A DNA stretch of 62,510 nucleotides, counting the filler. It is 7 parts of 7 records of this genome, joined end to end, with 100 filler letters (N's around TTAATTAATTAA, not from the genome) between each part and the next. Parts side by side here need not be neighbours in the genome. Positions count along the whole stretch, not along the records: positions 31,905 to 42,954 come from SRR31156797_70839; 6 more parts are not named here. One strand, written 5' to 3'. Position numbers and translations under genes: made by a program. Shown piece by piece: positions 1 to 62,510 of the stretch. The number at the start of each line of letters is the position of its first letter. Positions within the stretch are counted from its first letter, which is position 1. The notes under the pieces were generated by a model, which was given only the letters and a program-made list of their open reading frames with translations, was not told the origin of the DNA and did no database searches.

Positions 1-11
1 GTTTGGTTTAT

Positions 12-81
12 ATCCCGAAGGGATGTGGGCGTATAGCCGGTGGTTTCAACCACCGGCTATACGGGTTTACCCCTCCGGGGT
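12..81. repeat. REP-like palindromic element
   Basis: Perfect 16-bp inverted repeat CGTATAGCCGGTGGTT-TC-AACCACCGGCTATACG (30-63), flanked by small hairpins ATCCCGAAGGGAT (12-24) and ACCCCTCCGGGGT (69-81). Confidence 0.65.
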
Positions 82-170
82 AGTTTTTTCGTTAATCCGC
101 GATGAGCCATTTTTCCTCACGCGTATCATGGAATGAGCGCTGAAGTATCCCTCATGTTTAAAAAAACCCC

Positions 171-199
171 TTGACAGTATATACTGTATACAGTACACA
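171..199 (+). promoter_or_regulatory. Sigma70-type promoter with overlapping GntR(FCD)-type operator
   Basis: TTGACA at 171-176. Two overlapping perfect 14-bp palindromes, ACAGTATATACTGT (174-187) and TACTGTATACAGTA (182-195). A GntR gene lies in the downstream operon. The -10 box is weak. Confidence 0.65.
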
Positions 200-298
200 T
201 CTTTTTTTAAGGTCTTCAGCGTTACCGATTAATTGCGGCTTGAATCCTAATTTATGCATCTGCCGTAAATCCTTATCATAAATAACGGAGTGCCCACT

Positions 299-1090
299 AT
301 GAACATCATCGTGTTGGTCAAACAGGTTCCCGATACCACGGAAATCAAACTGGATCCCAAGACGGGGAATTTGATTCGGGAGGGGATTGAAAGTATTATG
401 AATCCGGACGATCGGCATGCCCTGGAGGCGGCGGTCGGCTTAAAAGAATCCATGGGCGGCAACGTAACGGCGGTGTCCATGGGGCCGCCCCAGGCCATTG
501 ATGTGATTACCGAAGCCATGGGTATGGGTGCGGACAGGGGCATTTTGCTGTCGGATGGCGCTTTTTCCGGAGCGGACACCTGGGCCACATCCTTGACCCT
601 GGGAAAAGCAGTGGAAAAAATCGGTGATTATGACCTGATCATTTGCGGAAGGCAGGCCATTGATGGTGACACGGCCCAGATCGGCCCCCAGGTGGCCGAC
701 CATCTGGGCATTCCCCATGTGAGTTATGTGTTCCGTATTGAAGAGATCACGGAAGAGCGCCTGGTGGTCCGGAGACGCCTGGAAGACGGCTTCGAACGGA
801 TTGAAACACCCGTGCCGGCCCTTCTGACGGTAATCGGGGAGTTGAACTCCCCCCGTTATGCGGTGGTGGGCCGTTTGATTGAGGCGTGCGGGGAAAAAGC
901 GCCCATGGAAATCTGGAATGCGGCGGATATCGGCGCCAAAACGGACGAAATCGGCTTGGAAGGATCCTTGACCCATGTGATCAAAACCTTTGCACCCAAA
1001 TTCAAACGGCAGGGTGAAATACTGGAAGGGGATGTGGGTGAAAGTATCGGCACCCTGCTGGGAAAGCTACGTGAGAATCGAATTGTATAA
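299..1090 (+). CDS. etfB: Electron transfer flavoprotein beta subunit
   Basis: KQVPDT, MNPDD, GADTWATS and GRQAIDGDTAQIGP motifs. Start placed at ATG 299 after GGAG. Confidence 0.95.
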   Translation: MNIIVLVKQVPDTTEIKLDPKTGNLIREGIESIMNPDDRHALEAAVGLKESMGGNVTAVSMGPPQAIDVITEAMGMGADRGILLSDGAFSGADTWATSLTLGKAVEKIGDYDLIICGRQAIDGDTAQIGPQVADHLGIPHVSYVFRIEEITEERLVVRRRLEDGFERIETPVPALLTVIGELNSPRYAVVGRLIEACGEKAPMEIWNAADIGAKTDEIGLEGSLTHVIKTFAPKFKRQGEILEGDVGESIGTLLGKLRENRIV

Positions 1091-1118
1091 TCGAATGGCT
1101 GATTAAAGGAGATAAAAC

Positions 1119-2315
1119 ATGACTGTATGGATTGACGCTGATCTTTGCAACGGGTGCAAACTCTGCGAAAAGGCGTGTCCCTATGAGGGTGTTGAAATGA
1201 GGGACGGAAAAGCCCATATCCTGGAACGGTGCACCTCCTGCGGGGCCTGCATTGAAAGTTGCAAGCAGAAAGCCATTCTGACCGATGCCAAACCGAGGGA
1301 GATTCCCGATTTCAGTGACAGAGAGGGGGTCTGGGTGTTTGCCGAACAGCGGGGCGGCGTGTTGCATCCGGTCTCCCTTGAGCTGTTGGGAAAAGCCTGC
1401 GAACTGGCGGAATCCCTCAATCAGGAGGTGTCGGCCGTTTTGCTGGGCAATGGGGTGGAACATCTGGCGGAAAGGCTGATTCGGCATGGGGCCGACCATG
1501 TATATCTGGTTGAAGATCCTCGTCTTTTGCAATACCGGACCATGGTGTACACCCATGCCATGGAGCAGTTGATCCGACGGTTCAAGCCCAACATTCTGCT
1601 CATGGGGGCCACCCATATCGGCAGGGACCTGGCGCCGCGGGTGTCGCGACGGGTGGGGGTAGGCCTTACAGCGGACTGTACGGAGCTGATCATTGATCCG
1701 GAGGAAAAGATTCTTCTGCAGACGCGCCCCGCCTTCGGCGGCAATGTTATGGCCACCATCGCAAACCGATATTCCCGTCCCCAGATGGCAACGGTTCGGC
1801 CCGGGGTCATGGAGCCAAAGGAGCAGCCCGGAAAAAATGGAGATGTCGTTGGGGAAGCCCTTTCCATGGCTGAAGAGAAGATCAAAACAAGGGTTCTTGA
1901 AATTGTCAGGGAGGCCAAAAAAAGAGGGGATCTGAGCAAAGCAAAAATTATTGTTGCCGGTGGCAGGGGTGTTGGCGACGCCGGCGGATTCAAAGTCCTT
2001 GAAAATCTGGCCGGGGTCCTGGGAGGCCAGGTGGCCGGTACCCGTGTTGCGGTGGAAGAGGGGTGGATTCCCGCGGATCGGCAGGTGGGTCAGACCGGGC
2101 AGTCGGTCAGGCCCGAGCTTTACATCGCCTGTGGCATATCCGGAGCCATTCAGCATCGGGCGGGGATTGTAAATGCCCGGTACATTGTGGCCATAAACCG
2201 GGATGCCGGGGCGCCCATTTTTCAGGTGGCCGACTGGGGTATCGTGGGGGATCTGCATGAATTGGTGCCTGAAATGATTCGACAGTTGCAAAATGAGGGA
2301 GGGATGAATGCTTAG
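1119..2315 (+). CDS. etfA: Electron transfer flavoprotein alpha subunit with N-terminal 2x[4Fe-4S] ferredoxin domain
   Basis: CNGCKLCEKACP and CTSCGACIESC at the N-terminus; GLTADCT, RPAFGG, QVGQTG and GISGAIQH ETF-alpha motifs. Confidence 0.95.
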   Translation: MTVWIDADLCNGCKLCEKACPYEGVEMRDGKAHILERCTSCGACIESCKQKAILTDAKPREIPDFSDREGVWVFAEQRGGVLHPVSLELLGKACELAESLNQEVSAVLLGNGVEHLAERLIRHGADHVYLVEDPRLLQYRTMVYTHAMEQLIRRFKPNILLMGATHIGRDLAPRVSRRVGVGLTADCTELIIDPEEKILLQTRPAFGGNVMATIANRYSRPQMATVRPGVMEPKEQPGKNGDVVGEALSMAEEKIKTRVLEIVREAKKRGDLSKAKIIVAGGRGVGDAGGFKVLENLAGVLGGQVAGTRVAVEEGWIPADRQVGQTGQSVRPELYIACGISGAIQHRAGIVNARYIVAINRDAGAPIFQVADWGIVGDLHELVPEMIRQLQNEGGMNA

Positions 2316-3441
2316 GTCGAACGCCGAAACAACCATCAGAAAAAGCATGGCCATGTTCGTGGACAATGAAGTGGTTCCGCGGGCCAAGGAGATTGATGAA
2401 TCGGGTGAATTTCCAAGGGATATGTTCCGGGAGATGGCCAAGATGGGTGTCTTCGGCCTCAGGTATCCCAAGGACAGGGGCGGGGCCGGAGGAAATACCA
2501 CGCTTTTTTGCATTAGTTGCGAAGAGGTGGCCCGGGGACTCATGAGCCTTGCGGCCATTACGGCCATGCAGTCCCTCATGGGTACCAATTTCCTGTTTCA
2601 CTACGGAACCGATGAAATGCGGGAGAAGTATTTTCTCCCGGCCATGAATGGGGAGAAGGTGGCCTGCTTCTGCCTCACCGAACCCGAGGCCGGGTCCGAT
2701 TTGGGAAACGTCAGCACCCGGGCTGAAAAAACCGATGACGGTTACCGGTTAAACGGCATGAAAACATGGGTTACCAACGGTCCCGTGGCGGATTTCTACA
2801 CGGTGCTCATGCAGACGGACCCCAAAAAGAAGTTCAGGGGCCTCAATTTTTTCTTTGTGCCCAGGGATACCCCCGGCTTTTCCTGCAGCAAACCCTTTGA
2901 TCTTTTGGGAACCCGCAGCACCCCCATCTCCGAGGTCGCCTTCAAGGATTGCCTGGTCCCCCATACCCATATGCTGGGGGCCGAAGGGAAAGGTTTGAGT
3001 AACCTCTTGTCCATCCTGGCCGAAATCCGAACCATGACCGCGGCTCTCGCCGTGGGGCTCCAGCGCGCCGCCATGGACGATTCCATTCAGTATGCCCATG
3101 AACGGGCCCAGTTCGGACAGACCATCAGCAATTACCAGCTCATCCAGGCCAAGGTGGCCAATATGGCGGTGGATCTGGAAGCCTCCAAGCTGCTCACTTA
3201 CAAGGCCAGCCATATGATTGACGAGAAAAAAGAGGCACTTAAAGAAGCTTCCATGGCAAAGTATTTCGCCACGGAAGCCGCCACCCGTGCCGGCGATCAG
3301 GCCACGCGAATCCTGGGGGCCTACGCCTATTCCATGGAATATTCGGCCCAGCGATACTACCGGGACAACCGTTTTCTGCTCTACGGTGGCGGGACCCACG
3401 AGATTTTACAGCCCAACATCGCCAAGTGGGTGGGGCTGTAG
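2308..3441 (+). CDS. Acyl-CoA dehydrogenase
   Basis: FCLTEPEAGSD, NGMKTWVTNG, RAQFGQ and YGGGTHEI motifs; overlaps the etfA stop. Confidence 0.93.
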   Translation: MLRSNAETTIRKSMAMFVDNEVVPRAKEIDESGEFPRDMFREMAKMGVFGLRYPKDRGGAGGNTTLFCISCEEVARGLMSLAAITAMQSLMGTNFLFHYGTDEMREKYFLPAMNGEKVACFCLTEPEAGSDLGNVSTRAEKTDDGYRLNGMKTWVTNGPVADFYTVLMQTDPKKKFRGLNFFFVPRDTPGFSCSKPFDLLGTRSTPISEVAFKDCLVPHTHMLGAEGKGLSNLLSILAEIRTMTAALAVGLQRAAMDDSIQYAHERAQFGQTISNYQLIQAKVANMAVDLEASKLLTYKASHMIDEKKEALKEASMAKYFATEAATRAGDQATRILGAYAYSMEYSAQRYYRDNRFLLYGGGTHEILQPNIAKWVGL

Positions 3442-3471
3442 GATTGCGGATTATAAGGAAGGCATCGGGGT

Positions 3472-4221
3472 ATGAGTGGCACCGCGGATCGGGAAGAGAT
3501 GGGTATGAAGGGCTTCATGGCTTTGCCGGAAAGAAGGTCCCTGGGCCAGTCCGTTTATGAAAACCTGAAAGAGGCCATAATCGAGGGGACCCTTGTCCCC
3601 GAAAGCCGTGTGGTGGAAACCCGTTTTGCCGAAGCGCTGGGCATCAGCCGGACCCCCGTTCGGGAAGCCATGCATAAACTGGAACGGGAAGGGTTGCTTC
3701 GGCAAGACCCCAAGGGCGGCTTTTATGTCATCGGTCTGACCCGCGCGGATATCGAGGAGGCATTCGGCATTCGGAGCGTATTGGAAAGTTATGCGGCCCG
3801 ATTGGCAACCATCCGCCATGAGGAGGGGGAGTTGGCGCCCCTGGAGGAGAAACTGGCGGAGTACCGGGACTGCCTTGGCCGGGGCCACGTGGAGGAACTT
3901 TCGCGCATCAATACCGATTTCCACGATCTTCTCTACAGTCTCAGCCGAAGTCCCAAACTGGTGAAGATGATCAACGATATCCGGGTCCAGATTTTCCGTT
4001 TCAGGCAGGTTATCCTTAGAATAGAGGCCATGGCCCGTACCAGCAATGAGGATCATCTGTTGATGATGGATGCCATCCGGGCAAGGCGGGCGGATCGTGT
4101 GGAGCGGCTGGTGAGGGAACACATTCTCCGCGGCCAGGATATTGTGCTGCGGGAATTTGATATAATGTCCGTCAAGGCAGAAACCGGAAAATTGACAAAT
4201 GATGTCAAAAAAGGAGTGTAA
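3472..4221 (+). CDS. GntR-family (FCD) transcriptional regulator
   Basis: wHTH LGISRTPVREAMHKLEREG; FCD domain NTDFH...DH. Exact start uncertain (3472, 3499 or 3505). Confidence 0.92.
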   Translation: MSGTADREEMGMKGFMALPERRSLGQSVYENLKEAIIEGTLVPESRVVETRFAEALGISRTPVREAMHKLEREGLLRQDPKGGFYVIGLTRADIEEAFGIRSVLESYAARLATIRHEEGELAPLEEKLAEYRDCLGRGHVEELSRINTDFHDLLYSLSRSPKLVKMINDIRVQIFRFRQVILRIEAMARTSNEDHLLMMDAIRARRADRVERLVREHILRGQDIVLREFDIMSVKAETGKLTNDVKKGV

Positions 4222-4226
4222 TTGCT

Positions 4227-4625
4227 ATGGGAAAAAGAAAAATACGGGTGCTGCTGGCAAAACCCGGCCTGGATGGCCATGACCGGGGGGCCAAGGTGGT
4301 GGCCCATGCCATGAAGGAAGCCGGAATGGAGGTCATCTATACCGGGCTTCACCAGACCGTTAAGAGTATCGTGAACCAGGCCCTTCAGGAGGATGTGGAC
4401 GTGATCGGTCTTTCCATTATGTCCGGCGCCCATATCCCCATCTGCACCAAGTTGGCGGGCTTTACCAAGGAAGAAAAAATTGAGGACAAGCTGTTGGTGG
4501 TGGGCGGCGTCATTCCCAACAGGGATATCCAGGTTTTAAAGGGGATCGGCGTGGACGGGGTATTTCCGGGGGGCGCGCTTTTTGAGGAGATCGTTTCGTT
4601 TATTGAAGAAAACACACACCACTGA
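4227..4625 (+). CDS. Cobalamin-binding small subunit of acyl-CoA mutase
   Basis: LAKPGLDGHDRGAK (DxHxxG), IGLSIMSGAH, VGGVIP. Confidence 0.95.
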   Translation: MGKRKIRVLLAKPGLDGHDRGAKVVAHAMKEAGMEVIYTGLHQTVKSIVNQALQEDVDVIGLSIMSGAHIPICTKLAGFTKEEKIEDKLLVVGGVIPNRDIQVLKGIGVDGVFPGGALFEEIVSFIEENTHH

Positions 4626-4693
4626 ACCCTTTGTCCAGGGAGCCGCAAACTTGTACCATAACCGGTGATCAATACAATCATTAAGGGGATATC

Positions 4694-6322
4694 ATGGGAG
4701 TCGCAACATATATTAAAGACGAAAAGGATGCCGTCCAAAAGGTCCTTCTGCAGTCGGGCATCGAGGTGAAGCCCAGCTACACGCCGGAAGATCTTGAACG
4801 GGTCGGTTTTAATTATGAAACGGATCTGGGGGATACGGGAGAGTTCCCTTTTACCCGCAGCATCCATCCACAGGGGTACCGGAGCCGGAACTGGACCACC
4901 CGCCAGTACACCGGTTTCGGAACGCCGGAGGAGACCAACGAGCGGTTCAAGCTGATGATTTCCCACGGGCAGAACGGATTGAACGTGGCTTTCGATCTTC
5001 CCACCCAGATGGGGTACGATTCCGATAATGAATTGGCGGAAGGGGAGGTGGGGCGCGTTGGCATGGCCATCGATTCCCTGAGGGATTTCGAGATCGCCTT
5101 CAAGGATATCCGGCTCAATCGCATCGGTACGGGCCTCACCATCAATGCGGTGGCGTCCATCATGCTGGCCATGTATCAGGCCGTGGCTGAAAAATTCGGG
5201 TACAAAAAAACCGAGATCTCCGCAACACCCCAGAACGATATTCTAAAGGAGATTGTGGGGCGCGGGGCCTGGATTTATCCCGTGGAACCGGCGGTCCGGC
5301 TCATCGGGGACACCATTGAGTACGCCATGGCCGACCTTCCCCGCTGCAATCCCGTTTCCATCTGCGGCTACCACATCCGGGAATCGGGCTGCACCCCGGT
5401 CCAGGAGATTTCCTATGCCTTCATGATCGCCTTTGCCTACATGGACAATGTCATCGCCCGGGGGTACAAGGCGGAAGATTTTGTGGCGCGCTTTTCCTTT
5501 AACCTCAATATCTACGGGAACCTCTGGGAGACGGTGGCCAAGTTCAGGGCGGCCCGGAAGTTGTGGGCCAAACTCCTCCGTGAAAGATATGATGTGCAGA
5601 ACAAGAAAGCCCTTTTCCTTCGGGGGATTTTCGGTGGCGGCGGTTCGGGCATGACCAAACAGCAGCCGGAAAATAATATCATGCGGGGGGCCTATTATGC
5701 ACTGGCGGCGGCTTTATCCGGGGCACAGACAACGGCCCTCTGCTCCTTTGACGAGGCGTATACCATTCCCACCGAACGGGCGGCATTACTGTCACTCCGG
5801 ACTTTCCAGATCCTGATGGATGAAATCGGGTTGAGGGATACGGTGGATCCCCTGGCCGGAAGCTATTTTGTGGAGACCCTCACCAAGGAGATGGAACAGA
5901 GTATCCTTGAGGAAATGGAGAAGGTGGAAAAAGTGGGGGGCATGGTGGAAGCGGTCTCCAGCGGATATGTCCAGAGCGAAGTGTCACGCCAGGCCTATGA
6001 GTACGAAAAAAAGTTGCAGAAGGGTGAAATCGTCAAGGTGGGCGTCAACAAATACACCGAAGGCGTGGACATGGAAGTGGAACTCCATGAATACAATGAT
6101 GAATGGGCCCAGTTGCAGATCAGAAGGCTCAAGGAACTGAAACGGGACCGGGATGGTGCGGCGGTCAACACGTCCCTGAAAGCCCTTGAAAAGGCGGCCC
6201 GGGAAAAGAAAAATGTGATGCCTTACCTGGTGGAATGCTGTAAAAGCTATGCTACGGTAGGCGAAATGGCCGATATCTTCAGGGATGTGTTCGGTGAATA
6301 TGTGGAACCGAATATTTTCTAG
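4694..6322 (+). CDS. B12-dependent acyl-CoA mutase large subunit (methylmalonyl-CoA mutase family, divergent)
   Basis: GEFPFTR, WTTRQYTGFG, AFDLPTQMGYDSD, QNDILKE, GYHIRE and DPLAGSY motifs; no fused B12 domain. Confidence 0.92.
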   Translation: MGVATYIKDEKDAVQKVLLQSGIEVKPSYTPEDLERVGFNYETDLGDTGEFPFTRSIHPQGYRSRNWTTRQYTGFGTPEETNERFKLMISHGQNGLNVAFDLPTQMGYDSDNELAEGEVGRVGMAIDSLRDFEIAFKDIRLNRIGTGLTINAVASIMLAMYQAVAEKFGYKKTEISATPQNDILKEIVGRGAWIYPVEPAVRLIGDTIEYAMADLPRCNPVSICGYHIRESGCTPVQEISYAFMIAFAYMDNVIARGYKAEDFVARFSFNLNIYGNLWETVAKFRAARKLWAKLLRERYDVQNKKALFLRGIFGGGGSGMTKQQPENNIMRGAYYALAAALSGAQTTALCSFDEAYTIPTERAALLSLRTFQILMDEIGLRDTVDPLAGSYFVETLTKEMEQSILEEMEKVEKVGGMVEAVSSGYVQSEVSRQAYEYEKKLQKGEIVKVGVNKYTEGVDMEVELHEYNDEWAQLQIRRLKELKRDRDGAAVNTSLKALEKAAREKKNVMPYLVECCKSYATVGEMADIFRDVFGEYVEPNIF

Positions 6323-6323
6323 G

Positions 6324-6400
6324 CTCTTAGCCTTTAGCTGTTAGCCTTTAGCATTTAGCATTTAGCTGTTAGCTAATGGCTGAAAGCTAACAGCCAGCAG
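6324..6400. repeat. Intergenic heptamer tandem/inverted repeat element
   Basis: Seven CnnTTAG units (6324-6372) followed by reverse-complement-type units CTAATGG, CTGAAAG, CTAACAG, CCAGCAG. Confidence 0.85.
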
Positions 6401-6488
6401 CTTATTCATAATGAAAGGAGGTGAAACATCAAGTCCACGGTGTACGCTGATTCATCGCTATGAAACCCGATTAGAGGAGGTCCGAATC

Positions 6489-7508
6489 ATGAAAAAAAAG
6501 ATTGGATTTGTATTGGCTATAGCCTTTATCGCAGCAATATTTACAATTACCGTGAACACGGCACCCGCAGCAGCAGGACCGATCAAATTGAGCTATGCTC
6601 AATTTGCACCCCCCAAAACCTTTGTAGGCGTGCAGCTTGAAAGATGGATTAAAGAGGTCGAAAAGCGCACGGGCGGCAAGGTTAAGATAGACGCGTTTCA
6701 TGGCGGAACGCTACTCGGTGCAAAAAACATGATGGACGGTGTTATTGCCGGAACAGCAGATATCGGAACGCTTTGCATGGCTTACCAGCCGGGCCGTTTT
6801 GTTATCACCAATGCCACCAGCCTTCCTCTCGGGTTTCCCAATGCGCGCGTGGCCTCCCTGACGCTCACCGATCTTTATGAAAAGTATAAACCAAAAAGCT
6901 TTTCCAAAGTAAAGGTCCTGTGTATGTATACGTGCGGACCTTCAAACATCATGAGCAAAATACCCATAAGAAATTTGGCGGATATGAAAGGCGTGGATTT
7001 GCGTGCCTCCGGCGGCGCTGCCCAGATTCTGAAGGCGTGGGGCGCCAACCAGGTGGGTATGCCCATGTCCGCAGTGCCGGAAGCCCTGCAAAAGGGCGTG
7101 GTCAAGGGCCTGTTTTCATCGTTGGAGGTCATGAAGGATTTTAAGTTTGCCGAAAGCTGTAAATTTATCACCATGACGAACACGGTTATCTATCCCTTTG
7201 CCGTGGTCATGAACAAGGCCAAGTGGGATTCCCTGCCAAAAGATGTTCAGAAGGTTATGAATGATCTTGTCAGGGAACACTCCGAATGGACGGGGGCCTA
7301 CATGGACAAGCATATCGTAGAAGCCGTTAAGTGGTCCAAAGAGAAAGAGGGGGTCGAGGTGATCAACCTCCCCGAAAGCCGAATGGCCAAATGGAACAAC
7401 CTCCTTACGCCCATTACGGCCAAATGGATCAAGAACACAACCGCAAAAGGGTATCCGGCTGACGCCATCGTGACCGACATCAAGGCGTTCATGAAAAAAT
7501 ACGAATAG
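6489..7508 (+). CDS. dctP: TRAP transporter substrate-binding protein
   Basis: Signal peptide MKKKIGF...AAAG; KRTGGKVKI, GTLLG, EALQKGVVKG, MNKAKWDSLPKDVQ. Start at ATG 6489 after GAGGAGG. Confidence 0.92.
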   Translation: MKKKIGFVLAIAFIAAIFTITVNTAPAAAGPIKLSYAQFAPPKTFVGVQLERWIKEVEKRTGGKVKIDAFHGGTLLGAKNMMDGVIAGTADIGTLCMAYQPGRFVITNATSLPLGFPNARVASLTLTDLYEKYKPKSFSKVKVLCMYTCGPSNIMSKIPIRNLADMKGVDLRASGGAAQILKAWGANQVGMPMSAVPEALQKGVVKGLFSSLEVMKDFKFAESCKFITMTNTVIYPFAVVMNKAKWDSLPKDVQKVMNDLVREHSEWTGAYMDKHIVEAVKWSKEKEGVEVINLPESRMAKWNNLLTPITAKWIKNTTAKGYPADAIVTDIKAFMKKYE

Positions 7509-7710
7509 AAAACGGCATTTTGTGGACTTCGGGAGATATTTTATCCCGGGTCCACAACCCATCACCCAATGACCGGACCATCATGGGAAACCGAGCGGGG
7601 TTTCGTCATTGGCGTTCTTGATTTATGTTGGAATCTGGAATTTCTCATATTGCGTTGATGGATACCGTCAACGGAACCATTGCCGGGGATGTGGTCACGG
7701 GAGGCTTTAT

Positions 7711-8205
7711 ATGACGGCTCTTGAAAAGATAAGCCGCTTTCTGAATCAGGTTTTTCTCTGGGTGGCCGGCTTTTTTTTAGTCGCCATGATTGCCATTACA
7801 TGTGCAAACATATTCCTTCGTTTTGTCTGGATACCGGTCAGGGGGACATTCGAACTGATGGGATATTTCGGCGCCATTGTGACGGCCCTTGCTCTGGGTT
7901 ACACACAGATAAAGAAGGGGCATATTTCAGTGGATATTATGGTCTTGAGATTTTCAAAGAAGACCCAGCGTATCCTGAGTGCTTTCAACTCTTTTATCTG
8001 CATGGCTTTCTTCGGCACAGCGGGCTGGATGATTGCCAAGCATGCGGCAACCCTGTGCAGGACCGGGGAAGTCACCGAAACACTTCAAATCATCTATTAC
8101 CCTTTCACATACGGAGTTTCCCTGGGTTGTTTTCTGCTTGCAATGGTTTTGCTTATTGATTTTTTGAAATGCATTATCGGGGATGATAAGGAGAGCGATA
8201 AATGA
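7711..8205 (+). CDS. dctQ: TRAP transporter small permease
   Basis: Four hydrophobic segments and a GHISVD motif; start after GGGAGG. Confidence 0.9.
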   Translation: MTALEKISRFLNQVFLWVAGFFLVAMIAITCANIFLRFVWIPVRGTFELMGYFGAIVTALALGYTQIKKGHISVDIMVLRFSKKTQRILSAFNSFICMAFFGTAGWMIAKHAATLCRTGEVTETLQIIYYPFTYGVSLGCFLLAMVLLIDFLKCIIGDDKESDK

Positions 8206-9506
8206 ATTTAATCATGGTTGGAATCATTGGAATCGTTATCCTTCTCCTTGTATTATTCCTGCTCGGGATGCCGGTCGGCTTTGCCATGGGAGTTGTGGGA
8301 TTCTGTGGTTTTGCCTATATCGTTTCTCTGAAGGCCGCTTTCAGCATGGTGGCCATTGATATATGGACCACGTTCTCAAGTTATGGGCTCACTGTAATAC
8401 CGCTCTTTATCCTGATGGGATACCTTGCATTTAATTCAGGAATAGCTGAAAAACTTTACAACACCGCCTATAAATGGGTGGGTCACTGGAGAGGGGGATT
8501 GGCCATTGCCACAATTGCTGCCGATGAGCTTTTTGCTGCAATCTGTGGTTCCAATACCGCCACGGCCGCCACCATGGGCGCAATAGCCCTGCCCCAGATG
8601 AAAAAATATGGTTACGACACGAAACTGAGCAGCGGCACCGTTGTTACCGGAGGTACCTTGGGGACGGTTATGCCCCCCAGTGTCCTCCTCATTATTATCG
8701 GCCTTCAGACTGAACAATCCATCATAAAGCTCTTCCTTGGCGGAATTTTACCCGCTATACTCTTGGGCATTCTGTTCGTATTAACCATTATTATTCTTTG
8801 TTGGATCTATCCCGAGTTTGGTCCTGCCGGGCCAAAGACGTCTTTCAAGGAAAAAATAAAATCCCTTACCGGCGTCCTAGAGGCAATAGCCATATTTGTA
8901 CTGGTCATAGGAGGCTTGTACTTCGGCATATTCACCCCTACGGAAGCAGGCGCTGCAGGCGTCTTTTTAACGCTTTTAGTGACCGTCCCGACCGGTAAGT
9001 TGAAGTGGAAAGGGATTCTGGATTCCATGAGGGACACCCTGAAGATATCATGCATGGCGCTTGTTCTTGTTACGGGAGCCCTGATTTTCGGTCGTTTCCT
9101 GGCGGTTACCAGGCTCCCCTTTATTGTTGCGGATTTTGCAGCTTCACTTCCCGTATCCCCTTACATCATTCTGGCCTTCGTTCTGATGATCTATTTAATC
9201 GGCGGCTGTTTTGTGGACGCATTGGGCTTCCTGGTGCTCACAATACCCATCTTCTTTCCCCTTGGAATGGCCCTTGGGTTCGATCCCCTGTGGTATTCAA
9301 TCATCATTACAATGGTGACAACATTGGGAGCGATTACACCGCCTGTAGGTGTCAATATATATGTCGTTAAAGCCCTGGCTCCGGAAATAGAGCTGGGCAC
9401 GATTTTCAAAAGCGCCAGTTATTTCTTGGCAGCCTGTATTTTATGCATAATAATTTTAATAATCTTCCCTGATATTGTGTTAATTATTCCGAATATGGCA
9501 AATTAA
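8202..9506 (+). CDS. dctM: TRAP transporter large permease
   Basis: IPLFILMG, GTLGTVMPPS, FTPTEAG, ITPPVGVN; highly hydrophobic. Confidence 0.95.
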   Translation: MNLIMVGIIGIVILLLVLFLLGMPVGFAMGVVGFCGFAYIVSLKAAFSMVAIDIWTTFSSYGLTVIPLFILMGYLAFNSGIAEKLYNTAYKWVGHWRGGLAIATIAADELFAAICGSNTATAATMGAIALPQMKKYGYDTKLSSGTVVTGGTLGTVMPPSVLLIIIGLQTEQSIIKLFLGGILPAILLGILFVLTIIILCWIYPEFGPAGPKTSFKEKIKSLTGVLEAIAIFVLVIGGLYFGIFTPTEAGAAGVFLTLLVTVPTGKLKWKGILDSMRDTLKISCMALVLVTGALIFGRFLAVTRLPFIVADFAASLPVSPYIILAFVLMIYLIGGCFVDALGFLVLTIPIFFPLGMALGFDPLWYSIIITMVTTLGAITPPVGVNIYVVKALAPEIELGTIFKSASYFLAACILCIIILIIFPDIVLIIPNMAN

Positions 9507-9561
9507 ACGATAGTAATGTAGATTCTTTCAAAGTGCTTATAGGTTTTTCATAGGAGATCAT

Positions 9562-10764
9562 ATGAAGCCCAACTATGCCGAAAAGGGCGCCGAAAGATAC
9601 CTTTCAGGTGAATTTGAGCCTTTTGATGAAAAATACATGATGTTCCGACGGGTTATGTGGGATATGCCGGAATTGGCCAAAAAACTCTATTTTACCCCGA
9701 AGATGCCCGATGAAAACAAGCCGGGTTATACCATACAGGACAATGCCTTTAGGAACGCGACCTGGGATCTTGAACGGGATTTTGGAACGGGCAACCGAGG
9801 CGGCAAGCAGATGCTGCTGGACTGGGACAGACCACCCAAAGGAGAATTCGCTCCGCCACCCGGATTGAAAATTTCCATCAACGACCGGCACAGTTTGACC
9901 CATGATTTGAAAAAGATTGCCAGGTTTATGGGGGCATCTTCCGTGGGTGTGAGTGAGTTGGACAGGCGTTGGTTATATTCTCACGCCTACTATCCTGATA
10001 TCCGTAATCCTTTTGAAAAAGGGAAAGAATTGACTGAGGAGGAGATAACCGCCGGGATCAGTGAAAAAATTGAGATACCAGGTGAATATAAATATGCCAT
10101 CGTCTTTGCCATAGCCATGGACTACGATCTCGTGAAGTATTCTCCCAGCTACACCAGCGGTGCCGGTGCAGGGCTTTGTTATTCAAAAATGCCCCTGATT
10201 GCTGCAATGGTGGCCCAATATATCCGAGGACTGGGTTATAAGGCAATTCCAATGGGTAATGATACGGCTTGCTCCATTCCCCTGGCCATTGATGCCGGGC
10301 TGGGTGAATTGGGGCGCAATGGTGTGCTCATTACCCCGGAGTTCGGTCCAAGGGTTCGCATCAGCAAGGTCTTTACTGATTTACCCTTGATTCCCGATAG
10401 ACCCATTGAATTCGGGGTCTGGGATTTTTGTATGGAATGCGGGAAATGTGCCAAAGAATGTCCCAGTCAAAGTATTTCCCATGACGCGCCAACCACGGAA
10501 ATATGTAATGTGTCCAACAGGAAAGGCTTATTCCGATGGCCCGTAAACGGCGAGAAGTGTATTGCCTTCTGGGAACGCAATCGGTCGTGTTCATGCCTTA
10601 ATTGCGTGCGAGTTTGCCCTTTTAACAAGCCGTCCAATATTTTGCATGAGACTGTCAAATGGACGGTGAAAAAAACCCGCAGGTTTAACTCTTTATTGAT
10701 TTGGGGGGATGATTTTTTTGGGTATGGAAAAAAACAGAATCCCGCCGGGTTTTGGAATCATTAA
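9562..10764 (+). CDS. rdhA: Reductive dehalogenase-family corrinoid/Fe-S protein without Tat signal
   Basis: ARFMGASSVG, ELDRRWLYSH, PLAIDAGLGELGRNG, FGPRVRISKVFTDLPL, CMECGKCAKECP and C...CLNCVRVCP. No RRxFxK signal and no adjacent rdhB. Confidence 0.85.
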   Translation: MKPNYAEKGAERYLSGEFEPFDEKYMMFRRVMWDMPELAKKLYFTPKMPDENKPGYTIQDNAFRNATWDLERDFGTGNRGGKQMLLDWDRPPKGEFAPPPGLKISINDRHSLTHDLKKIARFMGASSVGVSELDRRWLYSHAYYPDIRNPFEKGKELTEEEITAGISEKIEIPGEYKYAIVFAIAMDYDLVKYSPSYTSGAGAGLCYSKMPLIAAMVAQYIRGLGYKAIPMGNDTACSIPLAIDAGLGELGRNGVLITPEFGPRVRISKVFTDLPLIPDRPIEFGVWDFCMECGKCAKECPSQSISHDAPTTEICNVSNRKGLFRWPVNGEKCIAFWERNRSCSCLNCVRVCPFNKPSNILHETVKWTVKKTRRFNSLLIWGDDFFGYGKKQNPAGFWNH

Positions 10765-10851
10765 ATGGCATGGATTAAATGCTTCATTGAAAGAGATATC
10801 CGTAATCTACCCCGGGCAAGGGTCTTTCCATTTAAATTGAGGTGAGAAAAT

Positions 10852-12144
10852 ATGACCAAAAGTTTTATGCCTTTAGTCAAAAGCCATGATGAGTTGCTGG
10901 ATCTTCAGCTTAAAGGTTTGAAATGGACCGTAAATCACGCATTTAACGGATCCGAGTTTTACAAAAATAAGATGGCTGATGCGGGGATTTCTCCAACAGA
11001 TATCAGATCCCTCGATGATATTGAAAAACTCCCTTTTACAACATCCAAAGATCTGCAGGAAGGGTATCCGTTCCCACTTTTATCCGTTCCTTTTGAACAA
11101 GTCGTTCGGCTTCATGCATCGTCCGGTACCACGGGAAAGAAAAAAGTCCTTTGTTACACCCGGAAAGATATTAGGGATTGGGCCCATTTTTTTGCACGCT
11201 GTTATGAAATGGCCGCTTTGATTCCCGAAGACCGGGTTCAAATTGCGGTGGGTTACGGTGTTTGGACGGCTGGTGTCGGTTTCCAGTTGGGATGCGAGGA
11301 GTTTGGCGCAATGGCGATCCCGGCTGGCCCTGGAAACATGGATATGCAGTGCCAGTTTCTGGAGGATTTTCAGACCACGGTTGTGTGCTCAACCGCCTCC
11401 ATGGGGCTTCTAATGGCCGAGGAGGTGAATAGACGTGGAATCAGGGAAAAAATTAATCTCAAGAAGATTATTTTTGGATCAGAGCGATCCAGCGATGCCA
11501 TGAAAAGGCAGGTTATAGATCTTTTAGGTGTTGAACATCTGTTTGATATCCCAGGGATGACTGAGCTTTACGGTCCAGGAACAGGGTTGGATTGTGTTCA
11601 CCACAGCGGAATCCATTACTGGGCCGATTATTATATCATTGAGATTCTGGATCCGGATACGCTTTTACCGGTGCCTGAAGGGGAGGTTGGGGAAATGGTT
11701 GTGACAACCTTGGCAAAAGAGGCGGTTCCCCTTATCCGATATCGAACGCGAGATCTTACAAGGCTGATCCCCGGCACGTGCCCTTGCGGTTCCGTCCTGC
11801 CGAGACATGATCGAATCTTAGGACGCTCCGACGACATGATCATTTTCAGGGCCGTCAATATCTATCCCGGTCAGGTGGATCACGTTCTGTCGGATATTGG
11901 GGGGATCGGCAGCGAGTACCAGATTATCGTGGATCGAAGGGAAGACGGCCGGGACCACATGCGCATAAGAGTTGAAGGGGCCATAGGGGTTGACGCGCAT
12001 CGGTTTGAGGAACTGGAAAAACGGATTTCCCGGGAAGTCAAAAAACAGATCATGGTGAGCGCCGCGGTGGAAATGGTGGAATACGGTATCCTGCCGAGAT
12101 CGGAGAGGAAAAGCAAGCGGGTGTTTGACAACCGGGAAGAGTGA
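10852..12144 (+). CDS. Phenylacetate-CoA ligase-like (PaaK family) aryl-CoA ligase
   Basis: HASSGTTGK, PLIRYRTRD, GRSDDMII, RKSKRVFD. Confidence 0.92.
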   Translation: MTKSFMPLVKSHDELLDLQLKGLKWTVNHAFNGSEFYKNKMADAGISPTDIRSLDDIEKLPFTTSKDLQEGYPFPLLSVPFEQVVRLHASSGTTGKKKVLCYTRKDIRDWAHFFARCYEMAALIPEDRVQIAVGYGVWTAGVGFQLGCEEFGAMAIPAGPGNMDMQCQFLEDFQTTVVCSTASMGLLMAEEVNRRGIREKINLKKIIFGSERSSDAMKRQVIDLLGVEHLFDIPGMTELYGPGTGLDCVHHSGIHYWADYYIIEILDPDTLLPVPEGEVGEMVVTTLAKEAVPLIRYRTRDLTRLIPGTCPCGSVLPRHDRILGRSDDMIIFRAVNIYPGQVDHVLSDIGGIGSEYQIIVDRREDGRDHMRIRVEGAIGVDAHRFEELEKRISREVKKQIMVSAAVEMVEYGILPRSERKSKRVFDNREE

Positions 12145-12173
12145 AATGGAGATTTCGGAATGGGAGAAAACGG

Positions 12174-12194
12174 CTAAGAGCTAACAGCTAACCG
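12174..12194. repeat. Heptamer repeat (CTAAnnG x3)
   Basis: CTAAGAG CTAACAG CTAACCG in the intergenic gap. Confidence 0.7.
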
Positions 12195-12204
12195 GAGAGA
12201 ATGG

Positions 12205-13653
12205 ATGAAACCTTACGCATATTACCAGCCCCGAAGCCTTCGTGAGGCCTTCGGGTTGATGGAAAAATTCCAAGGACGGGCCCGGTATGTGGCGGGCGGT
12301 ACCGATGCCATGATACGGGTCAAACAGAAGATCTGGCAGCCCGAAGCCCTCATTTCCCTTCGATGGATTGGGGATCTGTATGGGATCGAGAAAACCGGTA
12401 CTTCCAAAGCCCGGGCCCTGAGCCTCGGCAGTATGACCCTGTGGCGGGAGGTTGAAACGGATCCTTTTGTGGCGCATCACCTTCCCGCCTTGGCGGAGGC
12501 GGCAAGCATGGTGGCCAATCCCCAGATTCGGAATGTGGCCACCGTGGGGGGGAATTTATGTAACGCCGCCCCTTCGGCCGACGGGGCTCCGCCGTTGATG
12601 GTCATGGAAGCGGTCTTGACCATTGCGGGTCCCCATGGCGCAAGGGATGTGCCCATCTCGGAATTTTTCAAGGGGCCGGGACAACACTGCATGGCTCCCG
12701 GTGAACTGCTGACGGCCGTTACCATTCCCGAAATGGACCTGAACACCGGCGTGGCGTTTCTCAAATCCGGGCGGGTGAGCCAGGATATTGCCCTTGCCAA
12801 TGTGGCGGTGTATCTGCAGATGGAGAACGGGGTTTGTAACAAGTGCCGTGTTTCGGCCGGGGCCGTGGGGCCCGTACCCCTGAGACTTCCGGGGGTGGAA
12901 GCCCTTGTGGAAGGAAAAGAGATCACCCCGGATCTCCTTTTGGAAATCCAGGATAAGGCAGCCTTTGAAGTGACCCCCATCACCGATGTGAGATCCACCG
13001 AAATTTATCGCAGGACCGTCACCGGCGTGATGGTGAAACGGGCATTGGAGCAGGCCCTTGTTCAGGCCAAGCGGAAATCCGAAAGCCGGGATGCGAATGC
13101 GTCCCATGGGGAGCCGCAAGGTGTGGATACCATGGAACCCACGGTGGGCCCGTATGATTCCCCCCTTCGCAAACTGGTCCGCTTTCATTTGAATGGACAT
13201 GCCGTTGAAGCGGAAGTGATGAGCCACAAGATGCTTTCAAATGTTCTGCGGGATACCTTTGAATTCACCGGGACCAAGGAAGGATGCGGTCAGGGGGAGT
13301 GCGGCGCCTGTACGGTACTGGTGGACGGGGAAAGTGTTAATTCATGCCTTTATCCCGCATTTGAGGTGGACGGAAAAAACGTAACCACCATTGAAGGCCT
13401 CGTGGGTGAAGGGAACCGATTGGATCCCATACAGGAGGCGTTTGTGGAAAGCGGAGGCGTTCAATGCGGTTTTTGCACCCCCGGCATGATCATGAGCGCC
13501 AAAGCCATGTTGAACAAAAACGCCCGCCCCACGGAAGAGGAGATTCGAAAGGGGATTTCCGGAAATCTCTGCCGCTGCACCGGGTATGTGCAGATTGTTG
13601 AGTCCATTAAAGGGGCTTCGCGGATGCTTGGGGCGAATGATGCAAAGCCTTGA
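12205..13653 (+). CDS. Xanthine dehydrogenase-family FAD subunit fused to [2Fe-2S] subunit
   Basis: AGGTD, QIRNVATVGGNLCNAAPSAD and DVRST (FAD part), then GTKEGCGQGECGACTV, QCGFCTPG and NLCRCTGY (FeS part) in one frame. Confidence 0.92.
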   Translation: MKPYAYYQPRSLREAFGLMEKFQGRARYVAGGTDAMIRVKQKIWQPEALISLRWIGDLYGIEKTGTSKARALSLGSMTLWREVETDPFVAHHLPALAEAASMVANPQIRNVATVGGNLCNAAPSADGAPPLMVMEAVLTIAGPHGARDVPISEFFKGPGQHCMAPGELLTAVTIPEMDLNTGVAFLKSGRVSQDIALANVAVYLQMENGVCNKCRVSAGAVGPVPLRLPGVEALVEGKEITPDLLLEIQDKAAFEVTPITDVRSTEIYRRTVTGVMVKRALEQALVQAKRKSESRDANASHGEPQGVDTMEPTVGPYDSPLRKLVRFHLNGHAVEAEVMSHKMLSNVLRDTFEFTGTKEGCGQGECGACTVLVDGESVNSCLYPAFEVDGKNVTTIEGLVGEGNRLDPIQEAFVESGGVQCGFCTPGMIMSAKAMLNKNARPTEEEIRKGISGNLCRCTGYVQIVESIKGASRMLGANDAKP

Positions 13654-13673
13654 TGGGTGCGGTTGGAAAATAG

Positions 13674-13782
13674 CTATTAGCGGTTCGCGCTATTAGCTCT
13701 TAGAAACGAAAAAGATAAATTTTTATCCACAAGCGAAAAGCTAACCGCTAAAAGCTAATGGCTAAAAGCTAATGGCTAAAAG
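13674..13782. repeat. Intergenic heptamer inverted-arm element
   Basis: Left arm of CTnTTAG units (13674-13703), central imperfect palindrome GATAAATTTTTATC, right arm of seven CTAAnnG-type units (13734-13782). Confidence 0.85.
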
Positions 13783-13790
13783 CCAGAGGT

Positions 13791-16259
13791 ATGAATATGA
13801 CCCAGTTTAATTTTATCGGTGCCGAAGTCCCCAGACCCGATGCTCCGGACAAGGCCGCCGGAAAGGCCATGTATATCCATGATATGACGCGGCCCGGAAT
13901 GCTGTACGGAAAGATCAAGTTCAGTGAATACGCCCATGCCCGCATTAAGCATATCGACACATCCCGAGCCGAAAAACTCCCCGGGGTCCGTGCGGTCATT
14001 ACCGCCTACAATACGCCGGAGATCCGAATCGGATTCATCAAGGATAATTTTGCCCTGAAACGGGACAAGGTGAGGCAGTTCAGGGATGAAGTGGCGGCCG
14101 TTGCGGCCACGGACCCGGATATCGCCGCGGAAGCCATCGACCTGATCCGGGTGGAGTACGAGGAACTTCCGGGCGTTTTTTCCCCCACACAAGCCCTTGA
14201 AGAAGGTTCTCCCATCGTCCACGAGACCGATCTCAAAGGGCGGCCCAAAACGGACAACATGGTTCCGGTGCCGTGGAAATTTGTAACCGGTGATGTTGAA
14301 AGGGCCAGGGATGAGGCGGCCCATGTGGTTGAGGAAAATTATACCACCCCGCTCATACAGCAGTCCTGCATGGGGACCGCCGGCTGCATCGCGGAGTTTG
14401 ATCTCCAGAGCAACCTGATCATCCGCACCAAGACCCAGATCCCCTTCCTGGCCCAGAACGATTTCAACCAGGCTCTCAGGGATATGGGGCTCAAGGGGAA
14501 AAAAAGCAGGGTCATTGTGCCCACCCTGGGGGGATCCTTCGGTACGGGCCTGGACACCCACAGCTATGAATTCATCTCCATCCTTCTGGCCTACAGGACC
14601 GGCAGGCCGGTCAAGATGGTCCTGAACCGTGAGGAGGAATTCACGGCCCTTTCTCCCCGTCAGCCCACGGAAACCCACATTATACAGGGTTGCGACCGAA
14701 ACGGTAAAATGGTGCTGCGGGACATTAAAATGGTGCTGGACAACGGCGCCTACACCTCCTGGGGCGCCACCACGCCCAGTGTCATGATGATTCCCGCCTC
14801 TTCCATATACCGGGTGCCCAATGTTCTGTTCAGGACAACCATTGTCTACACCAACAACACCTATTGTCAGGCCATGAGGGGATACGGTAATCCCCAGGTG
14901 GCATGGGCCATGGAAAGCAACATGGACCAACTGGCCGAGGCCGCCGGCATCGATCCCTTTGAATTCAGGAAAATCAACAGCAATATTCCCCATGAGACCA
15001 CCCCCATGGGCCTCAAGGTCTCCACCTGCGGCATGAAGGAGTGCCTGGAATCGGTGGCTGAAAAGCTGGACTGGAAATCCCTCTGCGGAAAGAGCGACCT
15101 GAAGCGCGGCTCCGCCCATGCGTGTACGACCCTTGTGGGGAGCACGCCGGCAAAGGCCAGGGGCGTGGGGATGGCGGCCCTCTTCCACGTGGGGGGGTCC
15201 GGCCGGGTGTACCGATCGGACGGGTCCGGTATCATTTTAAAGATCGATGACTTTGGCGATGTTTCCGTGGTGTCCGGCGGTATTGAAATGGGACAGGGCT
15301 TTGATTCGGCCCTGGCCCTGGCCACGGCGGAGGCGCTGGGGGTCACTGAAGACCGTGTGAAGGTCATAACGGGGGATACGGCCACCTGCCCCTGGGATGT
15401 GGGCACCCACGCCAGTCGCGGCGCCTTTACAGCCTGTAATGCCAGTATTATGGCGGCGGAAAAGGCCCGGAAAAAAATTTTTGAACTGGCCAGTGAGCAT
15501 TTCATGCTCCGGGTTAAGAGCCGCATGAAAAAGATGAAACGAAAAGACCCGGATTTCGAGATTCCCGATCTGGACTATGAGACCCTCTTCGATCCATCGG
15601 ACTTTGACATGAAGGAAAATCGCATTTTTCTGAAAAAAGAACCCGATGATCCCGATCTCCACGTGACCCTGGAGGAGATCCTCCGGGCCGCCCACTACAA
15701 GGAGCAGGGGACCATGGTCATTGAAGAAGCCTTTTATGATCCCCCGAACCAGATGCTGGATGCCAGGACGGGGCGCGGCAACATGAGTTCAACCTATATT
15801 GTGGGCGCCCAGGGGGCCGTGGTGGAGGTGGACCTTGAAACGGGAAAGGTGGAAATTATGAAAGTGGCCGCGGCCCATGATGTGGGTCAGGTGTTGAACC
15901 GGCAGACCATCAAGGGACAGATTTACGGGGCCCTTGCCCAGGGGATCGGGTACGCCCTCTCCGAGGAGTATAAAACCCATAAGGGGCGGAACCTGAACCC
16001 CAATTTTCTCGATTACAAGATCCTCTCGGCTCCGGACCTCAATTTCCCCATTGAGATTGATTGCATTGAAACCCACGATAAAACGGGTCCTTTCGGTGCC
16101 AAGGGGGTGGGTGAGCCTGGTCTGGTCCCCACGGCGCCGGCCATCGGCAATGCGGTTTACGATGCCATCGGTGTCCGCATTCGGGATCTGCCCATCACCC
16201 CGGAGAAGATCCTGGCCGCATTGGATGAGAAGAGAAAAAAGCAAGACGCTAACAGCTAA
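13791..16259 (+). CDS. Xanthine dehydrogenase-family molybdopterin-binding large subunit
   Basis: TQIPF, GGSFG, AMRGYG, EMGQG, HASRG and AKGVGE (catalytic Glu). Confidence 0.95.
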   Translation: MNMTQFNFIGAEVPRPDAPDKAAGKAMYIHDMTRPGMLYGKIKFSEYAHARIKHIDTSRAEKLPGVRAVITAYNTPEIRIGFIKDNFALKRDKVRQFRDEVAAVAATDPDIAAEAIDLIRVEYEELPGVFSPTQALEEGSPIVHETDLKGRPKTDNMVPVPWKFVTGDVERARDEAAHVVEENYTTPLIQQSCMGTAGCIAEFDLQSNLIIRTKTQIPFLAQNDFNQALRDMGLKGKKSRVIVPTLGGSFGTGLDTHSYEFISILLAYRTGRPVKMVLNREEEFTALSPRQPTETHIIQGCDRNGKMVLRDIKMVLDNGAYTSWGATTPSVMMIPASSIYRVPNVLFRTTIVYTNNTYCQAMRGYGNPQVAWAMESNMDQLAEAAGIDPFEFRKINSNIPHETTPMGLKVSTCGMKECLESVAEKLDWKSLCGKSDLKRGSAHACTTLVGSTPAKARGVGMAALFHVGGSGRVYRSDGSGIILKIDDFGDVSVVSGGIEMGQGFDSALALATAEALGVTEDRVKVITGDTATCPWDVGTHASRGAFTACNASIMAAEKARKKIFELASEHFMLRVKSRMKKMKRKDPDFEIPDLDYETLFDPSDFDMKENRIFLKKEPDDPDLHVTLEEILRAAHYKEQGTMVIEEAFYDPPNQMLDARTGRGNMSSTYIVGAQGAVVEVDLETGKVEIMKVAAAHDVGQVLNRQTIKGQIYGALAQGIGYALSEEYKTHKGRNLNPNFLDYKILSAPDLNFPIEIDCIETHDKTGPFGAKGVGEPGLVPTAPAIGNAVYDAIGVRIRDLPITPEKILAALDEKRKKQDANS

Positions 16260-16276
16260 CAGCTAACAGCTAACAG
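16249..16276. repeat. Heptamer tandem repeat CTAACAG x4, truncated by contig end
   Basis: Four exact units; the array supplies the stop codon of the upstream gene. Confidence 0.85.
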
Positions 16277-16376
16277 NNNNNNNNNNNNNNNNNNNNNNNN
16301 NNNNNNNNNNNNNNNNNNNNTTAATTAATTAANNNNNNNNNNNNNNNNNNNNNNNNNNNNNNNNNNNNNNNNNNNN
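16277..16376. other. Artificial contig linker
   Basis: N-run + TTAATTAATTAA (stops in all six frames) + N-run, 100 nt. Confidence 0.99.
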
Positions 16377-17226
16377 CCGAGTTCCCGTACCTAAACAGAA
16401 AATGCCGGGTATATAGCCTGTATGAACGGGGTCAGTCTATTGCAGTCATTGCCAAACATACGGGCAGCAACTGGCCCCGGATACAACGGTGGACCTGAAC
16501 CATTACCTTGTCCCATATGGGGCCAACCGGCAAGTCCGTGAAAAATATAACCGTGGATACGGAAGCCAAGGCATGAATCGAAAAATGGATATTTTTCTTG
16601 ACTTATGCATTTCCATGGGCATAAAGAATCTGTAATGATTTAACCTTAATTTTTTCACTATTTGGATAAGATTGATTTATTCATTCCCAAGATTCAAAAA
16701 ATTATAAAGTGACCTATTTTTTTAAACATCTCATTTTCTCCGAATTTCCGGAAAACAGGGGGCTTATTGCAAAACGCCTGAAAGTTCCGGTCATCGGGGC
16801 AAAGGCCAAGTATTTGCTCTGGAATAAATAAAGGTTCCGGGAACCCCGAGCCTTATGAAAAGGGTGGACGCCGCGCTTTTCTGGCCGAACCGCAAGATCT
16901 CATGAAAGGGGGGACGGGTCACACCCTCCGCGTCTTCCGGACGCAGGGCGTTCCCCATGTGTTGCAGTGTGGGGTGAATGGATGGGGTGGTGGAGTAGTC
17001 CGAAATTTTGAGGTCGATTATTTTAGCTTCCATGGGAGGATCAATTATCGAAATAAAATCAAAATGGGTTCATTTTTTTTAAAGGCTGTGACCGTATCTG
17101 TCAAACAGGGGTGTTAAGATGTCGATTTTTCGATGATGGGGCACCGGTTGCTCTTTCGTTCTTTACCAACATAAGAATGCAATTCAAAAATAAACCTTTC
17201 GGAACTGCAGAAAAAAAGGGGATATT

Positions 17227-19690
17227 ATGAACTTGGCAAATGGCCCAAAGACAAGGCCTATATCCTATTTAGCACATTACCGCCTTCATGATGCCGCCCG
17301 CCATAGCGTGAAAACACACTTATTTGAGACTTCTTTTTTTTTCAGAAAAATTTGCAGGCAAAATCGGGTTAAACAAAATCGGAGAATTATTAGGGCTTCT
17401 TCATGATTTGGGAAAATATAGCTTTGAATATCAATGTTACATAGAATCTGCCGTTGGATTGCTCTGTCCAGGGAACAAAAACTATGTAGTTGCAAAGAGA
17501 TTAAGAGGAAAAATTGATCATTCCACTGCCGGCGCTCAATGGATTTGGGAGGCGTCAAGAGATAAAGTTAAAATTGATAAATTTGCGGCAGAAATAGCCT
17601 CTCTATGTGTGCTCTCTCACCATTCAGGTTTGATCGATATCTTTGATATTGCCGGTGAAGATAAATTTTCGGCGCGACTGAATAAGGATTTAGCTTTCAC
17701 GCATTATTATGAAGCGCAAGAAAAAGTTGATCATTCAATTTCAGACCGCATCACAGAACTGATTAAATCATACGAAAAACATGAACAATTGAAGAATTTT
17801 GTAATTAAAGTCCATGGGCTTTACCGGGACCCCGTACGGCAATTTTCAAAAGGATTATTGGTCCGCTTTCTTTTCAGTAGTTTGGTGGATGCGGATCGAT
17901 TGAGCACAGCCGATTTCGAAAATCCAGAAGATAAAAAGTTTCGGTATCTCGGGGATTATCCGGATTGGCAAAAGCTAACAGATTGTTTTGAACAGATGTC
18001 CTTTGAAATTACAAATGAAGTCGATGAGAAAAGATGCGAGATTTCATCGTCCTGCAAGCAACGGGCAAATGATAAGCAGGGCCTTTATTATTTGACAGTT
18101 CCAACAGGGGGAGGGAAAACATTTTCCAGCCTCCGTTTTGCGCTCCACCATGCAAAGAGATATGAACTTGACCGCATTATTTATGTTATCCCATATACCT
18201 CGATTATTGATCAGAACGCTTCGGAAGTATCGAAAATATTTGATGTCTTCTCCGAGCAGATTGTTTTAGAGCATCACTCGAACCTGGTGCCTGAAAAGGA
18301 CACCTATCGAAACCGGATTTTATCGGAAAACTGGGACGCGCCGATTGTATTTACCACATCCGTCCAATTGCTGGAAACGCTTTTCGGGGGCGGAACACGC
18401 AGTGTGCGTCGTATGCATCAGTTGGCAAAATCAGTCATCATTTTTGATGAAATCCAGACGCTACCAATCAAAACCGTTCATCTGTTTAACAACGCGATTA
18501 ATTTTTTAACAGATCTTTGCTCCTCAACCGTTGTCTTTTGTACAGCGACCCAGCCACTTTTACATGGGGTTGACCCATCTAAAGGTGCAGTGCCATATGC
18601 TGATGCTATGGAAATCGTGGATTATCCCCCGTTTTTTGATGCACTAAAGCGGGTTGTTGTTGAGGATTGCCTTAGAAACGGGGGGTGGACGGAAGAGGAG
18701 TTGGTGGATCGTGTGAAAATGCTTTTACAAGGTAAGGAAAGCGTTCTTGTCGTTACGAATACAAAGTCAAATGCGAAACGCTTGTTCGAATTCTGCCGCG
18801 ACCTTTCGGAAAATGTTTTTCATCTCAGTACAAACATGTGTCCGAAGCACCGGAAGAAAATTTTGGAGCAGGTCATTGATTGCCTTAAACCATCGAATCC
18901 TAAACCGGTTATTTGCATCAGCACTCAGTTGATTGAGGCCGGGGTAGATATAGATTTCGGTGCTGTCATTCGTTGTTTGGCCGGGCTGGATTCCATAGCA
19001 CAAGCCGCTGGGCGTTGCAACCGCAATGGGCAACAGGATAATTTAGGGATAGTTCAAATCGTTAACCTGAAAAATGAAAACCTCGACAAATTGCAGGAAA
19101 TAAGAAAAGCCCAGGAGGTGACACTACGCATCCTTGATGAATACAAAGTAAATCCCGCAAGCTTCGATAAGGATATTATCGGCCATAAAGCCATGAAGCG
19201 ATTTTATGCGTACTATTTTTATAAACGGGCGGGTGAAATGAGCTACTCGGTTTCCAGAAATAGACCGGGACGCGACGATGACTTGCTCTCACTTCTATCA
19301 ACAAACCATCAATCGATTGACGAATATAAAAGAAAACACGGAAGTCCTTCTCTTTATTTGAGACAATCATTCAAGACCGCTAGCAAACATTTTCTTGTGA
19401 TCGATGCACCTACGGAGGCAATCATAGTCCCGTACGATGAAGAGGCAAAATCAATTATTGCAAAGCTTTCCGCGGAATTGCCAGTGAAAGAAGAATCGAG
19501 GCTTTTGAAAGCCGCGCAGCAGTATTCTGTAAATATTTTCCCCCATATGATTCAAAAACTCCATGATGAAGAGGCCTTGTATCAGACGTATGATGAGAGC
19601 GGAATTTGGCATTTGGACAAACAATACTACAGCAAGGATTTCGGTGTGAGTCTGGAGCCGGTCGTGCAGATGGAATTCTTAAACGCATAA
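17227..19690 (+). CDS. cas3: CRISPR-associated helicase/nuclease Cas3 (type I-C), +1 frameshift in T9 tract at 17334-17342
   Basis: LHDLGK (HD), PTGGGKT, DEIQ, TATQP, STQLIEAGVD, QAAGRCNR. The N-terminal YLAH...KTHL segment from ATG 17227 is one base out of frame with ORF 17324-19690. Confidence 0.93.
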
Positions 19691-19702
19691 GAGGAGGCCG
19701 AA

Positions 19703-20482
19703 GTGAAAAATAGTGTTGAATTTAAAGTAACGGGTCGGCATGCCTTGTTTACCGACCCCGTAACCAGAATGGGTGGTGAAAAATGTTCGTACCACATTCC
19801 CACATACGAAGCATTAAAAGGGATTTTGAAGTCCGTGTACTGGAAGCCTACGTTGATCTGGATAATCGATGAAGTTCGGATAATGAAACCGATAAAGACG
19901 GAAGCCAAAAGCGTTAAGCCATTAAATTACAATGGAATTTACCCTTCTCAACGAGACCCGATAAAAAAGCAAGAAGCATTCAATACCTTGGCGGTGTATA
20001 CGTATCTTGCTAATGTCGAATATCAGGTAAAGGCACACTTTAAGTGGAATTTGTTCCGCGAAGATATGGCCGCGGATCGCATCAATGGAAAACATTTTCA
20101 GATTGCAAAGAGAATGATTGATAAGGGGGGGAGACAGGATATCTTTCTCGGCGCTCGAGAGTGTCAGGGTTATGTTGAACCGTGTGTTTTCGGGGAAGGA
20201 GATAGCGCATATGATGATATTGAGCGCTTAGATTACGGCATTATGTTTCATGGGTTTGACTATCCGGATGAAACAGGGAAAACGGACGAAAATGGCAAGC
20301 CCGATAAAGCTGGGACATATCGCCTTCATAGTCGATTCTGGAAACCGGTCATGCAAAAAGGAACAATCAAGTTTATCCGACCTGAACAATGCACCATGCG
20401 GAAATTTGTGCGCGAAATGATACCCAACCCTCCACAATCCAAAGGTCTTAATGAGGAGGCACTGCAAAATGAGCTGGATTGA
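19703..20482 (+). CDS. cas5: Type I-C Cas5 (Cas5d)
   Basis: ALFTDP, SYHIPTYEALKGIL, YWKP, FLGAREC. Confidence 0.95.
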   Translation: MKNSVEFKVTGRHALFTDPVTRMGGEKCSYHIPTYEALKGILKSVYWKPTLIWIIDEVRIMKPIKTEAKSVKPLNYNGIYPSQRDPIKKQEAFNTLAVYTYLANVEYQVKAHFKWNLFREDMAADRINGKHFQIAKRMIDKGGRQDIFLGARECQGYVEPCVFGEGDSAYDDIERLDYGIMFHGFDYPDETGKTDENGKPDKAGTYRLHSRFWKPVMQKGTIKFIRPEQCTMRKFVREMIPNPPQSKGLNEEALQNELD

Positions 20483-22430
20483 AAAACTTTATCAAACATA
20501 TGAAAATAACACTGATAAAATTGGCGATAAGAAGGATAAAACACCACTTTTGCCTCTTTTTCATACAACAAAAAAACGAGCACATGTGGAGATCATATTG
20601 GATGGAGATGGTTCATTTAGACGGGCATCCGTTATACCCGAAGATACCGCAAAAACAATATTACCTGCCACGGAAAACTCTGCGGGAAGAACCAGTGGGT
20701 GTGCCCCTCATCCTTTAGCAGATCAATTGCAATATGTTGCTGCTGATTACAATCAATTTGGTGGATCGAAAAACCCCTATTTTGAGGGGTTTCTAAATAA
20801 GAAAAAGAAATATGTAGATGGATTTAAGGATTTGTTGAAAAAGTGGACCGAGTCTGGATTCGCATGCCTAAAAGTTAAAGCAGTTTATCAATACATAACA
20901 AAAGAGACTTTGATTTCAGATTTGGAATCCGAGAAAGTGCTTCATGTTGATGAAAGCGGCAAATTGATGAATTCATGGAAAGGTAAACGAAACGAGAAAC
21001 CTGCTATTTTTAATGCACTCGGGCAAGGACAAAAACAAGTGGATGCATTTGTGCGTTGGCGTGTTGAAATTCCAGGAGACCCCTCCTCTGAACTTCAGTA
21101 TGACAATATCGTTTGGCAAAGCTGGATTAATTATTATTTGAGCACAAGATCTCAAAAAACATTTTGCTATGTGACCGGAAAATCAAGGTGGCAACCAGAA
21201 CAATATCCACGAATGATTAGGTCAGATAACGACGGCGCAAAGCTTGTCTCATCAAATGATACCTCAGGATATACTTTCCGAGGCCGTTTCACTGATGAGC
21301 ACCAAGTTTGCGGAGTTGGCGTTGAAATTGCGCAGAAAGCTCATAGTGCCCTGCGATGGTTAATCCCCCGACAAGGTAACGTTATTAGGGTAAAAGGGGA
21401 ACCACAATTGGCAATTGTTGCGTGGGCGGTGTCTGGGGCAACGGTTCCCGATCCATTGGCGGACAGTGAGGAATTGTTAAGCGATGTTACCTCAAAAAAT
21501 GATGCGGAAAATATAATGAAAAGCTTTTCCGGATTCACTGCACAGGATTTCGGAATTCGACTTACCAAATACCTTTCAGGTTATTCAGTGAAACTGGGTT
21601 CAACAGATGAGATTATTGTGATGGGTGTGGACTCGGCCACACCCGGACGTATGGCTGTCACCTATTATCGGGAATTGACTGGTTCCGATTTTCTGCAACG
21701 AATTCAATCATGGCATATGGGTTGTGCCTGGCTTCAGCGGTTCTCAAAAAGCAAGACCTTTTTCGGCGCACCCGCTCCCAGAGACATTGCCCAGGCGGCT
21801 TACGGCACAAAGGATGGTGATAAAATCAAGCTGGATGATAACCTTCAGAAAACAATGGTTGAGCGTTTAATCCCCTGTATTATAGATGGTGCACCATTGC
21901 CTTGGGACATTATTGATTCATGCATAAAGAAAGCGACGCAAAGACAAAGTCTGCCTGATTGGGCCTGGCAGAAAACTTTGGGGATAGCTTGCAGTCTTTA
22001 CCGATATTACTTCAAAGAAAAGGAGAATTTCACCATGGGATTAGAACGAGAACGAAAAACCAGAGAATATCTCTACGGGCGGTTGCTCGCAGTGGCGGAC
22101 TGCATTGAGAGTTGGGCTTTGAGAGAGGCAGGAGGTGATCCGCGTCAAACCAATGCTGCCCGCCTCATGCAACGTTTTGCGGATTATCCTTTTCAAACGT
22201 GGCGGACTATCAGATTGAGTTTGTCACCCTATATTGCTCGCATGGGTGCTCGTATAAGTAAACATTTGGCCGCAGAGGAAGAAATAATGAGTTCCTTCAA
22301 TATTGATGATTTCAACTTGAACGAGCCATTAACGGGAGAGTTTCTTTTAGGTTTTCACTGCCAAAGAATAGAACTTCATAAATCAATTAAGAATGATGGA
22401 AAGGAGAATTCATATGAGCTTAAAAAATAA
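20469..22430 (+). CDS. cas8c: Type I-C Cas8c (Csd1)
   Basis: MSWIEKLYQTYE, PHPLADQLQY, YLYGRLLA, FLLGFHCQ; lies between cas5 and cas7. Confidence 0.95.
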   Translation: MSWIEKLYQTYENNTDKIGDKKDKTPLLPLFHTTKKRAHVEIILDGDGSFRRASVIPEDTAKTILPATENSAGRTSGCAPHPLADQLQYVAADYNQFGGSKNPYFEGFLNKKKKYVDGFKDLLKKWTESGFACLKVKAVYQYITKETLISDLESEKVLHVDESGKLMNSWKGKRNEKPAIFNALGQGQKQVDAFVRWRVEIPGDPSSELQYDNIVWQSWINYYLSTRSQKTFCYVTGKSRWQPEQYPRMIRSDNDGAKLVSSNDTSGYTFRGRFTDEHQVCGVGVEIAQKAHSALRWLIPRQGNVIRVKGEPQLAIVAWAVSGATVPDPLADSEELLSDVTSKNDAENIMKSFSGFTAQDFGIRLTKYLSGYSVKLGSTDEIIVMGVDSATPGRMAVTYYRELTGSDFLQRIQSWHMGCAWLQRFSKSKTFFGAPAPRDIAQAAYGTKDGDKIKLDDNLQKTMVERLIPCIIDGAPLPWDIIDSCIKKATQRQSLPDWAWQKTLGIACSLYRYYFKEKENFTMGLERERKTREYLYGRLLAVADCIESWALREAGGDPRQTNAARLMQRFADYPFQTWRTIRLSLSPYIARMGARISKHLAAEEEIMSSFNIDDFNLNEPLTGEFLLGFHCQRIELHKSIKNDGKENSYELKK

Positions 22431-23238
22431 AATCGATTTTGCCGTTATATTCAAAGTTAAAAATGCTAATCCAAACGGAGATCCACTTAACGGAAACCGG
22501 CCTCGTACAAATTATGACAGGATCGGGGAAGTCTCAGATGTATGCATCAAACGAAAAATCAGAAACCGTCTCATGGAAGAAGGAAAACCAATTTTTGTCC
22601 AGTCAGATGACAATAAAATTGATGAGTGCAAAAATCTCCGTGAACGTGCTGAAATAATTCTGGATTCAAAAAAGTCTTCCATTGAGAATGCCAAGTTGGC
22701 TTGTGAAAAATGGTTTGATGTCCGAGCATTCGGTCAAGTTTTTGCGTATGGAGGAAATAAAAAAGGGACTGGGGTGTCAATCGGCGTAAGGGGACCGGTT
22801 TCGATTCATACGGCTTTTTCATTGTCTCCAGTGGATATTACAAGCACCCAGATCACCAAAAGCGTGAGTGGTGAGGGTGACGGATCGAAAAAAGGTTCCG
22901 ATACAATGGGAATGAAACATCGTGTGGATGAAGGGGTCTACGTTTTTTATGGCAGCATGAACCCTCAGCTGGCCACCAAAACTGACTTCAGTAATGAAGA
23001 CGCCTTGGCGATAAAAAATATTTTACCGAAACTTTTTGAAAATGATGCATCCTCCGCTCGCCCGGAAGGGAGCATGGAAGTCTTAAAACTGGTTTGGTGG
23101 GAGCATAATTGCCCACATGGGCAGTATTCATCAGCAAAAGTTCACAGAAGCCTTTCTGTCAATCCGGATGGTTCCCTGGACCCGAAAATGATTGAATCCC
23201 TTGATGGCTTGAAACCAGAGATTATTGATGGCTTTTGA
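22414..23238 (+). CDS. cas7: Type I-C Cas7 (Csd2)
   Basis: NPNGDP, SDVCIKRKIRN, DVRAFG, TMGMKH, FENDASSARP. Confidence 0.96.
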   Translation: MSLKNKIDFAVIFKVKNANPNGDPLNGNRPRTNYDRIGEVSDVCIKRKIRNRLMEEGKPIFVQSDDNKIDECKNLRERAEIILDSKKSSIENAKLACEKWFDVRAFGQVFAYGGNKKGTGVSIGVRGPVSIHTAFSLSPVDITSTQITKSVSGEGDGSKKGSDTMGMKHRVDEGVYVFYGSMNPQLATKTDFSNEDALAIKNILPKLFENDASSARPEGSMEVLKLVWWEHNCPHGQYSSAKVHRSLSVNPDGSLDPKMIESLDGLKPEIIDGF

Positions 23239-23278
23239 TTGTTCAATAATGCAGGAGTCTTGATCGGAGAACAAAACT

Positions 23279-23558
23279 GTGAACTACACCGAAAACAACC
23301 TCCTTCCCCCTATCCCGGCTCCAGTATCTGCTGTTCTGCGATCGCCAGTGCGTTCTTATCCACATAGGGCAATCGTGGGCCGAAAACCGTTTCACAGCTG
23401 AGGGGAGAGTCATGCACGAGAGCGTCGATAAAGAAGATCGGGAATTCAGATGCGGTATTCGGGTTGAATACAGCATGTCCTTGAAATCCCTTAGGTTCAA
23501 GCTCATTGGGAAAGCGGATGTGATGGAATTTCATCGAAACAGCGATCAACCTGGCTGA
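23279..23558 (+). pseudogene. cas4: Truncated, frameshifted 5' fragment of cas4
   Basis: Reads NYTENNLLP/LSRLQYLLFCDRQCVLIHIGQSWAENRFTAEGRVMHE...KADVMEFHRNSDQPG*, paralogous to the intact cas4. It has an extra C in a C5 run and stops before the nuclease core is complete. Confidence 0.9.
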
Positions 23559-23621
23559 AAATGTGCGTCTTTTCAGTTTGATAACGAACCTAGGAAAGCT
23601 GGATAAGGACCATTATTAGAA

Positions 23622-23921
23622 CTACGCAACCTCTTTCAGCACTTTGACCTCTTTCCGAAGCCGTTCGCCTAGTTTCATGCGGGTGTTCTCGGTTTCGTAG
23701 TGGGCCTGGATACCAGTCCAGAATTCGACTGAGGTCCCGAAATAGCGAGCCAGGCGAAGGGCCGTATCAGCACTGAGCCCGGATTTTTCGTTACAGATTT
23801 TACTGATCCGCATAGCGGGCACATTGATATCAGCAGCGAGTCGGTACTGGCTGATGCCCATGGGCTTCAGAAATTCCTCCCGGAGGATTTCGCCGGGATG
23901 AATGGGGGGGAAATCTCTCAT
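23622..23921 (-). CDS. higA: HigA family antitoxin (HTH)
   Basis: PIHPGEILREEFLKPMGISQYRLA...ADTALRLARYFGTSVEFW. Confidence 0.95.
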   Translation of the reverse strand: MRDFPPIHPGEILREEFLKPMGISQYRLAADINVPAMRISKICNEKSGLSADTALRLARYFGTSVEFWTGIQAHYETENTRMKLGERLRKEVKVLKEVA

Positions 23922-23930
23922 GATTATACC

Positions 23931-24212
23931 TTAATGATAGTCTACGATTTCAACACTCTGAACATTGTCGCCACGCCATTCAAAGCAGACACGCCATTGT
24001 CGGTTGATGCGAATGGAATGTTGGCCCCTCCGGTTTCCGCTTAGAGCCTCCAGGCGGTTACCGGATGGGATGCGCAGGTCGTTCAGCGATTGGGCAAAAT
24101 GAAGCATTGTCAATTTACGCGCGGCCAAGCGCTGAATATCCTGAGGCAGCTTTTTTGAAAAGCGACCCCTAAAAAGCTTTTCAGTTTCGAGGCACTTGAA
24201 TGATGTGATCAT
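23931..24212 (-). CDS. higB: HigB/RelE family toxin
   Basis: MITSFK...DLRIPSGNRLEALSGNRRGQHSIRINRQWRVCFEW...VEIVDYH; toxin-first gene order. Confidence 0.95.
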   Translation of the reverse strand: MITSFKCLETEKLFRGRFSKKLPQDIQRLAARKLTMLHFAQSLNDLRIPSGNRLEALSGNRRGQHSIRINRQWRVCFEWRGDNVQSVEIVDYH

Positions 24213-24248
24213 TTTAATAAGAGTAACCTTTAAAGATACTATCGTCAA
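24213..24248. promoter_or_regulatory. Overlapping divergent promoters for higBA (-) and cas4 (+) with central palindrome
   Basis: Minus strand TTGACG-17-TACTCT-7nt-ATG(higB); plus strand TTAATA-17-TACTAT-5nt-ATG(cas4); palindrome CTTTAAAG at 24228-24235. Confidence 0.6.
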
Positions 24249-24898
24249 TGGTTATGATTTTTTCTGAAGACAATCTCCTTCCCCTCTCCGGCCTTCAGCA
24301 CCTGCTGTTCTGTGAACGCCAGTGTGCGCTCATACACATAGAACGGTTGTGGGCCGAAAACCGTCTTACGGCGGAGGGTAGGATAATGCATGAACGGGTC
24401 GACCGTGAAGACCGGGAAACCAGGGGCGCGGTCCGGGTGGAATACAGCATGGCATTGAGGTCCCTTCGTCTTGGGCTCATTGCCAAAGCCGACGTAGTGG
24501 AGTTTCACCGTAACAGAGACGATCCCGACGGACAATGGGTGCCATTTTCGGTGGAGTACAAACGCGGCAAGCCAAAAAAGGACAATTCCGACAAAGTGCA
24601 GCTATGCGCCCAAGCGCTTTGCATTGAGGAAATGCTTAATATTGAAGTGCCTTCGGGTGCTCTTTTTTATGGGAAAACCCGTCATCGACTAGATGTTGAT
24701 TTTGACGAAAGCTTGAGAACGGAGACGAAGGAAACCGCCAGGCGCTTTCATGCGCTTTTTGAAAATAGAGTAACACCAAAGGCACTATATTCAAAAAGAT
24801 GCGACAGCTGCTCCATGAAAAACCTTTGTCTTCCAAAGACTGTAAACAAGGCCAGATCAATTGAAAAATATCTTAGGGATGAAACGGTAGAGCTATGA
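24248..24898 (+). CDS. cas4: CRISPR-associated Cas4
   Basis: FCERQC, KADVVE, VEYKRG, QLCAQ, CDSCSMKNLC (Fe-S cysteines). Confidence 0.96.
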   Translation: MVMIFSEDNLLPLSGLQHLLFCERQCALIHIERLWAENRLTAEGRIMHERVDREDRETRGAVRVEYSMALRSLRLGLIAKADVVEFHRNRDDPDGQWVPFSVEYKRGKPKKDNSDKVQLCAQALCIEEMLNIEVPSGALFYGKTRHRLDVDFDESLRTETKETARRFHALFENRVTPKALYSKRCDSCSMKNLCLPKTVNKARSIEKYLRDETVEL

Positions 24899-25926
24899 AA
24901 AAACACCTGAACACATTGTTTGTAACGACCCAGGGAGCCTATCTGTCAAAGGAAGGTGAAACGGTTCTGGTCCGCGTGAAAAAGGAAACCCGGCTACGCG
25001 TTCCGATCCATACGTTGGGAGGGATTATATGCTTCGGGAATGTTCTTTGCAGCCCTTTTTTAATGGGATTTTGTGCAAAAAGAGATGTGACGGTCAGCTT
25101 TCTTTCAGAACACGGCCGTTTTCTTGCCAGAGTCCACGGGCCTGTATCCGGCAATGTGCTTTTGAGAAGGGAACAATATCGGCGTGCCGATGACCTGAAC
25201 ATATCGGCCCGAATGGCCAGATGGGTGTTAACCGGAAAGCTGGCAAATTGCCGAACCGTTTTGAAAAGGGGTTTGAGGGATCACGGTCAAAAATTGAACC
25301 ATGCTGAAGTTCAGGAAGCCACGAAAAGACTCGGCAATTCATTGGAAAATCTTCAAAACGGCCTGCCACTGAACAGTCTGCGGGGTATTGAAGGAGAGGC
25401 GGCTCATGCCTATTTCAGCGTCTTTGATCATTTGATTGTAAGCCAGAAAGATGCTTTTGTTTTCAAGGAAAGGAACCGCCGCCCGCCGCTTGATCGGGTC
25501 AATTGCCTGTTGTCTTTCATTTATACCCTGTTGGCCCATGATGTTCGATCAGCGCTTGAATCCGTTGGACTGGATCCGGCTGTGGGATTTCTGCACAGGG
25601 ACCGGCCGGGCAGGCCGGGTCTGGCCCTCGACATGATGGAGGAGTTTCGACCATTTCTGGCAGATCGGATGGTTTTCTCATTGATAAACTTGAATAAAGT
25701 TCAGAAGGGCGGTTTCACGGAGAGCCAATCCGGTGCCGTCCTGATGGATGATGAAACGCGAAAAACCGTTCTTGTGGCGTATCAGACACGTAAACAGGAT
25801 AAGATATTTCACCCTTTCATTGAGGAAAAAGTAACCATCGGCCTTCTGTTCCACATACAGGCCCTTTTGCTGGCCCGATACCTCAGAGGAGATCTGGATG
25901 GTTACCCGTGTTTTATCTGGAAATAG
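24895..25926 (+). CDS. cas1: Type I-C Cas1
   Basis: LNTLFVTTQG, LRGIEGEAA, RNRRPPLD, GFLH, LALDMMEEFR. Confidence 0.97.
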   Translation: MKKHLNTLFVTTQGAYLSKEGETVLVRVKKETRLRVPIHTLGGIICFGNVLCSPFLMGFCAKRDVTVSFLSEHGRFLARVHGPVSGNVLLRREQYRRADDLNISARMARWVLTGKLANCRTVLKRGLRDHGQKLNHAEVQEATKRLGNSLENLQNGLPLNSLRGIEGEAAHAYFSVFDHLIVSQKDAFVFKERNRRPPLDRVNCLLSFIYTLLAHDVRSALESVGLDPAVGFLHRDRPGRPGLALDMMEEFRPFLADRMVFSLINLNKVQKGGFTESQSGAVLMDDETRKTVLVAYQTRKQDKIFHPFIEEKVTIGLLFHIQALLLARYLRGDLDGYPCFIWK

Positions 25927-25935
25927 GTGAAGGAT

Positions 25936-26226
25936 ATGCTTGTTGTTGTCAGTTATGATGTCTCCACCGTAACACCGAAAGGACAGCGGCGTCTTAGAAG
26001 GGTAGCGAAAACTTGTAAAGACTACGGCCAACGTGTCCAGTTTTCTGTTTTCGAATGCGTTGTTGATCCGGCCCAGTGGGCAAAGTTTCGGCAGAAACTC
26101 ATTGACGAGATTAATCCCGAGAAAGACAGCCTTAGATTCTATTTTCTTGGCGCAAACTGGAAGCGACGGATAGAGCACATCGGAACAAAGAAAGTCAACG
26201 ATCCTGAGGGACCGCTGATCGTTTGA
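25936..26226 (+). CDS. cas2: Cas2
   Basis: VSYDV, RLRRVAK, RVQFSVFEC, DSLRFY. Confidence 0.96.
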   Translation: MLVVVSYDVSTVTPKGQRRLRRVAKTCKDYGQRVQFSVFECVVDPAQWAKFRQKLIDEINPEKDSLRFYFLGANWKRRIEHIGTKKVNDPEGPLIV

Positions 26227-26456
26227 TGGACCAGCGCGAACCCGATGCTTTCGATTTGAGGGTTGTTGTAAGTGTATGAAATGTCAAACTTTTTGGCTCA
26301 TTTTGGTGGAATTGGTTCGCGTCTTAACTTTTCTTTATAATTCCAAATGGTTACGCCTTATTGAAGCTGAACAACGATGAAAGGAGGGTCGGAAAGTTGG
26401 GGGTTCGCGTAAACGCTCCCGAAAAAGCTTTAAATCCAGCAAATTCCAGCGCTGGA

Positions 26457-26545
26457 GTCGCTCCCTATACGGGGGCGTGGATTGAAACACTGAGACCCAC
26501 AGGTTAATTTTGATTTTGCCGCTACGTCGCTCCCTGTACGGGGGC
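26457..26545 (+). CRISPR. Minimal type I-C array: one full repeat, one 37-nt spacer, one truncated repeat
   Basis: GTCGCTCCCTATACGGGGGCGTGGATTGAAAC (26457-26488), spacer 26489-26525, GTCGCTCCCTGTACGGGGGC (26526-26545). The leader 26227-26456 contains GCGAACC/GGTTCGC motifs. Confidence 0.88.
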
Positions 26546-26565
26546 CTTATTACCTTATCCTTGTT

Positions 26566-26587
26566 GTGCGGCTGAAGCCGCACCTAC
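26566..26587 (-). repeat. GTAG-type REP-like palindrome
   Basis: Minus strand reads GTAG-GTGCGGCT-TC-AGCCGCAC. Confidence 0.65.
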
Positions 26588-26643
26588 AAGTGGCATCACG
26601 CGCGTACCAGAGAGCATTGGAACTCTCCAACAGCCGTGATTTA

Positions 26644-26743
26644 NNNNNNNNNNNNNNNNNNNNNNNNNNNNNNNNNNNNNNNNNNNNTTAATTAATTAAN
26701 NNNNNNNNNNNNNNNNNNNNNNNNNNNNNNNNNNNNNNNNNNN
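26644..26743. other. Artificial contig linker
   Basis: N-run + TTAATTAATTAA + N-run. Confidence 0.99.
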
Positions 26744-27211
26744 CTGATCCTTATCTGCCCTTCAGACAAAGGGCATGTCCTGAGCGCTGAGGCCCTGGCT
26801 CGTCAGTGGCGCGAGAAGACGGGGCTAACCATCGAACTCAGGCCGCTGGAGGGGAGAGAGTTCTTCCGGGCCAGGCGGGAGGGGGATTACCATCTGGCTT
26901 CCGGGGGCTGGTCCTTTTCCTCCCCGGATCCTCTGTCCCTCCTGCTTCAGTTTCTGCCCGGCGCCCTGTACGGCGGTAGCGGGGGGAGGCAGTTTGAAAA
27001 GGCCTGCGTGGAAATCCTTGCCGAAGGGGATGACGCGGGGCGTCGCGAGAGCCTTGTGAGGGAAGCCGAAAGGGAGCTGCTCACGGGAGAGTCCCTGGTT
27101 CTGCCCCTGTTTTTCGATAGCCGGCCCCAGCTTCTCAGGTCGGTCCGCTGGAAGGGGCTCTCGCCGGCAGGCTGGCATCCGCCGCGCTTTTCCCGGCTTT
27201 ATCGATTGTAA
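26744..27211 (+). CDS. C-terminal part of a divergent family-5 (OppA-like) solute-binding protein, 5' truncated
   Basis: Open frame from the contig edge: AEALARQWREKTGL..RARREGDYHLASGGW..PDPLSLL..EAERELL..VLPLFF, which parallels the OppA C-terminus. Confidence 0.7.
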   Translation: MILICPSDKGHVLSAEALARQWREKTGLTIELRPLEGREFFRARREGDYHLASGGWSFSSPDPLSLLLQFLPGALYGGSGGRQFEKACVEILAEGDDAGRRESLVREAERELLTGESLVLPLFFDSRPQLLRSVRWKGLSPAGWHPPRFSRLYRL

Positions 27212-27586
27212 GAAAGAGTTCCTTCCAATTTGTAGGAATTGATGTTTCGCCCTCTCTCGAATCTGAATATTCTATGAACTTTATATATACAAAAAAAAGG
27301 GGCTATGTAGAAAAAAAAGAGTGTTCTGCATAAAGATACTTTCGATTCTTCATTGTCATGCATCTAATATGAATATAATCGTTTAATAGGTTAATATTTA
27401 TTCTGTTTGTTGCGGGAAGTGAATGATCCCGGTGCGCAAATTTCAACATTGACTAAGCAGGTTTGTGAGATTAGAGTAATATGATCGGGTTTTATATGCC
27501 TTGGGATTATTCAGTTCCTGACAGGACGACGATACTCTTATAAAAGGTTTTACCCGTATTCTATTTCACACACAAGGAGAAAGGAA

Positions 27587-29248
27587 GTGAAAAGAAATCT
27601 ATCTTACGCACTCGCTGCGCTTCTGGTTCTTCCCATGCTGTTGACCAGCTGCGGAAAGAAGGAAGAGGCTGCTGAAGTCGCAACAACCGAAGTCAAGGAA
27701 GCTCCCGCCGGCCCCGCCGTAATGAACTGGAACCTGGCTTCCGATCCCAAGTACATCGATCCCGGCCTCAACGGAGCCTCCGATGGCGGTGATATTATCA
27801 GCAATACCCACGAGGGACTCGTCCGCGAGAGAAGCGGTGAGGTCATCCCCGGCATCGCCAAGAGCTGGGATGTTTCCGAAGACGGAAAGGTCGTCACCTT
27901 CCACCTGAGAGAGTCCAAGTGGTCTGACGGTTCCCCCCTGACGGCTCATGACTTCGTATACGCCTGGAAGAGAGCCATCGATCCCGCCACGGCTTCCGAG
28001 TACGGATGGATCTGGCACTATACCAATGTCGTTAATGCGGAAGCCGCCAACAGCGGCGAGGTTTCCGTAGATGAAGTAGGGATCAAAGCTGTAGACGATC
28101 TGACCTTCGAGGTTACTCTGAGCTCTCCCACCGACTATTTCGTGTCCCTTACCTCTTTCTACCATTTTATGCCCGTAAAGCAGTCCTCCGTTGAGGATGC
28201 GAACGGCGGCGACGGCCTCTGGGCCAAAACCCCCGAACTGGCTGTTACCAACGGTGCCTACAAGCTGAGCTCTTATAAAGTGGGCGACGGCCTGACACTG
28301 GAAAAGAACGAGAACTACTGGAAGGCCGACGGCGTGGGTCTGGACGTGATCAATGTCAAATTCATCGACGCCGCTTCCACCGGTTACACCGCCTACCAGG
28401 CCGGCGAGTTCGACTTCCTCCACCAGAACTCCATCCCTCCCGCCGAGGTTCCCGCCCTGATCGCCGAGAACCCCGAGTTCTACGTATTCCCCCTTCTGGG
28501 AACCTATTACTACAACTTCAACATGGATCTTGATCTCTGGCAGGACGCAAGAGTCAGAAAGGCTCTGGCCATGGCCATTGACCGCGAGAAGATCGTAGAT
28601 GCCAAGGCCAGCGGCGAGGTCCCCGCTGCCGGATTTGTCCCTCCCGGAATGCCCGATAATCAGGGACGTGACTTCTTTGAAACCGCCGGTACCTACGGAC
28701 TGGCTACCGACGGCAGCACCATCGAAGCGGCTCAGAAGCTTCTGGCTGAAGCCGGATACCCCGGCGGAGAAGGTTTCCCCAAGTTCACCCTGATGTACAA
28801 TACGGCCGAAGGCCACCAGCTGGTCGCCGAAATGGTACAGGAGATGTGGAAGACCAATCTGGGGATCGAGTGTGATCTCGAGAACCAGGAGTGGGCCGTA
28901 TTCCAGGACACCAGAAAGGCCGGAGACTACCAGGTAGCCCGCGGCGGCTGGCTGACCGACTTCCTCGATCCCATGGGACTTTTGGCCATCTTCGTAGACG
29001 GAAACGACTACAACGATCCCAATTACAACAACCCTGCTTACAACGCGGCTCTTGCCAAGGCCTCCTCCACAACCGGCGCCGAGCATTTCAAGGCCCTGTA
29101 TGAAGCTCAGGAAATCCTTATGAGTGAAATGCCTATCGTTCCCGTGTATCACTACACCGACTACTTCCTCTCCAGCCCCCATCTGAAGGGCTGGGACAGG
29201 AGTATGCTGAGTCAGATGGACTTCACCACCGCTTACCTCGAAAAATAA
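27587..29248 (+). CDS. oppA: Oligopeptide ABC transporter substrate-binding lipoprotein
   Basis: Lipobox LTSC; PGIAKSWDVSEDG, KWSDGSPLTAHDF, RVRKALAMAIDR. Confidence 0.95.
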   Translation: MKRNLSYALAALLVLPMLLTSCGKKEEAAEVATTEVKEAPAGPAVMNWNLASDPKYIDPGLNGASDGGDIISNTHEGLVRERSGEVIPGIAKSWDVSEDGKVVTFHLRESKWSDGSPLTAHDFVYAWKRAIDPATASEYGWIWHYTNVVNAEAANSGEVSVDEVGIKAVDDLTFEVTLSSPTDYFVSLTSFYHFMPVKQSSVEDANGGDGLWAKTPELAVTNGAYKLSSYKVGDGLTLEKNENYWKADGVGLDVINVKFIDAASTGYTAYQAGEFDFLHQNSIPPAEVPALIAENPEFYVFPLLGTYYYNFNMDLDLWQDARVRKALAMAIDREKIVDAKASGEVPAAGFVPPGMPDNQGRDFFETAGTYGLATDGSTIEAAQKLLAEAGYPGGEGFPKFTLMYNTAEGHQLVAEMVQEMWKTNLGIECDLENQEWAVFQDTRKAGDYQVARGGWLTDFLDPMGLLAIFVDGNDYNDPNYNNPAYNAALAKASSTTGAEHFKALYEAQEILMSEMPIVPVYHYTDYFLSSPHLKGWDRSMLSQMDFTTAYLEK

Positions 29249-29276
29249 TTTTTTGAGTATCTTATGAAATAATCTC

Positions 29277-29312
29277 GAACTGTCTCTCTCCGTACGGGAG
29301 GGGCAGTTCTTG
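29277..29312 (+). terminator. Stem-loop after oppA (terminator or mRNA stabiliser)
   Basis: GAACTGTCTCTCTCC-GTAC-GGGAGGGGCAGTTC followed by a short T-rich tail. Confidence 0.55.
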
Positions 29313-29367
29313 TTATATAAACCTGAAATTTAATAAAACACAGCTTTCAGGTTAAGGAGATCCCTGT

Positions 29368-30297
29368 ATGAAACAATACTTCGTACGGCGCCTGATTTAT
29401 TCTCTATTGACGGTCCTGATGATCGCCACGGTCACCTTCTTTATGATGCATTCCATTCCGGGCGGCCCTTTCACCAGAGAAAAACCCGTTCCTCCGGAGA
29501 TAATGAAGGTACTGAATGAAAAGTACAAACTGGACCAGCCTCTGCACATGCAGTATCTGGATTATATGAAAGGCCTGTTGACCTTCAATTTAGGTCCCTC
29601 TTTTTCAAAGGTCGGAATCTCGGTCAATGAGTTGATCGTCGAAGGATTCCCCGCTACCGCCAAAGTCGGTTTTTTTGCGGTTCTCGTTATCGTTATTCTC
29701 GGTGTGCCTATAGGCATTATTTCTGCTCTCAAGCAGAACAAACCCATCGACTATTTCGTGATGTTCATGGCGACCCTGGGCGTTACCATCCCCAGCTTCG
29801 TCATCGCGTCGCTGATCATATATTTCTTATCCGGTAAACTGGGCTGGCTGCCTCCCTTCGGTCTGGACGGCCCTCTGAGCTATATCGGGCCCGTTCTGGC
29901 GCTGGGGGGCTACTCCCTCTCATTCGTCGCCCGTCTGACCCGATCTTCCATGCTCGAGGTCCTGAGGCAGGACTATGTGAGGACGGCCAGGGCCAACGGC
30001 CTCAGGGAGTGGTCGGTCATCGGCAAGCACGCCGTAAAGAACGCCCTGATTCCGGTAGTCACCTATCTGGGCCCCACCATCGCGGCCCTGATGACCGGCT
30101 CCTTCGTCGTGGAGAGGATATTCGCCATCCCCGGCATCGGACGCTACTTCGTAGAGTCCGTTTCCAACCGGGACTACACCGTTATCATGGGAATCACCGT
30201 TATGTATGCCAGCTTCTATATCCTTATGGTCCTGCTGGTGGACGTGGCCTATGCCCTGATTGATCCCCGGATCAGATTCGAGAAGGAGAGCAAGTAG
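29368..30297 (+). CDS. oppB: Oligopeptide ABC transporter permease
   Basis: PGGPF, DYVRTARANGL, FAIPGIG, IDPRI. Confidence 0.95.
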   Translation: MKQYFVRRLIYSLLTVLMIATVTFFMMHSIPGGPFTREKPVPPEIMKVLNEKYKLDQPLHMQYLDYMKGLLTFNLGPSFSKVGISVNELIVEGFPATAKVGFFAVLVIVILGVPIGIISALKQNKPIDYFVMFMATLGVTIPSFVIASLIIYFLSGKLGWLPPFGLDGPLSYIGPVLALGGYSLSFVARLTRSSMLEVLRQDYVRTARANGLREWSVIGKHAVKNALIPVVTYLGPTIAALMTGSFVVERIFAIPGIGRYFVESVSNRDYTVIMGITVMYASFYILMVLLVDVAYALIDPRIRFEKESK

Positions 30298-30301
30298 AGT
30301 C

Positions 30302-31489
30302 ATGGACAGCAATCAGTTTGCATTTATTGATAGAAACGTTCGGGAAATCCCCGAGAAGATGCGCCCCAGCCTGACCTACTGGCAGGATGCCTGGCGGCGC
30401 CTGAAGAACCATACCATGGCCATGGTCGGTCTCTGCGGCGTTATCCTTATCGTGATGATCGCCCTTTTCGGCCCCATGTTTGTGTCCGGAAGCTATTCGG
30501 ACCAGAATCTGGACTACGCCAACGTACCTCCCCGGCTCTCCATCTATCAGCTGGATGAGGGCTTTTTCGTCTACCTGACCAAGGATTACAAACTCCTGGT
30601 GGTCTCCGAGAAGGGAGCGCTCCTGGGAAGGATGGAGAGGACCAAGACCGATCCCATTAAGAAGCACTATACCTACGAGTATGAGGGAAAGAAGGTCGTC
30701 CTCGATTTTTCCTATAACCTGCTGAAGGACAAGATGGGCTACGATTACGACTACTCCTTCCTTTACGAAGGAAACGAGATCACCACGGCTCTGAAGAAGG
30801 TGGGCAACAAGACCTATCCCTTCGGTACGGATGTGCTGGGACGCAGCCTTCTGATCCGCGTTATGTACGGCGCCAGGATCTCTCTGACCGTCGCCCTGGT
30901 GGCCTCGCTGGTCAACCTCTTTATCGGGGTGGTTTACGGCTCCGCCGCCGGATACGAGGGGGGACGGACCGATACGATCATGATGAGGATCGTGGATATC
31001 CTCAACTCCATTCCTCTGGTTCTCTACGTTATCCTGATCATGGTGATCGTGGGTAACCGGGGGCTTTGGACCATGGTTATCGCCCTGGGATCGGTTTACT
31101 GGGTCGTCATGGCCCGTCTGGTCAGAGGACAGGTGCTCAGCCTGAAGAACCAGGAGTTCGTTCTGGCCGCCCAGGCCCTGGGCGTCGCCCGCCATCAGAT
31201 CATCTTCCGCCATCTGATTCCCAACGCCATGGGCCCCATCATCGTCTCCATGACCATGATGATTCCCCAGGCCGTTTTCACAGAGGCGTTCATCGGTTTT
31301 ATCGGACTGGGCGTTTCCGCGCCCATGGCCTCCTGGGGGACCCTGGCCAACGACTCGCTGGCCGGACTGATGTCCTATCCCTACCAGCTCTTCTTCCCCT
31401 CCCTGGCCATCGCCGTGACCATGCTCTCCTTCAATTTTCTGGGAGACGGGCTGCGGGACGCACTGGACCCGAGACTGAGAAAAGGATGA
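30302..31489 (+). CDS. oppC: Oligopeptide ABC transporter permease with extended periplasmic insert
   Basis: YWQDAWRRL, FGTDVLGR, EFVLAAQALG, GDGLRDALDPR. Confidence 0.93.
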   Translation: MDSNQFAFIDRNVREIPEKMRPSLTYWQDAWRRLKNHTMAMVGLCGVILIVMIALFGPMFVSGSYSDQNLDYANVPPRLSIYQLDEGFFVYLTKDYKLLVVSEKGALLGRMERTKTDPIKKHYTYEYEGKKVVLDFSYNLLKDKMGYDYDYSFLYEGNEITTALKKVGNKTYPFGTDVLGRSLLIRVMYGARISLTVALVASLVNLFIGVVYGSAAGYEGGRTDTIMMRIVDILNSIPLVLYVILIMVIVGNRGLWTMVIALGSVYWVVMARLVRGQVLSLKNQEFVLAAQALGVARHQIIFRHLIPNAMGPIIVSMTMMIPQAVFTEAFIGFIGLGVSAPMASWGTLANDSLAGLMSYPYQLFFPSLAIAVTMLSFNFLGDGLRDALDPRLRKG

Positions 31490-31492
31490 TAA

Positions 31493-31804
31493 GTGACAAT
31501 GGATGATAAAAACCTGTTAGAAGTACATAATCTGAAGACCTCTTTCTATACTCATCACGGTGAGATTCAGGCCGTGCGGGGAGCCTCCTACAGCCTGAGG
31601 AAAGGAGATGTCCTCGGGATCGTCGGAGAATCGGGAAGCGGTAAGAGCGTTTCGGCTCTCTCCATTATGGGCCTGATCGAAGAGCCCGGTAAGATCAAAG
31701 AGGGAGAGGTTCTCTTCGAGGGCCGTGACCTGACCAAGCTTTCCCAGAAAGAGCTCTCGGACCTCAGGGGTAATGAGATCGCCATGATCTTCCAGGATCC
31801 CATG
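31493..31804 (+). CDS. oppD: Oligopeptide ABC transporter ATPase, 3' truncated
   Basis: GIVGESGSGKS, IAMIFQDPM. Confidence 0.92.
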
Positions 31805-31904
31805 NNNNNNNNNNNNNNNNNNNNNNNNNNNNNNNNNNNNNNNNNNNNTTAATTAATTAANNNNNNNNNNNNNNNNNNNNNNNNNNNNNNNNNNNNNNNN
31901 NNNN
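31805..31904. other. Artificial contig linker
   Basis: N-run + TTAATTAATTAA + N-run. Confidence 0.99.
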
Positions 31905-31905
31905 A

Positions 31906-32067
31906 CCCTTTTTCACCACCAAGGAGGTGGGCAAAGGGATGGGTCTGGGGCTTGCCATTATTTATGAAATTGTGGTGGAGCACGGGGGCGAGATCCGCGT
32001 GCACAGTGGAGCGGGGATCGGCACCACATTTGTTGTGTTGTTGCCCATGTGCGGGCATGATATTTAA
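31906..32067 (+). CDS. C-terminus of a sensor histidine kinase (HATPase_c), 5' truncated
   Basis: [28 protein letters not shown]...GTTFVVLLP*; absent from the ORF track. Confidence 0.9.
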
Positions 32068-32079
32068 GGAGAAATTGAT

Positions 32080-32463
32080 TTGAAGCAAAAGGTTTTGATT
32101 ATCGATGACGAAAAACCGACCCTGGACATGTTTGAACTCTTTCTGGAAGCGTATGGGTTTGAAGTTCTGACCGCTGAAAACGGCGAAGAAGGGATCATGG
32201 TCTTTGAAAAGGAAAATCCGTCCATAGTGTTCACGGACATCAAGATGCCGGGGATAGACGGGTTTAAAGTGTTGGAACGGATTAAAACAATTTCGCCCGG
32301 CGCAGTGGTGATTGTCATTACCGGTCACGGGGATAAGGAACTGGCCAAGAAGGCGCTCGATCTGAAGGCAACGGATTTCATCTATAAGCCCGTTCAGAAA
32401 GAAGCCCTTGACGCGGCCCTCGAAAGGGCGGAAAAGGTGCTGAACAATGGGGCGGGTGTTTAA
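32080..32463 (+). CDS. Single-domain response regulator (receiver)
   Basis: IIDDE, FTDIKMPG (phospho-Asp), ITG, KP. Confidence 0.93.
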   Translation: MKQKVLIIDDEKPTLDMFELFLEAYGFEVLTAENGEEGIMVFEKENPSIVFTDIKMPGIDGFKVLERIKTISPGAVVIVITGHGDKELAKKALDLKATDFIYKPVQKEALDAALERAEKVLNNGAGV

Positions 32464-32477
32464 GGGATAGGCTCCTC

Positions 32478-35456
32478 ATGGCAGGGTTAATGGGTTTGCG
32501 CAATTCCGGGCATCGGCTTCGATTCGTGATCAGGCATCCCTGGCTCATGCTGATCCTGATCGGTCTCATCACCCTCCTTTTTGCTTTGAAACTGCCGGAA
32601 CTTCGCTTCCGGACCTCCATATACGATCTGGCCATCGAAAACCTTCCGGAAAGCGTCTACTATGGTCAGTTCAAAAAAATCTTCGGCAGCGAGGAGATGA
32701 TACTGGTGGCGGCCAGGGCCGACAACCTCTTCGCCCCCGAAACATTTGCGCGCCTGGGAGCCGTTGGAGAAGCCATTTCAAAGATCCCGGGGGTGAGTCG
32801 GGTCTTGAGCCTGCCGAGTATCAAAGGGGACATGGACCTCACCTCCCGCTGGACCCCGGGGGAATTCAGGGAAATCATCGGTCCCATTGAACTTTTCAAG
32901 CGGAATTTCCTCTCGGAAGATCAGAAAACCGGCGTAATCTCCGTCATCCTGGATGATGTGCGGGATAAAACACCCGTCATCGAGGCCATCGGTCGGATTT
33001 TGGAAAATGAGACCCTTTCCCTCTACCAGATCGGTATGCCATTGGTGTCCCGGGCCCTGGCCGCCTACACCCAAAGCGATTTTTTTAAACTGCCGCCCGT
33101 CACTTTTGTGATCATGGCCCTGGTATTGCTCTTCCTTTTCAGGGATGTGCGATCCGTTTTAATCCCCACCGGGTCGGTCCTTTTCGCCATGGTCTGGACA
33201 TTCGGCATGATGGCCTGGACCGGTACCCCCATATCGCTTCTGACCATGATCGTGCCCATATTTCTCATCGCCGTGGGTACGGCCTACTGCATGTATATCC
33301 TTTCCGCTTACCGAACCGAGGCGGAAGTTTCGGATTCTTCCAAAGAGGCTGTTTATGCATGCTTTATCCAGGTGCGGTTTCCAACGGTCCTGGCAGTGAT
33401 CACCACCACCATCGGCATCGGCTCCCTCATGCTGAACCGGATTTACAGCATTCAGACCTTTGCCGCTTTCTCCTGCCTGGGGCTTTTGAGCATGCTGGTG
33501 ATGATGCTGGTTGCCGTTCCGGCCACCCTGGCGGTTCTGCCGCTGCCCAAAAGCGCAAAAGTGAGGGTCGGCGGCCCCATCAAGGCCTTTTTAAAGAAGG
33601 TCATTTACCTCAATATCAAATGCCGAAAATGGGTGCTGGCGGCGGTTTTGATGATCAGTCTCCTTGCCGGTATCGGCATCACCCGGATCCATGTGGAAAC
33701 AAACCCGGTGGGGTTCTTTAAAAAAAACACCCCCATCAGCCGGCACTTTGAAGATATCTCAAAACAGACCTCCGGCAGCTTTCCGGTCAATGTGGTATTG
33801 GATGCCCGGACCGAGGGGTATTTTGAGGATCCCGCCCACCTGGTGCAGATTGAAAAAATCCAAGGATTCTTAAATACCCTGGATGGCGTGGATAAAACCG
33901 TTTCCCTGGTGGATTTCTTGAAACTGGTGAATTATGCCACAGACCGGTACCAGAAAACATCGTACGCCCTTCCCGAAGAACCCTTTGAGATTCGCATGCT
34001 CATTAACAGCTACAAAACCATGCTGGGGCAGGAGATGTTCCATCGTTTCATGGACCCGGAAATGAAACAGGCCAATATCCTGCTCCGGACCCATATCGCC
34101 GGATCACGGGATTTCCTGGCCTTGAAACGGAAGATCACCGATTTTTTAAGGGAACACTTCGGGGAGCAATTTGACGGCCATGTGACCGGGTTCGGGATCG
34201 TCATCTCCCAGAGCAGCCAACTCCTCACGGAAGGTCTGGTGAAAAGCCTGTCCCTGACCCTGATACTCATTATTGCGGCCATGAGCCTGTTGTTTCTTTC
34301 CGCCAAAGTGGGTTTGATGGCCATCGTGCCCAATCTTTTTCCCATTATCATCAGTTTCGGCCTCATGGGTTGGCTGGGGATCGAGCTTTCCGTTGCCACC
34401 AGCCTTATTGCCAGCATCGCCATCGGTCTGGCCGTGGACGATACCATCCATTACCTGGTGCGTTACAATCATGAATTCAAAAAGGACCTGGACAAAGACC
34501 GGGCCCTCCGCGATACCATTTACGGGGTGGGAAGACCGATCATATTCACCACACTGGCCATCAGCCTGGGGTTTTCCGTCCTGGTTTTTTCCCATTTCAA
34601 GCCCACGGCGGTGTTCGGCCTCCTCATGGTCGTCACCATGGTGGCTTCCCTGGGGGGCGCCCTGCTGATCCTTCCATCCGTTATGCTCCATGTGGAACTG
34701 GTGACCGCGTGGGACCTGCTGCGACTCATGCCCACCATGGGCGGCATCTCCCCCGGGTTGGCCCATGAACTGAACCAGCCGCTGAATGCCATCAAGGTAG
34801 GGAGTGAATTTTTGAAGATGATGGCCCGGAGAAAGCAACCGGTGCCGGACGAGCGTCTTCTGCAGGTTTCCACCGAGATCAGCGGGCAGGTGGACCGGGC
34901 ATCGGTCATCATCAATCGCCTCACCGAGCTGGAGGAAAAACGGGGGTTCCAAAAAGAAAAGGTTCAATTAAATGATGTGATCCAAAAGACCATTGCCATC
35001 ATTGAGCAGCAATTGCTGCTCGATGATATCCGGATTACCCTGGATCTGCAAAAAGACCTGCCGCTGATCCTGGGGCAGGGCAACCGCCTGGAGCAGGTCA
35101 TGTACAACCTCCTTTCCAATGCCGCCGATGCCATTATGGCCGTTAAAAATGGGACCCGGGGGATCAAGGGGCGTCTCATCGCCATCCGGTCCTTCACGGA
35201 GCAGAACCGGGTCAAGGTTTCCGTATCCGACACCGGCATCGGGATTCCCGCGGAATTGCGGGACCGCATCTTCGAGCCCTTTTTTACCGGCAAGGAAGCG
35301 GGGAAAGGGGCGGGGCTGGGACTGTGCATCAGCCGGGAGGTGGTGAAGAATCATGGTGGGCGCATCCGGGTAAAAGCCTGGGAAATGCAGGGGAGCACCT
35401 TTGTTTTGAGTTTTCCGAAGAGCCCGGGAAACCAGGGAGATATAATTCCGAAATAG
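32478..35456 (+). CDS. MMPL/RND-family membrane protein fused to HisKA-HATPase histidine kinase
   Basis: Two repeats of TM + large loop + 5 TM with FGSEE and GLAVDDTIH, then AHELNQPL, NLLSNA, DTGIG, FEPFF and GAGLGL in a single frame. Confidence 0.9.
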   Translation: MAGLMGLRNSGHRLRFVIRHPWLMLILIGLITLLFALKLPELRFRTSIYDLAIENLPESVYYGQFKKIFGSEEMILVAARADNLFAPETFARLGAVGEAISKIPGVSRVLSLPSIKGDMDLTSRWTPGEFREIIGPIELFKRNFLSEDQKTGVISVILDDVRDKTPVIEAIGRILENETLSLYQIGMPLVSRALAAYTQSDFFKLPPVTFVIMALVLLFLFRDVRSVLIPTGSVLFAMVWTFGMMAWTGTPISLLTMIVPIFLIAVGTAYCMYILSAYRTEAEVSDSSKEAVYACFIQVRFPTVLAVITTTIGIGSLMLNRIYSIQTFAAFSCLGLLSMLVMMLVAVPATLAVLPLPKSAKVRVGGPIKAFLKKVIYLNIKCRKWVLAAVLMISLLAGIGITRIHVETNPVGFFKKNTPISRHFEDISKQTSGSFPVNVVLDARTEGYFEDPAHLVQIEKIQGFLNTLDGVDKTVSLVDFLKLVNYATDRYQKTSYALPEEPFEIRMLINSYKTMLGQEMFHRFMDPEMKQANILLRTHIAGSRDFLALKRKITDFLREHFGEQFDGHVTGFGIVISQSSQLLTEGLVKSLSLTLILIIAAMSLLFLSAKVGLMAIVPNLFPIIISFGLMGWLGIELSVATSLIASIAIGLAVDDTIHYLVRYNHEFKKDLDKDRALRDTIYGVGRPIIFTTLAISLGFSVLVFSHFKPTAVFGLLMVVTMVASLGGALLILPSVMLHVELVTAWDLLRLMPTMGGISPGLAHELNQPLNAIKVGSEFLKMMARRKQPVPDERLLQVSTEISGQVDRASVIINRLTELEEKRGFQKEKVQLNDVIQKTIAIIEQQLLLDDIRITLDLQKDLPLILGQGNRLEQVMYNLLSNAADAIMAVKNGTRGIKGRLIAIRSFTEQNRVKVSVSDTGIGIPAELRDRIFEPFFTGKEAGKGAGLGLCISREVVKNHGGRIRVKAWEMQGSTFVLSFPKSPGNQGDIIPK

Positions 35457-35532
35457 GGGACAGTTGTCAGGGGGCAGGATGAAAAACCATTATCAAAAGC
35501 AAATCGCGAACGACCAAGGACGGAGTCACGTC

Positions 35533-36906
35533 ATGCATTCCCTTTTCAATCCCGAATCCGTAGCGGTTATCGGCGCCTCCGACAACCCGTCAAAGCTCGG
35601 GTATCACGTCATGAAAAGCCTGGTGAACGGCGGATTTGCGGGCGCCATCATACCGGTCAATCCGGGGGCGGACCGGATCTTCGGTTTCAAGGCCTGCGCA
35701 TCGGTAGCGGCATCCGGTATTCCCATCGATCTGGCCATTGTGGTGGTGCCTTCGGGAAGGGTTCCGGCCGTTTTTGAAGAATGTGCGGCGGTCAATGTTA
35801 GGGGAATCGTGCTCATTACCGCGGGCTTCAAGGAGATCGATGATCCGGCGGGGATTGTTCTTCACGGGGAGATTGCACAAATCGTTCAGGGAGGGCAAAT
35901 ACCCGTTATCGGACCCAACACCTTCGGCATGATAAACCTGAGGGCGAATCTGAATGCCTCCTTTACCCCCGAGTTTTCGAGACTGAAGCCGGGAAACATC
36001 GCCCTGGTGAGTCAGAGCGGCGGCATCTCGCACCTGCTGGGATTCCTGGGCATGCGTGACGGTGTGGGGTTTTCTAAAATCGTGGGTCTGGGCAACCGGC
36101 TCAATATTGATTTCGCGGAAATGGTGGATTATCTCATGGAAGATACGGATACCCGCGCCCTGGCTCTCTACGTGGAGGGGATTGATACCCCCAAGGATTT
36201 GATGGCCGCAGCCGTGCGACACGCCGGTAAAAAGCCCATTGTGGTCCATAAGAGCGGCAGCAGCGCTGTGGGGGATGCCGCCGCCCGGTCCCACACCGGC
36301 TCCCTGGCCGGCCGGCACGAGATCTATACCCATGCCTTCAAGCAGGCGGGGATCCTGGCGGTTGACTCCACCCGGGCCCTGCTGGATGCCTCCAAGGCCC
36401 TGGCTTCGTGCCCCATTCCTTCGGGACCCGGTGTGGCGGTGCTCTCTGGCCAGGCGGGTCCCTCCATGGCCGCCTGCGACGTGTGTGAAAAGCGGGGGCT
36501 TGAAATCGTCCGGTTTTCCATGAAAACCCAAAACCGCATCAACGAGCTGCTGCCGCCCCTGGCCCTTCGAACCAACCCGGTGGACATGGGACCCGCCTGG
36601 TACGATTCGGATGCCATCGGGGGAATCGTTCAGGCGGTCATGGACGATGAAAAGGTCCACGGGATTCTGTTTCTGATGATGTTCGCTTCCGCCAATGTGG
36701 AGGCGTTGAAGGGGATCAGCGGCCTGTTGGAACAGTGGGCACAGAAAAAACCGGTGGTGAGCTGCATCCTGTCGCCGCCGGGGATATGGGATGACCGGAT
36801 TGAGGCCCTTGAAAATGCGGGAGCACTGGCCAATTACCCCACGCCCGAGCGGGCTGCCGGTGTGATGGGGGATCTTTTGGCATACGGACGGCTGCAAAAA
36901 ACGTGA
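35533..36906 (+). CDS. ADP-forming acyl-CoA synthetase alpha-type (CoA-binding) subunit
   Basis: LFNPESVAVIGAS, IGPNTFG, SQSGG, SHTGSLAG (phospho-His), NPVD. Start could be 35479. Confidence 0.9.
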   Translation: MHSLFNPESVAVIGASDNPSKLGYHVMKSLVNGGFAGAIIPVNPGADRIFGFKACASVAASGIPIDLAIVVVPSGRVPAVFEECAAVNVRGIVLITAGFKEIDDPAGIVLHGEIAQIVQGGQIPVIGPNTFGMINLRANLNASFTPEFSRLKPGNIALVSQSGGISHLLGFLGMRDGVGFSKIVGLGNRLNIDFAEMVDYLMEDTDTRALALYVEGIDTPKDLMAAAVRHAGKKPIVVHKSGSSAVGDAAARSHTGSLAGRHEIYTHAFKQAGILAVDSTRALLDASKALASCPIPSGPGVAVLSGQAGPSMAACDVCEKRGLEIVRFSMKTQNRINELLPPLALRTNPVDMGPAWYDSDAIGGIVQAVMDDEKVHGILFLMMFASANVEALKGISGLLEQWAQKKPVVSCILSPPGIWDDRIEALENAGALANYPTPERAAGVMGDLLAYGRLQKT

Positions 36907-36956
36907 AAATCAGAAGAGGATCTTGTTTCTAAATTCCTTTTATTCACCATTGAATG

Positions 36957-36985
36957 AAAGCCCTGTCTTTCCGGCAGGGCTTTTT
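36957..36985 (+). terminator. Rho-independent terminator
   Basis: AAAGCCCTGTC-TTTCC-GGCAGGGCTTTTT. Confidence 0.8.
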
Positions 36986-37082
36986 AAATGACCCTTTCAT
37001 TTTAGGTCGGAAAGTGTTACCTTTTCACCGCCGGTTCACGGTGTATTAACAGTAAAAGATAGCGTTAGGTATTGAGGTATTT

Positions 37083-38462
37083 ATGGAAACAACTACAAAA
37101 GAAGCCTTAAGGGCGATTGCGGGTGATGAGGGCTTTTCCGATTCTCTCATGGACCTGGTTGCCTACTCAAAAGATGCGTCGGAACACCAGCATCGGCCCC
37201 ATGCGGCCCTTTGGCCGGTGAACGCGGAGCAGATTTCCAAGGTGCTGAAACTGGCCAACGAAAAGGGATTCCCGGTGATTCCGCGGGGGGCCGGAACATC
37301 CCTGGCCGGTCTGGCAACGCCCGGGAAGGGGGGCTTAATCCTTGATCTGGCCCGAATGGATCGAATCATCGATATCCGCATAGAGGACCGTTTGGCCGTG
37401 GTGCAGCCCGGAGTGATTTATGCGGACCTGGCCCGGGCCCTTTCACCCTATGGATTTTCATTTCCCCCGGATCCGGCCAGCGGAAGTGTCTGCACTCTGG
37501 GAGGGAATGTGGCCACCAATGCCGGCGGCATCAAGGGGGCCAAATACGGCACCACCAAGGATTATGTGCTCGCCCTGGAGGTGGTGCTCCCCGACGGGCG
37601 GATACTGCATACCGGCTCCAAATGCATGAAAAGCGTTTCCGGTTATGATTTGACAAGGCTTTTCGTGGGGTCCGAGGGGACACTGGGGGTCATTACGGAG
37701 ATCACCCTCAAGATCAGTCCCAACCCGCCGGTGACCTCCACGGCCATGGCCACCTTTGAAAGGCTGGAGGATGCGGGCCGGGCGGTGAGTGAAATCATGT
37801 ATTCCGGGATCATCCCCAGCGCCCTTGAGATCGTGGACCAGCAGAGCCTCATGGCCATTAACCGGAACACGGATTTGAATCTGCCCGAAGTGGAGGCCAT
37901 GCTGGTGGTTGAGACCGATGGCTACACCCAAAACGATACGGAGTTTCAAATGGGGAAGGTTCTGGCGGTTTTCAAGAAGAATAATGCCCTAAACCTTCAA
38001 CATGCGGAAAAAGAGGAAGATGCGGCCGCCCTCTGGACGGCCCGAAAGTCCGCTTACGGGGTCATGGCGCGCATTAACAACAACCTGGCCGTGGAAGATC
38101 TGGCGGTCCCCATGAGCAAGGTTCCCGAAACCCTGCGGGCCATCTCGGATCTGGCGGAAAAATACAACCTCCGGATCCCCACGGTGGGCCATGCCGGGGA
38201 CGGCAACCTTCATCCCGTGATCAGTTATGACGGCACCGACCCGGATGAAGTCAAGAGGGTGGAAGAAGCATCGGCCGAACTGTTTGAAACGGTGGTGGGT
38301 TTGGGGGGGACCCTCACCGGCGAGCATGGGATCGGCCTGGCCAAGATCCCCTACATGGGGCTGGAGCACGATGCGGTGAGCATGGATGTGATGCGATCGG
38401 TGAAATCACTTTTTGATCCGAACAATATTCTCAATCCGGGCAAAATGGGATTGGAGGCGTAG
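37083..38462 (+). CDS. glcD: GlcD-like FAD-linked oxidoreductase (glycolate/D-lactate dehydrogenase subunit)
   Basis: PRGAGT, PDPAS, GSEGTLG, GHAGDGNLH, GEHGIG, DPNNILNPGK. Confidence 0.9.
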   Translation: METTTKEALRAIAGDEGFSDSLMDLVAYSKDASEHQHRPHAALWPVNAEQISKVLKLANEKGFPVIPRGAGTSLAGLATPGKGGLILDLARMDRIIDIRIEDRLAVVQPGVIYADLARALSPYGFSFPPDPASGSVCTLGGNVATNAGGIKGAKYGTTKDYVLALEVVLPDGRILHTGSKCMKSVSGYDLTRLFVGSEGTLGVITEITLKISPNPPVTSTAMATFERLEDAGRAVSEIMYSGIIPSALEIVDQQSLMAINRNTDLNLPEVEAMLVVETDGYTQNDTEFQMGKVLAVFKKNNALNLQHAEKEEDAAALWTARKSAYGVMARINNNLAVEDLAVPMSKVPETLRAISDLAEKYNLRIPTVGHAGDGNLHPVISYDGTDPDEVKRVEEASAELFETVVGLGGTLTGEHGIGLAKIPYMGLEHDAVSMDVMRSVKSLFDPNNILNPGKMGLEA

Positions 38463-38472
38463 AAACAATATA

Positions 38473-39567
38473 ATGTATGATTTTGAAAAACAGTTTCGGG
38501 ATGAGGTGCTACGGTGTTCCAATTGCGGGTTCTGTCGCGGGGTCTGCCCCCTGTTCGGGCTGACCAAACGTCCGGCCTTCAATGCCCGGGGCAAGATGTT
38601 GATATTAAAAGAGGTGATGGACGGGCGCATTGACCTGGACGGCCAATTGGTGGATACCCTGTTCCAGTGCACCACCTGCGGCGCCTGTGCCCAACAATGC
38701 CCGTCCGGGGTGAACCCGCCGGAGATTATCAAGCAGGTCCGGAAGGACATGGTCCAACATGATTTTTGCCATCCCGCCTTTGAAGGGATGAACAAGGTTC
38801 TTTCGGAACACACCAATATCTATGGGGAAGATGACAGGGAGGATTTTGAGCGGGAGCGGAACCGGATGGCGGAATGCGTCTATTTTATCGGGTGCGTCGG
38901 TTCCTACCGGGAAGACGAGGCCACCCTGGCGGCCCTGGACCTGCTGGATCACCTGAAAGTGGATTATACCCTGATCGATGAAGTGTGCTGCAGCGGCGTG
39001 CTGGATGATGTGGGTTTTCAGACCCAGGCGGATTTGGCCGGAAAAAACGTGGATCTGATCCTCAAAACGGGTGCCAAGACGGTCATTACCGGTTGCCCTT
39101 ACTGTTTCAGGACCTTCCATGACAGGCCCGCCTATGAGGCCCTTGGGGAGAACGGCATCGAAGTGGTCCATATCAGTCAGTTTTTAAGGGATTTTGATAT
39201 GGGGGTTGAAACCGAAAAGAAGGTCACCTACCATGATCCCTGCGACCTGGGCCGGCACTGCGGCATCTATGATGGGCCCCGGGAAACCGTTCAAAAGATA
39301 GCCCCTGATTTTGTGGAAATGAGACACCATGGGGAGGATGCCCTCTGCTGCGGGGCCGGGGGGGGCGTTCGGGGGGCATATGCTAAAAATTCCATCGCCA
39401 TGGCCCGCAGGCGGTTGGAGGAAGTGGAAGAGATCGGGGCGGAAATCGTTTTGACGGAGTGCAACTCCTGTGTGCATAACCTGAGCAACGCCAAATTGAG
39501 ATCTCAAAAATTCAAGGTGTATACCACCACCCAGTTTATCAACAGGCTCATTGAAGGGGAAGAATAG
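38473..39567 (+). CDS. glcF: GlcF-like Fe-S/CCG-domain subunit
   Basis: CSNCGFCRGVCP, CTTCGACAQQCP, CCSG, YHDPCDLGR, CCGAGGG. Confidence 0.88.
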   Translation: MYDFEKQFRDEVLRCSNCGFCRGVCPLFGLTKRPAFNARGKMLILKEVMDGRIDLDGQLVDTLFQCTTCGACAQQCPSGVNPPEIIKQVRKDMVQHDFCHPAFEGMNKVLSEHTNIYGEDDREDFERERNRMAECVYFIGCVGSYREDEATLAALDLLDHLKVDYTLIDEVCCSGVLDDVGFQTQADLAGKNVDLILKTGAKTVITGCPYCFRTFHDRPAYEALGENGIEVVHISQFLRDFDMGVETEKKVTYHDPCDLGRHCGIYDGPRETVQKIAPDFVEMRHHGEDALCCGAGGGVRGAYAKNSIAMARRRLEEVEEIGAEIVLTECNSCVHNLSNAKLRSQKFKVYTTTQFINRLIEGEE

Positions 39568-39590
39568 AACAATGGGGAGGGTGCAGGATT

Positions 39591-40877
39591 ATGGATTCGC
39601 ATAGCCGATCGTCCATGGGATTACCGCAAATGAGATGGGTGCGCCAGAGTGCCGACATTCCGCCGGCGGTGGATGTTCCGGCGGAACTGGAACGGGAATG
39701 GCGCCGGATTAAGGACCGGTTGTCTTTACCGTCCGGGGCGGGTGTCGCCATCGGTGTGGGGAGCCGGGGTATTGCCAACCTGGGACCGGTGGTTGGGGCC
39801 GTGGCGGCCGGCTTGAAAAGTGTGGGGTATCGGCCTTTTGTGACCCCGGCCATGGGGTCCCACGGGGGTGCCACGCCGGAAGGCCAGATGGAGGTGCTGC
39901 GTGCCCGGGGCATTACGGAAGAGACCGTGGGCGTGCCGGTTCGGGCCACCATGGATGTGGTATCCATGGGGGAGGCGGACGGCATCCCTTTGTTTCTGGA
40001 CCGATTGGCCCATGAAGCGGACGGCATTGTGCTGATCAACCGCATCAAACCCCACACCAACTTCATCGGCCCCACGGAAAGCGGCCTCATCAAAATGATG
40101 GCCATCGGACTGGGGAATCAGGTGGGTGCCGAGCATTACCACCGCCTTTCCGTTGTGCGCAGCCAGTATGAGATTATCAGCACCGCCGGAAAAGAACTGA
40201 TCCGGAAAAGTCCGGTGCTGTTCGGCGTGGCTCTTTTTGAGAACCAGCGCCATGAGACGGCGGCCGTCAGAATGGCCCTGGCCCATGAAATAGAATCCGT
40301 TGAAGCCGGTCTCCTGAAAAAAGCCCGGAAATGCCTGGCCACCCTGCCGCTCGATGAGATCGATCTCTTGATTATCGACGAGATGGGCAAGGAGATCAGC
40401 GGCGAAGGGATCGATCCCAACGTGGTGGGCCGCGACGTGATTGCGTATGGGGCAAAACGTCCTTTACCCAGAATTACCCGTATCTTTGTTCGGGATCTCA
40501 CAGAGGCCAGTGAAGGGAGCGGTGTGGGCATTGCACAGGCGGATTTCACCACCCAGCGCCTGGTGGACAAGATCGATTTTCATGCCACGGCCATTAACTG
40601 CCTCACCGCCTGTGCACCCGAAGGAGGGAAAATCCCCCTGACCTATGCAACCGACCGTGAAGCCATTGAAAGCGCATTGGTAACCCTTCGGCCTTCGGAA
40701 ACCCGGGATTTGCGCATTGTGCAGATCCGGAACACCATGGCGCTCATGACCCTGCTGGTCTCCACGGCCTGTTTGCCGGAATTAAAGGGGAAAGCGGGAA
40801 TATTCGTGGATCCCCGTGACATAACGCTCACATTTGATGATGACGGCAATCTGATTCCCAGAAGCCTGGGGGCTTAA
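39591..40877 (+). CDS. Lactate racemase (LarA)-like domain protein
   Basis: GSRGIANL, PAMGSHGGATPEGQ, NRIKPHT, ESGLIKM, GKEISGEG. Confidence 0.75.
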   Translation: MDSHSRSSMGLPQMRWVRQSADIPPAVDVPAELEREWRRIKDRLSLPSGAGVAIGVGSRGIANLGPVVGAVAAGLKSVGYRPFVTPAMGSHGGATPEGQMEVLRARGITEETVGVPVRATMDVVSMGEADGIPLFLDRLAHEADGIVLINRIKPHTNFIGPTESGLIKMMAIGLGNQVGAEHYHRLSVVRSQYEIISTAGKELIRKSPVLFGVALFENQRHETAAVRMALAHEIESVEAGLLKKARKCLATLPLDEIDLLIIDEMGKEISGEGIDPNVVGRDVIAYGAKRPLPRITRIFVRDLTEASEGSGVGIAQADFTTQRLVDKIDFHATAINCLTACAPEGGKIPLTYATDREAIESALVTLRPSETRDLRIVQIRNTMALMTLLVSTACLPELKGKAGIFVDPRDITLTFDDDGNLIPRSLGA

Positions 40878-40882
40878 GGGGG

Positions 40883-41959
40883 TTGAATATGGAGGAAATA
40901 TCAAAGAAGGGAGGGTATCGGTTCAAGGACCTTCTGGAGGATCCGGAAACAAACGGGCGGTGGGAAAGGGTGCGCCGTTATTTTTTTCTGCGGGAATCCA
41001 CCTATGACATGACCCATCGCTGCAACATCCGATGCGACGGTTGTTATTATTACGAGGGGGAGAAGCAGTTCGCCCGGGAGAACGTGGATCCTGATCAATG
41101 GCGAAAACTCATGGAGGCGGAGAAAGGGCGGGGCATAACCTATGTGGTTCTGGCGGGCGCCGAACCGTCCCTTGTGCCGGATCTTTGTGATGTCTGTTAC
41201 CAAGAAATACCCCTGGGCGCCGTTGCGTCCAACGGGTTAAGGAAAATCCCCGAGTCGGTCGGTTACAAAATCCATATTTCCGTCTGGGGAAACGATGAGA
41301 CCAGCGCCCGGGTCCGCCACCGGAAAGGGATGCTGCAGCAACAGATTGCCAACTACCAGGGGGATGAGCGGGCGGTCTTTGTCTACACCTTCACCCGCGA
41401 CAACATCGGGGATGCCGAAGCCGTGCTGGATATCCTTGCGGAAGCGGGGTGCAAGGCCACCTTTAACATGTTTTCGGCACCCGTGGGGTACGAAGGCCCC
41501 CTCCGCCACACGGAAGCATCTCTGAAACATGTTCGGGAAACCATGATGATGCTTCTCTTAAGATATCCCGAAACGGTCCTCTTTTCTCCCTATAATATCG
41601 TGGCCCATACCCACCCTTTAGGTCTCCATGCCCTCTACGCCTGCCCATACCCCAGGATGAACCCTTCAAAAGCCCAGGGGCTGGGGCGTTCTTTCAGGCA
41701 GTATCGCACGGATCTCACCTGGAACCGGGCGGCTGCCTGCTGCGTTCCGGATACGGATTGCCATGATTGCCGGCATTACGCCGCCGGGAGCGCCATTGTA
41801 ACGGCGAAGCTGTTCCGCCACGGAACCGAACCCCACACATTCAAATCCTGGCTGGACTATGTGGATACCTATCTTTCGGTGTGGGTGATGGGGTATGAAA
41901 AAGGTGTTAATTTGTGTTCGGATTTGGTGCCTCCCCCCGGGCATGCGCTTTTGATTTAA
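40883..41959 (+). CDS. Radical SAM protein
   Basis: CNIRCDGCY (CxxxCxxC), GAEP, SNG, C-terminal CCVPDTDCHDC. Confidence 0.88.
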   Translation: MNMEEISKKGGYRFKDLLEDPETNGRWERVRRYFFLRESTYDMTHRCNIRCDGCYYYEGEKQFARENVDPDQWRKLMEAEKGRGITYVVLAGAEPSLVPDLCDVCYQEIPLGAVASNGLRKIPESVGYKIHISVWGNDETSARVRHRKGMLQQQIANYQGDERAVFVYTFTRDNIGDAEAVLDILAEAGCKATFNMFSAPVGYEGPLRHTEASLKHVRETMMMLLLRYPETVLFSPYNIVAHTHPLGLHALYACPYPRMNPSKAQGLGRSFRQYRTDLTWNRAAACCVPDTDCHDCRHYAAGSAIVTAKLFRHGTEPHTFKSWLDYVDTYLSVWVMGYEKGVNLCSDLVPPPGHALLI

Positions 41960-41960
41960 G

Positions 41961-42015
41961 CTGTTAGCTGTTAGCAGGTTTTATAAGCTAAACGCTAATG
42001 CCTAACAGCTAACGG
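41961..42015. repeat. Intergenic heptamer inverted-arm element
   Basis: CTGTTAG x2, short spacer, then CTAAACG CTAATGC CTAACAG CTAACGG. Confidence 0.8.
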
Positions 42016-42042
42016 CCCCTTAAAATTAAGGAGTACTTCTGA

Positions 42043-42954
42043 ATGAAAACCGTTAGTTCCCTGCTTAACGAAGAATGGTACAACCGCTACAAAAAAATTT
42101 CCAAGTTGAACATCCGAAGTTCCATTTACGATGTCACCAATCGATGCAACCTACGGTGCAAGGGGTGCTTTTTTTTCTCCTCCGGGGAACATGAAGCGGC
42201 CCGTGAAGAGATGGATATAAAAAAATGGGAGACTTTCATCCATGGGGAAATGGCAAGGGGGGTCAATCTGGCTATTTTGATCGGCGGGGAGCCCACCCTT
42301 TGTCTCGACCGGGTGGAGGCTTTTTACAGCCGGTTGCCCACCTTCTGTGCCACCAACGGCCTCATCAAGGTGCCGAGAGACCGATTTCCCCACATGATGG
42401 TGGGGATTTCATTGTGGGGCGATGAAGAAGATGAAAAGACCCTCAGGGGAAAGGATACCTTTTCCATCTCCAGCAAACACTATGCCGGCGATCCCCACGC
42501 CTACTACCTCTATACCATTACCCCCAAGCAGATGGGGAAAACGGAACAGCTGGTTCAAAAAATCAGGGACGTTGGGCTGAAAGTCCATATGCAGCTCCTT
42601 TCAAATGATGAAGGGGTGGATCAATTTTTCTGGAGCCAAGAACATCTGAACGATATTCGGGACGAAATGGATTATATGCTGGATCATTATCCCGACACGG
42701 TCATTTCATCAAAGTACTACCATGCGGTCATCACCACCGGTCAGATGCTGAACCGTTCCTTCGGGTGGAATGAGTGCCCTTCCGTCACCGAACCCCTGGA
42801 CAGAAGAGATCCCGGCCCCAAACGCCTCATCGGCTTTATCCGGTGGGCATCGGATCTTAAAACCATGCACCGGTGCTGCACATCCGAGACGAGGGACTGT
42901 TCAACTTGCAAGGACGGGGCCGCCCACATGAGCTGGGTCATGGTCAACAAACGG
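42043..42954 (+). CDS. Radical SAM protein (paralog of the upstream gene), 3' truncated
   Basis: CNLRCKGCF, GGEP, TNG, CCTSETRDCSTC. Confidence 0.88.
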
Positions 42955-43054
42955 NNNNNNNNNNNNNNNNNNNNNNNNNNNNNNNNNNNNNNNNNNNNTT
43001 AATTAATTAANNNNNNNNNNNNNNNNNNNNNNNNNNNNNNNNNNNNNNNNNNNN
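42955..43054. other. Artificial contig linker
   Basis: N-run + TTAATTAATTAA + N-run. Confidence 0.99.
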
Positions 43055-43220
43055 AGAGGGCAAACTGCTTGCCAAGCTTCTTATCAATGGGAGCATAAAG
43101 ATCGTTATCATTCCGGTGTGAATCAGAAGTGAAGTCGCAACCGGTAAGAGAAGTAAAACAGATGAATACAATTGCAATCAATTTTTTTTTGACGTTTGGT
43201 CTCAGCATTCTTGTTCCCAT
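43055..43220 (-). CDS. N-terminus of a possible lipoprotein, truncated
   Basis: KKKLIAIVFICFTSLTGC has basic residues, a hydrophobic stretch and a lipobox; the frame runs off the contig. Confidence 0.4.
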
Positions 43221-43315
43221 TTGATTTTTCACGTTAATCCATGGCCCCATGCACTGTTTGATCCGGTATATACCGGCTGGAAGGGTTGCACAACAGAAAT
43301 CAAACAGATGCCCTT

Positions 43316-43792
43316 TCAACGACGGGCGCCTGTGCCGGCCTCATGGACCAGGACCGGCACCGGACACTGCCGGATCAGGGGACGCTTCACCCCGCCGTCC
43401 AGCAACCGCTCCAGCCACCCCCTGGAGCCTGGGCCCAGGATCAATAGATCCATGGGATGGGTTGAGAGAATTCCCAGCAGCTCCGCCACGGGATCGCCGG
43501 CCCTGACAAGGGGCCTGACCCTGGAAGGCCCTGCGCCCATTTTCCCGGCAAAGCGGTTCACCCGGCCAACCACGGCCATGGCGACCCCCGAAAAATACGC
43601 CCGGGTGCTGACCCCATACCCCATGGCAGAGACCGATCCGATCCGGAAAAGAGTGTTCCGATGGATGACGCTTGCGACCCAGAGGGTGGCATGGCTTGCC
43701 ACGGCCATGTTCCAGGCGGTTTTCAACACACTGTCATCCTGCTGGTCCGGAGAAACGGCCACCAAAATGTTTGTAAGATTATCCGGTTTCAT
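43316..43792 (-). CDS. Universal stress protein family
   Basis: NILVAV start, GDPVAEL, DLLILG, CPVPVLV. Confidence 0.8.
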   Translation of the reverse strand: MKPDNLTNILVAVSPDQQDDSVLKTAWNMAVASHATLWVASVIHRNTLFRIGSVSAMGYGVSTRAYFSGVAMAVVGRVNRFAGKMGAGPSRVRPLVRAGDPVAELLGILSTHPMDLLILGPGSRGWLERLLDGGVKRPLIRQCPVPVLVHEAGTGARR

Positions 43793-43856
43793 CTGATCGC
43801 TCCTGTAAAGAGGTTATTTTTCCATGGACCCCCATGGATGGTTTGGTATATAGCTA

Positions 43857-43912
43857 ACCAGAGTCCCTGGTAGAAGTGAAGGACCAGATCTAACATTTGA
43901 GGTCGACCAGAT
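43857..43912. promoter_or_regulatory. Candidate MocR operator repeats
   Basis: ACCAGA (43857), GACCAGAT twice (43882 and 43905) and inverted CTGGT (43867) in the divergent gap. Confidence 0.45.
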
Positions 43913-45382
43913 ATGAAAGAATTGAACCTGAACCTTGTGGAGGAGAAAGCCCCCCTCTATCTGAGGATCGCCCGGGCCATGCGAACGGCCATCCAAGGGG
44001 GCCAGCTGCTTCCTGGGGAACCCCTGCCCTCCACCCGGAAACTTGCCTCCCTCCTTGACTGCCACCGCCATACGGTGATGACGGCCCTGGATGAACTGGT
44101 GGCAGAGGGATGGATCGTTGCAAGGCCCCGCCAGGGCTACCTGGTTTCAACCACCCTGCCGGACACCTTTTTTGCCCCCGGTCCGTCACCCGCCGCGGCA
44201 GGCCCGGCCCCCATTGCGCCCAGGATCGTCCCCTGCCGGGACCGGGAAGAACCGTGCTATCCCCCGCCCCTGGACAGCAAGCATCTCAACCTGCGAAGCG
44301 GGCTTGCGGATCTTCGCCTCTTTCCGGTCAAGGAGTTCAACGCCTGCCTTTCCGACGTGCTGCGGCGGCATCCGGTCAACGCCCTTGGCCTGGGCCCGGC
44401 ATTGGGATCAACGACGCTTATCCGGGAGGTGGGAACCTACCTGCGGCGGGTCAGGGCCGTGGCCGACAAGCGGATCATCATCACCCACGGGTCCCAGGAG
44501 GGAATTTACATGGCCGGGCTGCTGCTGCTGAAACCCGGTGACCGGGTGGCCATGGAGGACCCCGGCTATCCCCTTGCCCGGCAGGCGTTCAAGGCCGCGG
44601 GCGCGGAAATCGTCCCTGTCAAGGCGGACAAGGGCGGCATGGACACCGACCATCTCCGGAAGCTTGTCCAGGGCGGAAAGATCCGCCTCATCTATGTGAC
44701 GCCCCTTCACCAGTTTCCCACCACGGCCACCCTGCCGGCGGACCGGCGGCTCCACCTCTACCAGATTGCGGCAAGGTACGGGCTCCCCATCCTGGAGGAC
44801 GACTATGACCACGAGTACCACTACCGGTCCTACCCGCCCTCCCCCCTGGCGGCCAACGATCCCATGGGCCTTGTCATCTACGTGTCCACCCTTTCCAAGA
44901 CCCTGTTCCCCTCGGTGAGGATCGCCTTCATGGCAGTCCCCCCGGCCTTTGTTCCCGCCATTGAACGCTTTCGAAACATCACCACGCGGCCCCCCGGCCT
45001 GATCAACCAGAATGCCATTGCCAACTGGATTGCCCAGGGCGGTTTCGAACGCCATTTGAGAAAAATGAGAAAATGCTATGAAGAACGGCGGGATATCATG
45101 GTCGCGTGCCTTGAAAAGGCCCGGGAGAACGGCACGCCCCTGTCCTGGTCCGTTCCGGACGGGGGCATGGCACTCTGGCTCGACACCCGCAAGGATTCCC
45201 GCAAGCTTGCCCGACGGGCCGAACAACAGGGGATCTCCCTCCTCCATGAAGGCCTCTTCCGCCTGGCACCGGAAACGGGCACCCACCTGCGCCTGGGGTT
45301 TGCCCACCTCACCCCGGATGAGATCAACCAGGGGATACAACGCCTGACGAAAATCATAAACGCCTGCCCGGATCAGGCATAG
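43913..45382 (+). CDS. MocR/GabR-family PLP-dependent transcriptional regulator
   Basis: LPSTRKLA wHTH, EDPGY, TPLHQFPT, EDDYD, STLSK (PLP Lys). Confidence 0.95.
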   Translation: MKELNLNLVEEKAPLYLRIARAMRTAIQGGQLLPGEPLPSTRKLASLLDCHRHTVMTALDELVAEGWIVARPRQGYLVSTTLPDTFFAPGPSPAAAGPAPIAPRIVPCRDREEPCYPPPLDSKHLNLRSGLADLRLFPVKEFNACLSDVLRRHPVNALGLGPALGSTTLIREVGTYLRRVRAVADKRIIITHGSQEGIYMAGLLLLKPGDRVAMEDPGYPLARQAFKAAGAEIVPVKADKGGMDTDHLRKLVQGGKIRLIYVTPLHQFPTTATLPADRRLHLYQIAARYGLPILEDDYDHEYHYRSYPPSPLAANDPMGLVIYVSTLSKTLFPSVRIAFMAVPPAFVPAIERFRNITTRPPGLINQNAIANWIAQGGFERHLRKMRKCYEERRDIMVACLEKARENGTPLSWSVPDGGMALWLDTRKDSRKLARRAEQQGISLLHEGLFRLAPETGTHLRLGFAHLTPDEINQGIQRLTKIINACPDQA

Positions 45383-45476
45383 GGGAAAAAGGTTTCTCCA
45401 TGGTCGAGCATCACCAGGGCATCCAGGAGATAGCGCCCATGGTCCAAATCTGCGGAGAATCGGCGGCCGGCCATGG

Positions 45477-46067
45477 TTACGCCTCCTTGGGAACAGCCCC
45501 TTTGAGGTAGAAATTGATCCAGGCCTCCCCGGTTTCAAGGAGGGAATCCGCCCCCCGCACCTCTGTCACCACCAGGCCCGCATCCTCAAACACCTTTCTC
45601 AGTTCCGCCTCCTGCCACAAAAAGAAACGTCTGCCCTGGTCATCCAGCCGGGTGCCGCTGCCCTGCTTCATGGAGATGGAAAGAACGCCCCCGGGCTTGA
45701 GCCCCTTGAGCAGGTTGTCCAGGAAAGCAGGAAGGCTGGTTCTCTCCAGATGCACCAGGGAGCCGGTCAACAGCATGGCGTCAACGGCAAGGGTGGAAAA
45801 ATCAAACGCCTGGAAATCCGCCACAATGACCCGACACCCGGAATGCTTTTCCGCAAGATGCGCAAGGCCCGGCGCCCGTTCCAGGCCAAAGGGGAGAAAC
45901 CCCCGCTGTTTCAGCCAAAGTAAATCCCGGCCCGAGCCGCACCCGATATCCGCCACCACCGCGCCCTTTGGAAGGCGCGCGGCAAAGGGTTCAAGGATCG
46001 GCGACGGGTCGATCCCAACGGTTCTCTCAAAATAGCGCTCACACTCCTCCTGGTAAAAATCGGTCAT
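45477..46067 (-). CDS. Class I SAM-dependent methyltransferase
   Basis: VADIGCGSGRD, SLVHL, LKPGG. Confidence 0.9.
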   Translation of the reverse strand: MTDFYQEECERYFERTVGIDPSPILEPFAARLPKGAVVADIGCGSGRDLLWLKQRGFLPFGLERAPGLAHLAEKHSGCRVIVADFQAFDFSTLAVDAMLLTGSLVHLERTSLPAFLDNLLKGLKPGGVLSISMKQGSGTRLDDQGRRFFLWQEAELRKVFEDAGLVVTEVRGADSLLETGEAWINFYLKGAVPKEA

Positions 46068-46134
46068 CCTTCCCCCCTGCCACGGTTGCGGTTCCTGCTG
46101 TCAAACGCCGTAAGCTTTTCAAACCTTACGGCAA

Positions 46135-47430
<1,296 letters not shown>

Positions 47431-47481
47431 CGTTCCTCCCGATTAAGTATTTACAATAATTCGCTCTTCCCTCCCAGATAG

Positions 47482-47497
47482 AGCAAAGAGGATGCCA
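47482..47497 (-). promoter_or_regulatory. Sigma54 (-24/-12) promoter of amtB
   Basis: Minus strand TGGCATCCTCTTTGCT, an exact GG-N10-GC, about 50 bp upstream of the amtB start. Confidence 0.85.
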
Positions 47498-47651
47498 CAC
47501 GGGATAAAAACCCGGCAGTCCCCATAAACAGGCGCTTCCACTCCCTGGCCCGGAAAACCGGGCAGCCCAAAATTACAGATCTGCAATAAACGCCGCCTAA
47601 AGTTACACTCCTGTGTTTTTCAACCTTCGAAAGCGCCATGGCAAAAGATGT

Positions 47652-47680
47652 TTGACAACAAGGATCAAGTTCTGTACAAA
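47652..47680 (+). promoter_or_regulatory. Sigma70-type promoter of the ABC operon
   Basis: TTGACA-17 nt-TACAAA. Confidence 0.6.
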
Positions 47681-47689
47681 AACGTTTAA

Positions 47690-47798
47690 TTTACAATCCT
47701 GTCCGAAGGCAGGAGTAAAACAAGCGGTACACGATAACCAATCAAGCCACGAAGGCGGCACTCCCCTGACGGGAGAGGCATGTCTCGTGGCTTTTTTT
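47690..47798 (+). promoter_or_regulatory. Structured 5' leader with intrinsic terminator (candidate attenuator/riboswitch)
   Basis: Hairpin TCCTGTC-CGAA-GGCAGGA; long stem AAGCCACGA...TCGTGGCTT with inner CTCCC/GGGAG and a T7 tail just before the RBS; CGAAGGC occurs twice. Confidence 0.7.
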
Positions 47799-47820
47799 GT
47801 TTCTAACATCTGGAGGCGTT

Positions 47821-48945
47821 ATGGAGAAAAGACTCGTTGTAACAACATGGATGGCAGTGCTGCTGGTGGTGCTGCCCGTTCCCGGCGTTTGCGATTCCCA
47901 GCGAACCCTGACCGACTCCCTGGGCAATACGGTCACCCTGTCCACCCCCCTAAAGCACACCATCGGGTCCGGGTCCGGCTGCCTGCGGCTCATCACCTAC
48001 CTTGGGGCCCAGGACAAGATCGTGGCAGTGGACGACATCGAGACACGGAGAAACCGGTTTGATTCAAGGCCCTATGCCCTGGCCAATCCCCAGTTAAAAA
48101 CACTTCCCGTCTTTGGTGAGTTCAGGGGCCATGACCATCCCGAACGAATCGTGGGCCTTTCTCCCCTGCCCCAGGTGATTCTCAAGACCTTCAGCAATAT
48201 GGGAATGGATCCTGCGGAACTCCAGCAAAAAACCGGAATTCCCGTGGTGACCATGGCCTACGGCAACCTTGGCAACCAGCGGCAGACCTTTTTTGCGGCC
48301 CTGGAAACCGCGGGCCAAGCCCTGGACAAAGAGGCCCGGGCCCGGGCCGTCATCGCCTTTTTCAACGCCCAGATCACCGAACTGGAAAAACGGACCGCCG
48401 GGGTTGCCCACCCGCCCACCTGCTTTGTGGGGGGCATCGCCTACAAGGGCCCCCACGGATTCCAGTCCACGGAACCGGGATACCCGCCGTTTCAGTTCGT
48501 CAATGCCGTCAATGTGGCCGCAACCCCCGGGAACCTGGGCGGAAAGATGACCCGGAGCACCATCTCCAAGGAGAAGCTCATGGAATGGGACCCGGAGGTG
48601 CTCTTCCTGGATCTTTCCACCCTTCAGATGGGGGATGCCGGGGGCGGACTTGCCGAGCTCAAGACCGATCCGGCATTCCAGGCCCTCACGGCCGTGCAAC
48701 AGGGCCGCATCTTCGGGGTGCTGCCCTATAACTGGTACTCCCAGAACTTCGGCTCCATCCTTGCCAATGCCTGGTTCATCGGCAAGGTGCTCTATCCCGA
48801 CCGCTTCACGGATATCGATCCGGCCCGAAAGGCGGACGAGATCTACACCTTTCTGGTGAATCGCCCCGTGTTCAACACCATGAACGCCAGCTTCGGCAAC
48901 CTTGCATTCAAGCGGATCGACCTCAACAAGGGAGAAAAGGGGTAA
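47821..48945 (+). CDS. Metal-chelate (iron/cobalamin-type) ABC transporter substrate-binding protein
   Basis: TLTDSLGNTV, RPYALANP, ISKEKLMEWDPEV, AVQQGR; start after GGAGG. Confidence 0.88.
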   Translation: MEKRLVVTTWMAVLLVVLPVPGVCDSQRTLTDSLGNTVTLSTPLKHTIGSGSGCLRLITYLGAQDKIVAVDDIETRRNRFDSRPYALANPQLKTLPVFGEFRGHDHPERIVGLSPLPQVILKTFSNMGMDPAELQQKTGIPVVTMAYGNLGNQRQTFFAALETAGQALDKEARARAVIAFFNAQITELEKRTAGVAHPPTCFVGGIAYKGPHGFQSTEPGYPPFQFVNAVNVAATPGNLGGKMTRSTISKEKLMEWDPEVLFLDLSTLQMGDAGGGLAELKTDPAFQALTAVQQGRIFGVLPYNWYSQNFGSILANAWFIGKVLYPDRFTDIDPARKADEIYTFLVNRPVFNTMNASFGNLAFKRIDLNKGEKG

Positions 48946-48946
48946 C

Positions 48947-50017
48947 ATGCATTTTGACGACGGAGAACTATCAACGGCCTACACGGCCTACATTGTCCGG
49001 AAAACCGGCTTTACCCTGGCCATGACAGGAATGCTGGCCCTGATTTTCATCTTTGCCATCAGCGTCGGGGCCGTGAACATCCCCTTCGGGGACGTGGTCA
49101 AAACCCTGGCCGGCACCAGTGTTACAAGGCAGTTCGACATCATCGTATGGAACATCCGCCTCCCCCAGACCCTGACGGCCATTGTGGCAGGCGCGGGCCT
49201 TGCCGTATCCGGGGCGGTGATGCAATCGGTCCTGAAAAATCCCCTGGGCTCCCCCTTCACCCTGGGCATCTCCCATGCGGCGGCGTTCGGCGCGGCTCTT
49301 TCCGTCATGGTCATGGGCACCGGCACCATGGCAAGCTCCCTGTCCGATGCCGTGACCATCACCAACCCCTATATCACCACCGTGGCCGCCTTTCTCTTTG
49401 CCATGGTAACCGCTGGCATCATCACCCTGGTCGCACGGATCAGGGGCGCCTCCCCCGAGGTGATGGTACTCACCGGAGTGGCCCTGGGGTCGCTGTTCAC
49501 GGCCGCCACCATGCTTCTCCAGTTCTTTGCCGACGATGTCCAGCTGTCGGCCATGGTGTTCTGGACCTTTGGAGACGTGGCCCGGACCAGCTGGAAGGAG
49601 CTGGGGTTTCTCTCCCTTGTGACCCTGGTGTCCCTGGTCTTTTTCATGGCCAATGCCTGGAACTACAATGCCACGGACAGCGGGGACGAGACCGCCCGGG
49701 GGCTCGGGGTGCGGGTGGACCGGGTACGGCTCCTGGGCATGGTGATGGCCTCCCTTGTGTCCTCGGTGATCATTGCTTTCGTGGGCATCATCGGATTTGT
49801 GGGCCTTGTGGCCCCCCACATGGTCAGACGGCTCATCGGCGACGACCACCGCTTTCTCCTGCCGGCCACCGCCGCCACCGGCGGGGTGCTGCTGCTGGCC
49901 TCGGACACCGTGGCCCGGCTGATCCTCGCCCCCCACATTTTGCCGGTATCGGTGCTCACCTCGTTCCTGGGCGCCCCGGTGTTCATCTACCTCATCATAA
50001 AAGGATACAGACGATGA
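48947..50017 (+). CDS. FecCD/BtuC-family ABC permease
   Basis: IRLP, LKNPLGSPFTLGIS, ARGLGV, GIIGFVGLVAPH, GAPVF. Confidence 0.93.
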   Translation: MHFDDGELSTAYTAYIVRKTGFTLAMTGMLALIFIFAISVGAVNIPFGDVVKTLAGTSVTRQFDIIVWNIRLPQTLTAIVAGAGLAVSGAVMQSVLKNPLGSPFTLGISHAAAFGAALSVMVMGTGTMASSLSDAVTITNPYITTVAAFLFAMVTAGIITLVARIRGASPEVMVLTGVALGSLFTAATMLLQFFADDVQLSAMVFWTFGDVARTSWKELGFLSLVTLVSLVFFMANAWNYNATDSGDETARGLGVRVDRVRLLGMVMASLVSSVIIAFVGIIGFVGLVAPHMVRRLIGDDHRFLLPATAATGGVLLLASDTVARLILAPHILPVSVLTSFLGAPVFIYLIIKGYRR

Positions 50018-50211
50018 TACTCAAAATCAACGACCTGGCATTCGGCTACACCAGCCGCCCCACCCTTGACAAGATCAGCTTCACGGTCAAAAGGGGGGAG
50101 GTCACCGTCATCCTCGGCCCCAACGGCGTGGGCAAGACCACCCTGTTGAAGTGCATCAACGCCATCCTCAAGCCGACCCGGGGCGATGTCCTGGTGGACG
50201 GGGACGCCATC
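50014..50211 (+). CDS. ABC transporter ATPase, 3' truncated
   Basis: MILKINDLAFGY...LGPNGVGKTTLL. Confidence 0.92.
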
Positions 50212-50311
50212 NNNNNNNNNNNNNNNNNNNNNNNNNNNNNNNNNNNNNNNNNNNNTTAATTAATTAANNNNNNNNNNNNNNNNNNNNNNNNNNNNNNNNN
50301 NNNNNNNNNNN
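50212..50311. other. Artificial contig linker
   Basis: N-run + TTAATTAATTAA + N-run. Confidence 0.99.
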
Positions 50312-53300
50312 GAAAAAAGTACAGGCATCTGAACACGTTGTCTCATAATCCAGAACTGCAGTTCCAACAGCAACATTGCCATTTCCGTGATCTCCGTCTC
50401 CATCATCACAGTATTCTTCTCCGGACTTTCCAGTCACATGAGTCATAATTTCAGCTTCAGATAAAGCTCTAGCTGAAATAGCGACCTCATCAATCAGTCC
50501 TCTAAACTGCCTTGCTGTACTTTGAGCTCCAATGATCGTGGAAGTAGCAGCTCTACCTGTTCCGGTAACGGCAATTGTTCTTCTTAATGTTCCATTTGTA
50601 TAGAGTTTAAGCTCTGTTGCAGTCCATACTGCTGCAACATGAGTCCATGACATTAACGGTACAAGACCTGCAGCTGTTGAATGATATCCTGCAGGGGACT
50701 TATCATACCAGTATGCTCTTAATGACCCATTGTTATAAACACTTAGATAATATGCAGGGTTTCCAAGAATAACAGTTGCATAGTCAGCTGCATAGCTAGT
50801 AGGGAATACCCATGCTTCAAGAGTCAGATCTGTCGTTGCAAGAACTCCAGGCCCTGTAACTCTTTCTAAGCTAGGTTGACTGGAGTGATCGACGAACATG
50901 CCTCTTCCATTCTTACCATAAGCTCTAATAACGTTTGCAGCCACACCGTTTCTTCCATTACCCGAATGGTCAAGAACTGAAGACCCTGACGTTTCATCGA
51001 ATCTGTAGTACAAGTCTGTACTGACAGACGGATCTCTACCATCATCTACGTTAGCATCTCCACAGTAGCGACCATAAATACAGTCACCAGGACAGTCACC
51101 AACATTGGTATAACAGCAACTGTAGATCTTACTCACGGAGTAATCAGTAAAGTTACCTGTACCAAGATCACATTCTTCATGAGTTGACTGCAGAACAGCA
51201 TCGCCACATTCAACATAACCTGTACAGCTGTTGTTACAGAAACCGTAGGCACCATTACTTAGACCATCATCACAAACCTCAGGACCTGTTGTGAGACCAT
51301 CGCCTCCAGGGCCATCTATTCTTCCATCTCCACATCTCGGCTTTGCCTGACAATCTGTCTGACACTTACCGTAAACACCATTCTGATTTGCTCCGCCATC
51401 ATCACAAACCTCATAGGTTGACTGAAGAATGTTGTCACCACAATACGGCGCAATATCATCACAGAGAGAACTACATCCTGCATCTAAATTATGTTCTGCA
51501 AGTGTAAGCCATTTTCCATTGTCAGTACCGACATCACAGATCTCATTCGCACCGGTAATTCCATCAACACATGAAGGTATCCCGCCACAAACTTCGTTTT
51601 GAATTATACTGTCACCACAGTGAGGGCCATCGCCATCACAAGAGGTGTTACAACATGGTCCGGGGATACACTGGTTTTCATAATATCCATTCTTTGAACC
51701 ATCATCACATGTTTCATCAGCACCAGGACCTGTGTTAAAAATATATCCGTCACCACAGACATTGAGCTGACAATTAGTAAGACAGGCATTATTATTACTG
51801 GCATCACCATCATCACAGGCTTCTTCTGACGCATCAGTGTAACCGTCACCACAGTGAGGAACAGTAAGGATCTCTTCCTGACAGATCTCGTTACAAATAG
51901 TACAGGACTCTGTTCCTGTTCCGTATCCGGGACATCTCTTTGATCCCAACTCAGGAGATTTACACGTTCCAGCCGTGATCACCCAATATCCAGGACCACA
52001 GTCACAATTCTCATCAGGAGAATCTATAGTTGTATCTCCACAGTGAGGAGAATAGCCTGCAGATAAATTACATGAACTGTCACAGACGATACATGAAGTA
52101 TTGTATGCGCATTCTTCAGTAATAACATTACCGTCATCACACATTTCTGAGCCAGTAACATGATTATCACCACAAAGATCACTTATTACAAAGATCTCCC
52201 TTTTAGGCACCAACTCACTCTTAGGCTTAAAAGCACTTCCCCATTCTTTTGCCCATGCCGTTACATAATAAGGAGGTTGATGTGCACTATCACTGTTAAT
52301 AGCATTTCTCATCTTTTTAACAATGTCATTAGACGTATCATTAAAATCAAGTTCATATGCATGCTCTGTTGTTTGAGCAGTATTACTACAGTTTGAATTG
52401 ATCTTAAACTCAGTAATTGATCCCGGAGCAGGGAAAACATCTGTATCACCATACTCCCAACCATACCTGAAAGTCTTAAGTGTTGTACCACCGTAAGCCA
52501 CAAAATTCGACAGCTTAAGAACAGACTTGATATTTCCCGGATTATTGACCGGGTCTTCTGAGTAGAAAAGCTCAAAATAAATCTCAATCTCCTGATCAAC
52601 CTTACTCTTATCACATGCCCAGCCTGAAAAGATCCTCTCCTCAGCAGGTCGCTTAGCATCAAGTTCACCGAAAACCGAAACACCTGTTACACAAATAGTT
52701 CTGTATGACGTGCTGTTTGTGCCGTCATAATCATATTTAAGAGCTCTGTATGAACGACCGTCCATCATGTTTACGCCCCATGCAAACTCTTCTGTCCCGT
52801 AAACTGTAGTTGAACTCCAGTACCAGTTATTTCTTGCACAGACGTTGTCCTCATTACAAATATATTTAGGGTATGTACAGTCCGTCTCCTGAGTCGGCTG
52901 CGTACATGCTCCGCCTTCACCTGATGTATCAGTAATATATGAAACCCAGTCTGCTGATGTAGCAGGATCAAAAAGGTTAAAGTCAACTACTGAGTAAAGC
53001 TGGTTAATATTTGGAAGTGACCAACCATCAACAACAGTTCCACCACTTCCGGGAATTGTATATGTAAAATTTTCACAGTACAAAATAGCATCAGCCCAGC
53101 TTTCTTTTGTAACATTATCATCATAAAAAACTGTCTGAGTTTCCGCATCAAAAACCGATCCTGTCCAAGTATCGCCATTACTATCCTCATACTCATCAAA
53201 GCGATCACCCGGATCGTATGTCATCTGATAAGTAATATCCGCAGTCTTTCCGGCAGGATTTGAACAGTCATGACCGGAAACAAGAAGCTCAACGGTCATA

Positions 53301-54613
53301 TCTTCCATTGCATTAAAAGCGATCTGCTGTATATGAGATCCCTGCACCTGTGTGCTCTGCTTCAAAACCTCACCATAACATGCAGACCCGACTTCCTTTC
53401 TAAGAGTTAGTAATCCAGTAAATTTTGACCCTGAATCCGCAGCAACAGATCTAAAAAGATACTGACCACCCTTTTCAAGGTTGAATTTAAAATAATCACC
53501 ATTATTTACGCCATTCTGTGCATTTATAGAGGTATCTATAGATATTGTACCCTTATTACTTTGACATTCATTACAATCATAACGCTGCCATTCAAGTGAA
53601 CTCACCGCACAGTGGCCATAAGGATCTGTGGGATTCTGACTCTTTCCACAGGCAACACAACTATATTGGTTTAAAAGAACCGTAACGTATCCATAAAAAT
53701 CGGCCTTCCACTCCAGTACTGTCTGCTTTGTTCCCGAAAGACAATTTCCTACTTCCGGGGAGTCATCAGAGTATTCAAGAAACTGACCGCAAGTTCCGGC
53801 AGTTGCCAATCCGCGATAAAGTGTTAGCTGAGTATCAAAACTGTCATCACTACATGTTGACCATCTGTAGATCTTACCTTTATCAACTGAAAATGTCTGA
53901 AATTCACCTGCTTTTATATCATTATTTGCTGTAAGCGTCCATGAAGGAGCATCAACTGGATTTACAAAAGAAGGAGCTGGAGTTCCAGGAGGGTCAGTTG
54001 TCGTTGGGTAAGAATAAGAACAATCAGAACAATGTGAAGAGTCTATTCTCTGCCATTTAACTGAAGTCGTCATACAGTTCAACCCGTCAAGATCACAGGA
54101 AGTTGTACAATCATAGTTATTTACAAGAAGGAAAACAGTTCCATTAAAATCCGCTTTCCACTCAATTACAGACTGATTTCTGAACAATCCGTTTCTGTTA
54201 TAGGAAAGAACTTCTCCGGTATCACTACATGTTCCTCTAAGAAGTGTAAGCTGAGTGTCATATGCAAGCTCACAAGTCTTACTTCCTACAAGACCTTCAC
54301 AGGAAAGTCCCGTCACACAGTCACCATCATCAGCACACGGGTTATCAAGACCGATGCTGTCATCTTCAGCACCATAAGTAGTCCATCTGTAGATCTCACC
54401 CTTAACAACATTAAAAAGCATGTAGTCACGACCTTCAACGCTGTTGGATTGAACTGTTGTCCATTCCGGATTATAGGCCGGTCTGGCATAACTCAATGTG
54501 TTTAACGGGCCGTCAGAAGTACAGTTTGAACATTGAGCACTGACTGTCTGCCAAGTTAAAATTATTAAAAGGAAACAGAGAGTTAAAAGTGTTGTTATTT
54601 TATTTATTCTCAT
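50312..54613 (-). CDS. Giant secreted Cys-rich protein (N-terminal repeats, DUF1566-like domain, CGD..ExCDDG repeats, LamG-like domain), 3' truncated
   Basis: Signal peptide; DTQLTL..EWKADF repeats; WSLPNINQLYSVVD..YWSST..AWGVNM; many CGD/ExCDDG units; YRFDE..TLEAWV..WTHVAAVW..FRGLIDEV. Confidence 0.85.
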
Positions 54614-54624
54614 GAAATCCTCCC

Positions 54625-55311
54625 TTAATTTACTTTTACACAACGAACGTTGTAGAGATTGTCCCTTGAGGTATACTCTACAAATCCGTCATAAAAATTA
54701 ATAATCCAGGAAGACTCTAGTCCCAGCCCTATATTATCAAAGCCGACAGCTTTTGCTCCCCAGAACCATTCTGAAGGAGTATCTGGAAAAGCCGCTGTAT
54801 CTATAGCTGGATCGGCAGTTCCGTAATTAACAAGAGATTTTATCTCATGCGTATCCGGAATTCTCCATTTATCACTATTGAGAGTTAGTGTCTTGCAGTA
54901 GTTCTCTGCACCATACCAGGTGACATCTTCTTTGAATCCGACCTGCCATGTCAAACCCGTAACAAGGTCCAGCACAGTACCATCACCATTATCAAAATAA
55001 TCTCTCAGGCCGTATTGGTATGATCCATCCTGACCGTAAAAACCCTCTCCGGTTTCAGGGCACAGAATCTCACCTGACTCATCATAACATTTATTCTGAC
55101 CAGTACTTGGGGTCTGCCAAGTCTGAACATTTTTGTTAATGCGGTTTGTTAAGGTACTTGGTCCTTCGTTCTGACCATCATCCGGAATTTCAGCAGAAGA
55201 ACTGCTGTCATCCAGTCCTGATTCGAAGAGATCGCTCCCTCCATCACAGCTGATCAGACCTAAACTCAGCATTAACACTGTTAAGGTCACCATTAAATTT
55301 TTAACTCTCAT
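54625..55311 (-). CDS. DUF1566 (Lcl-type) domain lipoprotein
   Basis: Lipobox LISC; TGQNKCYD, DNGDGTVLDLVTGLTWQ, WRIPDTHEIKSLV, VRCV. Confidence 0.88.
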   Translation of the reverse strand: MRVKNLMVTLTVLMLSLGLISCDGGSDLFESGLDDSSSSAEIPDDGQNEGPSTLTNRINKNVQTWQTPSTGQNKCYDESGEILCPETGEGFYGQDGSYQYGLRDYFDNGDGTVLDLVTGLTWQVGFKEDVTWYGAENYCKTLTLNSDKWRIPDTHEIKSLVNYGTADPAIDTAAFPDTPSEWFWGAKAVGFDNIGLGLESSWIINFYDGFVEYTSRDNLYNVRCVKVN

Positions 55312-55331
55312 GTCGGCCTCCAATATCTTCT

Positions 55332-55718
55332 TTAGATACAACTCGGTTTTTCCTGACCGGCAACAATAGTGCAGGTCAAATTCATATTACCTGAATCACA
55401 GGCTGTTCCAGCTAATTCATAACAAACATAAGCTGTTGCTAAGTAAGCTGTGGTGTCTCCAGTGATATCAATTTTAAAATGATCACCTGTGATATTGACA
55501 CCATAAAAATCTTCAAGATCAGCTTCAGTCACTGTGTATTTTCTATAGCTATTAAAATGATCTTCCTGAACTGTTGCCACATTCATAAGCTCCTGTTCTG
55601 CCTCAGACCTGATAGCTCTATTTTTGTAAGAGCTGTAACCAGGAATAGCTACTGCGGCAAGAATAGCAATAATTGCAAGAACTACCATCATCTCTATTAG
55701 TGAAAATCCTTTCATCAT
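55332..55718 (-). CDS. Type IV pilin (PilE-like minor pilin)
   Basis: Class III signal KG/FSLIEMMVVLAIIAILAAVAIPGY; C-terminal cysteines. Confidence 0.92.
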   Translation of the reverse strand: MMKGFSLIEMMVVLAIIAILAAVAIPGYSSYKNRAIRSEAEQELMNVATVQEDHFNSYRKYTVTEADLEDFYGVNITGDHFKIDITGDTTAYLATAYVCYELAGTACDSGNMNLTCTIVAGQEKPSCI

Positions 55719-55728
55719 TTTCTCCCTA

Positions 55729-55902
55729 TTACTTACAAACATCATCTAAAGATGGACTCTGCGCCATACTGGAAACATCTGTTGATTTATTACCTGTCTC
55801 CTTATGCAGTCTCATAAAGTTACTTGACTCACTTGTTCCAAGCACTGAACCGAAATAGATCCAGCATTCATTATAAGTATCTGCAATATGAGGGTTCACA
55901 TC
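55729..55902 (-). CDS. C-terminus of an unknown protein, 5' truncated
   Basis: Open frame from the contig edge (DVNPHIADTYNECWIYFG...DDVCK*) ending just before the pilin RBS. Confidence 0.5.
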   Translation of the reverse strand, partial: DVNPHIADTYNECWIYFGSVLGTSESSNFMRLHKETGNKSTDVSSMAQSPSLDDVCK

Positions 55903-56002
55903 NNNNNNNNNNNNNNNNNNNNNNNNNNNNNNNNNNNNNNNNNNNNTTAATTAATTAANNNNNNNNNNNNNNNNNNNNNNNNNNNNNNNNNNNNNNNNNN
56001 NN
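55903..56002. other. Artificial contig linker
   Basis: N-run + TTAATTAATTAA + N-run. Confidence 0.99.
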
Positions 56003-56446
56003 CACGCTATACGTGGCTTCGTGGTATTCCCTGGCCATGTCTTCGGTCAGACTTTCATAAAGCCCGAGCACCTTGGGCGGCTCTTCTGAAGTAAGAATGC
56101 CGCCCAGGTCTTTCCATTGCTCGAAATCCCAGCCTGAAAACAGCAGCCAGGGACCGATATAGGTCACTTTTCCCTGCACCAGGAACCTTTCAACGTCCGG
56201 AGAATTCCTGTACGCGGTCCCGTTTTTTTCCATCAAGCCGAGGGCGGCGCAGGCCACGGTCAGGCGCTCGGCATTAAGTACGCTCAACTCCGTTGCTTCG
56301 GCGATTGCGGAAAAGTCGGCCGCTCCTTCGGACACCTTGGTGAACAGATCGACCTGTATGGCCGCCCTTAGAGCGGCGGATGCCTTGTGGCTGTAGCTCA
56401 GATCCTGCAGGCGGACGGTGTTTGGTTTCTTTTTCTGCTCGCTCAT
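56003..56446 (-). CDS. O-methyltransferase-type protein, N-terminal dimerisation domain, 3' truncated
   Basis: SAALRAAIQVDLFT, RLTVACAALGL, YRNSPDVERFL. Confidence 0.8.
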
Positions 56447-56563
56447 GATTTCCTCCATGTTTCGGTTCCGGATTTACCTTTGGCTGTTCCACGCAGTGGG
56501 GCAGCGGACAAAGCATTTTCAATTCCAGGGCCGATGTTTGTCTGTCAATATTCGCTTGCCGGT

Positions 56564-58153
56564 CTATTCTCCTGTTTCCACATACTGGGATTTTAAAACC
56601 GATTTCATTATTTTGCCCACCGGGGTCAAGGGAAGCTGATCTTTGAAGACTATCTGTTTGGGCACTTTGTAATCGGCCAGATGCTCCTTGCAGTAGTCCT
56701 TTATTTCTTCCACCGTTGGTTCGGTTCCGGGTTGGGGCACAATATAATAACGTCCTATTTCACCCAGCACTGGGTCGGAAATGCCAATGCCCGCGGCCAT
56801 GAAAACCTTGGGATGCTTGGTCAGGAGGTTTTCGATTTCCGCAGGGTATACATTGAAGCCGCCCTGAACCCACATTTCCTTGATGCGGCCCATCAGGGTT
56901 ATGTAACCGTCCGGGTCGAGGTAGCCCAGGTCTCCGGTGTGGAGCCAGCCGTCGGCGTCAAAGCATTCCGCGGTTTCTTCAGGCATCCTGAAATACCCGG
57001 CGGCAATGGCGTCGCCCTTGAAATGCAGTTCTCCGGTTTCCCCGGCCGGCATTTCTTCCTTGGTATTGACGTCCACAACCTTGACCTGGAAGTCGCCAGT
57101 GGTTTTGCCGATGCAGCGAACCGTGTGATCGAAATCGCTGTCCCAGGGGCTCATGACTATACCGCCGGAAGACTCGGAGAGGCCGTAAAGGTTCATGATA
57201 TTTGCGTTGGGGAAATGCTCCATTAGCGCGGTCAACAGGCCGGGCTCGGAATTTGAGCCTCCGGTGAACACCAGCTTGACCTTGTCCTTGTCCTCCCAAG
57301 TGGCGAATTTTTCATTCAGCATCAACAGGGCGTGCATGGTCGGCACGCCCGGTACGATGGTGCATTTGTATTCCTTGAAAACGTCTATGACATATCCGGG
57401 ATCGAACATGGGAATCAAAACGCAGGTTCCCCTGCCCAAAAGCGATGCCGTGGCCCCGCAGGTTATGCCGCCCACATGGTTGAAAGGCAGGGCCAGGGGG
57501 AAGACGTCGTCAGGATCAATTTTGGTATGTTCGGCTTGGGCTCTGGCTGACGCAAGCTGGCTTTTGTGGGTCACGGCCGCGCCTTTTGGTTTACCGGTTG
57601 TGCCGGAGGTATAGATTATCATCAAAAGGTCATCCGGTTGAACCTGGGCTTTGGCTTTATCCAGCGCGTCCTTGTCCACGGGGGCGTTGAGCAGGTCTTC
57701 ATAACCTCGGCTGCCCGGGAAGCCTTCGCCCCCCAGGAAAATATAATCCTTGACCGAGGGAACTTTGTCACGGAAGCCTTGAAAGAATTCCACGTAGTTC
57801 ATATCTCCGGCTTCGGGCAGGGAGATAACCGCTCTGGTTTCGCTTTGGTTAAGGATGTAATCCAGTTCCATTTCCCTGTAGCGGACGTTCAAGCCTGTAA
57901 TGGTCGCGCCGATTTTAGCCGCGGCATGGTAAGTGTAGAGCCACTCGGGTTGGTTCAGGGCGATTATCCCGAGCCTGTCCCCCTTTTGGAATCCCATGGC
58001 CAGCAGCCCTGAGGCCACCCGGTCCGATACTTCATCGACCTGTTTGTAAGAAATGGGAACTCCCTGGTAAATCCAGGCGGGTTTGTCCGGCGACGTGCGT
58101 ACTGCATCGTCAAGGGCTTTCCAGTAAACCTGGGCCTTTGAAATTTCCACCAT
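56564..58153 (-). CDS. AMP-forming acyl-CoA synthetase (ANL family)
   Basis: IIYTSGTTGKPKG, YGLSE, GWLHTGDLG, GFNVYPAEIE, VGKIMK. Confidence 0.95.
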   Translation of the reverse strand: MVEISKAQVYWKALDDAVRTSPDKPAWIYQGVPISYKQVDEVSDRVASGLLAMGFQKGDRLGIIALNQPEWLYTYHAAAKIGATITGLNVRYREMELDYILNQSETRAVISLPEAGDMNYVEFFQGFRDKVPSVKDYIFLGGEGFPGSRGYEDLLNAPVDKDALDKAKAQVQPDDLLMIIYTSGTTGKPKGAAVTHKSQLASARAQAEHTKIDPDDVFPLALPFNHVGGITCGATASLLGRGTCVLIPMFDPGYVIDVFKEYKCTIVPGVPTMHALLMLNEKFATWEDKDKVKLVFTGGSNSEPGLLTALMEHFPNANIMNLYGLSESSGGIVMSPWDSDFDHTVRCIGKTTGDFQVKVVDVNTKEEMPAGETGELHFKGDAIAAGYFRMPEETAECFDADGWLHTGDLGYLDPDGYITLMGRIKEMWVQGGFNVYPAEIENLLTKHPKVFMAAGIGISDPVLGEIGRYYIVPQPGTEPTVEEIKDYCKEHLADYKVPKQIVFKDQLPLTPVGKIMKSVLKSQYVETGE

Positions 58154-58342
58154 ACTATACCTCCTGACCGGTTAAATTAATGCTACCCTTTCGCGGGGCA
58201 TTTTATGAACCATTCAAATAGTGTCATGTCCCGGAAATAACCTGGTTGGGTTGCTCCGCGCGAATCCAACCCGGGTAATTGCTTGTGCGCAATTACATAA
58301 GATTTTCGGGACGCAATATGTCAGGAAGATCCGGCCTCTCAA

Positions 58343-59413
58343 TCACTCAACAATCGAACGAAGTTTTTTCAGTATGGGGCCTGCGTCATTAACCATTCCT
58401 TCTATGATCTCCCGACAGGTTGGTATATCTTTAATTAGCGCGGACCCTTGTCCGGCTGTTATGGTGTTGTTTTCAATATCGCCATGGATAAAAGCGGCCA
58501 CGGTCCTGTTGCTTTCGGGGTTTTCCTCATTTTCGGCCAGTCTGGAAAAAATCTGATCCACGGTTAAGGGGCCGTCGATTTCCACCATAAGCTGCTCGAG
58601 GAAGTCGTTAATGACGAGCCTGACCGAGCCGCGCCTTTCCTCTACAAAGCCCCTGTCGCCGACTCCGTCTCCCTGTTTCAAGACCGGGCTGCCGTGCCTT
58701 ACGGCAATAGTGCCTGTGTCGCCGGCTTTTAAAATGGCCTGCTTGACGTTGTCGTGGGTGGGGCACTCCTGGCAGGCCATGAAGCGAGTGCCCATGTAAA
58801 TTCCGTCTGCCCCAAGGGACAAGGCGGCCATAAGCCCCCTGGCTTCCACGATACCGCCGCCGGCTACGACCGGTATGTTTACGGCGTCGGCGGCCTGGGG
58901 GACGAGCGACAGGGTGGTCAACTGGTCAAAGCCGCTGTGTCCTCCGCCTTCTGTCCCGGATACGATAACCGCGTCAACTCCGGCCTGTTCGGATTTGGCG
59001 GCGTGTCTGACCGTCGAACATACCTGGATCACTTTGATACCGGCGTCTTTTAAGCGCTGGGTGTAAACCATGGGGCTGCCCTGGGATACAACGGCGACCG
59101 GGGCTTTTTCTTCCAGGCCTATTTCCACGCAACGGTCGCTGAAATCGCGGTCCCAGCCGATGGCGCCCACAACGTAATTGACGGCAAAAGGCTTGTCCGT
59201 GAGCTCTCGACATTTTCTGATTTGGGCTCGAAGGCGGTCGCCGGTTTCCTTTACGTCGCTGGTGACGGTGCTGAACCCGGCATTGGGACCGATCGTTCCA
59301 AGCCCGCCGGCATTGGAAACGGCAGAGGCCAGGACGGCGTCGGTTATCCAGGCCATGGAAGCCTGAATGATTGGATATTCTATTCCCAGCAATTCGGTAA
59401 TTCTGCTTTTCAT
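58343..59413 (-). CDS. Nitronate monooxygenase / FabK-like FMN enoyl reductase family protein
   Basis: IEYPIIQASM, AVSNAGGLG, EGGGH, PVVAGGGI, MGTRF, AGQ. Confidence 0.9.
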   Translation of the reverse strand: MKSRITELLGIEYPIIQASMAWITDAVLASAVSNAGGLGTIGPNAGFSTVTSDVKETGDRLRAQIRKCRELTDKPFAVNYVVGAIGWDRDFSDRCVEIGLEEKAPVAVVSQGSPMVYTQRLKDAGIKVIQVCSTVRHAAKSEQAGVDAVIVSGTEGGGHSGFDQLTTLSLVPQAADAVNIPVVAGGGIVEARGLMAALSLGADGIYMGTRFMACQECPTHDNVKQAILKAGDTGTIAVRHGSPVLKQGDGVGDRGFVEERRGSVRLVINDFLEQLMVEIDGPLTVDQIFSRLAENEENPESNRTVAAFIHGDIENNTITAGQGSALIKDIPTCREIIEGMVNDAGPILKKLRSIVE

Positions 59414-59859
59414 CTGTTCACCCTCATATTCGGCTCTCTATGAAAGCCGTTGTAGGCCTAAAGGTTGTCACGTTCAATCAACTGATATTACACCTGAAAT
59501 AATCCTGGATGATTCTAAATTTGTGCATTCGGCGTTAAAGCTTAATTCAACAACCTGATAACGAACCTCTGAATCCTCGGGCGGCCCGGCATCGTTTTTT
59601 TCATATTTGAACTGACGGTGATTGCGAAAATAAACATAGCAGTGATTATATTATAAAGCAAGTTCTTAATTTGAATTAATGCGTTCTTTATATTGAAACC
59701 TTTGAGATAACATTAATAATATTAAATAAAACAATAAATTAAAGCTGTTTGATCGATTGGCCAAAGCAGATTTTTACGTGTAAAAATGCATCCTGAAACC
59801 CGCCGGAGGACATCGGTCGATAATTCAATTCATTATTAAAATAATGTCGAGCATATTTA

Positions 59860-59910
59860 TTGACACATGGCAGGATAAAGGATAATATGGCGCTCAATCA
59901 ACCGATATTA
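59860..59910 (+). promoter_or_regulatory. Sigma70 promoter followed by candidate operator
   Basis: TTGACA-17-TAATAT (59860-59888), then TCAATCAACCGATATTA (59894-59910), which recurs with one mismatch at 59474-59490. Confidence 0.55.
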
Positions 59911-60197
59911 AACTGAATCAATATATTGAATTCTTATAAAGACGGGAAGAGCGCAACTGATTTCCGGATGAATGATTTGTAAACGAGGCCTGATTCTCGG
60001 GCTTGACCGGCTTGTTGACGCTTTAATCGGGATTTGACTGAGATCTCGACGCGGGACGGCGTTCTGCGGTGATTTGCGCGAGATGACTTACCCCTTTTGG
60101 GGCGGTGTCGAAATCTGTTTGGGTTTTGGATCGGCAATCACCGGGCCGGCGCCCCGCGGATTCTTGCGCGTATGATATTAAATTGGGAGGAATTAAC

Positions 60198-60986
60198 ATG
60201 AATCATTATGAGACCCTGCTGGTTGAAGAGGCTGGAGAGATTTTGACCGTCACTCTGAATCGGCCTCCGCTGAATTTATTTAATCCGCAAATGATGGAAG
60301 ATTTGATCGACGTCTGGCATTCCTTGCGGAACAAGCCGTCGATAAGGTTTGTCATATTAACTGCGGGTGGAGATCATTTTTCCGCGGGAATGGATCTTAA
60401 AAGCGCCGAGTTGGGCGACTTCACCGCGGAGACGGCCAGGACGGGCCAACTGGCGGGGCACGAACTGATGCGGAGCCTTGAGAGCCTGGAACAGGTGACC
60501 GTGGCCGCGCTCAGGGGCGTGGTGTGCGGAGCCGGCATGGCCGTGGCCATGGCCTGCGATTTCAGGATAATGACGGAAAACAGTTACTATCTCGTTCCGG
60601 AGACGCTGGTCGGGACCTATTTTACCTGGGGGTGTACGCCCAGGCTGGTCCGCATGGTCGGCGCATCAAAAGCCATGGAGATTGTAATGACCTGCGATCC
60701 TATTAACGCAAGGGAATCGGAAAGGTTGAACCTGGCCAACAAGGTGGTTGAAAATGATGGGCTGATGGATGCAACCCATGAATTTATAAATAAGATCGCC
60801 TCCAATAGTCCTACCTGCGTCCGGTTGACCAAGAAAATCGCCTTGGGGGCTTCCATGGAGGGATTCGGAAACACTTTTGTTGTTGAACCGGAATTGATGC
60901 AGATACTGGCCTATAGCGGGGAAACAGTGGAAGGCGTTTCTTCATTCCTGCAAAAAAAGCCGCCCGAGTTCAAGGTGAAAATATAA
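60198..60986 (+). CDS. Enoyl-CoA hydratase/isomerase (crotonase) family protein
   Basis: TLNRP, FSAGMDL, GAGMAVAMACDFR, PETLVG; start after GGGAGG. Confidence 0.93.
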   Translation: MNHYETLLVEEAGEILTVTLNRPPLNLFNPQMMEDLIDVWHSLRNKPSIRFVILTAGGDHFSAGMDLKSAELGDFTAETARTGQLAGHELMRSLESLEQVTVAALRGVVCGAGMAVAMACDFRIMTENSYYLVPETLVGTYFTWGCTPRLVRMVGASKAMEIVMTCDPINARESERLNLANKVVENDGLMDATHEFINKIASNSPTCVRLTKKIALGASMEGFGNTFVVEPELMQILAYSGETVEGVSSFLQKKPPEFKVKI

Positions 60987-61146
60987 AGGACTGTCGGTAG
61001 GAGGCTTGTCAAAGGTTTTGGCTTCATGGTGCGGCTCTGAATTAAGAACGATTGATCATGTTTTATATTTGTAGATATATCAATTAAATAGATCTTGTTG
61101 GATGATGAAATTGGGATTTGATTTTTGTAGTGTGGAGAAAAAAAGC

Positions 61147-61205
61147 TTGATTTAAATTTTTATTTAACGATAGAATGATTCACTGATTAATTCAAAATGA
61201 ATCAT
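61147..61205 (+). promoter_or_regulatory. Promoter and inverted-repeat operator of the tetR gene
   Basis: TTGATT-18-TAGAAT; ATGATTCA-N15-TGAATCAT immediately downstream. Confidence 0.5.
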
Positions 61206-61210
61206 AATAT

Positions 61211-62389
61211 ATGTTTGATCAAAAGCAAAAAAGAATAATCAACGCTTCGGTCGTAGTTTTTTCGGCCAAGGGTTACAAGGCGGCCACTATTGCCGACCTG
61301 GCGCATGAAGCCGGAGTCGGCGAGGCCACCATCTACAATCATTTTAAAAACAAGGAAGAGATTTTACTTAGCATTCCCGTACTGTTCTTCACGGATTTTT
61401 TAACCATTTGCTCAGACCATTTGACCGGCGTCAGGGACCCGGAAGAGCGTTTTAGAAAGTTTATCTGGCTGTATTTATGGTGGAGCCGCAATAATGAAGA
61501 TTTTGTAAGGGTGTTTCTTTTTGAAATAGAGCCGCACCCGAAGTATCACCTTTCTACCACGTACGACCTGGCCAGGCGGCTGTACGGGATTCCGTCCGAG
61601 ATTCTGAAAACCGGGCAGGAGGCCGGAGTATTCAGAAAAAAGGCGTCCCTGGATTTAATCGGGTATTTCACCCTGGGCACGATGCATTACCTGTTTTTTA
61701 CCAGGATTTTGTTTGAGCGGGGATTCGAGGTACTGGATGATTTTGACGATCTGGCCGGTTTAATGTCCTCGGCGGTGACGGTGAAAGGGCCCTCGGCCCC
61801 GGATGTTGCTTTGTCCGATAATAAAAAGGACCGAATTCTATTGGCCGCGGAAAACCTGTTTTCAACAAAAAATTACTGGGATGCGAAAATTGCCGAAATA
61901 GCCAGGCTGGCCAGGGTCGCGGACGGCACGATTTACGATTATTTTGAAAACAAGGAAGACCTGTTATTCTCGCTTTTCGAACGTAGAATGGATGAATTTA
62001 CAGATGCGTTCAGGGAAACATTGAGGCCCAGCAAGGCCGAGAACAAGCTTAAACACGTAATTTTGCATTTTTTAACCTGGGCCAAGGACAACCGGGAGTG
62101 GGTTCGGATATTTTTCAAGGATATTTTACCCAATCCCAGATTTTATCTTTCGGACAAATACGAATCAATGCTGCCGTATGACGCCGAGCTTCGTGACATT
62201 TTTTTTGAAGGCCTGGAGCAGGGAGTATTTAAAAGCAACCTGAATATGTATTTTTTCAGGGCTATGATCTTGGGGACGATGGATCATCTTTGCTCGCCTT
62301 GGGCCATGCGGCGCCGTGAGAACGGCCTGCTCGGGGCATTGGACGGGTTTCACGACCTGGTGTTTCATGCCGTTCGGCGGGAGAGCTGA
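61211..62389 (+). CDS. Tandem double TetR/AcrR-family regulator
   Basis: Two full units: ATIADLAHEAGVGEATIYNHFKNKEE and AKIAEIARLARVADGTIYDYFENKED, each followed by a ligand-binding domain. Confidence 0.92.
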   Translation: MFDQKQKRIINASVVVFSAKGYKAATIADLAHEAGVGEATIYNHFKNKEEILLSIPVLFFTDFLTICSDHLTGVRDPEERFRKFIWLYLWWSRNNEDFVRVFLFEIEPHPKYHLSTTYDLARRLYGIPSEILKTGQEAGVFRKKASLDLIGYFTLGTMHYLFFTRILFERGFEVLDDFDDLAGLMSSAVTVKGPSAPDVALSDNKKDRILLAAENLFSTKNYWDAKIAEIARLARVADGTIYDYFENKEDLLFSLFERRMDEFTDAFRETLRPSKAENKLKHVILHFLTWAKDNREWVRIFFKDILPNPRFYLSDKYESMLPYDAELRDIFFEGLEQGVFKSNLNMYFFRAMILGTMDHLCSPWAMRRRENGLLGALDGFHDLVFHAVRRES

Positions 62390-62510
62390 TAAGCATGAAT
62401 AAAATTCAAGATGCAGTGATTCGGAAATAGTAACGAAAAGTCCCATGCGTTGGTATACACCCGTGCTGCCGCTTTTATATTAGTGTCTGTCCAGAAATGA
62501 GAGATTTTTT

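Follow-up and report, generated by a model that had tools for sequence, protein, structure and literature searches.

The anaerobic route for the auxin indoleacetate (iaa) includes a molybdenum (Mo) enzyme and a hydantoinase among its enzymes. Predicted iaa operons that carry an ETF and an orthologue of iaaF are described for strict anaerobes, with strain NaphS2 named, in the available text of PMC8360864. According to that text, the acyl-CoA dehydrogenases (ACADs) of the IaaF subclass all have a GGG motif and lie in iaa operons, GGG ACADs of this subclass are reported only there, and NaphS2 has one. Homologues of the reductive dehalogenase RdhA without a twin-arginine (TAT) signal, their role unassigned, are known in marine relatives of Desulfatiglans and in Dehalococcoidia (PMC6129605, in the part available).

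The window, meaning the whole stretch of 62,510 nucleotides that was analysed, is a chain of seven contigs. The operon considered here occupies contig 1, positions 1-16276. This contig probably represents most of a Desulfatiglandales/Desulfobacteraceae-type iaa operon with an imported dctPQM-rdhA-PaaK block, in which RdhA most likely has a catabolic role on a halogenated substrate. ORF calls and profile searches find it filled by 13 genes, all on the plus strand, with intergenic gaps of -8 to 137 nt. Its features are as follows.

67-93, plus strand: terminator-like hairpin and T-run (stem 67-83, then the T-run; inverted repeat I3 at 11-82)
157-199, plus strand: promoter-like region (promoter-like match 157-185; perfect 12-nt palindrome ACTGTATACAGT at 183-194)
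299-1090 (ORF from 290), plus strand: etfB, ETF small subunit, bifurcating type (PF01012)
1119-2315, plus strand: etfA, ETF large subunit with N-terminal 2x[4Fe-4S] ferredoxin domain (Pfam ETF, ETF_alpha, Fer4)
2308-3441, plus strand: ACAD, IaaF-like (Pfam ACAD domains)
3472-4221, plus strand: GntR/FCD transcriptional regulator (PF00392, PF07729)
4227-4625, plus strand: mutS, B12-binding small mutase subunit (PF02310; TIGR00640, 137 bits)
4694-6322, plus strand: mutL, large mutase subunit (PF01642, 595 bits)
6323-6401, no strand: GCTAACA-type 7/14-nt repeat array bordering the divergent middle block on the left
6411/6489-7508, plus strand: dctP, TRAP solute-binding protein (PF03480)
7609-8205, plus strand: dctQ, small TRAP membrane subunit (PF04290)
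8202-9506, plus strand: dctM, large TRAP permease (PF06808; TIGR00786, 311 bits)
9562-10764, plus strand: rdhA, cytoplasmic reductive dehalogenase homologue (TIGR02486, 253 bits)
10852-12144, plus strand: PaaK-like arylacetate-CoA ligase, IaaB-like (TIGR02155, 389 bits)
12165-12195, no strand: GCTAACA-type repeat close to the divergent block's right edge
12205-13653, plus strand: XDH-family FAD subunit fused to a [2Fe-2S] subunit (PF00941, PF03450, PF01799, PF00111)
13725-13797, no strand: GCTAA-type 14-nt repeats in tandem, between the two XDH genes
13791-16259, plus strand: XDH-family molybdopterin (Mo) subunit (Pfam MoCoBD_1, MoCoBD_2, Ald_Xan_dh_C)
16240-16276, no strand: GCTAACA repeat run at the contig end, where the operon is truncated

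An earlier note on this DNA had counted twelve co-oriented genes; its gene classes, strand and coordinates hold, but the number is 13. The true start of dctP is likely at 6489, followed by a signal peptide, and that of dctQ is likely near 7711. The terminator-like hairpin at 67-93 would belong to a lost upstream gene and marks the operon's 5' border. At the other end, the contig break that the note had placed directly after the last gene is real: a run of N's with a spacer (16277-16376) directly follows the stop of the Mo-subunit gene.

A search with the mutase as query returned 404 relatives, from which the best 80 loci (74-97% identity) were kept. All are from Desulfobacterota-type MAGs or from strain NaphS2. 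The order etfB-etfA-ACAD-GntR-mutS-mutL-dctPQM-PaaK-XDH, without rdhA, recurs in Desulfobacterota including NaphS2. Flanks count as full where no less than 4.6 kb is visible upstream of the mutase and 9 kb downstream of it; this holds for 33 loci, and all 12 non-rdhA genes are found in 21 of them. Given this recurring 12-gene order, chance hardly accounts for the arrangement. Compared with the window, the NaphS2 cluster (L004) shows 77-94% identity in 9 of the 12 genes and 59-69% in dctP and dctQ.

The synteny in Desulfobacterota that the earlier note proposed to look for thus exists. Its wider proposal, a wholly undescribed anaerobic pathway with the dehalogenase as an integral, conserved member, is very improbable. 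All the enzyme classes do lie co-oriented on one contig, as that proposal has it. The 12-gene core is, however, widespread and includes a published case, since NaphS2 is among the strict anaerobes with predicted iaa operons in the accessible portion of PMC8360864, so the pathway is not undescribed. None of the 80 related loci and none of the 42 visible dctM-PaaK junctions contains rdhA, which is therefore no conserved member of the set.

The note had not seen the hydantoinase and CoA-transferase of the iaa route, with the caveat that the contig breaks after the last gene; relatives show this caveat to be right. Among 38 loci where at least 700 nt can be read past the Mo subunit, 28 have hydantoinase A directly 3' of it, as do 6/6 loci of the window's own subclade with sequence over that distance; the gene starts 0-430 nt past the Mo subunit. 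Pfam confirms it for three loci (L002, L004 and L062). Next after it comes Hydantoinase_B in L071, and a tblastn match in L065 and L067. A family III CoA-transferase (CoA_transf_3) directly precedes the first gene in 40 of 54 loci. Within the window's own subclade, an adjacent CoA-transferase occurs in none of the 7 loci that show the upstream region.

Databases label the mutase methylmalonyl-CoA mutase (MCM). The large subunit keeps the MCM-type Tyr (RQY), Ala (VAFD), Arg (GRGAW) and GYH positions; across the loci, Tyr is kept in 77/80, Arg in 79/80 and GYH in 79/80. Because the Tyr, Arg and His carboxylate binders of MCM are kept, the substrate would be a dicarboxyl-CoA. These residues, the identity of 87-97% among the 120 clusters listed, and the database annotation would all suit an ordinary housekeeping MCM lying here by chance. 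That reading is hardly credible. The mutase scores 455 bits against an MCM equivalog cut-off of 876, and in the PDB it matches HcmA best, rather than MCM. Across the 80 closest species-level loci the gene always has this cluster context and never a housekeeping MCM setting, and no MeaB, epimerase or carboxyltransferase partner is seen there by a Pfam search that covered flank families present in at least two loci. Instead, 55/80 loci have a GGG-type ACAD, and genes for CoA-transferase, ligase, XDH and hydantoinase turn up repeatedly. The large subunit is predicted to be an arylsuccinyl-CoA / benzylmalonyl-CoA mutase, IaaGH-like.

The ETF resembles the bifurcating CarDE type. Its small subunit has the motif DGDTAQIGP (present in 35/35 locus homologues), the meaning of which is taken from the available parts of PMC8958531 and bioRxiv 10.1101/2022.02.02.478877, and its best PDB matches are 5ol2_B (272 bits) and CarD (268 bits), with human ETF at 91 bits. 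The large subunit best matches CarE (6fah_A, 397 bits, residues 5-392), which likewise has an N-terminal ferredoxin domain; both CxxCxxCxxxC motifs of this domain occur in 45/48 homologues. In the text seen of PMC8360864, by contrast, the ETF of anaerobe iaa operons is called 'non-bifurcating'.

In a gap-free alignment of the ACAD with CarC, GGG sits on the catalytic YEG, and RFLLYGGG[TSA]HE is invariant in 55/55 ACAD locus homologues of at least 48% identity. The motif alone is not diagnostic, because ACADs acquired GGG at the YEG position repeatedly (13 changes on the tree). The enzyme is predicted to be a decarboxylating (2-aminobenzyl)malonyl-CoA dehydrogenase. In 8 loci a YEG-type ACAD replaces etfBA and the GGG ACAD.

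The remaining enzymes bear on the substrate. The ligase has its best PDB match in 4r1l (366 bits) and, in TIGR02155, falls below the equivalog cut-off (389 bits against 646). The FAD part of the XDH-family enzyme is closest to CutM of CO-dehydrogenase, and no 4-hydroxybenzoyl-CoA reductase beta subunit is among the FAD-subunit matches at 1e-25 or better. The Mo subunit is closest to the alpha subunit of that reductase (HcrA, 1rm6_A, 347 bits; next best 212), below the TIGR03194 cut-off (525 bits against 995), and is predicted to be a (hetero)aryl-acetyl-CoA hydroxylase. Across loci the XDH part forms three divergence classes, with Mo-subunit identities of about 91-95%, 65-77% and 33-55%, which could reflect different substrates. 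DctP is about 50% identical (309 bits) to PDB 4pgn/4pgp/4nap, which we take to be Dde_0634; on that assumption, the protein at about 50% identity is a TRAP protein that binds indoleacetate. PMC9973260 is listed with both 4PGP and Dde_0634 and, in its available text, has Dde_0634 binding indoleacetate, whereas a D-amino acid is the ligand of 4nap, an entry almost the same in sequence (PMC10443332).

The cluster might accordingly degrade another arylacetate or arylsuccinate by the same enzyme logic; candidates are a phenylacetate derivative, 2-aminophenylacetate and another N-heteroaryl-acetate. The family-level match of the ligase, the nearest relative of the Mo subunit, the XDH classes, the loci with a YEG-type ACAD and the ambiguous ligand of DctP all lean that way, yet this alternative is rather unlikely. 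The hydantoinase/oxoprolinase pair would suit an oxindole lactam that is opened with ATP, and the Mo enzyme and hydantoinase of the iaa route are present here or in relatives. So is every iaa enzyme class named in what was available of PMC8360864, where IaaF-subclass GGG ACADs are tied to iaa operons. The earlier note had proposed an analogy with the iaa cluster; the IaaF-type ACAD, the non-MCM mutase context and the DctP resembling an indoleacetate binder take the likeness beyond analogy.

The GntR/FCD gene holds the same position in related loci. The palindrome at 183-194 is a candidate operator for this regulator; the core TGTATACA lies about 100-128 nt upstream of etfB in 8/35 loci, all of the window's own subclade.

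The middle of the operon differs from its surroundings. From dctPQM through rdhA to PaaK, GC is 0.46-0.50 and GC3 0.52-0.59, against 0.54-0.57 and 0.63-0.71 in the flanks. For dctP, dctQ, dctM and PaaK, the window shares 58-80% amino acid identity with its subclade, whose members share 77-98%; the flanking genes show no such gap. Nucleotide identity to L003, a related locus, is about 90% up to the mutL stop, falls to 67% exactly there and recovers at about 12.0-12.3 kb, with GCTAACA-type repeats at the left edge and more near the right. As part of the best explanation, this segment of about 5.9 kb (~6323 to ~12200) would come from a more distant, lower-GC lineage.

The same pattern could be an assembly chimera. 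An assembler that switched, at repeat-rich spacers, between co-occurring populations with the same operon order would join flanks and rdhA block from different genomes. The sharp change at repeats and the short contig of a metagenome-type assembly are compatible with this, but we consider it improbable. A 94% identical RdhA (P0241) and a 96% identical mutase (P0006) are each listed with the same source and a longest contig of 19740 bases, which points, short of proof, to an independent contig carrying both. Moreover, rdhA sits between dctM and the ligase inside one compositionally uniform stretch, so the arrangement of rdhA in an iaa operon would still be real if the contig were chimeric.

RdhA itself looks intact. 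It scores 253 bits against a TIGR02486 cut-off of 160, matches PceA (4uqu, 230 bits), keeps two Fe-S motifs as well as the catalytic Tyr and Arg (positions Tyr246 and Arg305 of PceA), and has its own RBS. On contig 1 it lacks a TAT signal and an accompanying rdhB. The gene is a rare, lineage-specific extra in the dctM-PaaK spacer, and is the novelty of this operon.

It is possible, though doubtful, that the operon is iaa-like and RdhA a passenger, unrelated to the pathway substrate, that landed in an intergenic spacer. It could then act as a cytoplasmic sink reoxidising ferredoxin or ETF, in detoxification, or in non-dehalogenating B12/Fe-S chemistry. Its absence from every related locus and junction would fit, as would the quick fall-off of its relatives (94%, 89%, then 78-63%, then about 50-57%), the TAT-less homologues of unassigned role and a promoter-like site at 9426-9454, which could make rdhA an independent unit. 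Against this, the genes replaced by the block that brought rdhA are exactly those for uptake and activation, and rdhA shares its GC and GC3 with dctM and the ligase. It also has the orientation of its neighbours, with gaps of 55 and 87 nt and no plus-strand terminator-like site in either.

In the preferred reading, an iaa operon with a catabolic RdhA, the route would have indole-3-acetate, or an arylacetate much like it, as its substrate and 2-aminobenzoyl-CoA as its product; all steps are assigned from family membership and context. The acid would be imported by the DctPQM TRAP system and converted to its CoA thioester by the PaaK-like ligase. The XDH-family Mo enzyme would then hydroxylate the hetero-ring to a product of the 2-oxo-indoleacetyl-CoA type, whose lactam an ATP-dependent hydantoinase A/B pair, encoded beyond the contig break, would open. 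A family III CoA-transferase, adjacent in most relatives outside this subclade, would shift CoA to the other carboxyl. The mutase would convert (2-aminophenyl)succinyl-CoA to (2-aminobenzyl)malonyl-CoA, and the ACAD would oxidise and decarboxylate this to 2-aminocinnamoyl-CoA, passing electrons to the CarDE-like ETF with its ferredoxin domain. Regulation would be by the GntR/FCD protein, whose probable site is the palindrome upstream of etfB.

Uptake, activation and dehalogenase genes appear to have been exchanged jointly as one block, and because they were replaced together, a catabolic role of RdhA is most likely: it would take Cl or Br off a halogenated indoleacetate or arylacetate, free or as the CoA ester, and feed the iaa route. 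A halogenated substrate is thus a reasonable inference. We found no report of an organism with this cluster growing on indoleacetate.

The observation behind the earlier note is confirmed, and its interpretation is partly supported. Orthology to Aromatoleum IaaB/C/F/G/H would follow from motif, context and the statements available from PMC8360864, rather than from a tree. The operon is probably the strict-anaerobe, sulfate-reducer version of the CoA-dependent indoleacetate route.

Contig 1 spans positions 1-16276 and is the first of the seven contigs that N-spacers link in the window. Its core is an operon of the iaa type (the gene set for anaerobic indoleacetate degradation), a kind already known from strict anaerobes, and its 3' end is cut by the contig break. 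All 13 genes lie on the + strand, with intergenic gaps of -8 to 137 nt. An earlier note on this DNA had counted twelve, one too few, but every gene class that it named is recognised by Pfam and NCBIfam.

Genes of contig 1 in operon order, with the family or score behind each assignment
contig 1, +: etfB (Pfam/NCBIfam)
contig 1, +: etfA, with an N-terminal two-cluster ferredoxin domain (Pfam/NCBIfam)
contig 1, +: acyl-CoA dehydrogenase, ACAD (Pfam/NCBIfam)
contig 1, +: GntR/FCD regulator (Pfam/NCBIfam)
contig 1, +: small B12-binding acyl-CoA mutase subunit, mutS (PF02310)
contig 1, +: large acyl-CoA mutase subunit, mutL (PF01642)
contig 1, +: dctP, dctQ and dctM (Pfam/NCBIfam)
contig 1, +: RdhA (TIGR02486, 252.7 bits, cut-off 160.35)
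contig 1, +: PaaK-family ligase (389 bits, under the PaaK equivalog cut-off of 646)
contig 1, +: fused FAD/[2Fe-2S] XDH subunit (Pfam/NCBIfam)
contig 1, +: Mo subunit, nearest to 4-hydroxybenzoyl-CoA reductase alpha (525 bits, under the cut-off of 995)

Rfam returned zero matches over the whole window, which thus holds no B12 riboswitch. The mutase keeps the Tyr (RQY), Ala (VAFD), Arg (GRGAW) and GYH positions of methylmalonyl-CoA mutase (MCM), with the Ala of VAFD standing where 2-hydroxyisobutyryl-CoA mutase has Asp; the motifs were matched to residue numbers that we take to be those of the MCM and Hcm literature. Among 80 related loci, the Tyr is kept in 77, the Arg in 79 and GYH in 79, which fits a substrate with a free carboxylate. 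The best PDB match is HcmA (441 bits), followed by human MCM (351 bits). Against the canonical MCM equivalog NF006944 the mutase reaches 455 bits, under the cut-off of 876, and a Pfam search of flank families found in at least two of the 80 loci revealed no MeaB, epimerase or carboxyltransferase beside it. The domains (PF02310, PF01642) and the MCM positions are those expected of a two-subunit B12 mutase, predicted to act on a dicarboxyl-CoA and encoded here beside the ACAD.

The excerpts of PMC8360864 used here describe IaaF as a dehydrogenase that acts on benzylmalonyl-CoA and decarboxylates it. Every member of its subclass has GGG instead of the active-site motif YEG, and their genes are located in operons with other iaa genes. 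For A. aromaticum and Azoarcus evansii the same excerpts list the ligase IaaB, the mutase IaaGH, IaaF, the CoA-transferase IaaL, the binding protein IaaM and regulators; iaa operons with an ETF are predicted in strict anaerobes, including strain NaphS2.

The ACAD of the window carries the GGG of this subclass. Its HMMER alignment with CarC is free of gaps and places GGG on YEG, and the stretch RFLLYGGG[T/S/A]HE recurs without exception in the 55 cluster homologues that are 48% or more identical. A FastTree phylogeny of 129 sequences, with no reference IaaF among them, was built from rows of 340 to 420 aa; this length limit excluded 28 of the 150 representatives, among them that of database cluster P0437. 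The window ACAD falls in a clade of 14 rows with 99% support, and GGG is present in 11 of the 14. The motif also appears elsewhere on the tree, with 13 changes; having arisen several times, it is alone no proof of IaaF membership. The GGG representative of the P0437 cluster is 48-49% identical to the window ACAD, and its C-terminal peptide is near-identical to the one implied by the reverse primer in the excerpted part of PMC8360864. This peptide is a hint that may point to IaaF. The ten ACAD representatives that were looked up include no Aromatoleum, Ferroglobus or Rhodopseudomonas names, and when plasmids were searched by tblastn with the ACAD and the mutase, no match exceeded 46%. One of these plasmid matches (H36, Diaphorobacter) was inspected in its context and is not an iaa cluster.

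Both enzymes are widespread. The large mutase subunit recurs in more than 120 database clusters at 87-97% identity and the ACAD in more than 120 at 76-95%, in both cases from Deltaproteobacteria/Desulfobacterales MAGs. A mutase scan with one genome per species found 404 relatives, of which the best 80 loci (74-97% identity) were kept; they belong to MAGs of Desulfatiglandales, Desulfobacteraceae and Syntrophobacteraceae and to the isolate NaphS2. When the 13 window proteins were compared with these 80 loci by tblastn, the order etfB-etfA-ACAD-GntR-mutS-mutL-dctPQM-PaaK-XDH(FAD/FeS)-XDH(Mo) recurred. All twelve genes other than rdhA are present in 21 of the 33 loci whose visible flanks extend 4.6 kb or more upstream of the mutase and 9 kb or more downstream. 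The search for synteny in Desulfobacterota that the earlier note proposed shows a set kept together, without rdhA. The pathway can no longer be called undescribed, for which it was a candidate there, since this twelve-gene core matches the iaa operons of sulfate reducers predicted in the excerpts of PMC8360864. The NaphS2 cluster (locus L004) is 59-94% identical to the window, depending on the gene.

The relatives also vary. By identity, their XDH genes form three classes. Outside the window's own subclade, most loci (24) encode the [2Fe-2S] part in a gene of its own, and the TRAP genes are missing from some loci. Eight loci (L042, L043, L047, L048, L049, L052, L068 and L077) have a canonical YEG/GEG-type ACAD of ~30% identity, encoded by one or two genes. 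They lack etf genes, the etfBA and GGG-ACAD module being replaced, and keep the regulator, mutase, TRAP, ligase and XDH genes as far as each locus reaches, with the exception of TRAP and ligase in L047. These eight prompt the question of how the mutase product is decarboxylated in them. Just past the mutase, four loci have a further AMP-binding ligase, a long one (L030, L060, L041 and L051); in L030 and L060 it sits between mutL and dctP, and these two also have an amidase upstream of the CoA-transferase. Such extra genes show that the iaa-like operon takes up accessory genes at several spacers, and not rdhA alone.

The N-run begins 17 nt past the stop codon of the Mo subunit, the last gene of contig 1. 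Beyond this point the DNA of relatives has a conserved start on the + strand. Hydantoinase A (Hydant_A_N and Hydantoinase_A; tblastn and Pfam) lies directly downstream of the Mo subunit in 28 of the 38 loci with at least 700 nt visible, including all six own-subclade loci that reach so far (L002, L003, L004, L006, L007 and L062). Hydantoinase B comes next, according to Pfam in L071 and according to tblastn in L065 and L067. At the other end, a family III CoA-transferase directly precedes the first cluster gene in 40 of the 54 loci where 1.3 kb or more can be seen. None of the seven own-subclade loci has it there; they have unrelated defence or housekeeping genes at that position. Contig 1, on which only 289 nt precede etfB, does not carry it. 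These counts bear out the warning that the contig break could hide iaa genes. The iaa cluster of Aromatoleum includes an XDH-family Mo enzyme, and a hydantoinase/oxoprolinase-like pair was reportedly assigned to ring opening by Ebenau-Jehle in 2012; the earlier note named both. With these two counted as iaa members, the relatives together hold every enzyme class of the route.

Neither hydantoinase nor family III CoA-transferase was found on the other contigs of the window. Contig 7 carries an unrelated AMP-ligase, an enoyl-CoA hydratase and a TetR regulator. Contig 2 (GC ~0.41-0.45, well below contig 1) has a type I-C CRISPR-Cas operon at 17324-25926, with cas3, cas5c, csd1/cas8c, cas7, cas4 and cas1; Tandem Repeats Finder detected no repeat array in it at a score of at least 60. 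At 35464-41959, contig 4 has a co-oriented row consisting of an acetyl-CoA-synthetase(ADP-forming)-like CoA-binding protein, an FAD-linked oxidase, a CCG/4Fe-4S protein (a set resembling glycolate or lactate oxidase), an ORF that matches no family and a radical-SAM protein. A response regulator and an MMPL-fused histidine kinase lie upstream of this row. In the 5.6 kb of contig 6 (50312-55902, GC 0.38-0.44), just three ORFs reach 100 aa: one for an Lcl_C-domain protein, one for a protein like type IV pilins and one that matches no family. Rfam has no match there. GC ranges so widely among the seven contigs (0.38-0.63) that they may not all stem from one genome.

The two ETF subunits resemble those of bifurcating systems. 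DGDTAQIGP is found in 35 of 35 EtfB homologues, and two CxxCxxCxxxC motifs in 45 of 48 EtfA homologues. The best PDB match of EtfA is CarE, over its full length (397 bits, against 147 for human ETF); EtfB matches 5ol2_B (272 bits) and CarD (268 bits) best, with 91 bits for human ETF. Having DGDTAQ(V/I)GP in EtfB and an N-terminal ferredoxin domain in EtfA, the pair is predicted to be a group 2 ETF of the CarDE type. DGDTAQ(V/I)GP is the signature of the second, bifurcating FAD in the portions available of PMC8958531 and bioRxiv 10.1101/2022.02.02.478877. The excerpts of PMC8360864, by contrast, call the ETF of anaerobe iaa operons a 'non-bifurcating ETF paralogue'. Either other operons are meant by these words or the wording is not valid for this clade. 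The same excerpts treat the physiological electron acceptor of IaaF as an open question, and the iaa clusters of Desulfobacterota, surveyed here in 80 loci, offer a candidate in their CarDE-like, bifurcating-type ETF.

The one gene outside this core, rdhA, encodes 400 aa with the core of respiratory RdhA proteins, including two Fe-S motifs. The best match in the structural database is PceA (PDB 4uqu, 230 bits), and the alignment with it shows the positions of Tyr246 and Arg305 kept together with both Fe-S motifs. These two residues are said to be catalytic in the PceA structure paper. The N-terminus lacks the RRxFLK-type motif and hydrophobic stretch of an export signal, and no rdhB anchor gene is present, the neighbours being dctM and the ligase with no small membrane ORF. 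There is also no fused C-terminal NAD(P)H/ferredoxin-reductase module, as a self-sufficient enzyme would have; NpRdhA (4ras) is matched with 108 bits, and only by residues 172-392 on 389-608 of its 704-residue chain.

Relatives of this RdhA drop off quickly, from 94% and 89% identity to 78-63% and then ~50-57%. None of the 80 loci has a homologue, so RdhA does not stand as a conserved member of the gene set. At the dctM-ligase junction, visible in 42 loci, the gaps between matches measure 96-524 nt and leave no room for rdhA. In the window rdhA occupies this spacer and has a ribosome-binding site of its own. The two best sigma-70-like matches on contig 1 include TTGGCA-17-AATAAT (9426-9454, 10/12), which falls within the 3' end of dctM and precedes rdhA by ~100 nt; a separate promoter may thus also serve rdhA and the genes that follow. 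As far as the excerpts of PMC6129605 go, RdhA homologues without export signal or anchor are common in anoxic sediments, with no assigned substrate or pathway context; cytoplasmic ones occur in marine Desulfatiglans relatives and Dehalococcoidia, and a catabolic role is suggested for them. No report of rdhA inside an iaa cluster was met in the literature consulted on other points, which gives no proof of absence.

The surroundings of rdhA differ from the rest of the operon. From dctP to the PaaK-family ligase, GC is 0.46-0.50 and GC3 0.52-0.59, compared with 0.54-0.57 and 0.63-0.71 in the rest of the contig. The proteins of this block are also further from the six closest loci than these are from each other, whereas for the flanking genes the window is as near to the six as they are to one another.

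Amino acid identity of the block proteins to the six closest loci
DctP: window to the six 66-69%, among the six 87-98%
DctQ: window to the six 58-63%, among the six 77-96%
DctM: window to the six 77-79%, among the six 91-98%
ligase: window to the six 77-80%, among the six 85-98%

Nucleotide identity to L003, one of the related loci, falls from ~90% to 67% exactly at the mutL stop and comes back up at ~12.0-12.3 kb. Short repeats of 7 and 14 nt, of GCTAACA or GCTAATG type, occur in several operon spacers, in both orientations: at both edges of the block, between the XDH genes and at the very end of contig 1, where they probably caused the assembly break.

Repeats of GCTAACA or GCTAATG type on contig 1
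6323-6401
12165-12195
13725-13797
16240-16276

Similar runs are seen in some relatives' spacers, for instance in L003, L007 and L028. By its composition and divergence, the block of ~5.9 kb, with its genes for uptake, dehalogenation and activation, appears to come from a more distant lineage. Alternatively, the mosaic could consist of two populations joined by the assembler. Either way, the stretch in which rdhA is flanked by dctM and the ligase is uniform, and the rdhA block is a new variant of the iaa-type operon.

The transporter may bear on the substrate. DctP is ~50% identical (309 bits) over the whole mature protein to PDB 4pgn/4pgp/4nap, presumably Dde_0634, the TRAP solute-binding protein of Oleidesulfovibrio alaskensis G20. 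This likeness is one of sequence, and 4n6d is a closer relative, the nearest in the PDB (371 bits). Dde_0634 binds indole-3-acetate according to the part of PMC9973260 available, where 4PGP is named; 4NAP is listed as a D-amino acid binder (PMC10443332).

No sequence feature of RdhA names its substrate, and the protein may be a passenger or an electron sink. A catabolic role on halogenated indoleacetates or arylacetates would fit best, because the parts that set the substrate range were replaced together. A clean exchange limited to the genes for uptake and activation would be an example of how substrate range changes by modules in a conserved catabolic operon. From its place between the transporter and the ligase of a recognisable pathway, a list of candidates can be drawn up: halogenated indoleacetates and arylacetates and their CoA esters. 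A tentative extension of this catabolic reading, which we consider rather doubtful, is that TRAP, RdhA and ligase were swapped as a unit and form a substrate-range cassette. With it, the iaa operon would become a route by which halogenated auxins or indoles (for example 4-chloro- or bromo-indoleacetate) are used. Low-potential carriers of the pathway itself, namely the ferredoxin-domain ETF and the XDH enzyme, would supply the two electrons that dehalogenation needs. If true, the TAT-less RdhA homologues that are widespread in anoxic-sediment bacteria would for the first time be assigned to a pathway, and the CarDE-like, bifurcating-type ETF would be indicated as the physiological electron acceptor long sought for IaaF-type dehydrogenases.

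Several known systems can be compared with this operon. PceA of Sulfurospirillum multivorans differs in its twin-arginine signal and RdhB anchor gene; the N-terminus of the window RdhA is also ~60 residues shorter, and its gene is part of a catabolic operon. The catabolic, non-respiratory NpRdhA (Nitratireductor pacificus) and BhbA (Comamonas) and the marine cytoplasmic homologues resemble the window RdhA in being cytoplasmic, with no membrane anchor, and in the proposed role of removing halogens to make a carbon skeleton degradable. The window protein has 400 aa rather than ~700, has no fused reductase and belongs to a strict anaerobe.

Among PDB entries, the caffeyl-CoA reductase CarCDE of Acetobacterium woodii (6fah) matches the ACAD best (CarC, 260 bits). 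The same holds for EtfA with its two-cluster ferredoxin domain (CarE), and for EtfB the match is near-best (CarD). CarCDE also has the DGDTAQ-type motif. Unlike CarC, the window ACAD lacks the catalytic Glu, having GGG, and is predicted to act oxidatively, with decarboxylation, on a 2-carboxy-acyl-CoA rather than in enoyl-CoA reduction.

At the level of enzyme family, motif and gene context, the iaa operon shares the PaaK-family ligase, the two-subunit B12 mutase, the GGG ACAD, a solute-binding protein and a regulator. Strict anaerobes, in their predicted iaa operons, also have the ETF beside the ACAD, and the relatives add the family III CoA-transferase and hydantoinase A/B. The window differs in that the hydantoinase would lie beyond the contig end and the CoA-transferase is not adjacent in its subclade. 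It differs further in its bifurcating-type ETF with a CarE-like ferredoxin domain, and in carrying rdhA within an apparently foreign transporter and ligase block.

What the first reader, a model, noticed from the sequence alone, without database searches (positions are those of the whole stretch)
31906..35456. MMPL/RND transporter fused directly to a histidine kinase: a candidate lipid-sensing transceptor
Seen: a complete two-repeat MMPL/RND body joined by only about 25 aa to intact H, N, G1, F and G2 boxes, with no PAS or HAMP domain. It lies downstream of another kinase and a stand-alone receiver. The second repeat keeps GLAVDD, but the equivalent helix of the first repeat reads AVGTAY and lacks the acidic residue. 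Known: MmpL/RND proton coupling uses Asp residues in TM4 and TM10, and the eukaryotic RND relative Patched acts in signalling. Inference: the transporter fold has been repurposed as the sensor of a phosphorelay for a lipid or other hydrophobic ligand.
Basis: partly seen in the sequence, partly recalled or inferred. Interest (0 to 1): 0.75.

Follow-up and report, generated by a model that had tools for sequence, protein, structure and literature searches.

The report
Transporter-like membrane sensor fused to kinase
One gene joins a lipid-transporter-like membrane protein directly to a signalling kinase; the fusion is real and shared by many sulfate-reducer relatives, but what it senses is still unknown.

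Summary
ORF 32478-35456 (992 aa) has a two-repeat MMPL/RND body. About 25 residues after TM12 comes an intact HisKA/HATPase_c kinase, with no PAS or HAMP. It follows the 3' end of another kinase (cut by a contig start) and a stand-alone receiver.

It is neither a misassembly nor a singleton. 119 of the 120 best database hits have the same architecture. A second assembler's contig reproduces the stretch.

- The missing TM4 acid does not show repurposing: 58 of 76 relatives without a fused module lack it too.
- The same MMPL body (50-58% identical) also occurs fused to cNMP_binding plus a degenerate GGDEF domain. More distant relatives carry cNMP_binding alone.

The fused forms share a conserved juxtamembrane segment, HVELVTxWDLL.

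A Cache-HAMP-PAS kinase, a single-domain receiver and the MMPL-kinase form a conserved cassette, and the two kinases have almost the same DHp helix 1. In relatives the cassette sits among NiFe hydrogenase genes, including a sensor-type hydrogenase. In the window's clade it sits among acyl-CoA genes.

Best reading: a membrane sensor kinase with the RND body as its input. The ligand is unknown and "lipid" is not shown. It is a new variant of the transporter-fused kinases (CbrA, Ks-Amt5), and I found no paper on it.

The parts
31906..32067 (+). 3' end (53 codons plus stop) of the upstream histidine kinase, cut by the contig start. In relatives the whole gene is a ~625-aa sCache_3_2-HAMP-PAS-HisKA-HATPase_c kinase.
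   Evidence: HATPase_c 1.6e-9. Contig spacer at 31805-31904. Full-length orthologue domains in L004. Synteny in L001-L009.
32080..32463 (+). Stand-alone response-regulator receiver (127 aa, TTG start, AAGGAG 7 nt upstream). No output domain.
   Evidence: PF00072 2.9e-29. A receiver is found next to the MMPL-kinase or the Cache kinase in 19 of 29 kinase-type loci.
32478..35456 (+). MMPL/RND-histidine kinase fusion gene, 992 aa (P0001).
32478..34685 (+). MMPL/RND body, residues 1-736: TM1, periplasmic domain 1 (~45-186), TM2-6, TM7, periplasmic domain 2 (~402-571), TM8-12.
   Evidence: Pfam MMPL x2, Patched and Sterol-sensing. Model helices. Foldseek to MmpL5/4/3, HpnN, NPC1 and Patched. TIGR00921 HAE3 scores 211 bits, below its cut-off of 351.9.
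33267..33293 (+). TM4 motif IAVGTAYCM (residues 264-272): Tyr270 but no acidic residue.
34422..34454 (+). TM10 motif IGLAVDDTIHY (residues 649-659): Asp654-Asp655, the presumed proton-relay site.
   Evidence: D655 is invariant and D654 is at least 90% conserved in 28 sequences. VDD is kept across all classes.
34686..34763 (+). Juxtamembrane coupling segment and linker (residues 737-762). It contains the conserved HVELVTAWDLLRLMP and the Gly/Pro-rich MGGISPGL.
   Evidence: Highest mean column conservation in the protein: 0.83. HVELVTxWDL is shared with the cNMP+GGDEF-like class, and TxWD with the cNMP-only class. Model pLDDT is below 50 for 742-760.
34764..34766 (+). Codon of His763, the predicted phospho-acceptor.
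   Evidence: Invariant in 28 sequences. Aligned to the H box of ZraS, 2.2e-26.
34755..35423 (+). Kinase core: HisKA/DHp (760-820) and HATPase_c (868-982), with N, G1, F and G2 boxes.
35464..36906 (+). Downstream gene for an ADP-forming acyl/acetyl-CoA synthetase alpha-like protein (CoA_binding + Succ_CoA_lig). It is syntenic in the closest relatives and may be a regulated target.
   Evidence: Pfam. TIGR02717 1e-116, below its cut-off. Present in 7 of 9 loci L001-L009.

Best explanation
The gene encodes a working class-I histidine kinase whose only input module is a 12-TM MMPL/HAE3-type RND body.

**Inferred mechanism.** A conformational change of the RND body would pass through TM8-12 and the conserved juxtamembrane segment HVELVTAWDLLxLMP to the DHp helix. 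That helix starts only about 25 residues after TM12. The change would be driven by a hydrophobic or amphiphilic ligand, or by the body's own proton-coupled transport cycle at Asp654/Asp655. It would shift the kinase/phosphatase balance on His763.

**Partners.** The protein works in a three-gene cassette with a Cache-HAMP-PAS kinase and a single-domain receiver. Both kinases have almost the same DHp helix 1, so both most likely act on that one receiver. They may even pair with each other.

**Shown:** gene integrity, architecture, fold, motif conservation, family size, cassette synteny, DHp likeness.

**Inferred:** that the RND body is the sensor, that the receiver is the substrate, and the route of signal transmission.

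**Unknown:** the ligand, whether the body still transports, and the receiver's target.
For: - **Real gene.** Intact ORF with all kinase boxes invariant in 28 relatives at 49-89% identity.
- **Independent assembly.** The same stretch stands in another assembler's contig.
- **Family size.** 119 of the 120 best hits have the same architecture, including an isolate genome named Desulfatibacillum aliphaticivorans. 530 relatives were confirmed in species genomes.
- **Conservation.** It peaks in TM8-12 (0.81) and the linker (0.83). The periplasmic domains are as conserved (0.63-0.68) as the kinase (0.62-0.70).
- **Shared coupling segment.** The juxtamembrane segment is shared by all fused classes.
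- **Module exchange.** On a tree of the MMPL body, kinase-fused and cNMP/GGDEF-like-fused forms interleave, so the cytoplasmic module was exchanged more than once on one body.
- **Cassette.** The Cache kinase and receiver are present in 9 of 9 closest loci. They are also present in hydrogenase-linked loci.
- **DHp likeness.** AHELNQPLNAIK is identical in both kinases in 8 of 8 pairs L001-L008, and near-identical in the other 9 pairs.
- **Closest paralogue.** The neighbouring kinase is the best kinase-core match in each of three genomes.
Against: - No experiment exists, and nothing identifies a ligand.
- The linker is Gly/Pro-rich and modelled at low confidence (pLDDT below 50 for 742-760). A rigid helical relay is therefore not evident.
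- Among the 150 nearest 50%-identity representatives of the MMPL body, 59 carry cNMP_binding only and 75 carry no detected module (some of these are fragments). In those the body is presumably a transporter regulated from the cytoplasm, which is the opposite direction of signalling.
- The GGDEF-like domains of the sister class are all degenerate: 0 of 51 keep GG[DE]EF. "Two alternative signalling outputs" is therefore a weaker argument than it first looks.
- The tree has short internal branches.
- The receiver has no output domain, so the target is unknown.
- The fusion is rare in its phylum: 2 of 301 sampled genomes.
Confidence: 0.6

Rival explanations
1. It is a regulated exporter rather than a sensor. 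The MMPL body is a working HAE3-type transporter, and the cytoplasmic module gates it. The kinase domain would receive its signal from the Cache kinase or the receiver, as cNMP presumably does in the cNMP_binding-fused relatives. It would then control transport instead of reporting it.
For: - 59 of the 150 nearest representatives are MMPL+cNMP_binding with no enzymatic output.
- The sister class has cNMP_binding plus a degenerate GGDEF domain.
- The TM10 Asp-Asp and TM4 Tyr are the same as in relatives without a fused module.
- The periplasmic domains are well conserved.
Against: - A complete kinase with all catalytic boxes invariant is an output enzyme. No case is known to me of a histidine kinase core serving only as a gate (recalled, not searched).
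- A cognate-looking receiver lies next to it.
- The protein has no domain other than the MMPL body that could feed the kinase.
Confidence: 0.2
2. It is an energy, proton or hydrogenase-activity sensor. The RND proton relay (Asp654/Asp655) would make the body a reader of proton-motive force or of periplasmic protons released by H2 oxidation. The kinase would add this membrane signal to the H2 signal that a sensor-type hydrogenase passes to the Cache-PAS kinase.
For: - 43 of 80 loci hold a NiFe large-subunit gene.
- The cNMP/GGDEF-like paralogue sits inside operons of a Tat-exported hydrogenase or its hyp genes.
- In 8 kinase-type loci (L010, L011, L013, L020, L024, L032, L033, L038) the MMPL-kinase is followed by three things: a large subunit ending DPCLVC[TAC]VH with a tail of 0-24 aa; a small subunit that clearly lacks a Tat signal in 7 of the 8 (L038's start is unclear); then the Cache kinase.
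- That ending matches the L2 consensus SFDxCLVCTVH quoted for group 2c (passages of PMC4853749).
- HydDB lists kinase-linked (2b) and putative diguanylate-cyclase-linked (2c) sensory groups (table text of PMC5037454).
Against: - In the window's own clade (L001-L009) no hydrogenase lies within 8 kb.
- In two of those genomes the sensor-type hydrogenase sits elsewhere, next to another kinase paralogue.
- I could not classify the hydrogenases with HydDB.
- No RND protein is known to me to act as a proton-motive-force sensor (recalled).
Confidence: 0.15
3. The fusion is an artefact: a misassembly, a frameshift joining two genes, or a decaying pseudogene.
For: The locus comes from a draft metagenome-type assembly whose contig starts inside the upstream kinase.
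Against: - The frame is open over 992 codons.
- An independent assembler's contig covers it with 0 differences, although the run may be the window's own source.
- 119 of 120 best hits share the architecture, some on contigs of 1.9-6.5 Mb.
- The genome search found matches to query residues 1-982/983 with no internal stops in G001-G003.
Confidence: 0.01

Closest known systems
CbrA/CrbS: SLC5 solute-symporter-fused histidine kinases ("transceptors")
   Same: A complete secondary-transporter fold sits N-terminal to a DHp/CA kinase in one polypeptide. It is proposed to couple transport-derived motions to kinase activity (abstract and passages of bioRxiv 10.64898/2026.03.10.710862; abstracts of PMC7096432 and PMC5715377).
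   Different: The transporter superfamily differs (SLC5 versus RND/MMPL). CbrA has STAC and PAS domains between transporter and kinase. Here there is only a ~25-residue linker with no STAC, PAS or HAMP. The partner here is a single-domain receiver, not an NtrC-type regulator.
Ks-Amt5: ammonium-transporter-fused histidine kinase of Kuenenia
   Same: A transporter fold is used as the sensor of a directly fused kinase. The Amt domain binds its ion but does not translocate it efficiently (abstract of PMC5764959; passage in PMC8534201). This is a precedent for a transporter body serving as receptor.
   Different: The Amt fold is a trimer, whereas this is an RND fold. No loss-of-transport signature could be shown here, because TM4 and TM10 look like those of relatives without a fused module.
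HAE3/MMPL RND lipid exporters (HpnN, MmpL3, MmpL4/5)
   Same: Same fold (Foldseek target TM-score 0.75-0.79 to MmpL3/4/5, 0.62-0.63 to HpnN). Same 12-TM two-repeat plan, and a TM10 Asp pair at the relay position. JGI names several family members HAE3.
   Different: Sequence identity is 13-16%. The TIGR00921 score is below its cut-off. TM4 has Tyr but no Asp. The C-terminal kinase does not appear in the listed PDB matches. No substrate is known.
Patched / SCAP / NPC1 sterol-sensing-domain proteins
   Same: RND-type fold, with Pfam Sterol-sensing and Patched SSD matches and structural matches. The eukaryotic members link a lipid-handling RND fold to signalling (established knowledge, recalled).
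   Different: Those proteins signal indirectly and have no enzymatic output domain fused. Here a kinase is covalently attached. Nothing shows sterol or any lipid binding.
H2-sensing systems HupUV-HupT-HupR / HoxBC-HoxJ-HoxA (group 2b) and the putative group 2c
   Same: In relatives, a Tat-less NiFe hydrogenase whose large subunit has little or no C-terminal extension lies beside a PAS-containing kinase and a receiver, near an exported uptake hydrogenase. HydDB defines the kinase-linked and cyclase-linked groups (PMC5037454 table).
   Different: The extra MMPL-kinase has no counterpart in the described systems (recalled). The receiver lacks an NtrC-type output. The window's own locus has no hydrogenase. 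The group assignment was not tested with HydDB.

Membership tests
MMPL / RND superfamily (Pfam PF03176) | Two homologous halves, each with one TM helix, a large periplasmic domain and five TM helices (12 TM in all). | tested here: met
   Two MMPL stretches, 97.2 bits against a cut-off of 20.5. Model helices and periplasmic domains. Target TM-score up to 0.79 to MmpL5/MmpL4.
MMPL / RND superfamily | Charged proton-relay residues in TM4 and TM10. | tested here: inconclusive
   TM10 has Asp654-Asp655 (D655 invariant). TM4 has Tyr270 and no acid. The same pattern occurs in 58 of 76 relatives without a fused module, so it does not show loss of function.
HAE3 family (NCBIfam TIGR00921) | Score above the curated cut-off of the family model. 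| tested here: not met
   211.3 bits against a cut-off of 351.9. This is the best-scoring transporter model, but below threshold.
Class I (HisKA) sensor histidine kinase | H box with the phospho-acceptor His in a DHp helix. | tested here: met
   HisKA 29.6 bits against a cut-off of 26.9. H763 is invariant. Aligned to ZraS at 2.2e-26. Two long helices, 759-785 and 791-819.
Class I (HisKA) sensor histidine kinase | N, G1, F and G2 boxes of the ATP-binding domain. | tested here: met
   HATPase_c 83.7 bits. N881, D918/G920/G922, F936 and G944/G946/G948 are invariant.
Class I (HisKA) sensor histidine kinase | Autophosphorylation and transfer to a cognate receiver. | not testable with these tools
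   Only the adjacency of a receiver and the DHp likeness to the neighbouring kinase are available.
Transporter-fused kinases ("transceptors": CbrA, Ks-Amt5) | A complete transporter fold and a kinase core in one polypeptide. | tested here: met
Transporter-fused kinases ("transceptors") | Ligand binding or transport by the membrane part controls kinase activity. | not testable with these tools
   Inferred only from the lack of any other input domain and from the conserved coupling segment.
CbrA-type (SLC5-STAC-PAS-HK) | SLC5 transporter domain and STAC linker. | tested here: not met
   No SSF/SLC5, STAC or PAS match in Pfam.

The most novel reading that the evidence does not exclude
The RND body would sense energy state rather than bind a ligand. 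It would use its proton relay (Asp654/Asp655) to read proton-motive force, or the protons released in the periplasm by H2 oxidation. The MMPL-kinase would pair with the Cache-PAS kinase, which has a near-identical DHp, as a heterodimer or on one shared receiver. Together they would combine membrane energy state with the signal of a sensor hydrogenase. In the window's clade the same cassette would have been moved to control acyl-CoA metabolism.
Probability: 0.12. Interest if true: 0.85.

Novelty: new variant of a known kind. Interest (0 to 1): 0.6.

Why it matters
Only a few transporter folds are known as direct inputs of bacterial kinases (SLC5 in CbrA, Amt in Ks-Amt5). An RND/MMPL body wired straight into a kinase would add the fold of Patched, NPC1 and MmpL3 to that list.

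It would also give a bacterial system in which conformational changes of an RND protein have a built-in enzymatic read-out. That would be useful for studying how RND proteins couple protons, ligands and motion.

The family also marks an undescribed component of hydrogenase-linked regulation in sulfate-reducing and syntrophic Deltaproteobacteria-type organisms. It suggests that the "diguanylate cyclases" seen beside some hydrogenases may be MMPL proteins with a non-catalytic GGDEF domain.

Cultured carriers appear to exist (NaphS2, Desulfatibacillum), so the questions can be tested.

Tried and rejected
- **Own genome.** The genome search 'own': no genome is held for the window.
- **RNA evidence.** No RNA holder is listed for the stretch. 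Only one DNA run holds it, and it may be the source. Nothing can be said on expression.
- **Greening et al. 2016 (ISME J).** Not held under its DOI or PMC id. What it says on group 2c is taken second-hand from passages of PMC4853749 and the HydDB table. Its supplements, which may name the linked "cyclase" genes, were not seen.
- **TM4 acid loss as a sign of repurposing.** Rejected.
- **"Two catalytic outputs prove a sensor module".** Weakened, because the GGDEF domains are degenerate.
- **Monophyly of the kinase fusions.** Not found on the MMPL-body tree. Branches are short and the tree was midpoint-rooted. It used 156 of 313 eligible rows: 31 kinase (one flagged HK+GGDEF), 40 cNMP+GGDEF-like, 40 cNMP-only and 45 without a module. 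The rest were left out to save time.
- **Complex prediction.** Not run. The full-length dimer exceeds its size limit, and kinase core with receiver is a textbook pair that would pass by likeness.
- **Class labels.** These come from my own HMMs and were spot-checked by Pfam on 40 proteins. The sets mix database proteins and locus ORFs, are not de-duplicated, and "no module" includes fragments.
- **Gene calls.** My greedy gene caller missed the MMPL ORF in L014, L028 and L061. Their C-termini were still scanned.


Full report
**What is in the window**

The window is not one stretch of genome. It is seven contigs joined by spacers of 44 N, TTAATTAATTAA and 44 N. The finding lies on the contig 31905-42954, so its stated start (31906) is a contig start.

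Three tightly packed genes on the + strand open this contig.
- **Kinase fragment (31906-32067).** The last 53 codons of a histidine kinase (HATPase_c 1.6e-9).
- **Receiver (32080-32463).** 127 aa with no output domain (PF00072, 2.9e-29).
- **Fusion gene (32478-35456).** An ORF of 992 aa.

**Checking the observation**

Pfam finds two MMPL stretches (1.2e-27), Patched-SSD and Sterol-sensing matches, HisKA (residues 760-820) and HATPase_c (868-982). It finds no PAS or HAMP.

An AlphaFold model built on 28 relatives has pLDDT 79.3 and pTM 0.66. It shows 12 TM helices, two periplasmic domains, a two-helix DHp and an alpha/beta ATP-binding domain. Foldseek places the membrane part with MmpL5, MmpL4 and MmpL3 (target TM-score 0.75-0.79), followed by HpnN, NPC1, Dispatched and Patched. 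By sequence, the kinase part is closest to ZraS (2.2e-26) and to the AtoS/ZraS NCBIfam models.

- His763, the N box, G1, F and G2 are invariant in the 28-sequence alignment.
- TM4 reads IAVGTAYCM and TM10 reads IGLAVDDTIHY.
- TM12 ends near residue 736, so about 25 residues separate the membrane from the phospho-acceptor His.

**Is the fusion real and recurrent?**

Yes.
- Of the 120 best hits among 1133 significant ones, 119 carry HATPase_c on an MMPL body at 49-90% identity. The exception is a 769-aa protein.
- One hit lies on a 6.5-Mb contig named Desulfatibacillum aliphaticivorans, and others lie on contigs of 1.9-3.0 Mb.
- The best 80 loci are all from records titled Desulfobacteraceae, Desulfobacterales, Desulfatiglandales, Syntrophobacterales, Thermodesulfobacteriota or "delta proteobacterium". 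They include the isolate-type record NaphS2.
- Logan's independent assembly of the one run that holds the stretch gives a single 11,047-b contig over 31906-36000 with no differences. That run may be the window's own source.
- The fusion is nevertheless uncommon. In an even sample of 301 genomes of NaphS2's phylum, 2 had a full-length match and 5 more had the body with another tail.

**The same body carries other tails**

All 82 MMPL ORFs in the 80 loci are 49-85% identical to residues 1-750 of the window's protein. Of the 80 whose C-termini could be scanned:
- 29 have HisKA and/or HATPase_c;
- 51 have cNMP_binding, and 44 of those also have a GGDEF match.

The two ORFs left out end at contig edges.

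A filter-free search with the MMPL part alone found 21,961 proteins at E up to 0.001. Of the 150 best 50%-identity representatives, my own HMMs class them as follows:

| Class | Count |
|---|---|
| No module (some are fragments) | 75 |
| cNMP_binding only (about 910-930 aa) | 59 |
| cNMP plus GGDEF-like | 13 |
| Kinase | 2 |
| GGDEF-like only | 1 |

A Pfam check of 40 of them agrees, and adds one LolA-like and one TPR fusion. The GGDEF-like domains are degenerate: none of 51 keeps GG[DE]EF.

On a FastTree of the MMPL body (156 of 313 eligible rows, midpoint-rooted), kinase and cNMP/GGDEF-like forms interleave. The window's clade (L001-L008 with two database proteins) is sister to a group that is mostly cNMP/GGDEF-like but also holds two kinase forms (P0029, L009), with supports of 0.91-0.96. 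Other kinase forms sit elsewhere on the tree. Internal branches are short, so I claim only that the tail was exchanged more than once.

**The TM4 argument**

It is indeed missing in all 142 kinase-fused sequences. It is also missing in 58 of 76 sequences without a detected module, in 33 of 60 cNMP-only forms and in 51 of 55 cNMP/GGDEF-like forms. The rest read G-S-T-E-D at that place. TM10 VDD is kept throughout. The asymmetric relay (Tyr in TM4, Asp-Asp in TM10) is therefore a trait of the wider clade and says nothing about loss of transport.

**What couples body and kinase**

Column conservation among the kinase-fused forms is highest in TM8-12 (0.81) and in the linker 737-758 (0.83). It is 0.63-0.68 in the periplasmic domains and 0.62-0.70 in the kinase.

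The segment HVELVT(A/L)WDL after TM12 is shared by the kinase class (145 sequences) and the cNMP/GGDEF-like class (56). It survives as TxWD in the cNMP-only class (63). It is the best candidate for the coupling element. The following MGGISPGL is Gly/Pro-rich and modelled at low confidence, so a rigid coiled-coil relay is not evident.

Kinase cores act as dimers (established knowledge), so the body probably dimerises. HpnN is reported to do so (recalled). I could not test this because of the size limit.

**The cassette**

In the nine closest loci (L001-L009, 56-86% identical) the gene order is as follows.
1. An LpxG-like phosphoesterase (6 of 9 loci).
2. A fatty-acid-CoA-ligase-like gene (8 of 9).
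3. A ~625-aa sCache_3_2-HAMP-PAS-HisKA-HATPase_c kinase (9 of 9).
4. The receiver (9 of 9, found by HMM).
5. The MMPL-kinase.
6. An ADP-forming acyl-CoA-synthetase-like gene (7 of 9).
7. Often radical-SAM and ketoacyl-synthase genes.

The window matches this order from the kinase fragment onward. Downstream it has the synthetase-like gene (35464-36906), a GlcD-like FAD oxidase, a CCG iron-sulfur protein, a nickel-pincer-cofactor isomerase (NF052515, above its cut-off) and two radical-SAM genes.

In 17 loci with both kinases, DHp helix 1 is almost the same in the two. AHELNQPLNAIK is identical in 8 of 8 pairs L001-L008. In three genomes the neighbouring kinase is the closest kinase-core match, at 48-49% identity. 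Paralogous kinases normally diverge at these positions (established knowledge). Their likeness here suggests one shared receiver, and perhaps heterodimers.

**Hydrogenase context in relatives**

A NiFe large-subunit gene lies in 43 of the 80 loci. Small-subunit, HycI, HypD, HypE, HypF and ApbE genes are frequent. Two hydrogenase types appear.
- **Exported type.** The small subunit has a Tat signal (SRRDFMKYC). The large subunit ends DPC[IV]AC[GA]VH[VI]IDP plus about 12 further residues. A HycI protease gene lies alongside. This type sits directly upstream of the cNMP/GGDEF-like paralogue and of many MMPL-kinases.
- **Sensor-like type.** The 312-aa small subunit has no Tat signal. The large subunit ends DPCLVC[TAC]VH with a tail of 0-24 residues. 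It lies downstream of the MMPL-kinase in 8 kinase-type loci (L010, L011, L013, L020, L024, L032, L033, L038) and is followed by the Cache kinase.

The second ending fits the L2 consensus quoted for group 2c (passages of PMC4853749). HydDB lists 2b as kinase-linked and 2c as putatively cyclase-linked sensors (table text of PMC5037454). I could not run HydDB.

In the window's clade no hydrogenase lies within 8 kb. In G001 and G003 the sensor-like hydrogenase sits at another locus beside a further kinase paralogue. In all three genomes G001-G003 an exported-type hydrogenase large-subunit gene (the weaker matches) sits beside an MMPL paralogue matched only over the body.

**Reading**

The most economical account is a sensor kinase that uses the RND body as its input and converges with a Cache-PAS kinase on a single-domain receiver (confidence about 0.6).

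Three points remain open: whether the body binds a ligand or reports its own transport cycle, what the ligand is, and what the receiver controls. "Lipid" is suggested only by the fold's relatives and by acyl-lipid genes nearby.

The main rivals are a regulated exporter (0.2) and an energy, proton or hydrogenase-linked sensor (0.15). Artefact is excluded for practical purposes.

**Novelty**

Five full-text searches found no paper that treats an MMPL- or RND-fused kinase. A review of kinase inputs and the 2026 CbrA preprint name only Amt- and SLC5-fused forms, and contain neither "RND" nor "MMPL".

Databases do hold the proteins, under names such as "MMPL family transporter", "histidine kinase" or [quoted passage not shown]. 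The architecture is therefore on record but, as far as I could see, undescribed. I file it as a new variant of the transporter-fused kinases.

Noticed in passing
window 16277-16376, 26644-26743, 31805-31904, 42955-43054, 50212-50311, 55903-56002: Six spacers of N44-TTAATTAATTAA-N44 show that the window is seven concatenated contigs. G+C ranges from 0.38 to 0.63 between them. Adjacency across the spacers means nothing.
   Followed up: yes
window 17324-25923: A type I-C-like CRISPR-Cas gene set: Cas3, Cas5d, Csd1, Cas7, Cas4 and Cas1. It lies on another contig than the finding.
   Followed up: no
window 37083-40877: Downstream of the cassette lie three genes: a GlcD-like FAD oxidase, a CCG/4Fe-4S protein, and a nickel-pincer-cofactor-dependent isomerase of group 22 (NF052515, 469.9 bits against a cut-off of 400). 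Together they look like a 2-hydroxy-acid racemisation and oxidation module.
   Followed up: partly
L014-L018, L026, L034-L036, L039-L080 (MMPL paralogues of about 1060-1100 aa): MMPL + cNMP_binding + GGDEF-like proteins are embedded in periplasmic NiFe hydrogenase or hyp operons. Their GGDEF signature is degenerate in 51 of 51 (for example GGNQF, DAETF). They are unlikely to be cyclases, and may be what has been called "diguanylate cyclase-linked".
   Followed up: partly
L010, L011, L013, L020, L024, L032, L033, L038: A Tat-less NiFe small subunit (312 aa) sits with a large subunit ending DPCLVC[TAC]VH and almost no extension, between the MMPL-kinase and the Cache-PAS kinase. It looks like a sensor hydrogenase. 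It was not classified with HydDB.
   Followed up: partly
P0001 residues 763-769 (window 34764-34784), and the Cache kinases of L001-L073: Both kinases read H-E-L-N-Q-P-L. The residue before Pro-Leu is an invariant Gln (Q767). Many HisKA kinases have Thr or Asn there, a position tied to phosphatase activity (recalled, not checked).
   Followed up: no
window 9562-10761: An ORF with weak reductive-dehalogenase (9e-7, below cut-off) and 4Fe-4S matches. It lies beside TRAP-transporter, methylmalonyl-CoA-mutase and xanthine-dehydrogenase-family genes, on another contig.
   Followed up: no
window 50312-55745: A 1444-aa protein with Laminin_G_3 and Lcl_C domains, a second Lcl_C protein, and a ComP-like minor pilin. 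This contig has low G+C (0.38-0.44).
   Followed up: no
L074, L078-L080, L059: Adenylate/guanylate-cyclase-domain genes (PF00211) lie directly downstream of some MMPL-cNMP-GGDEF-like genes. They are a possible local source of the cyclic nucleotide.
   Followed up: no
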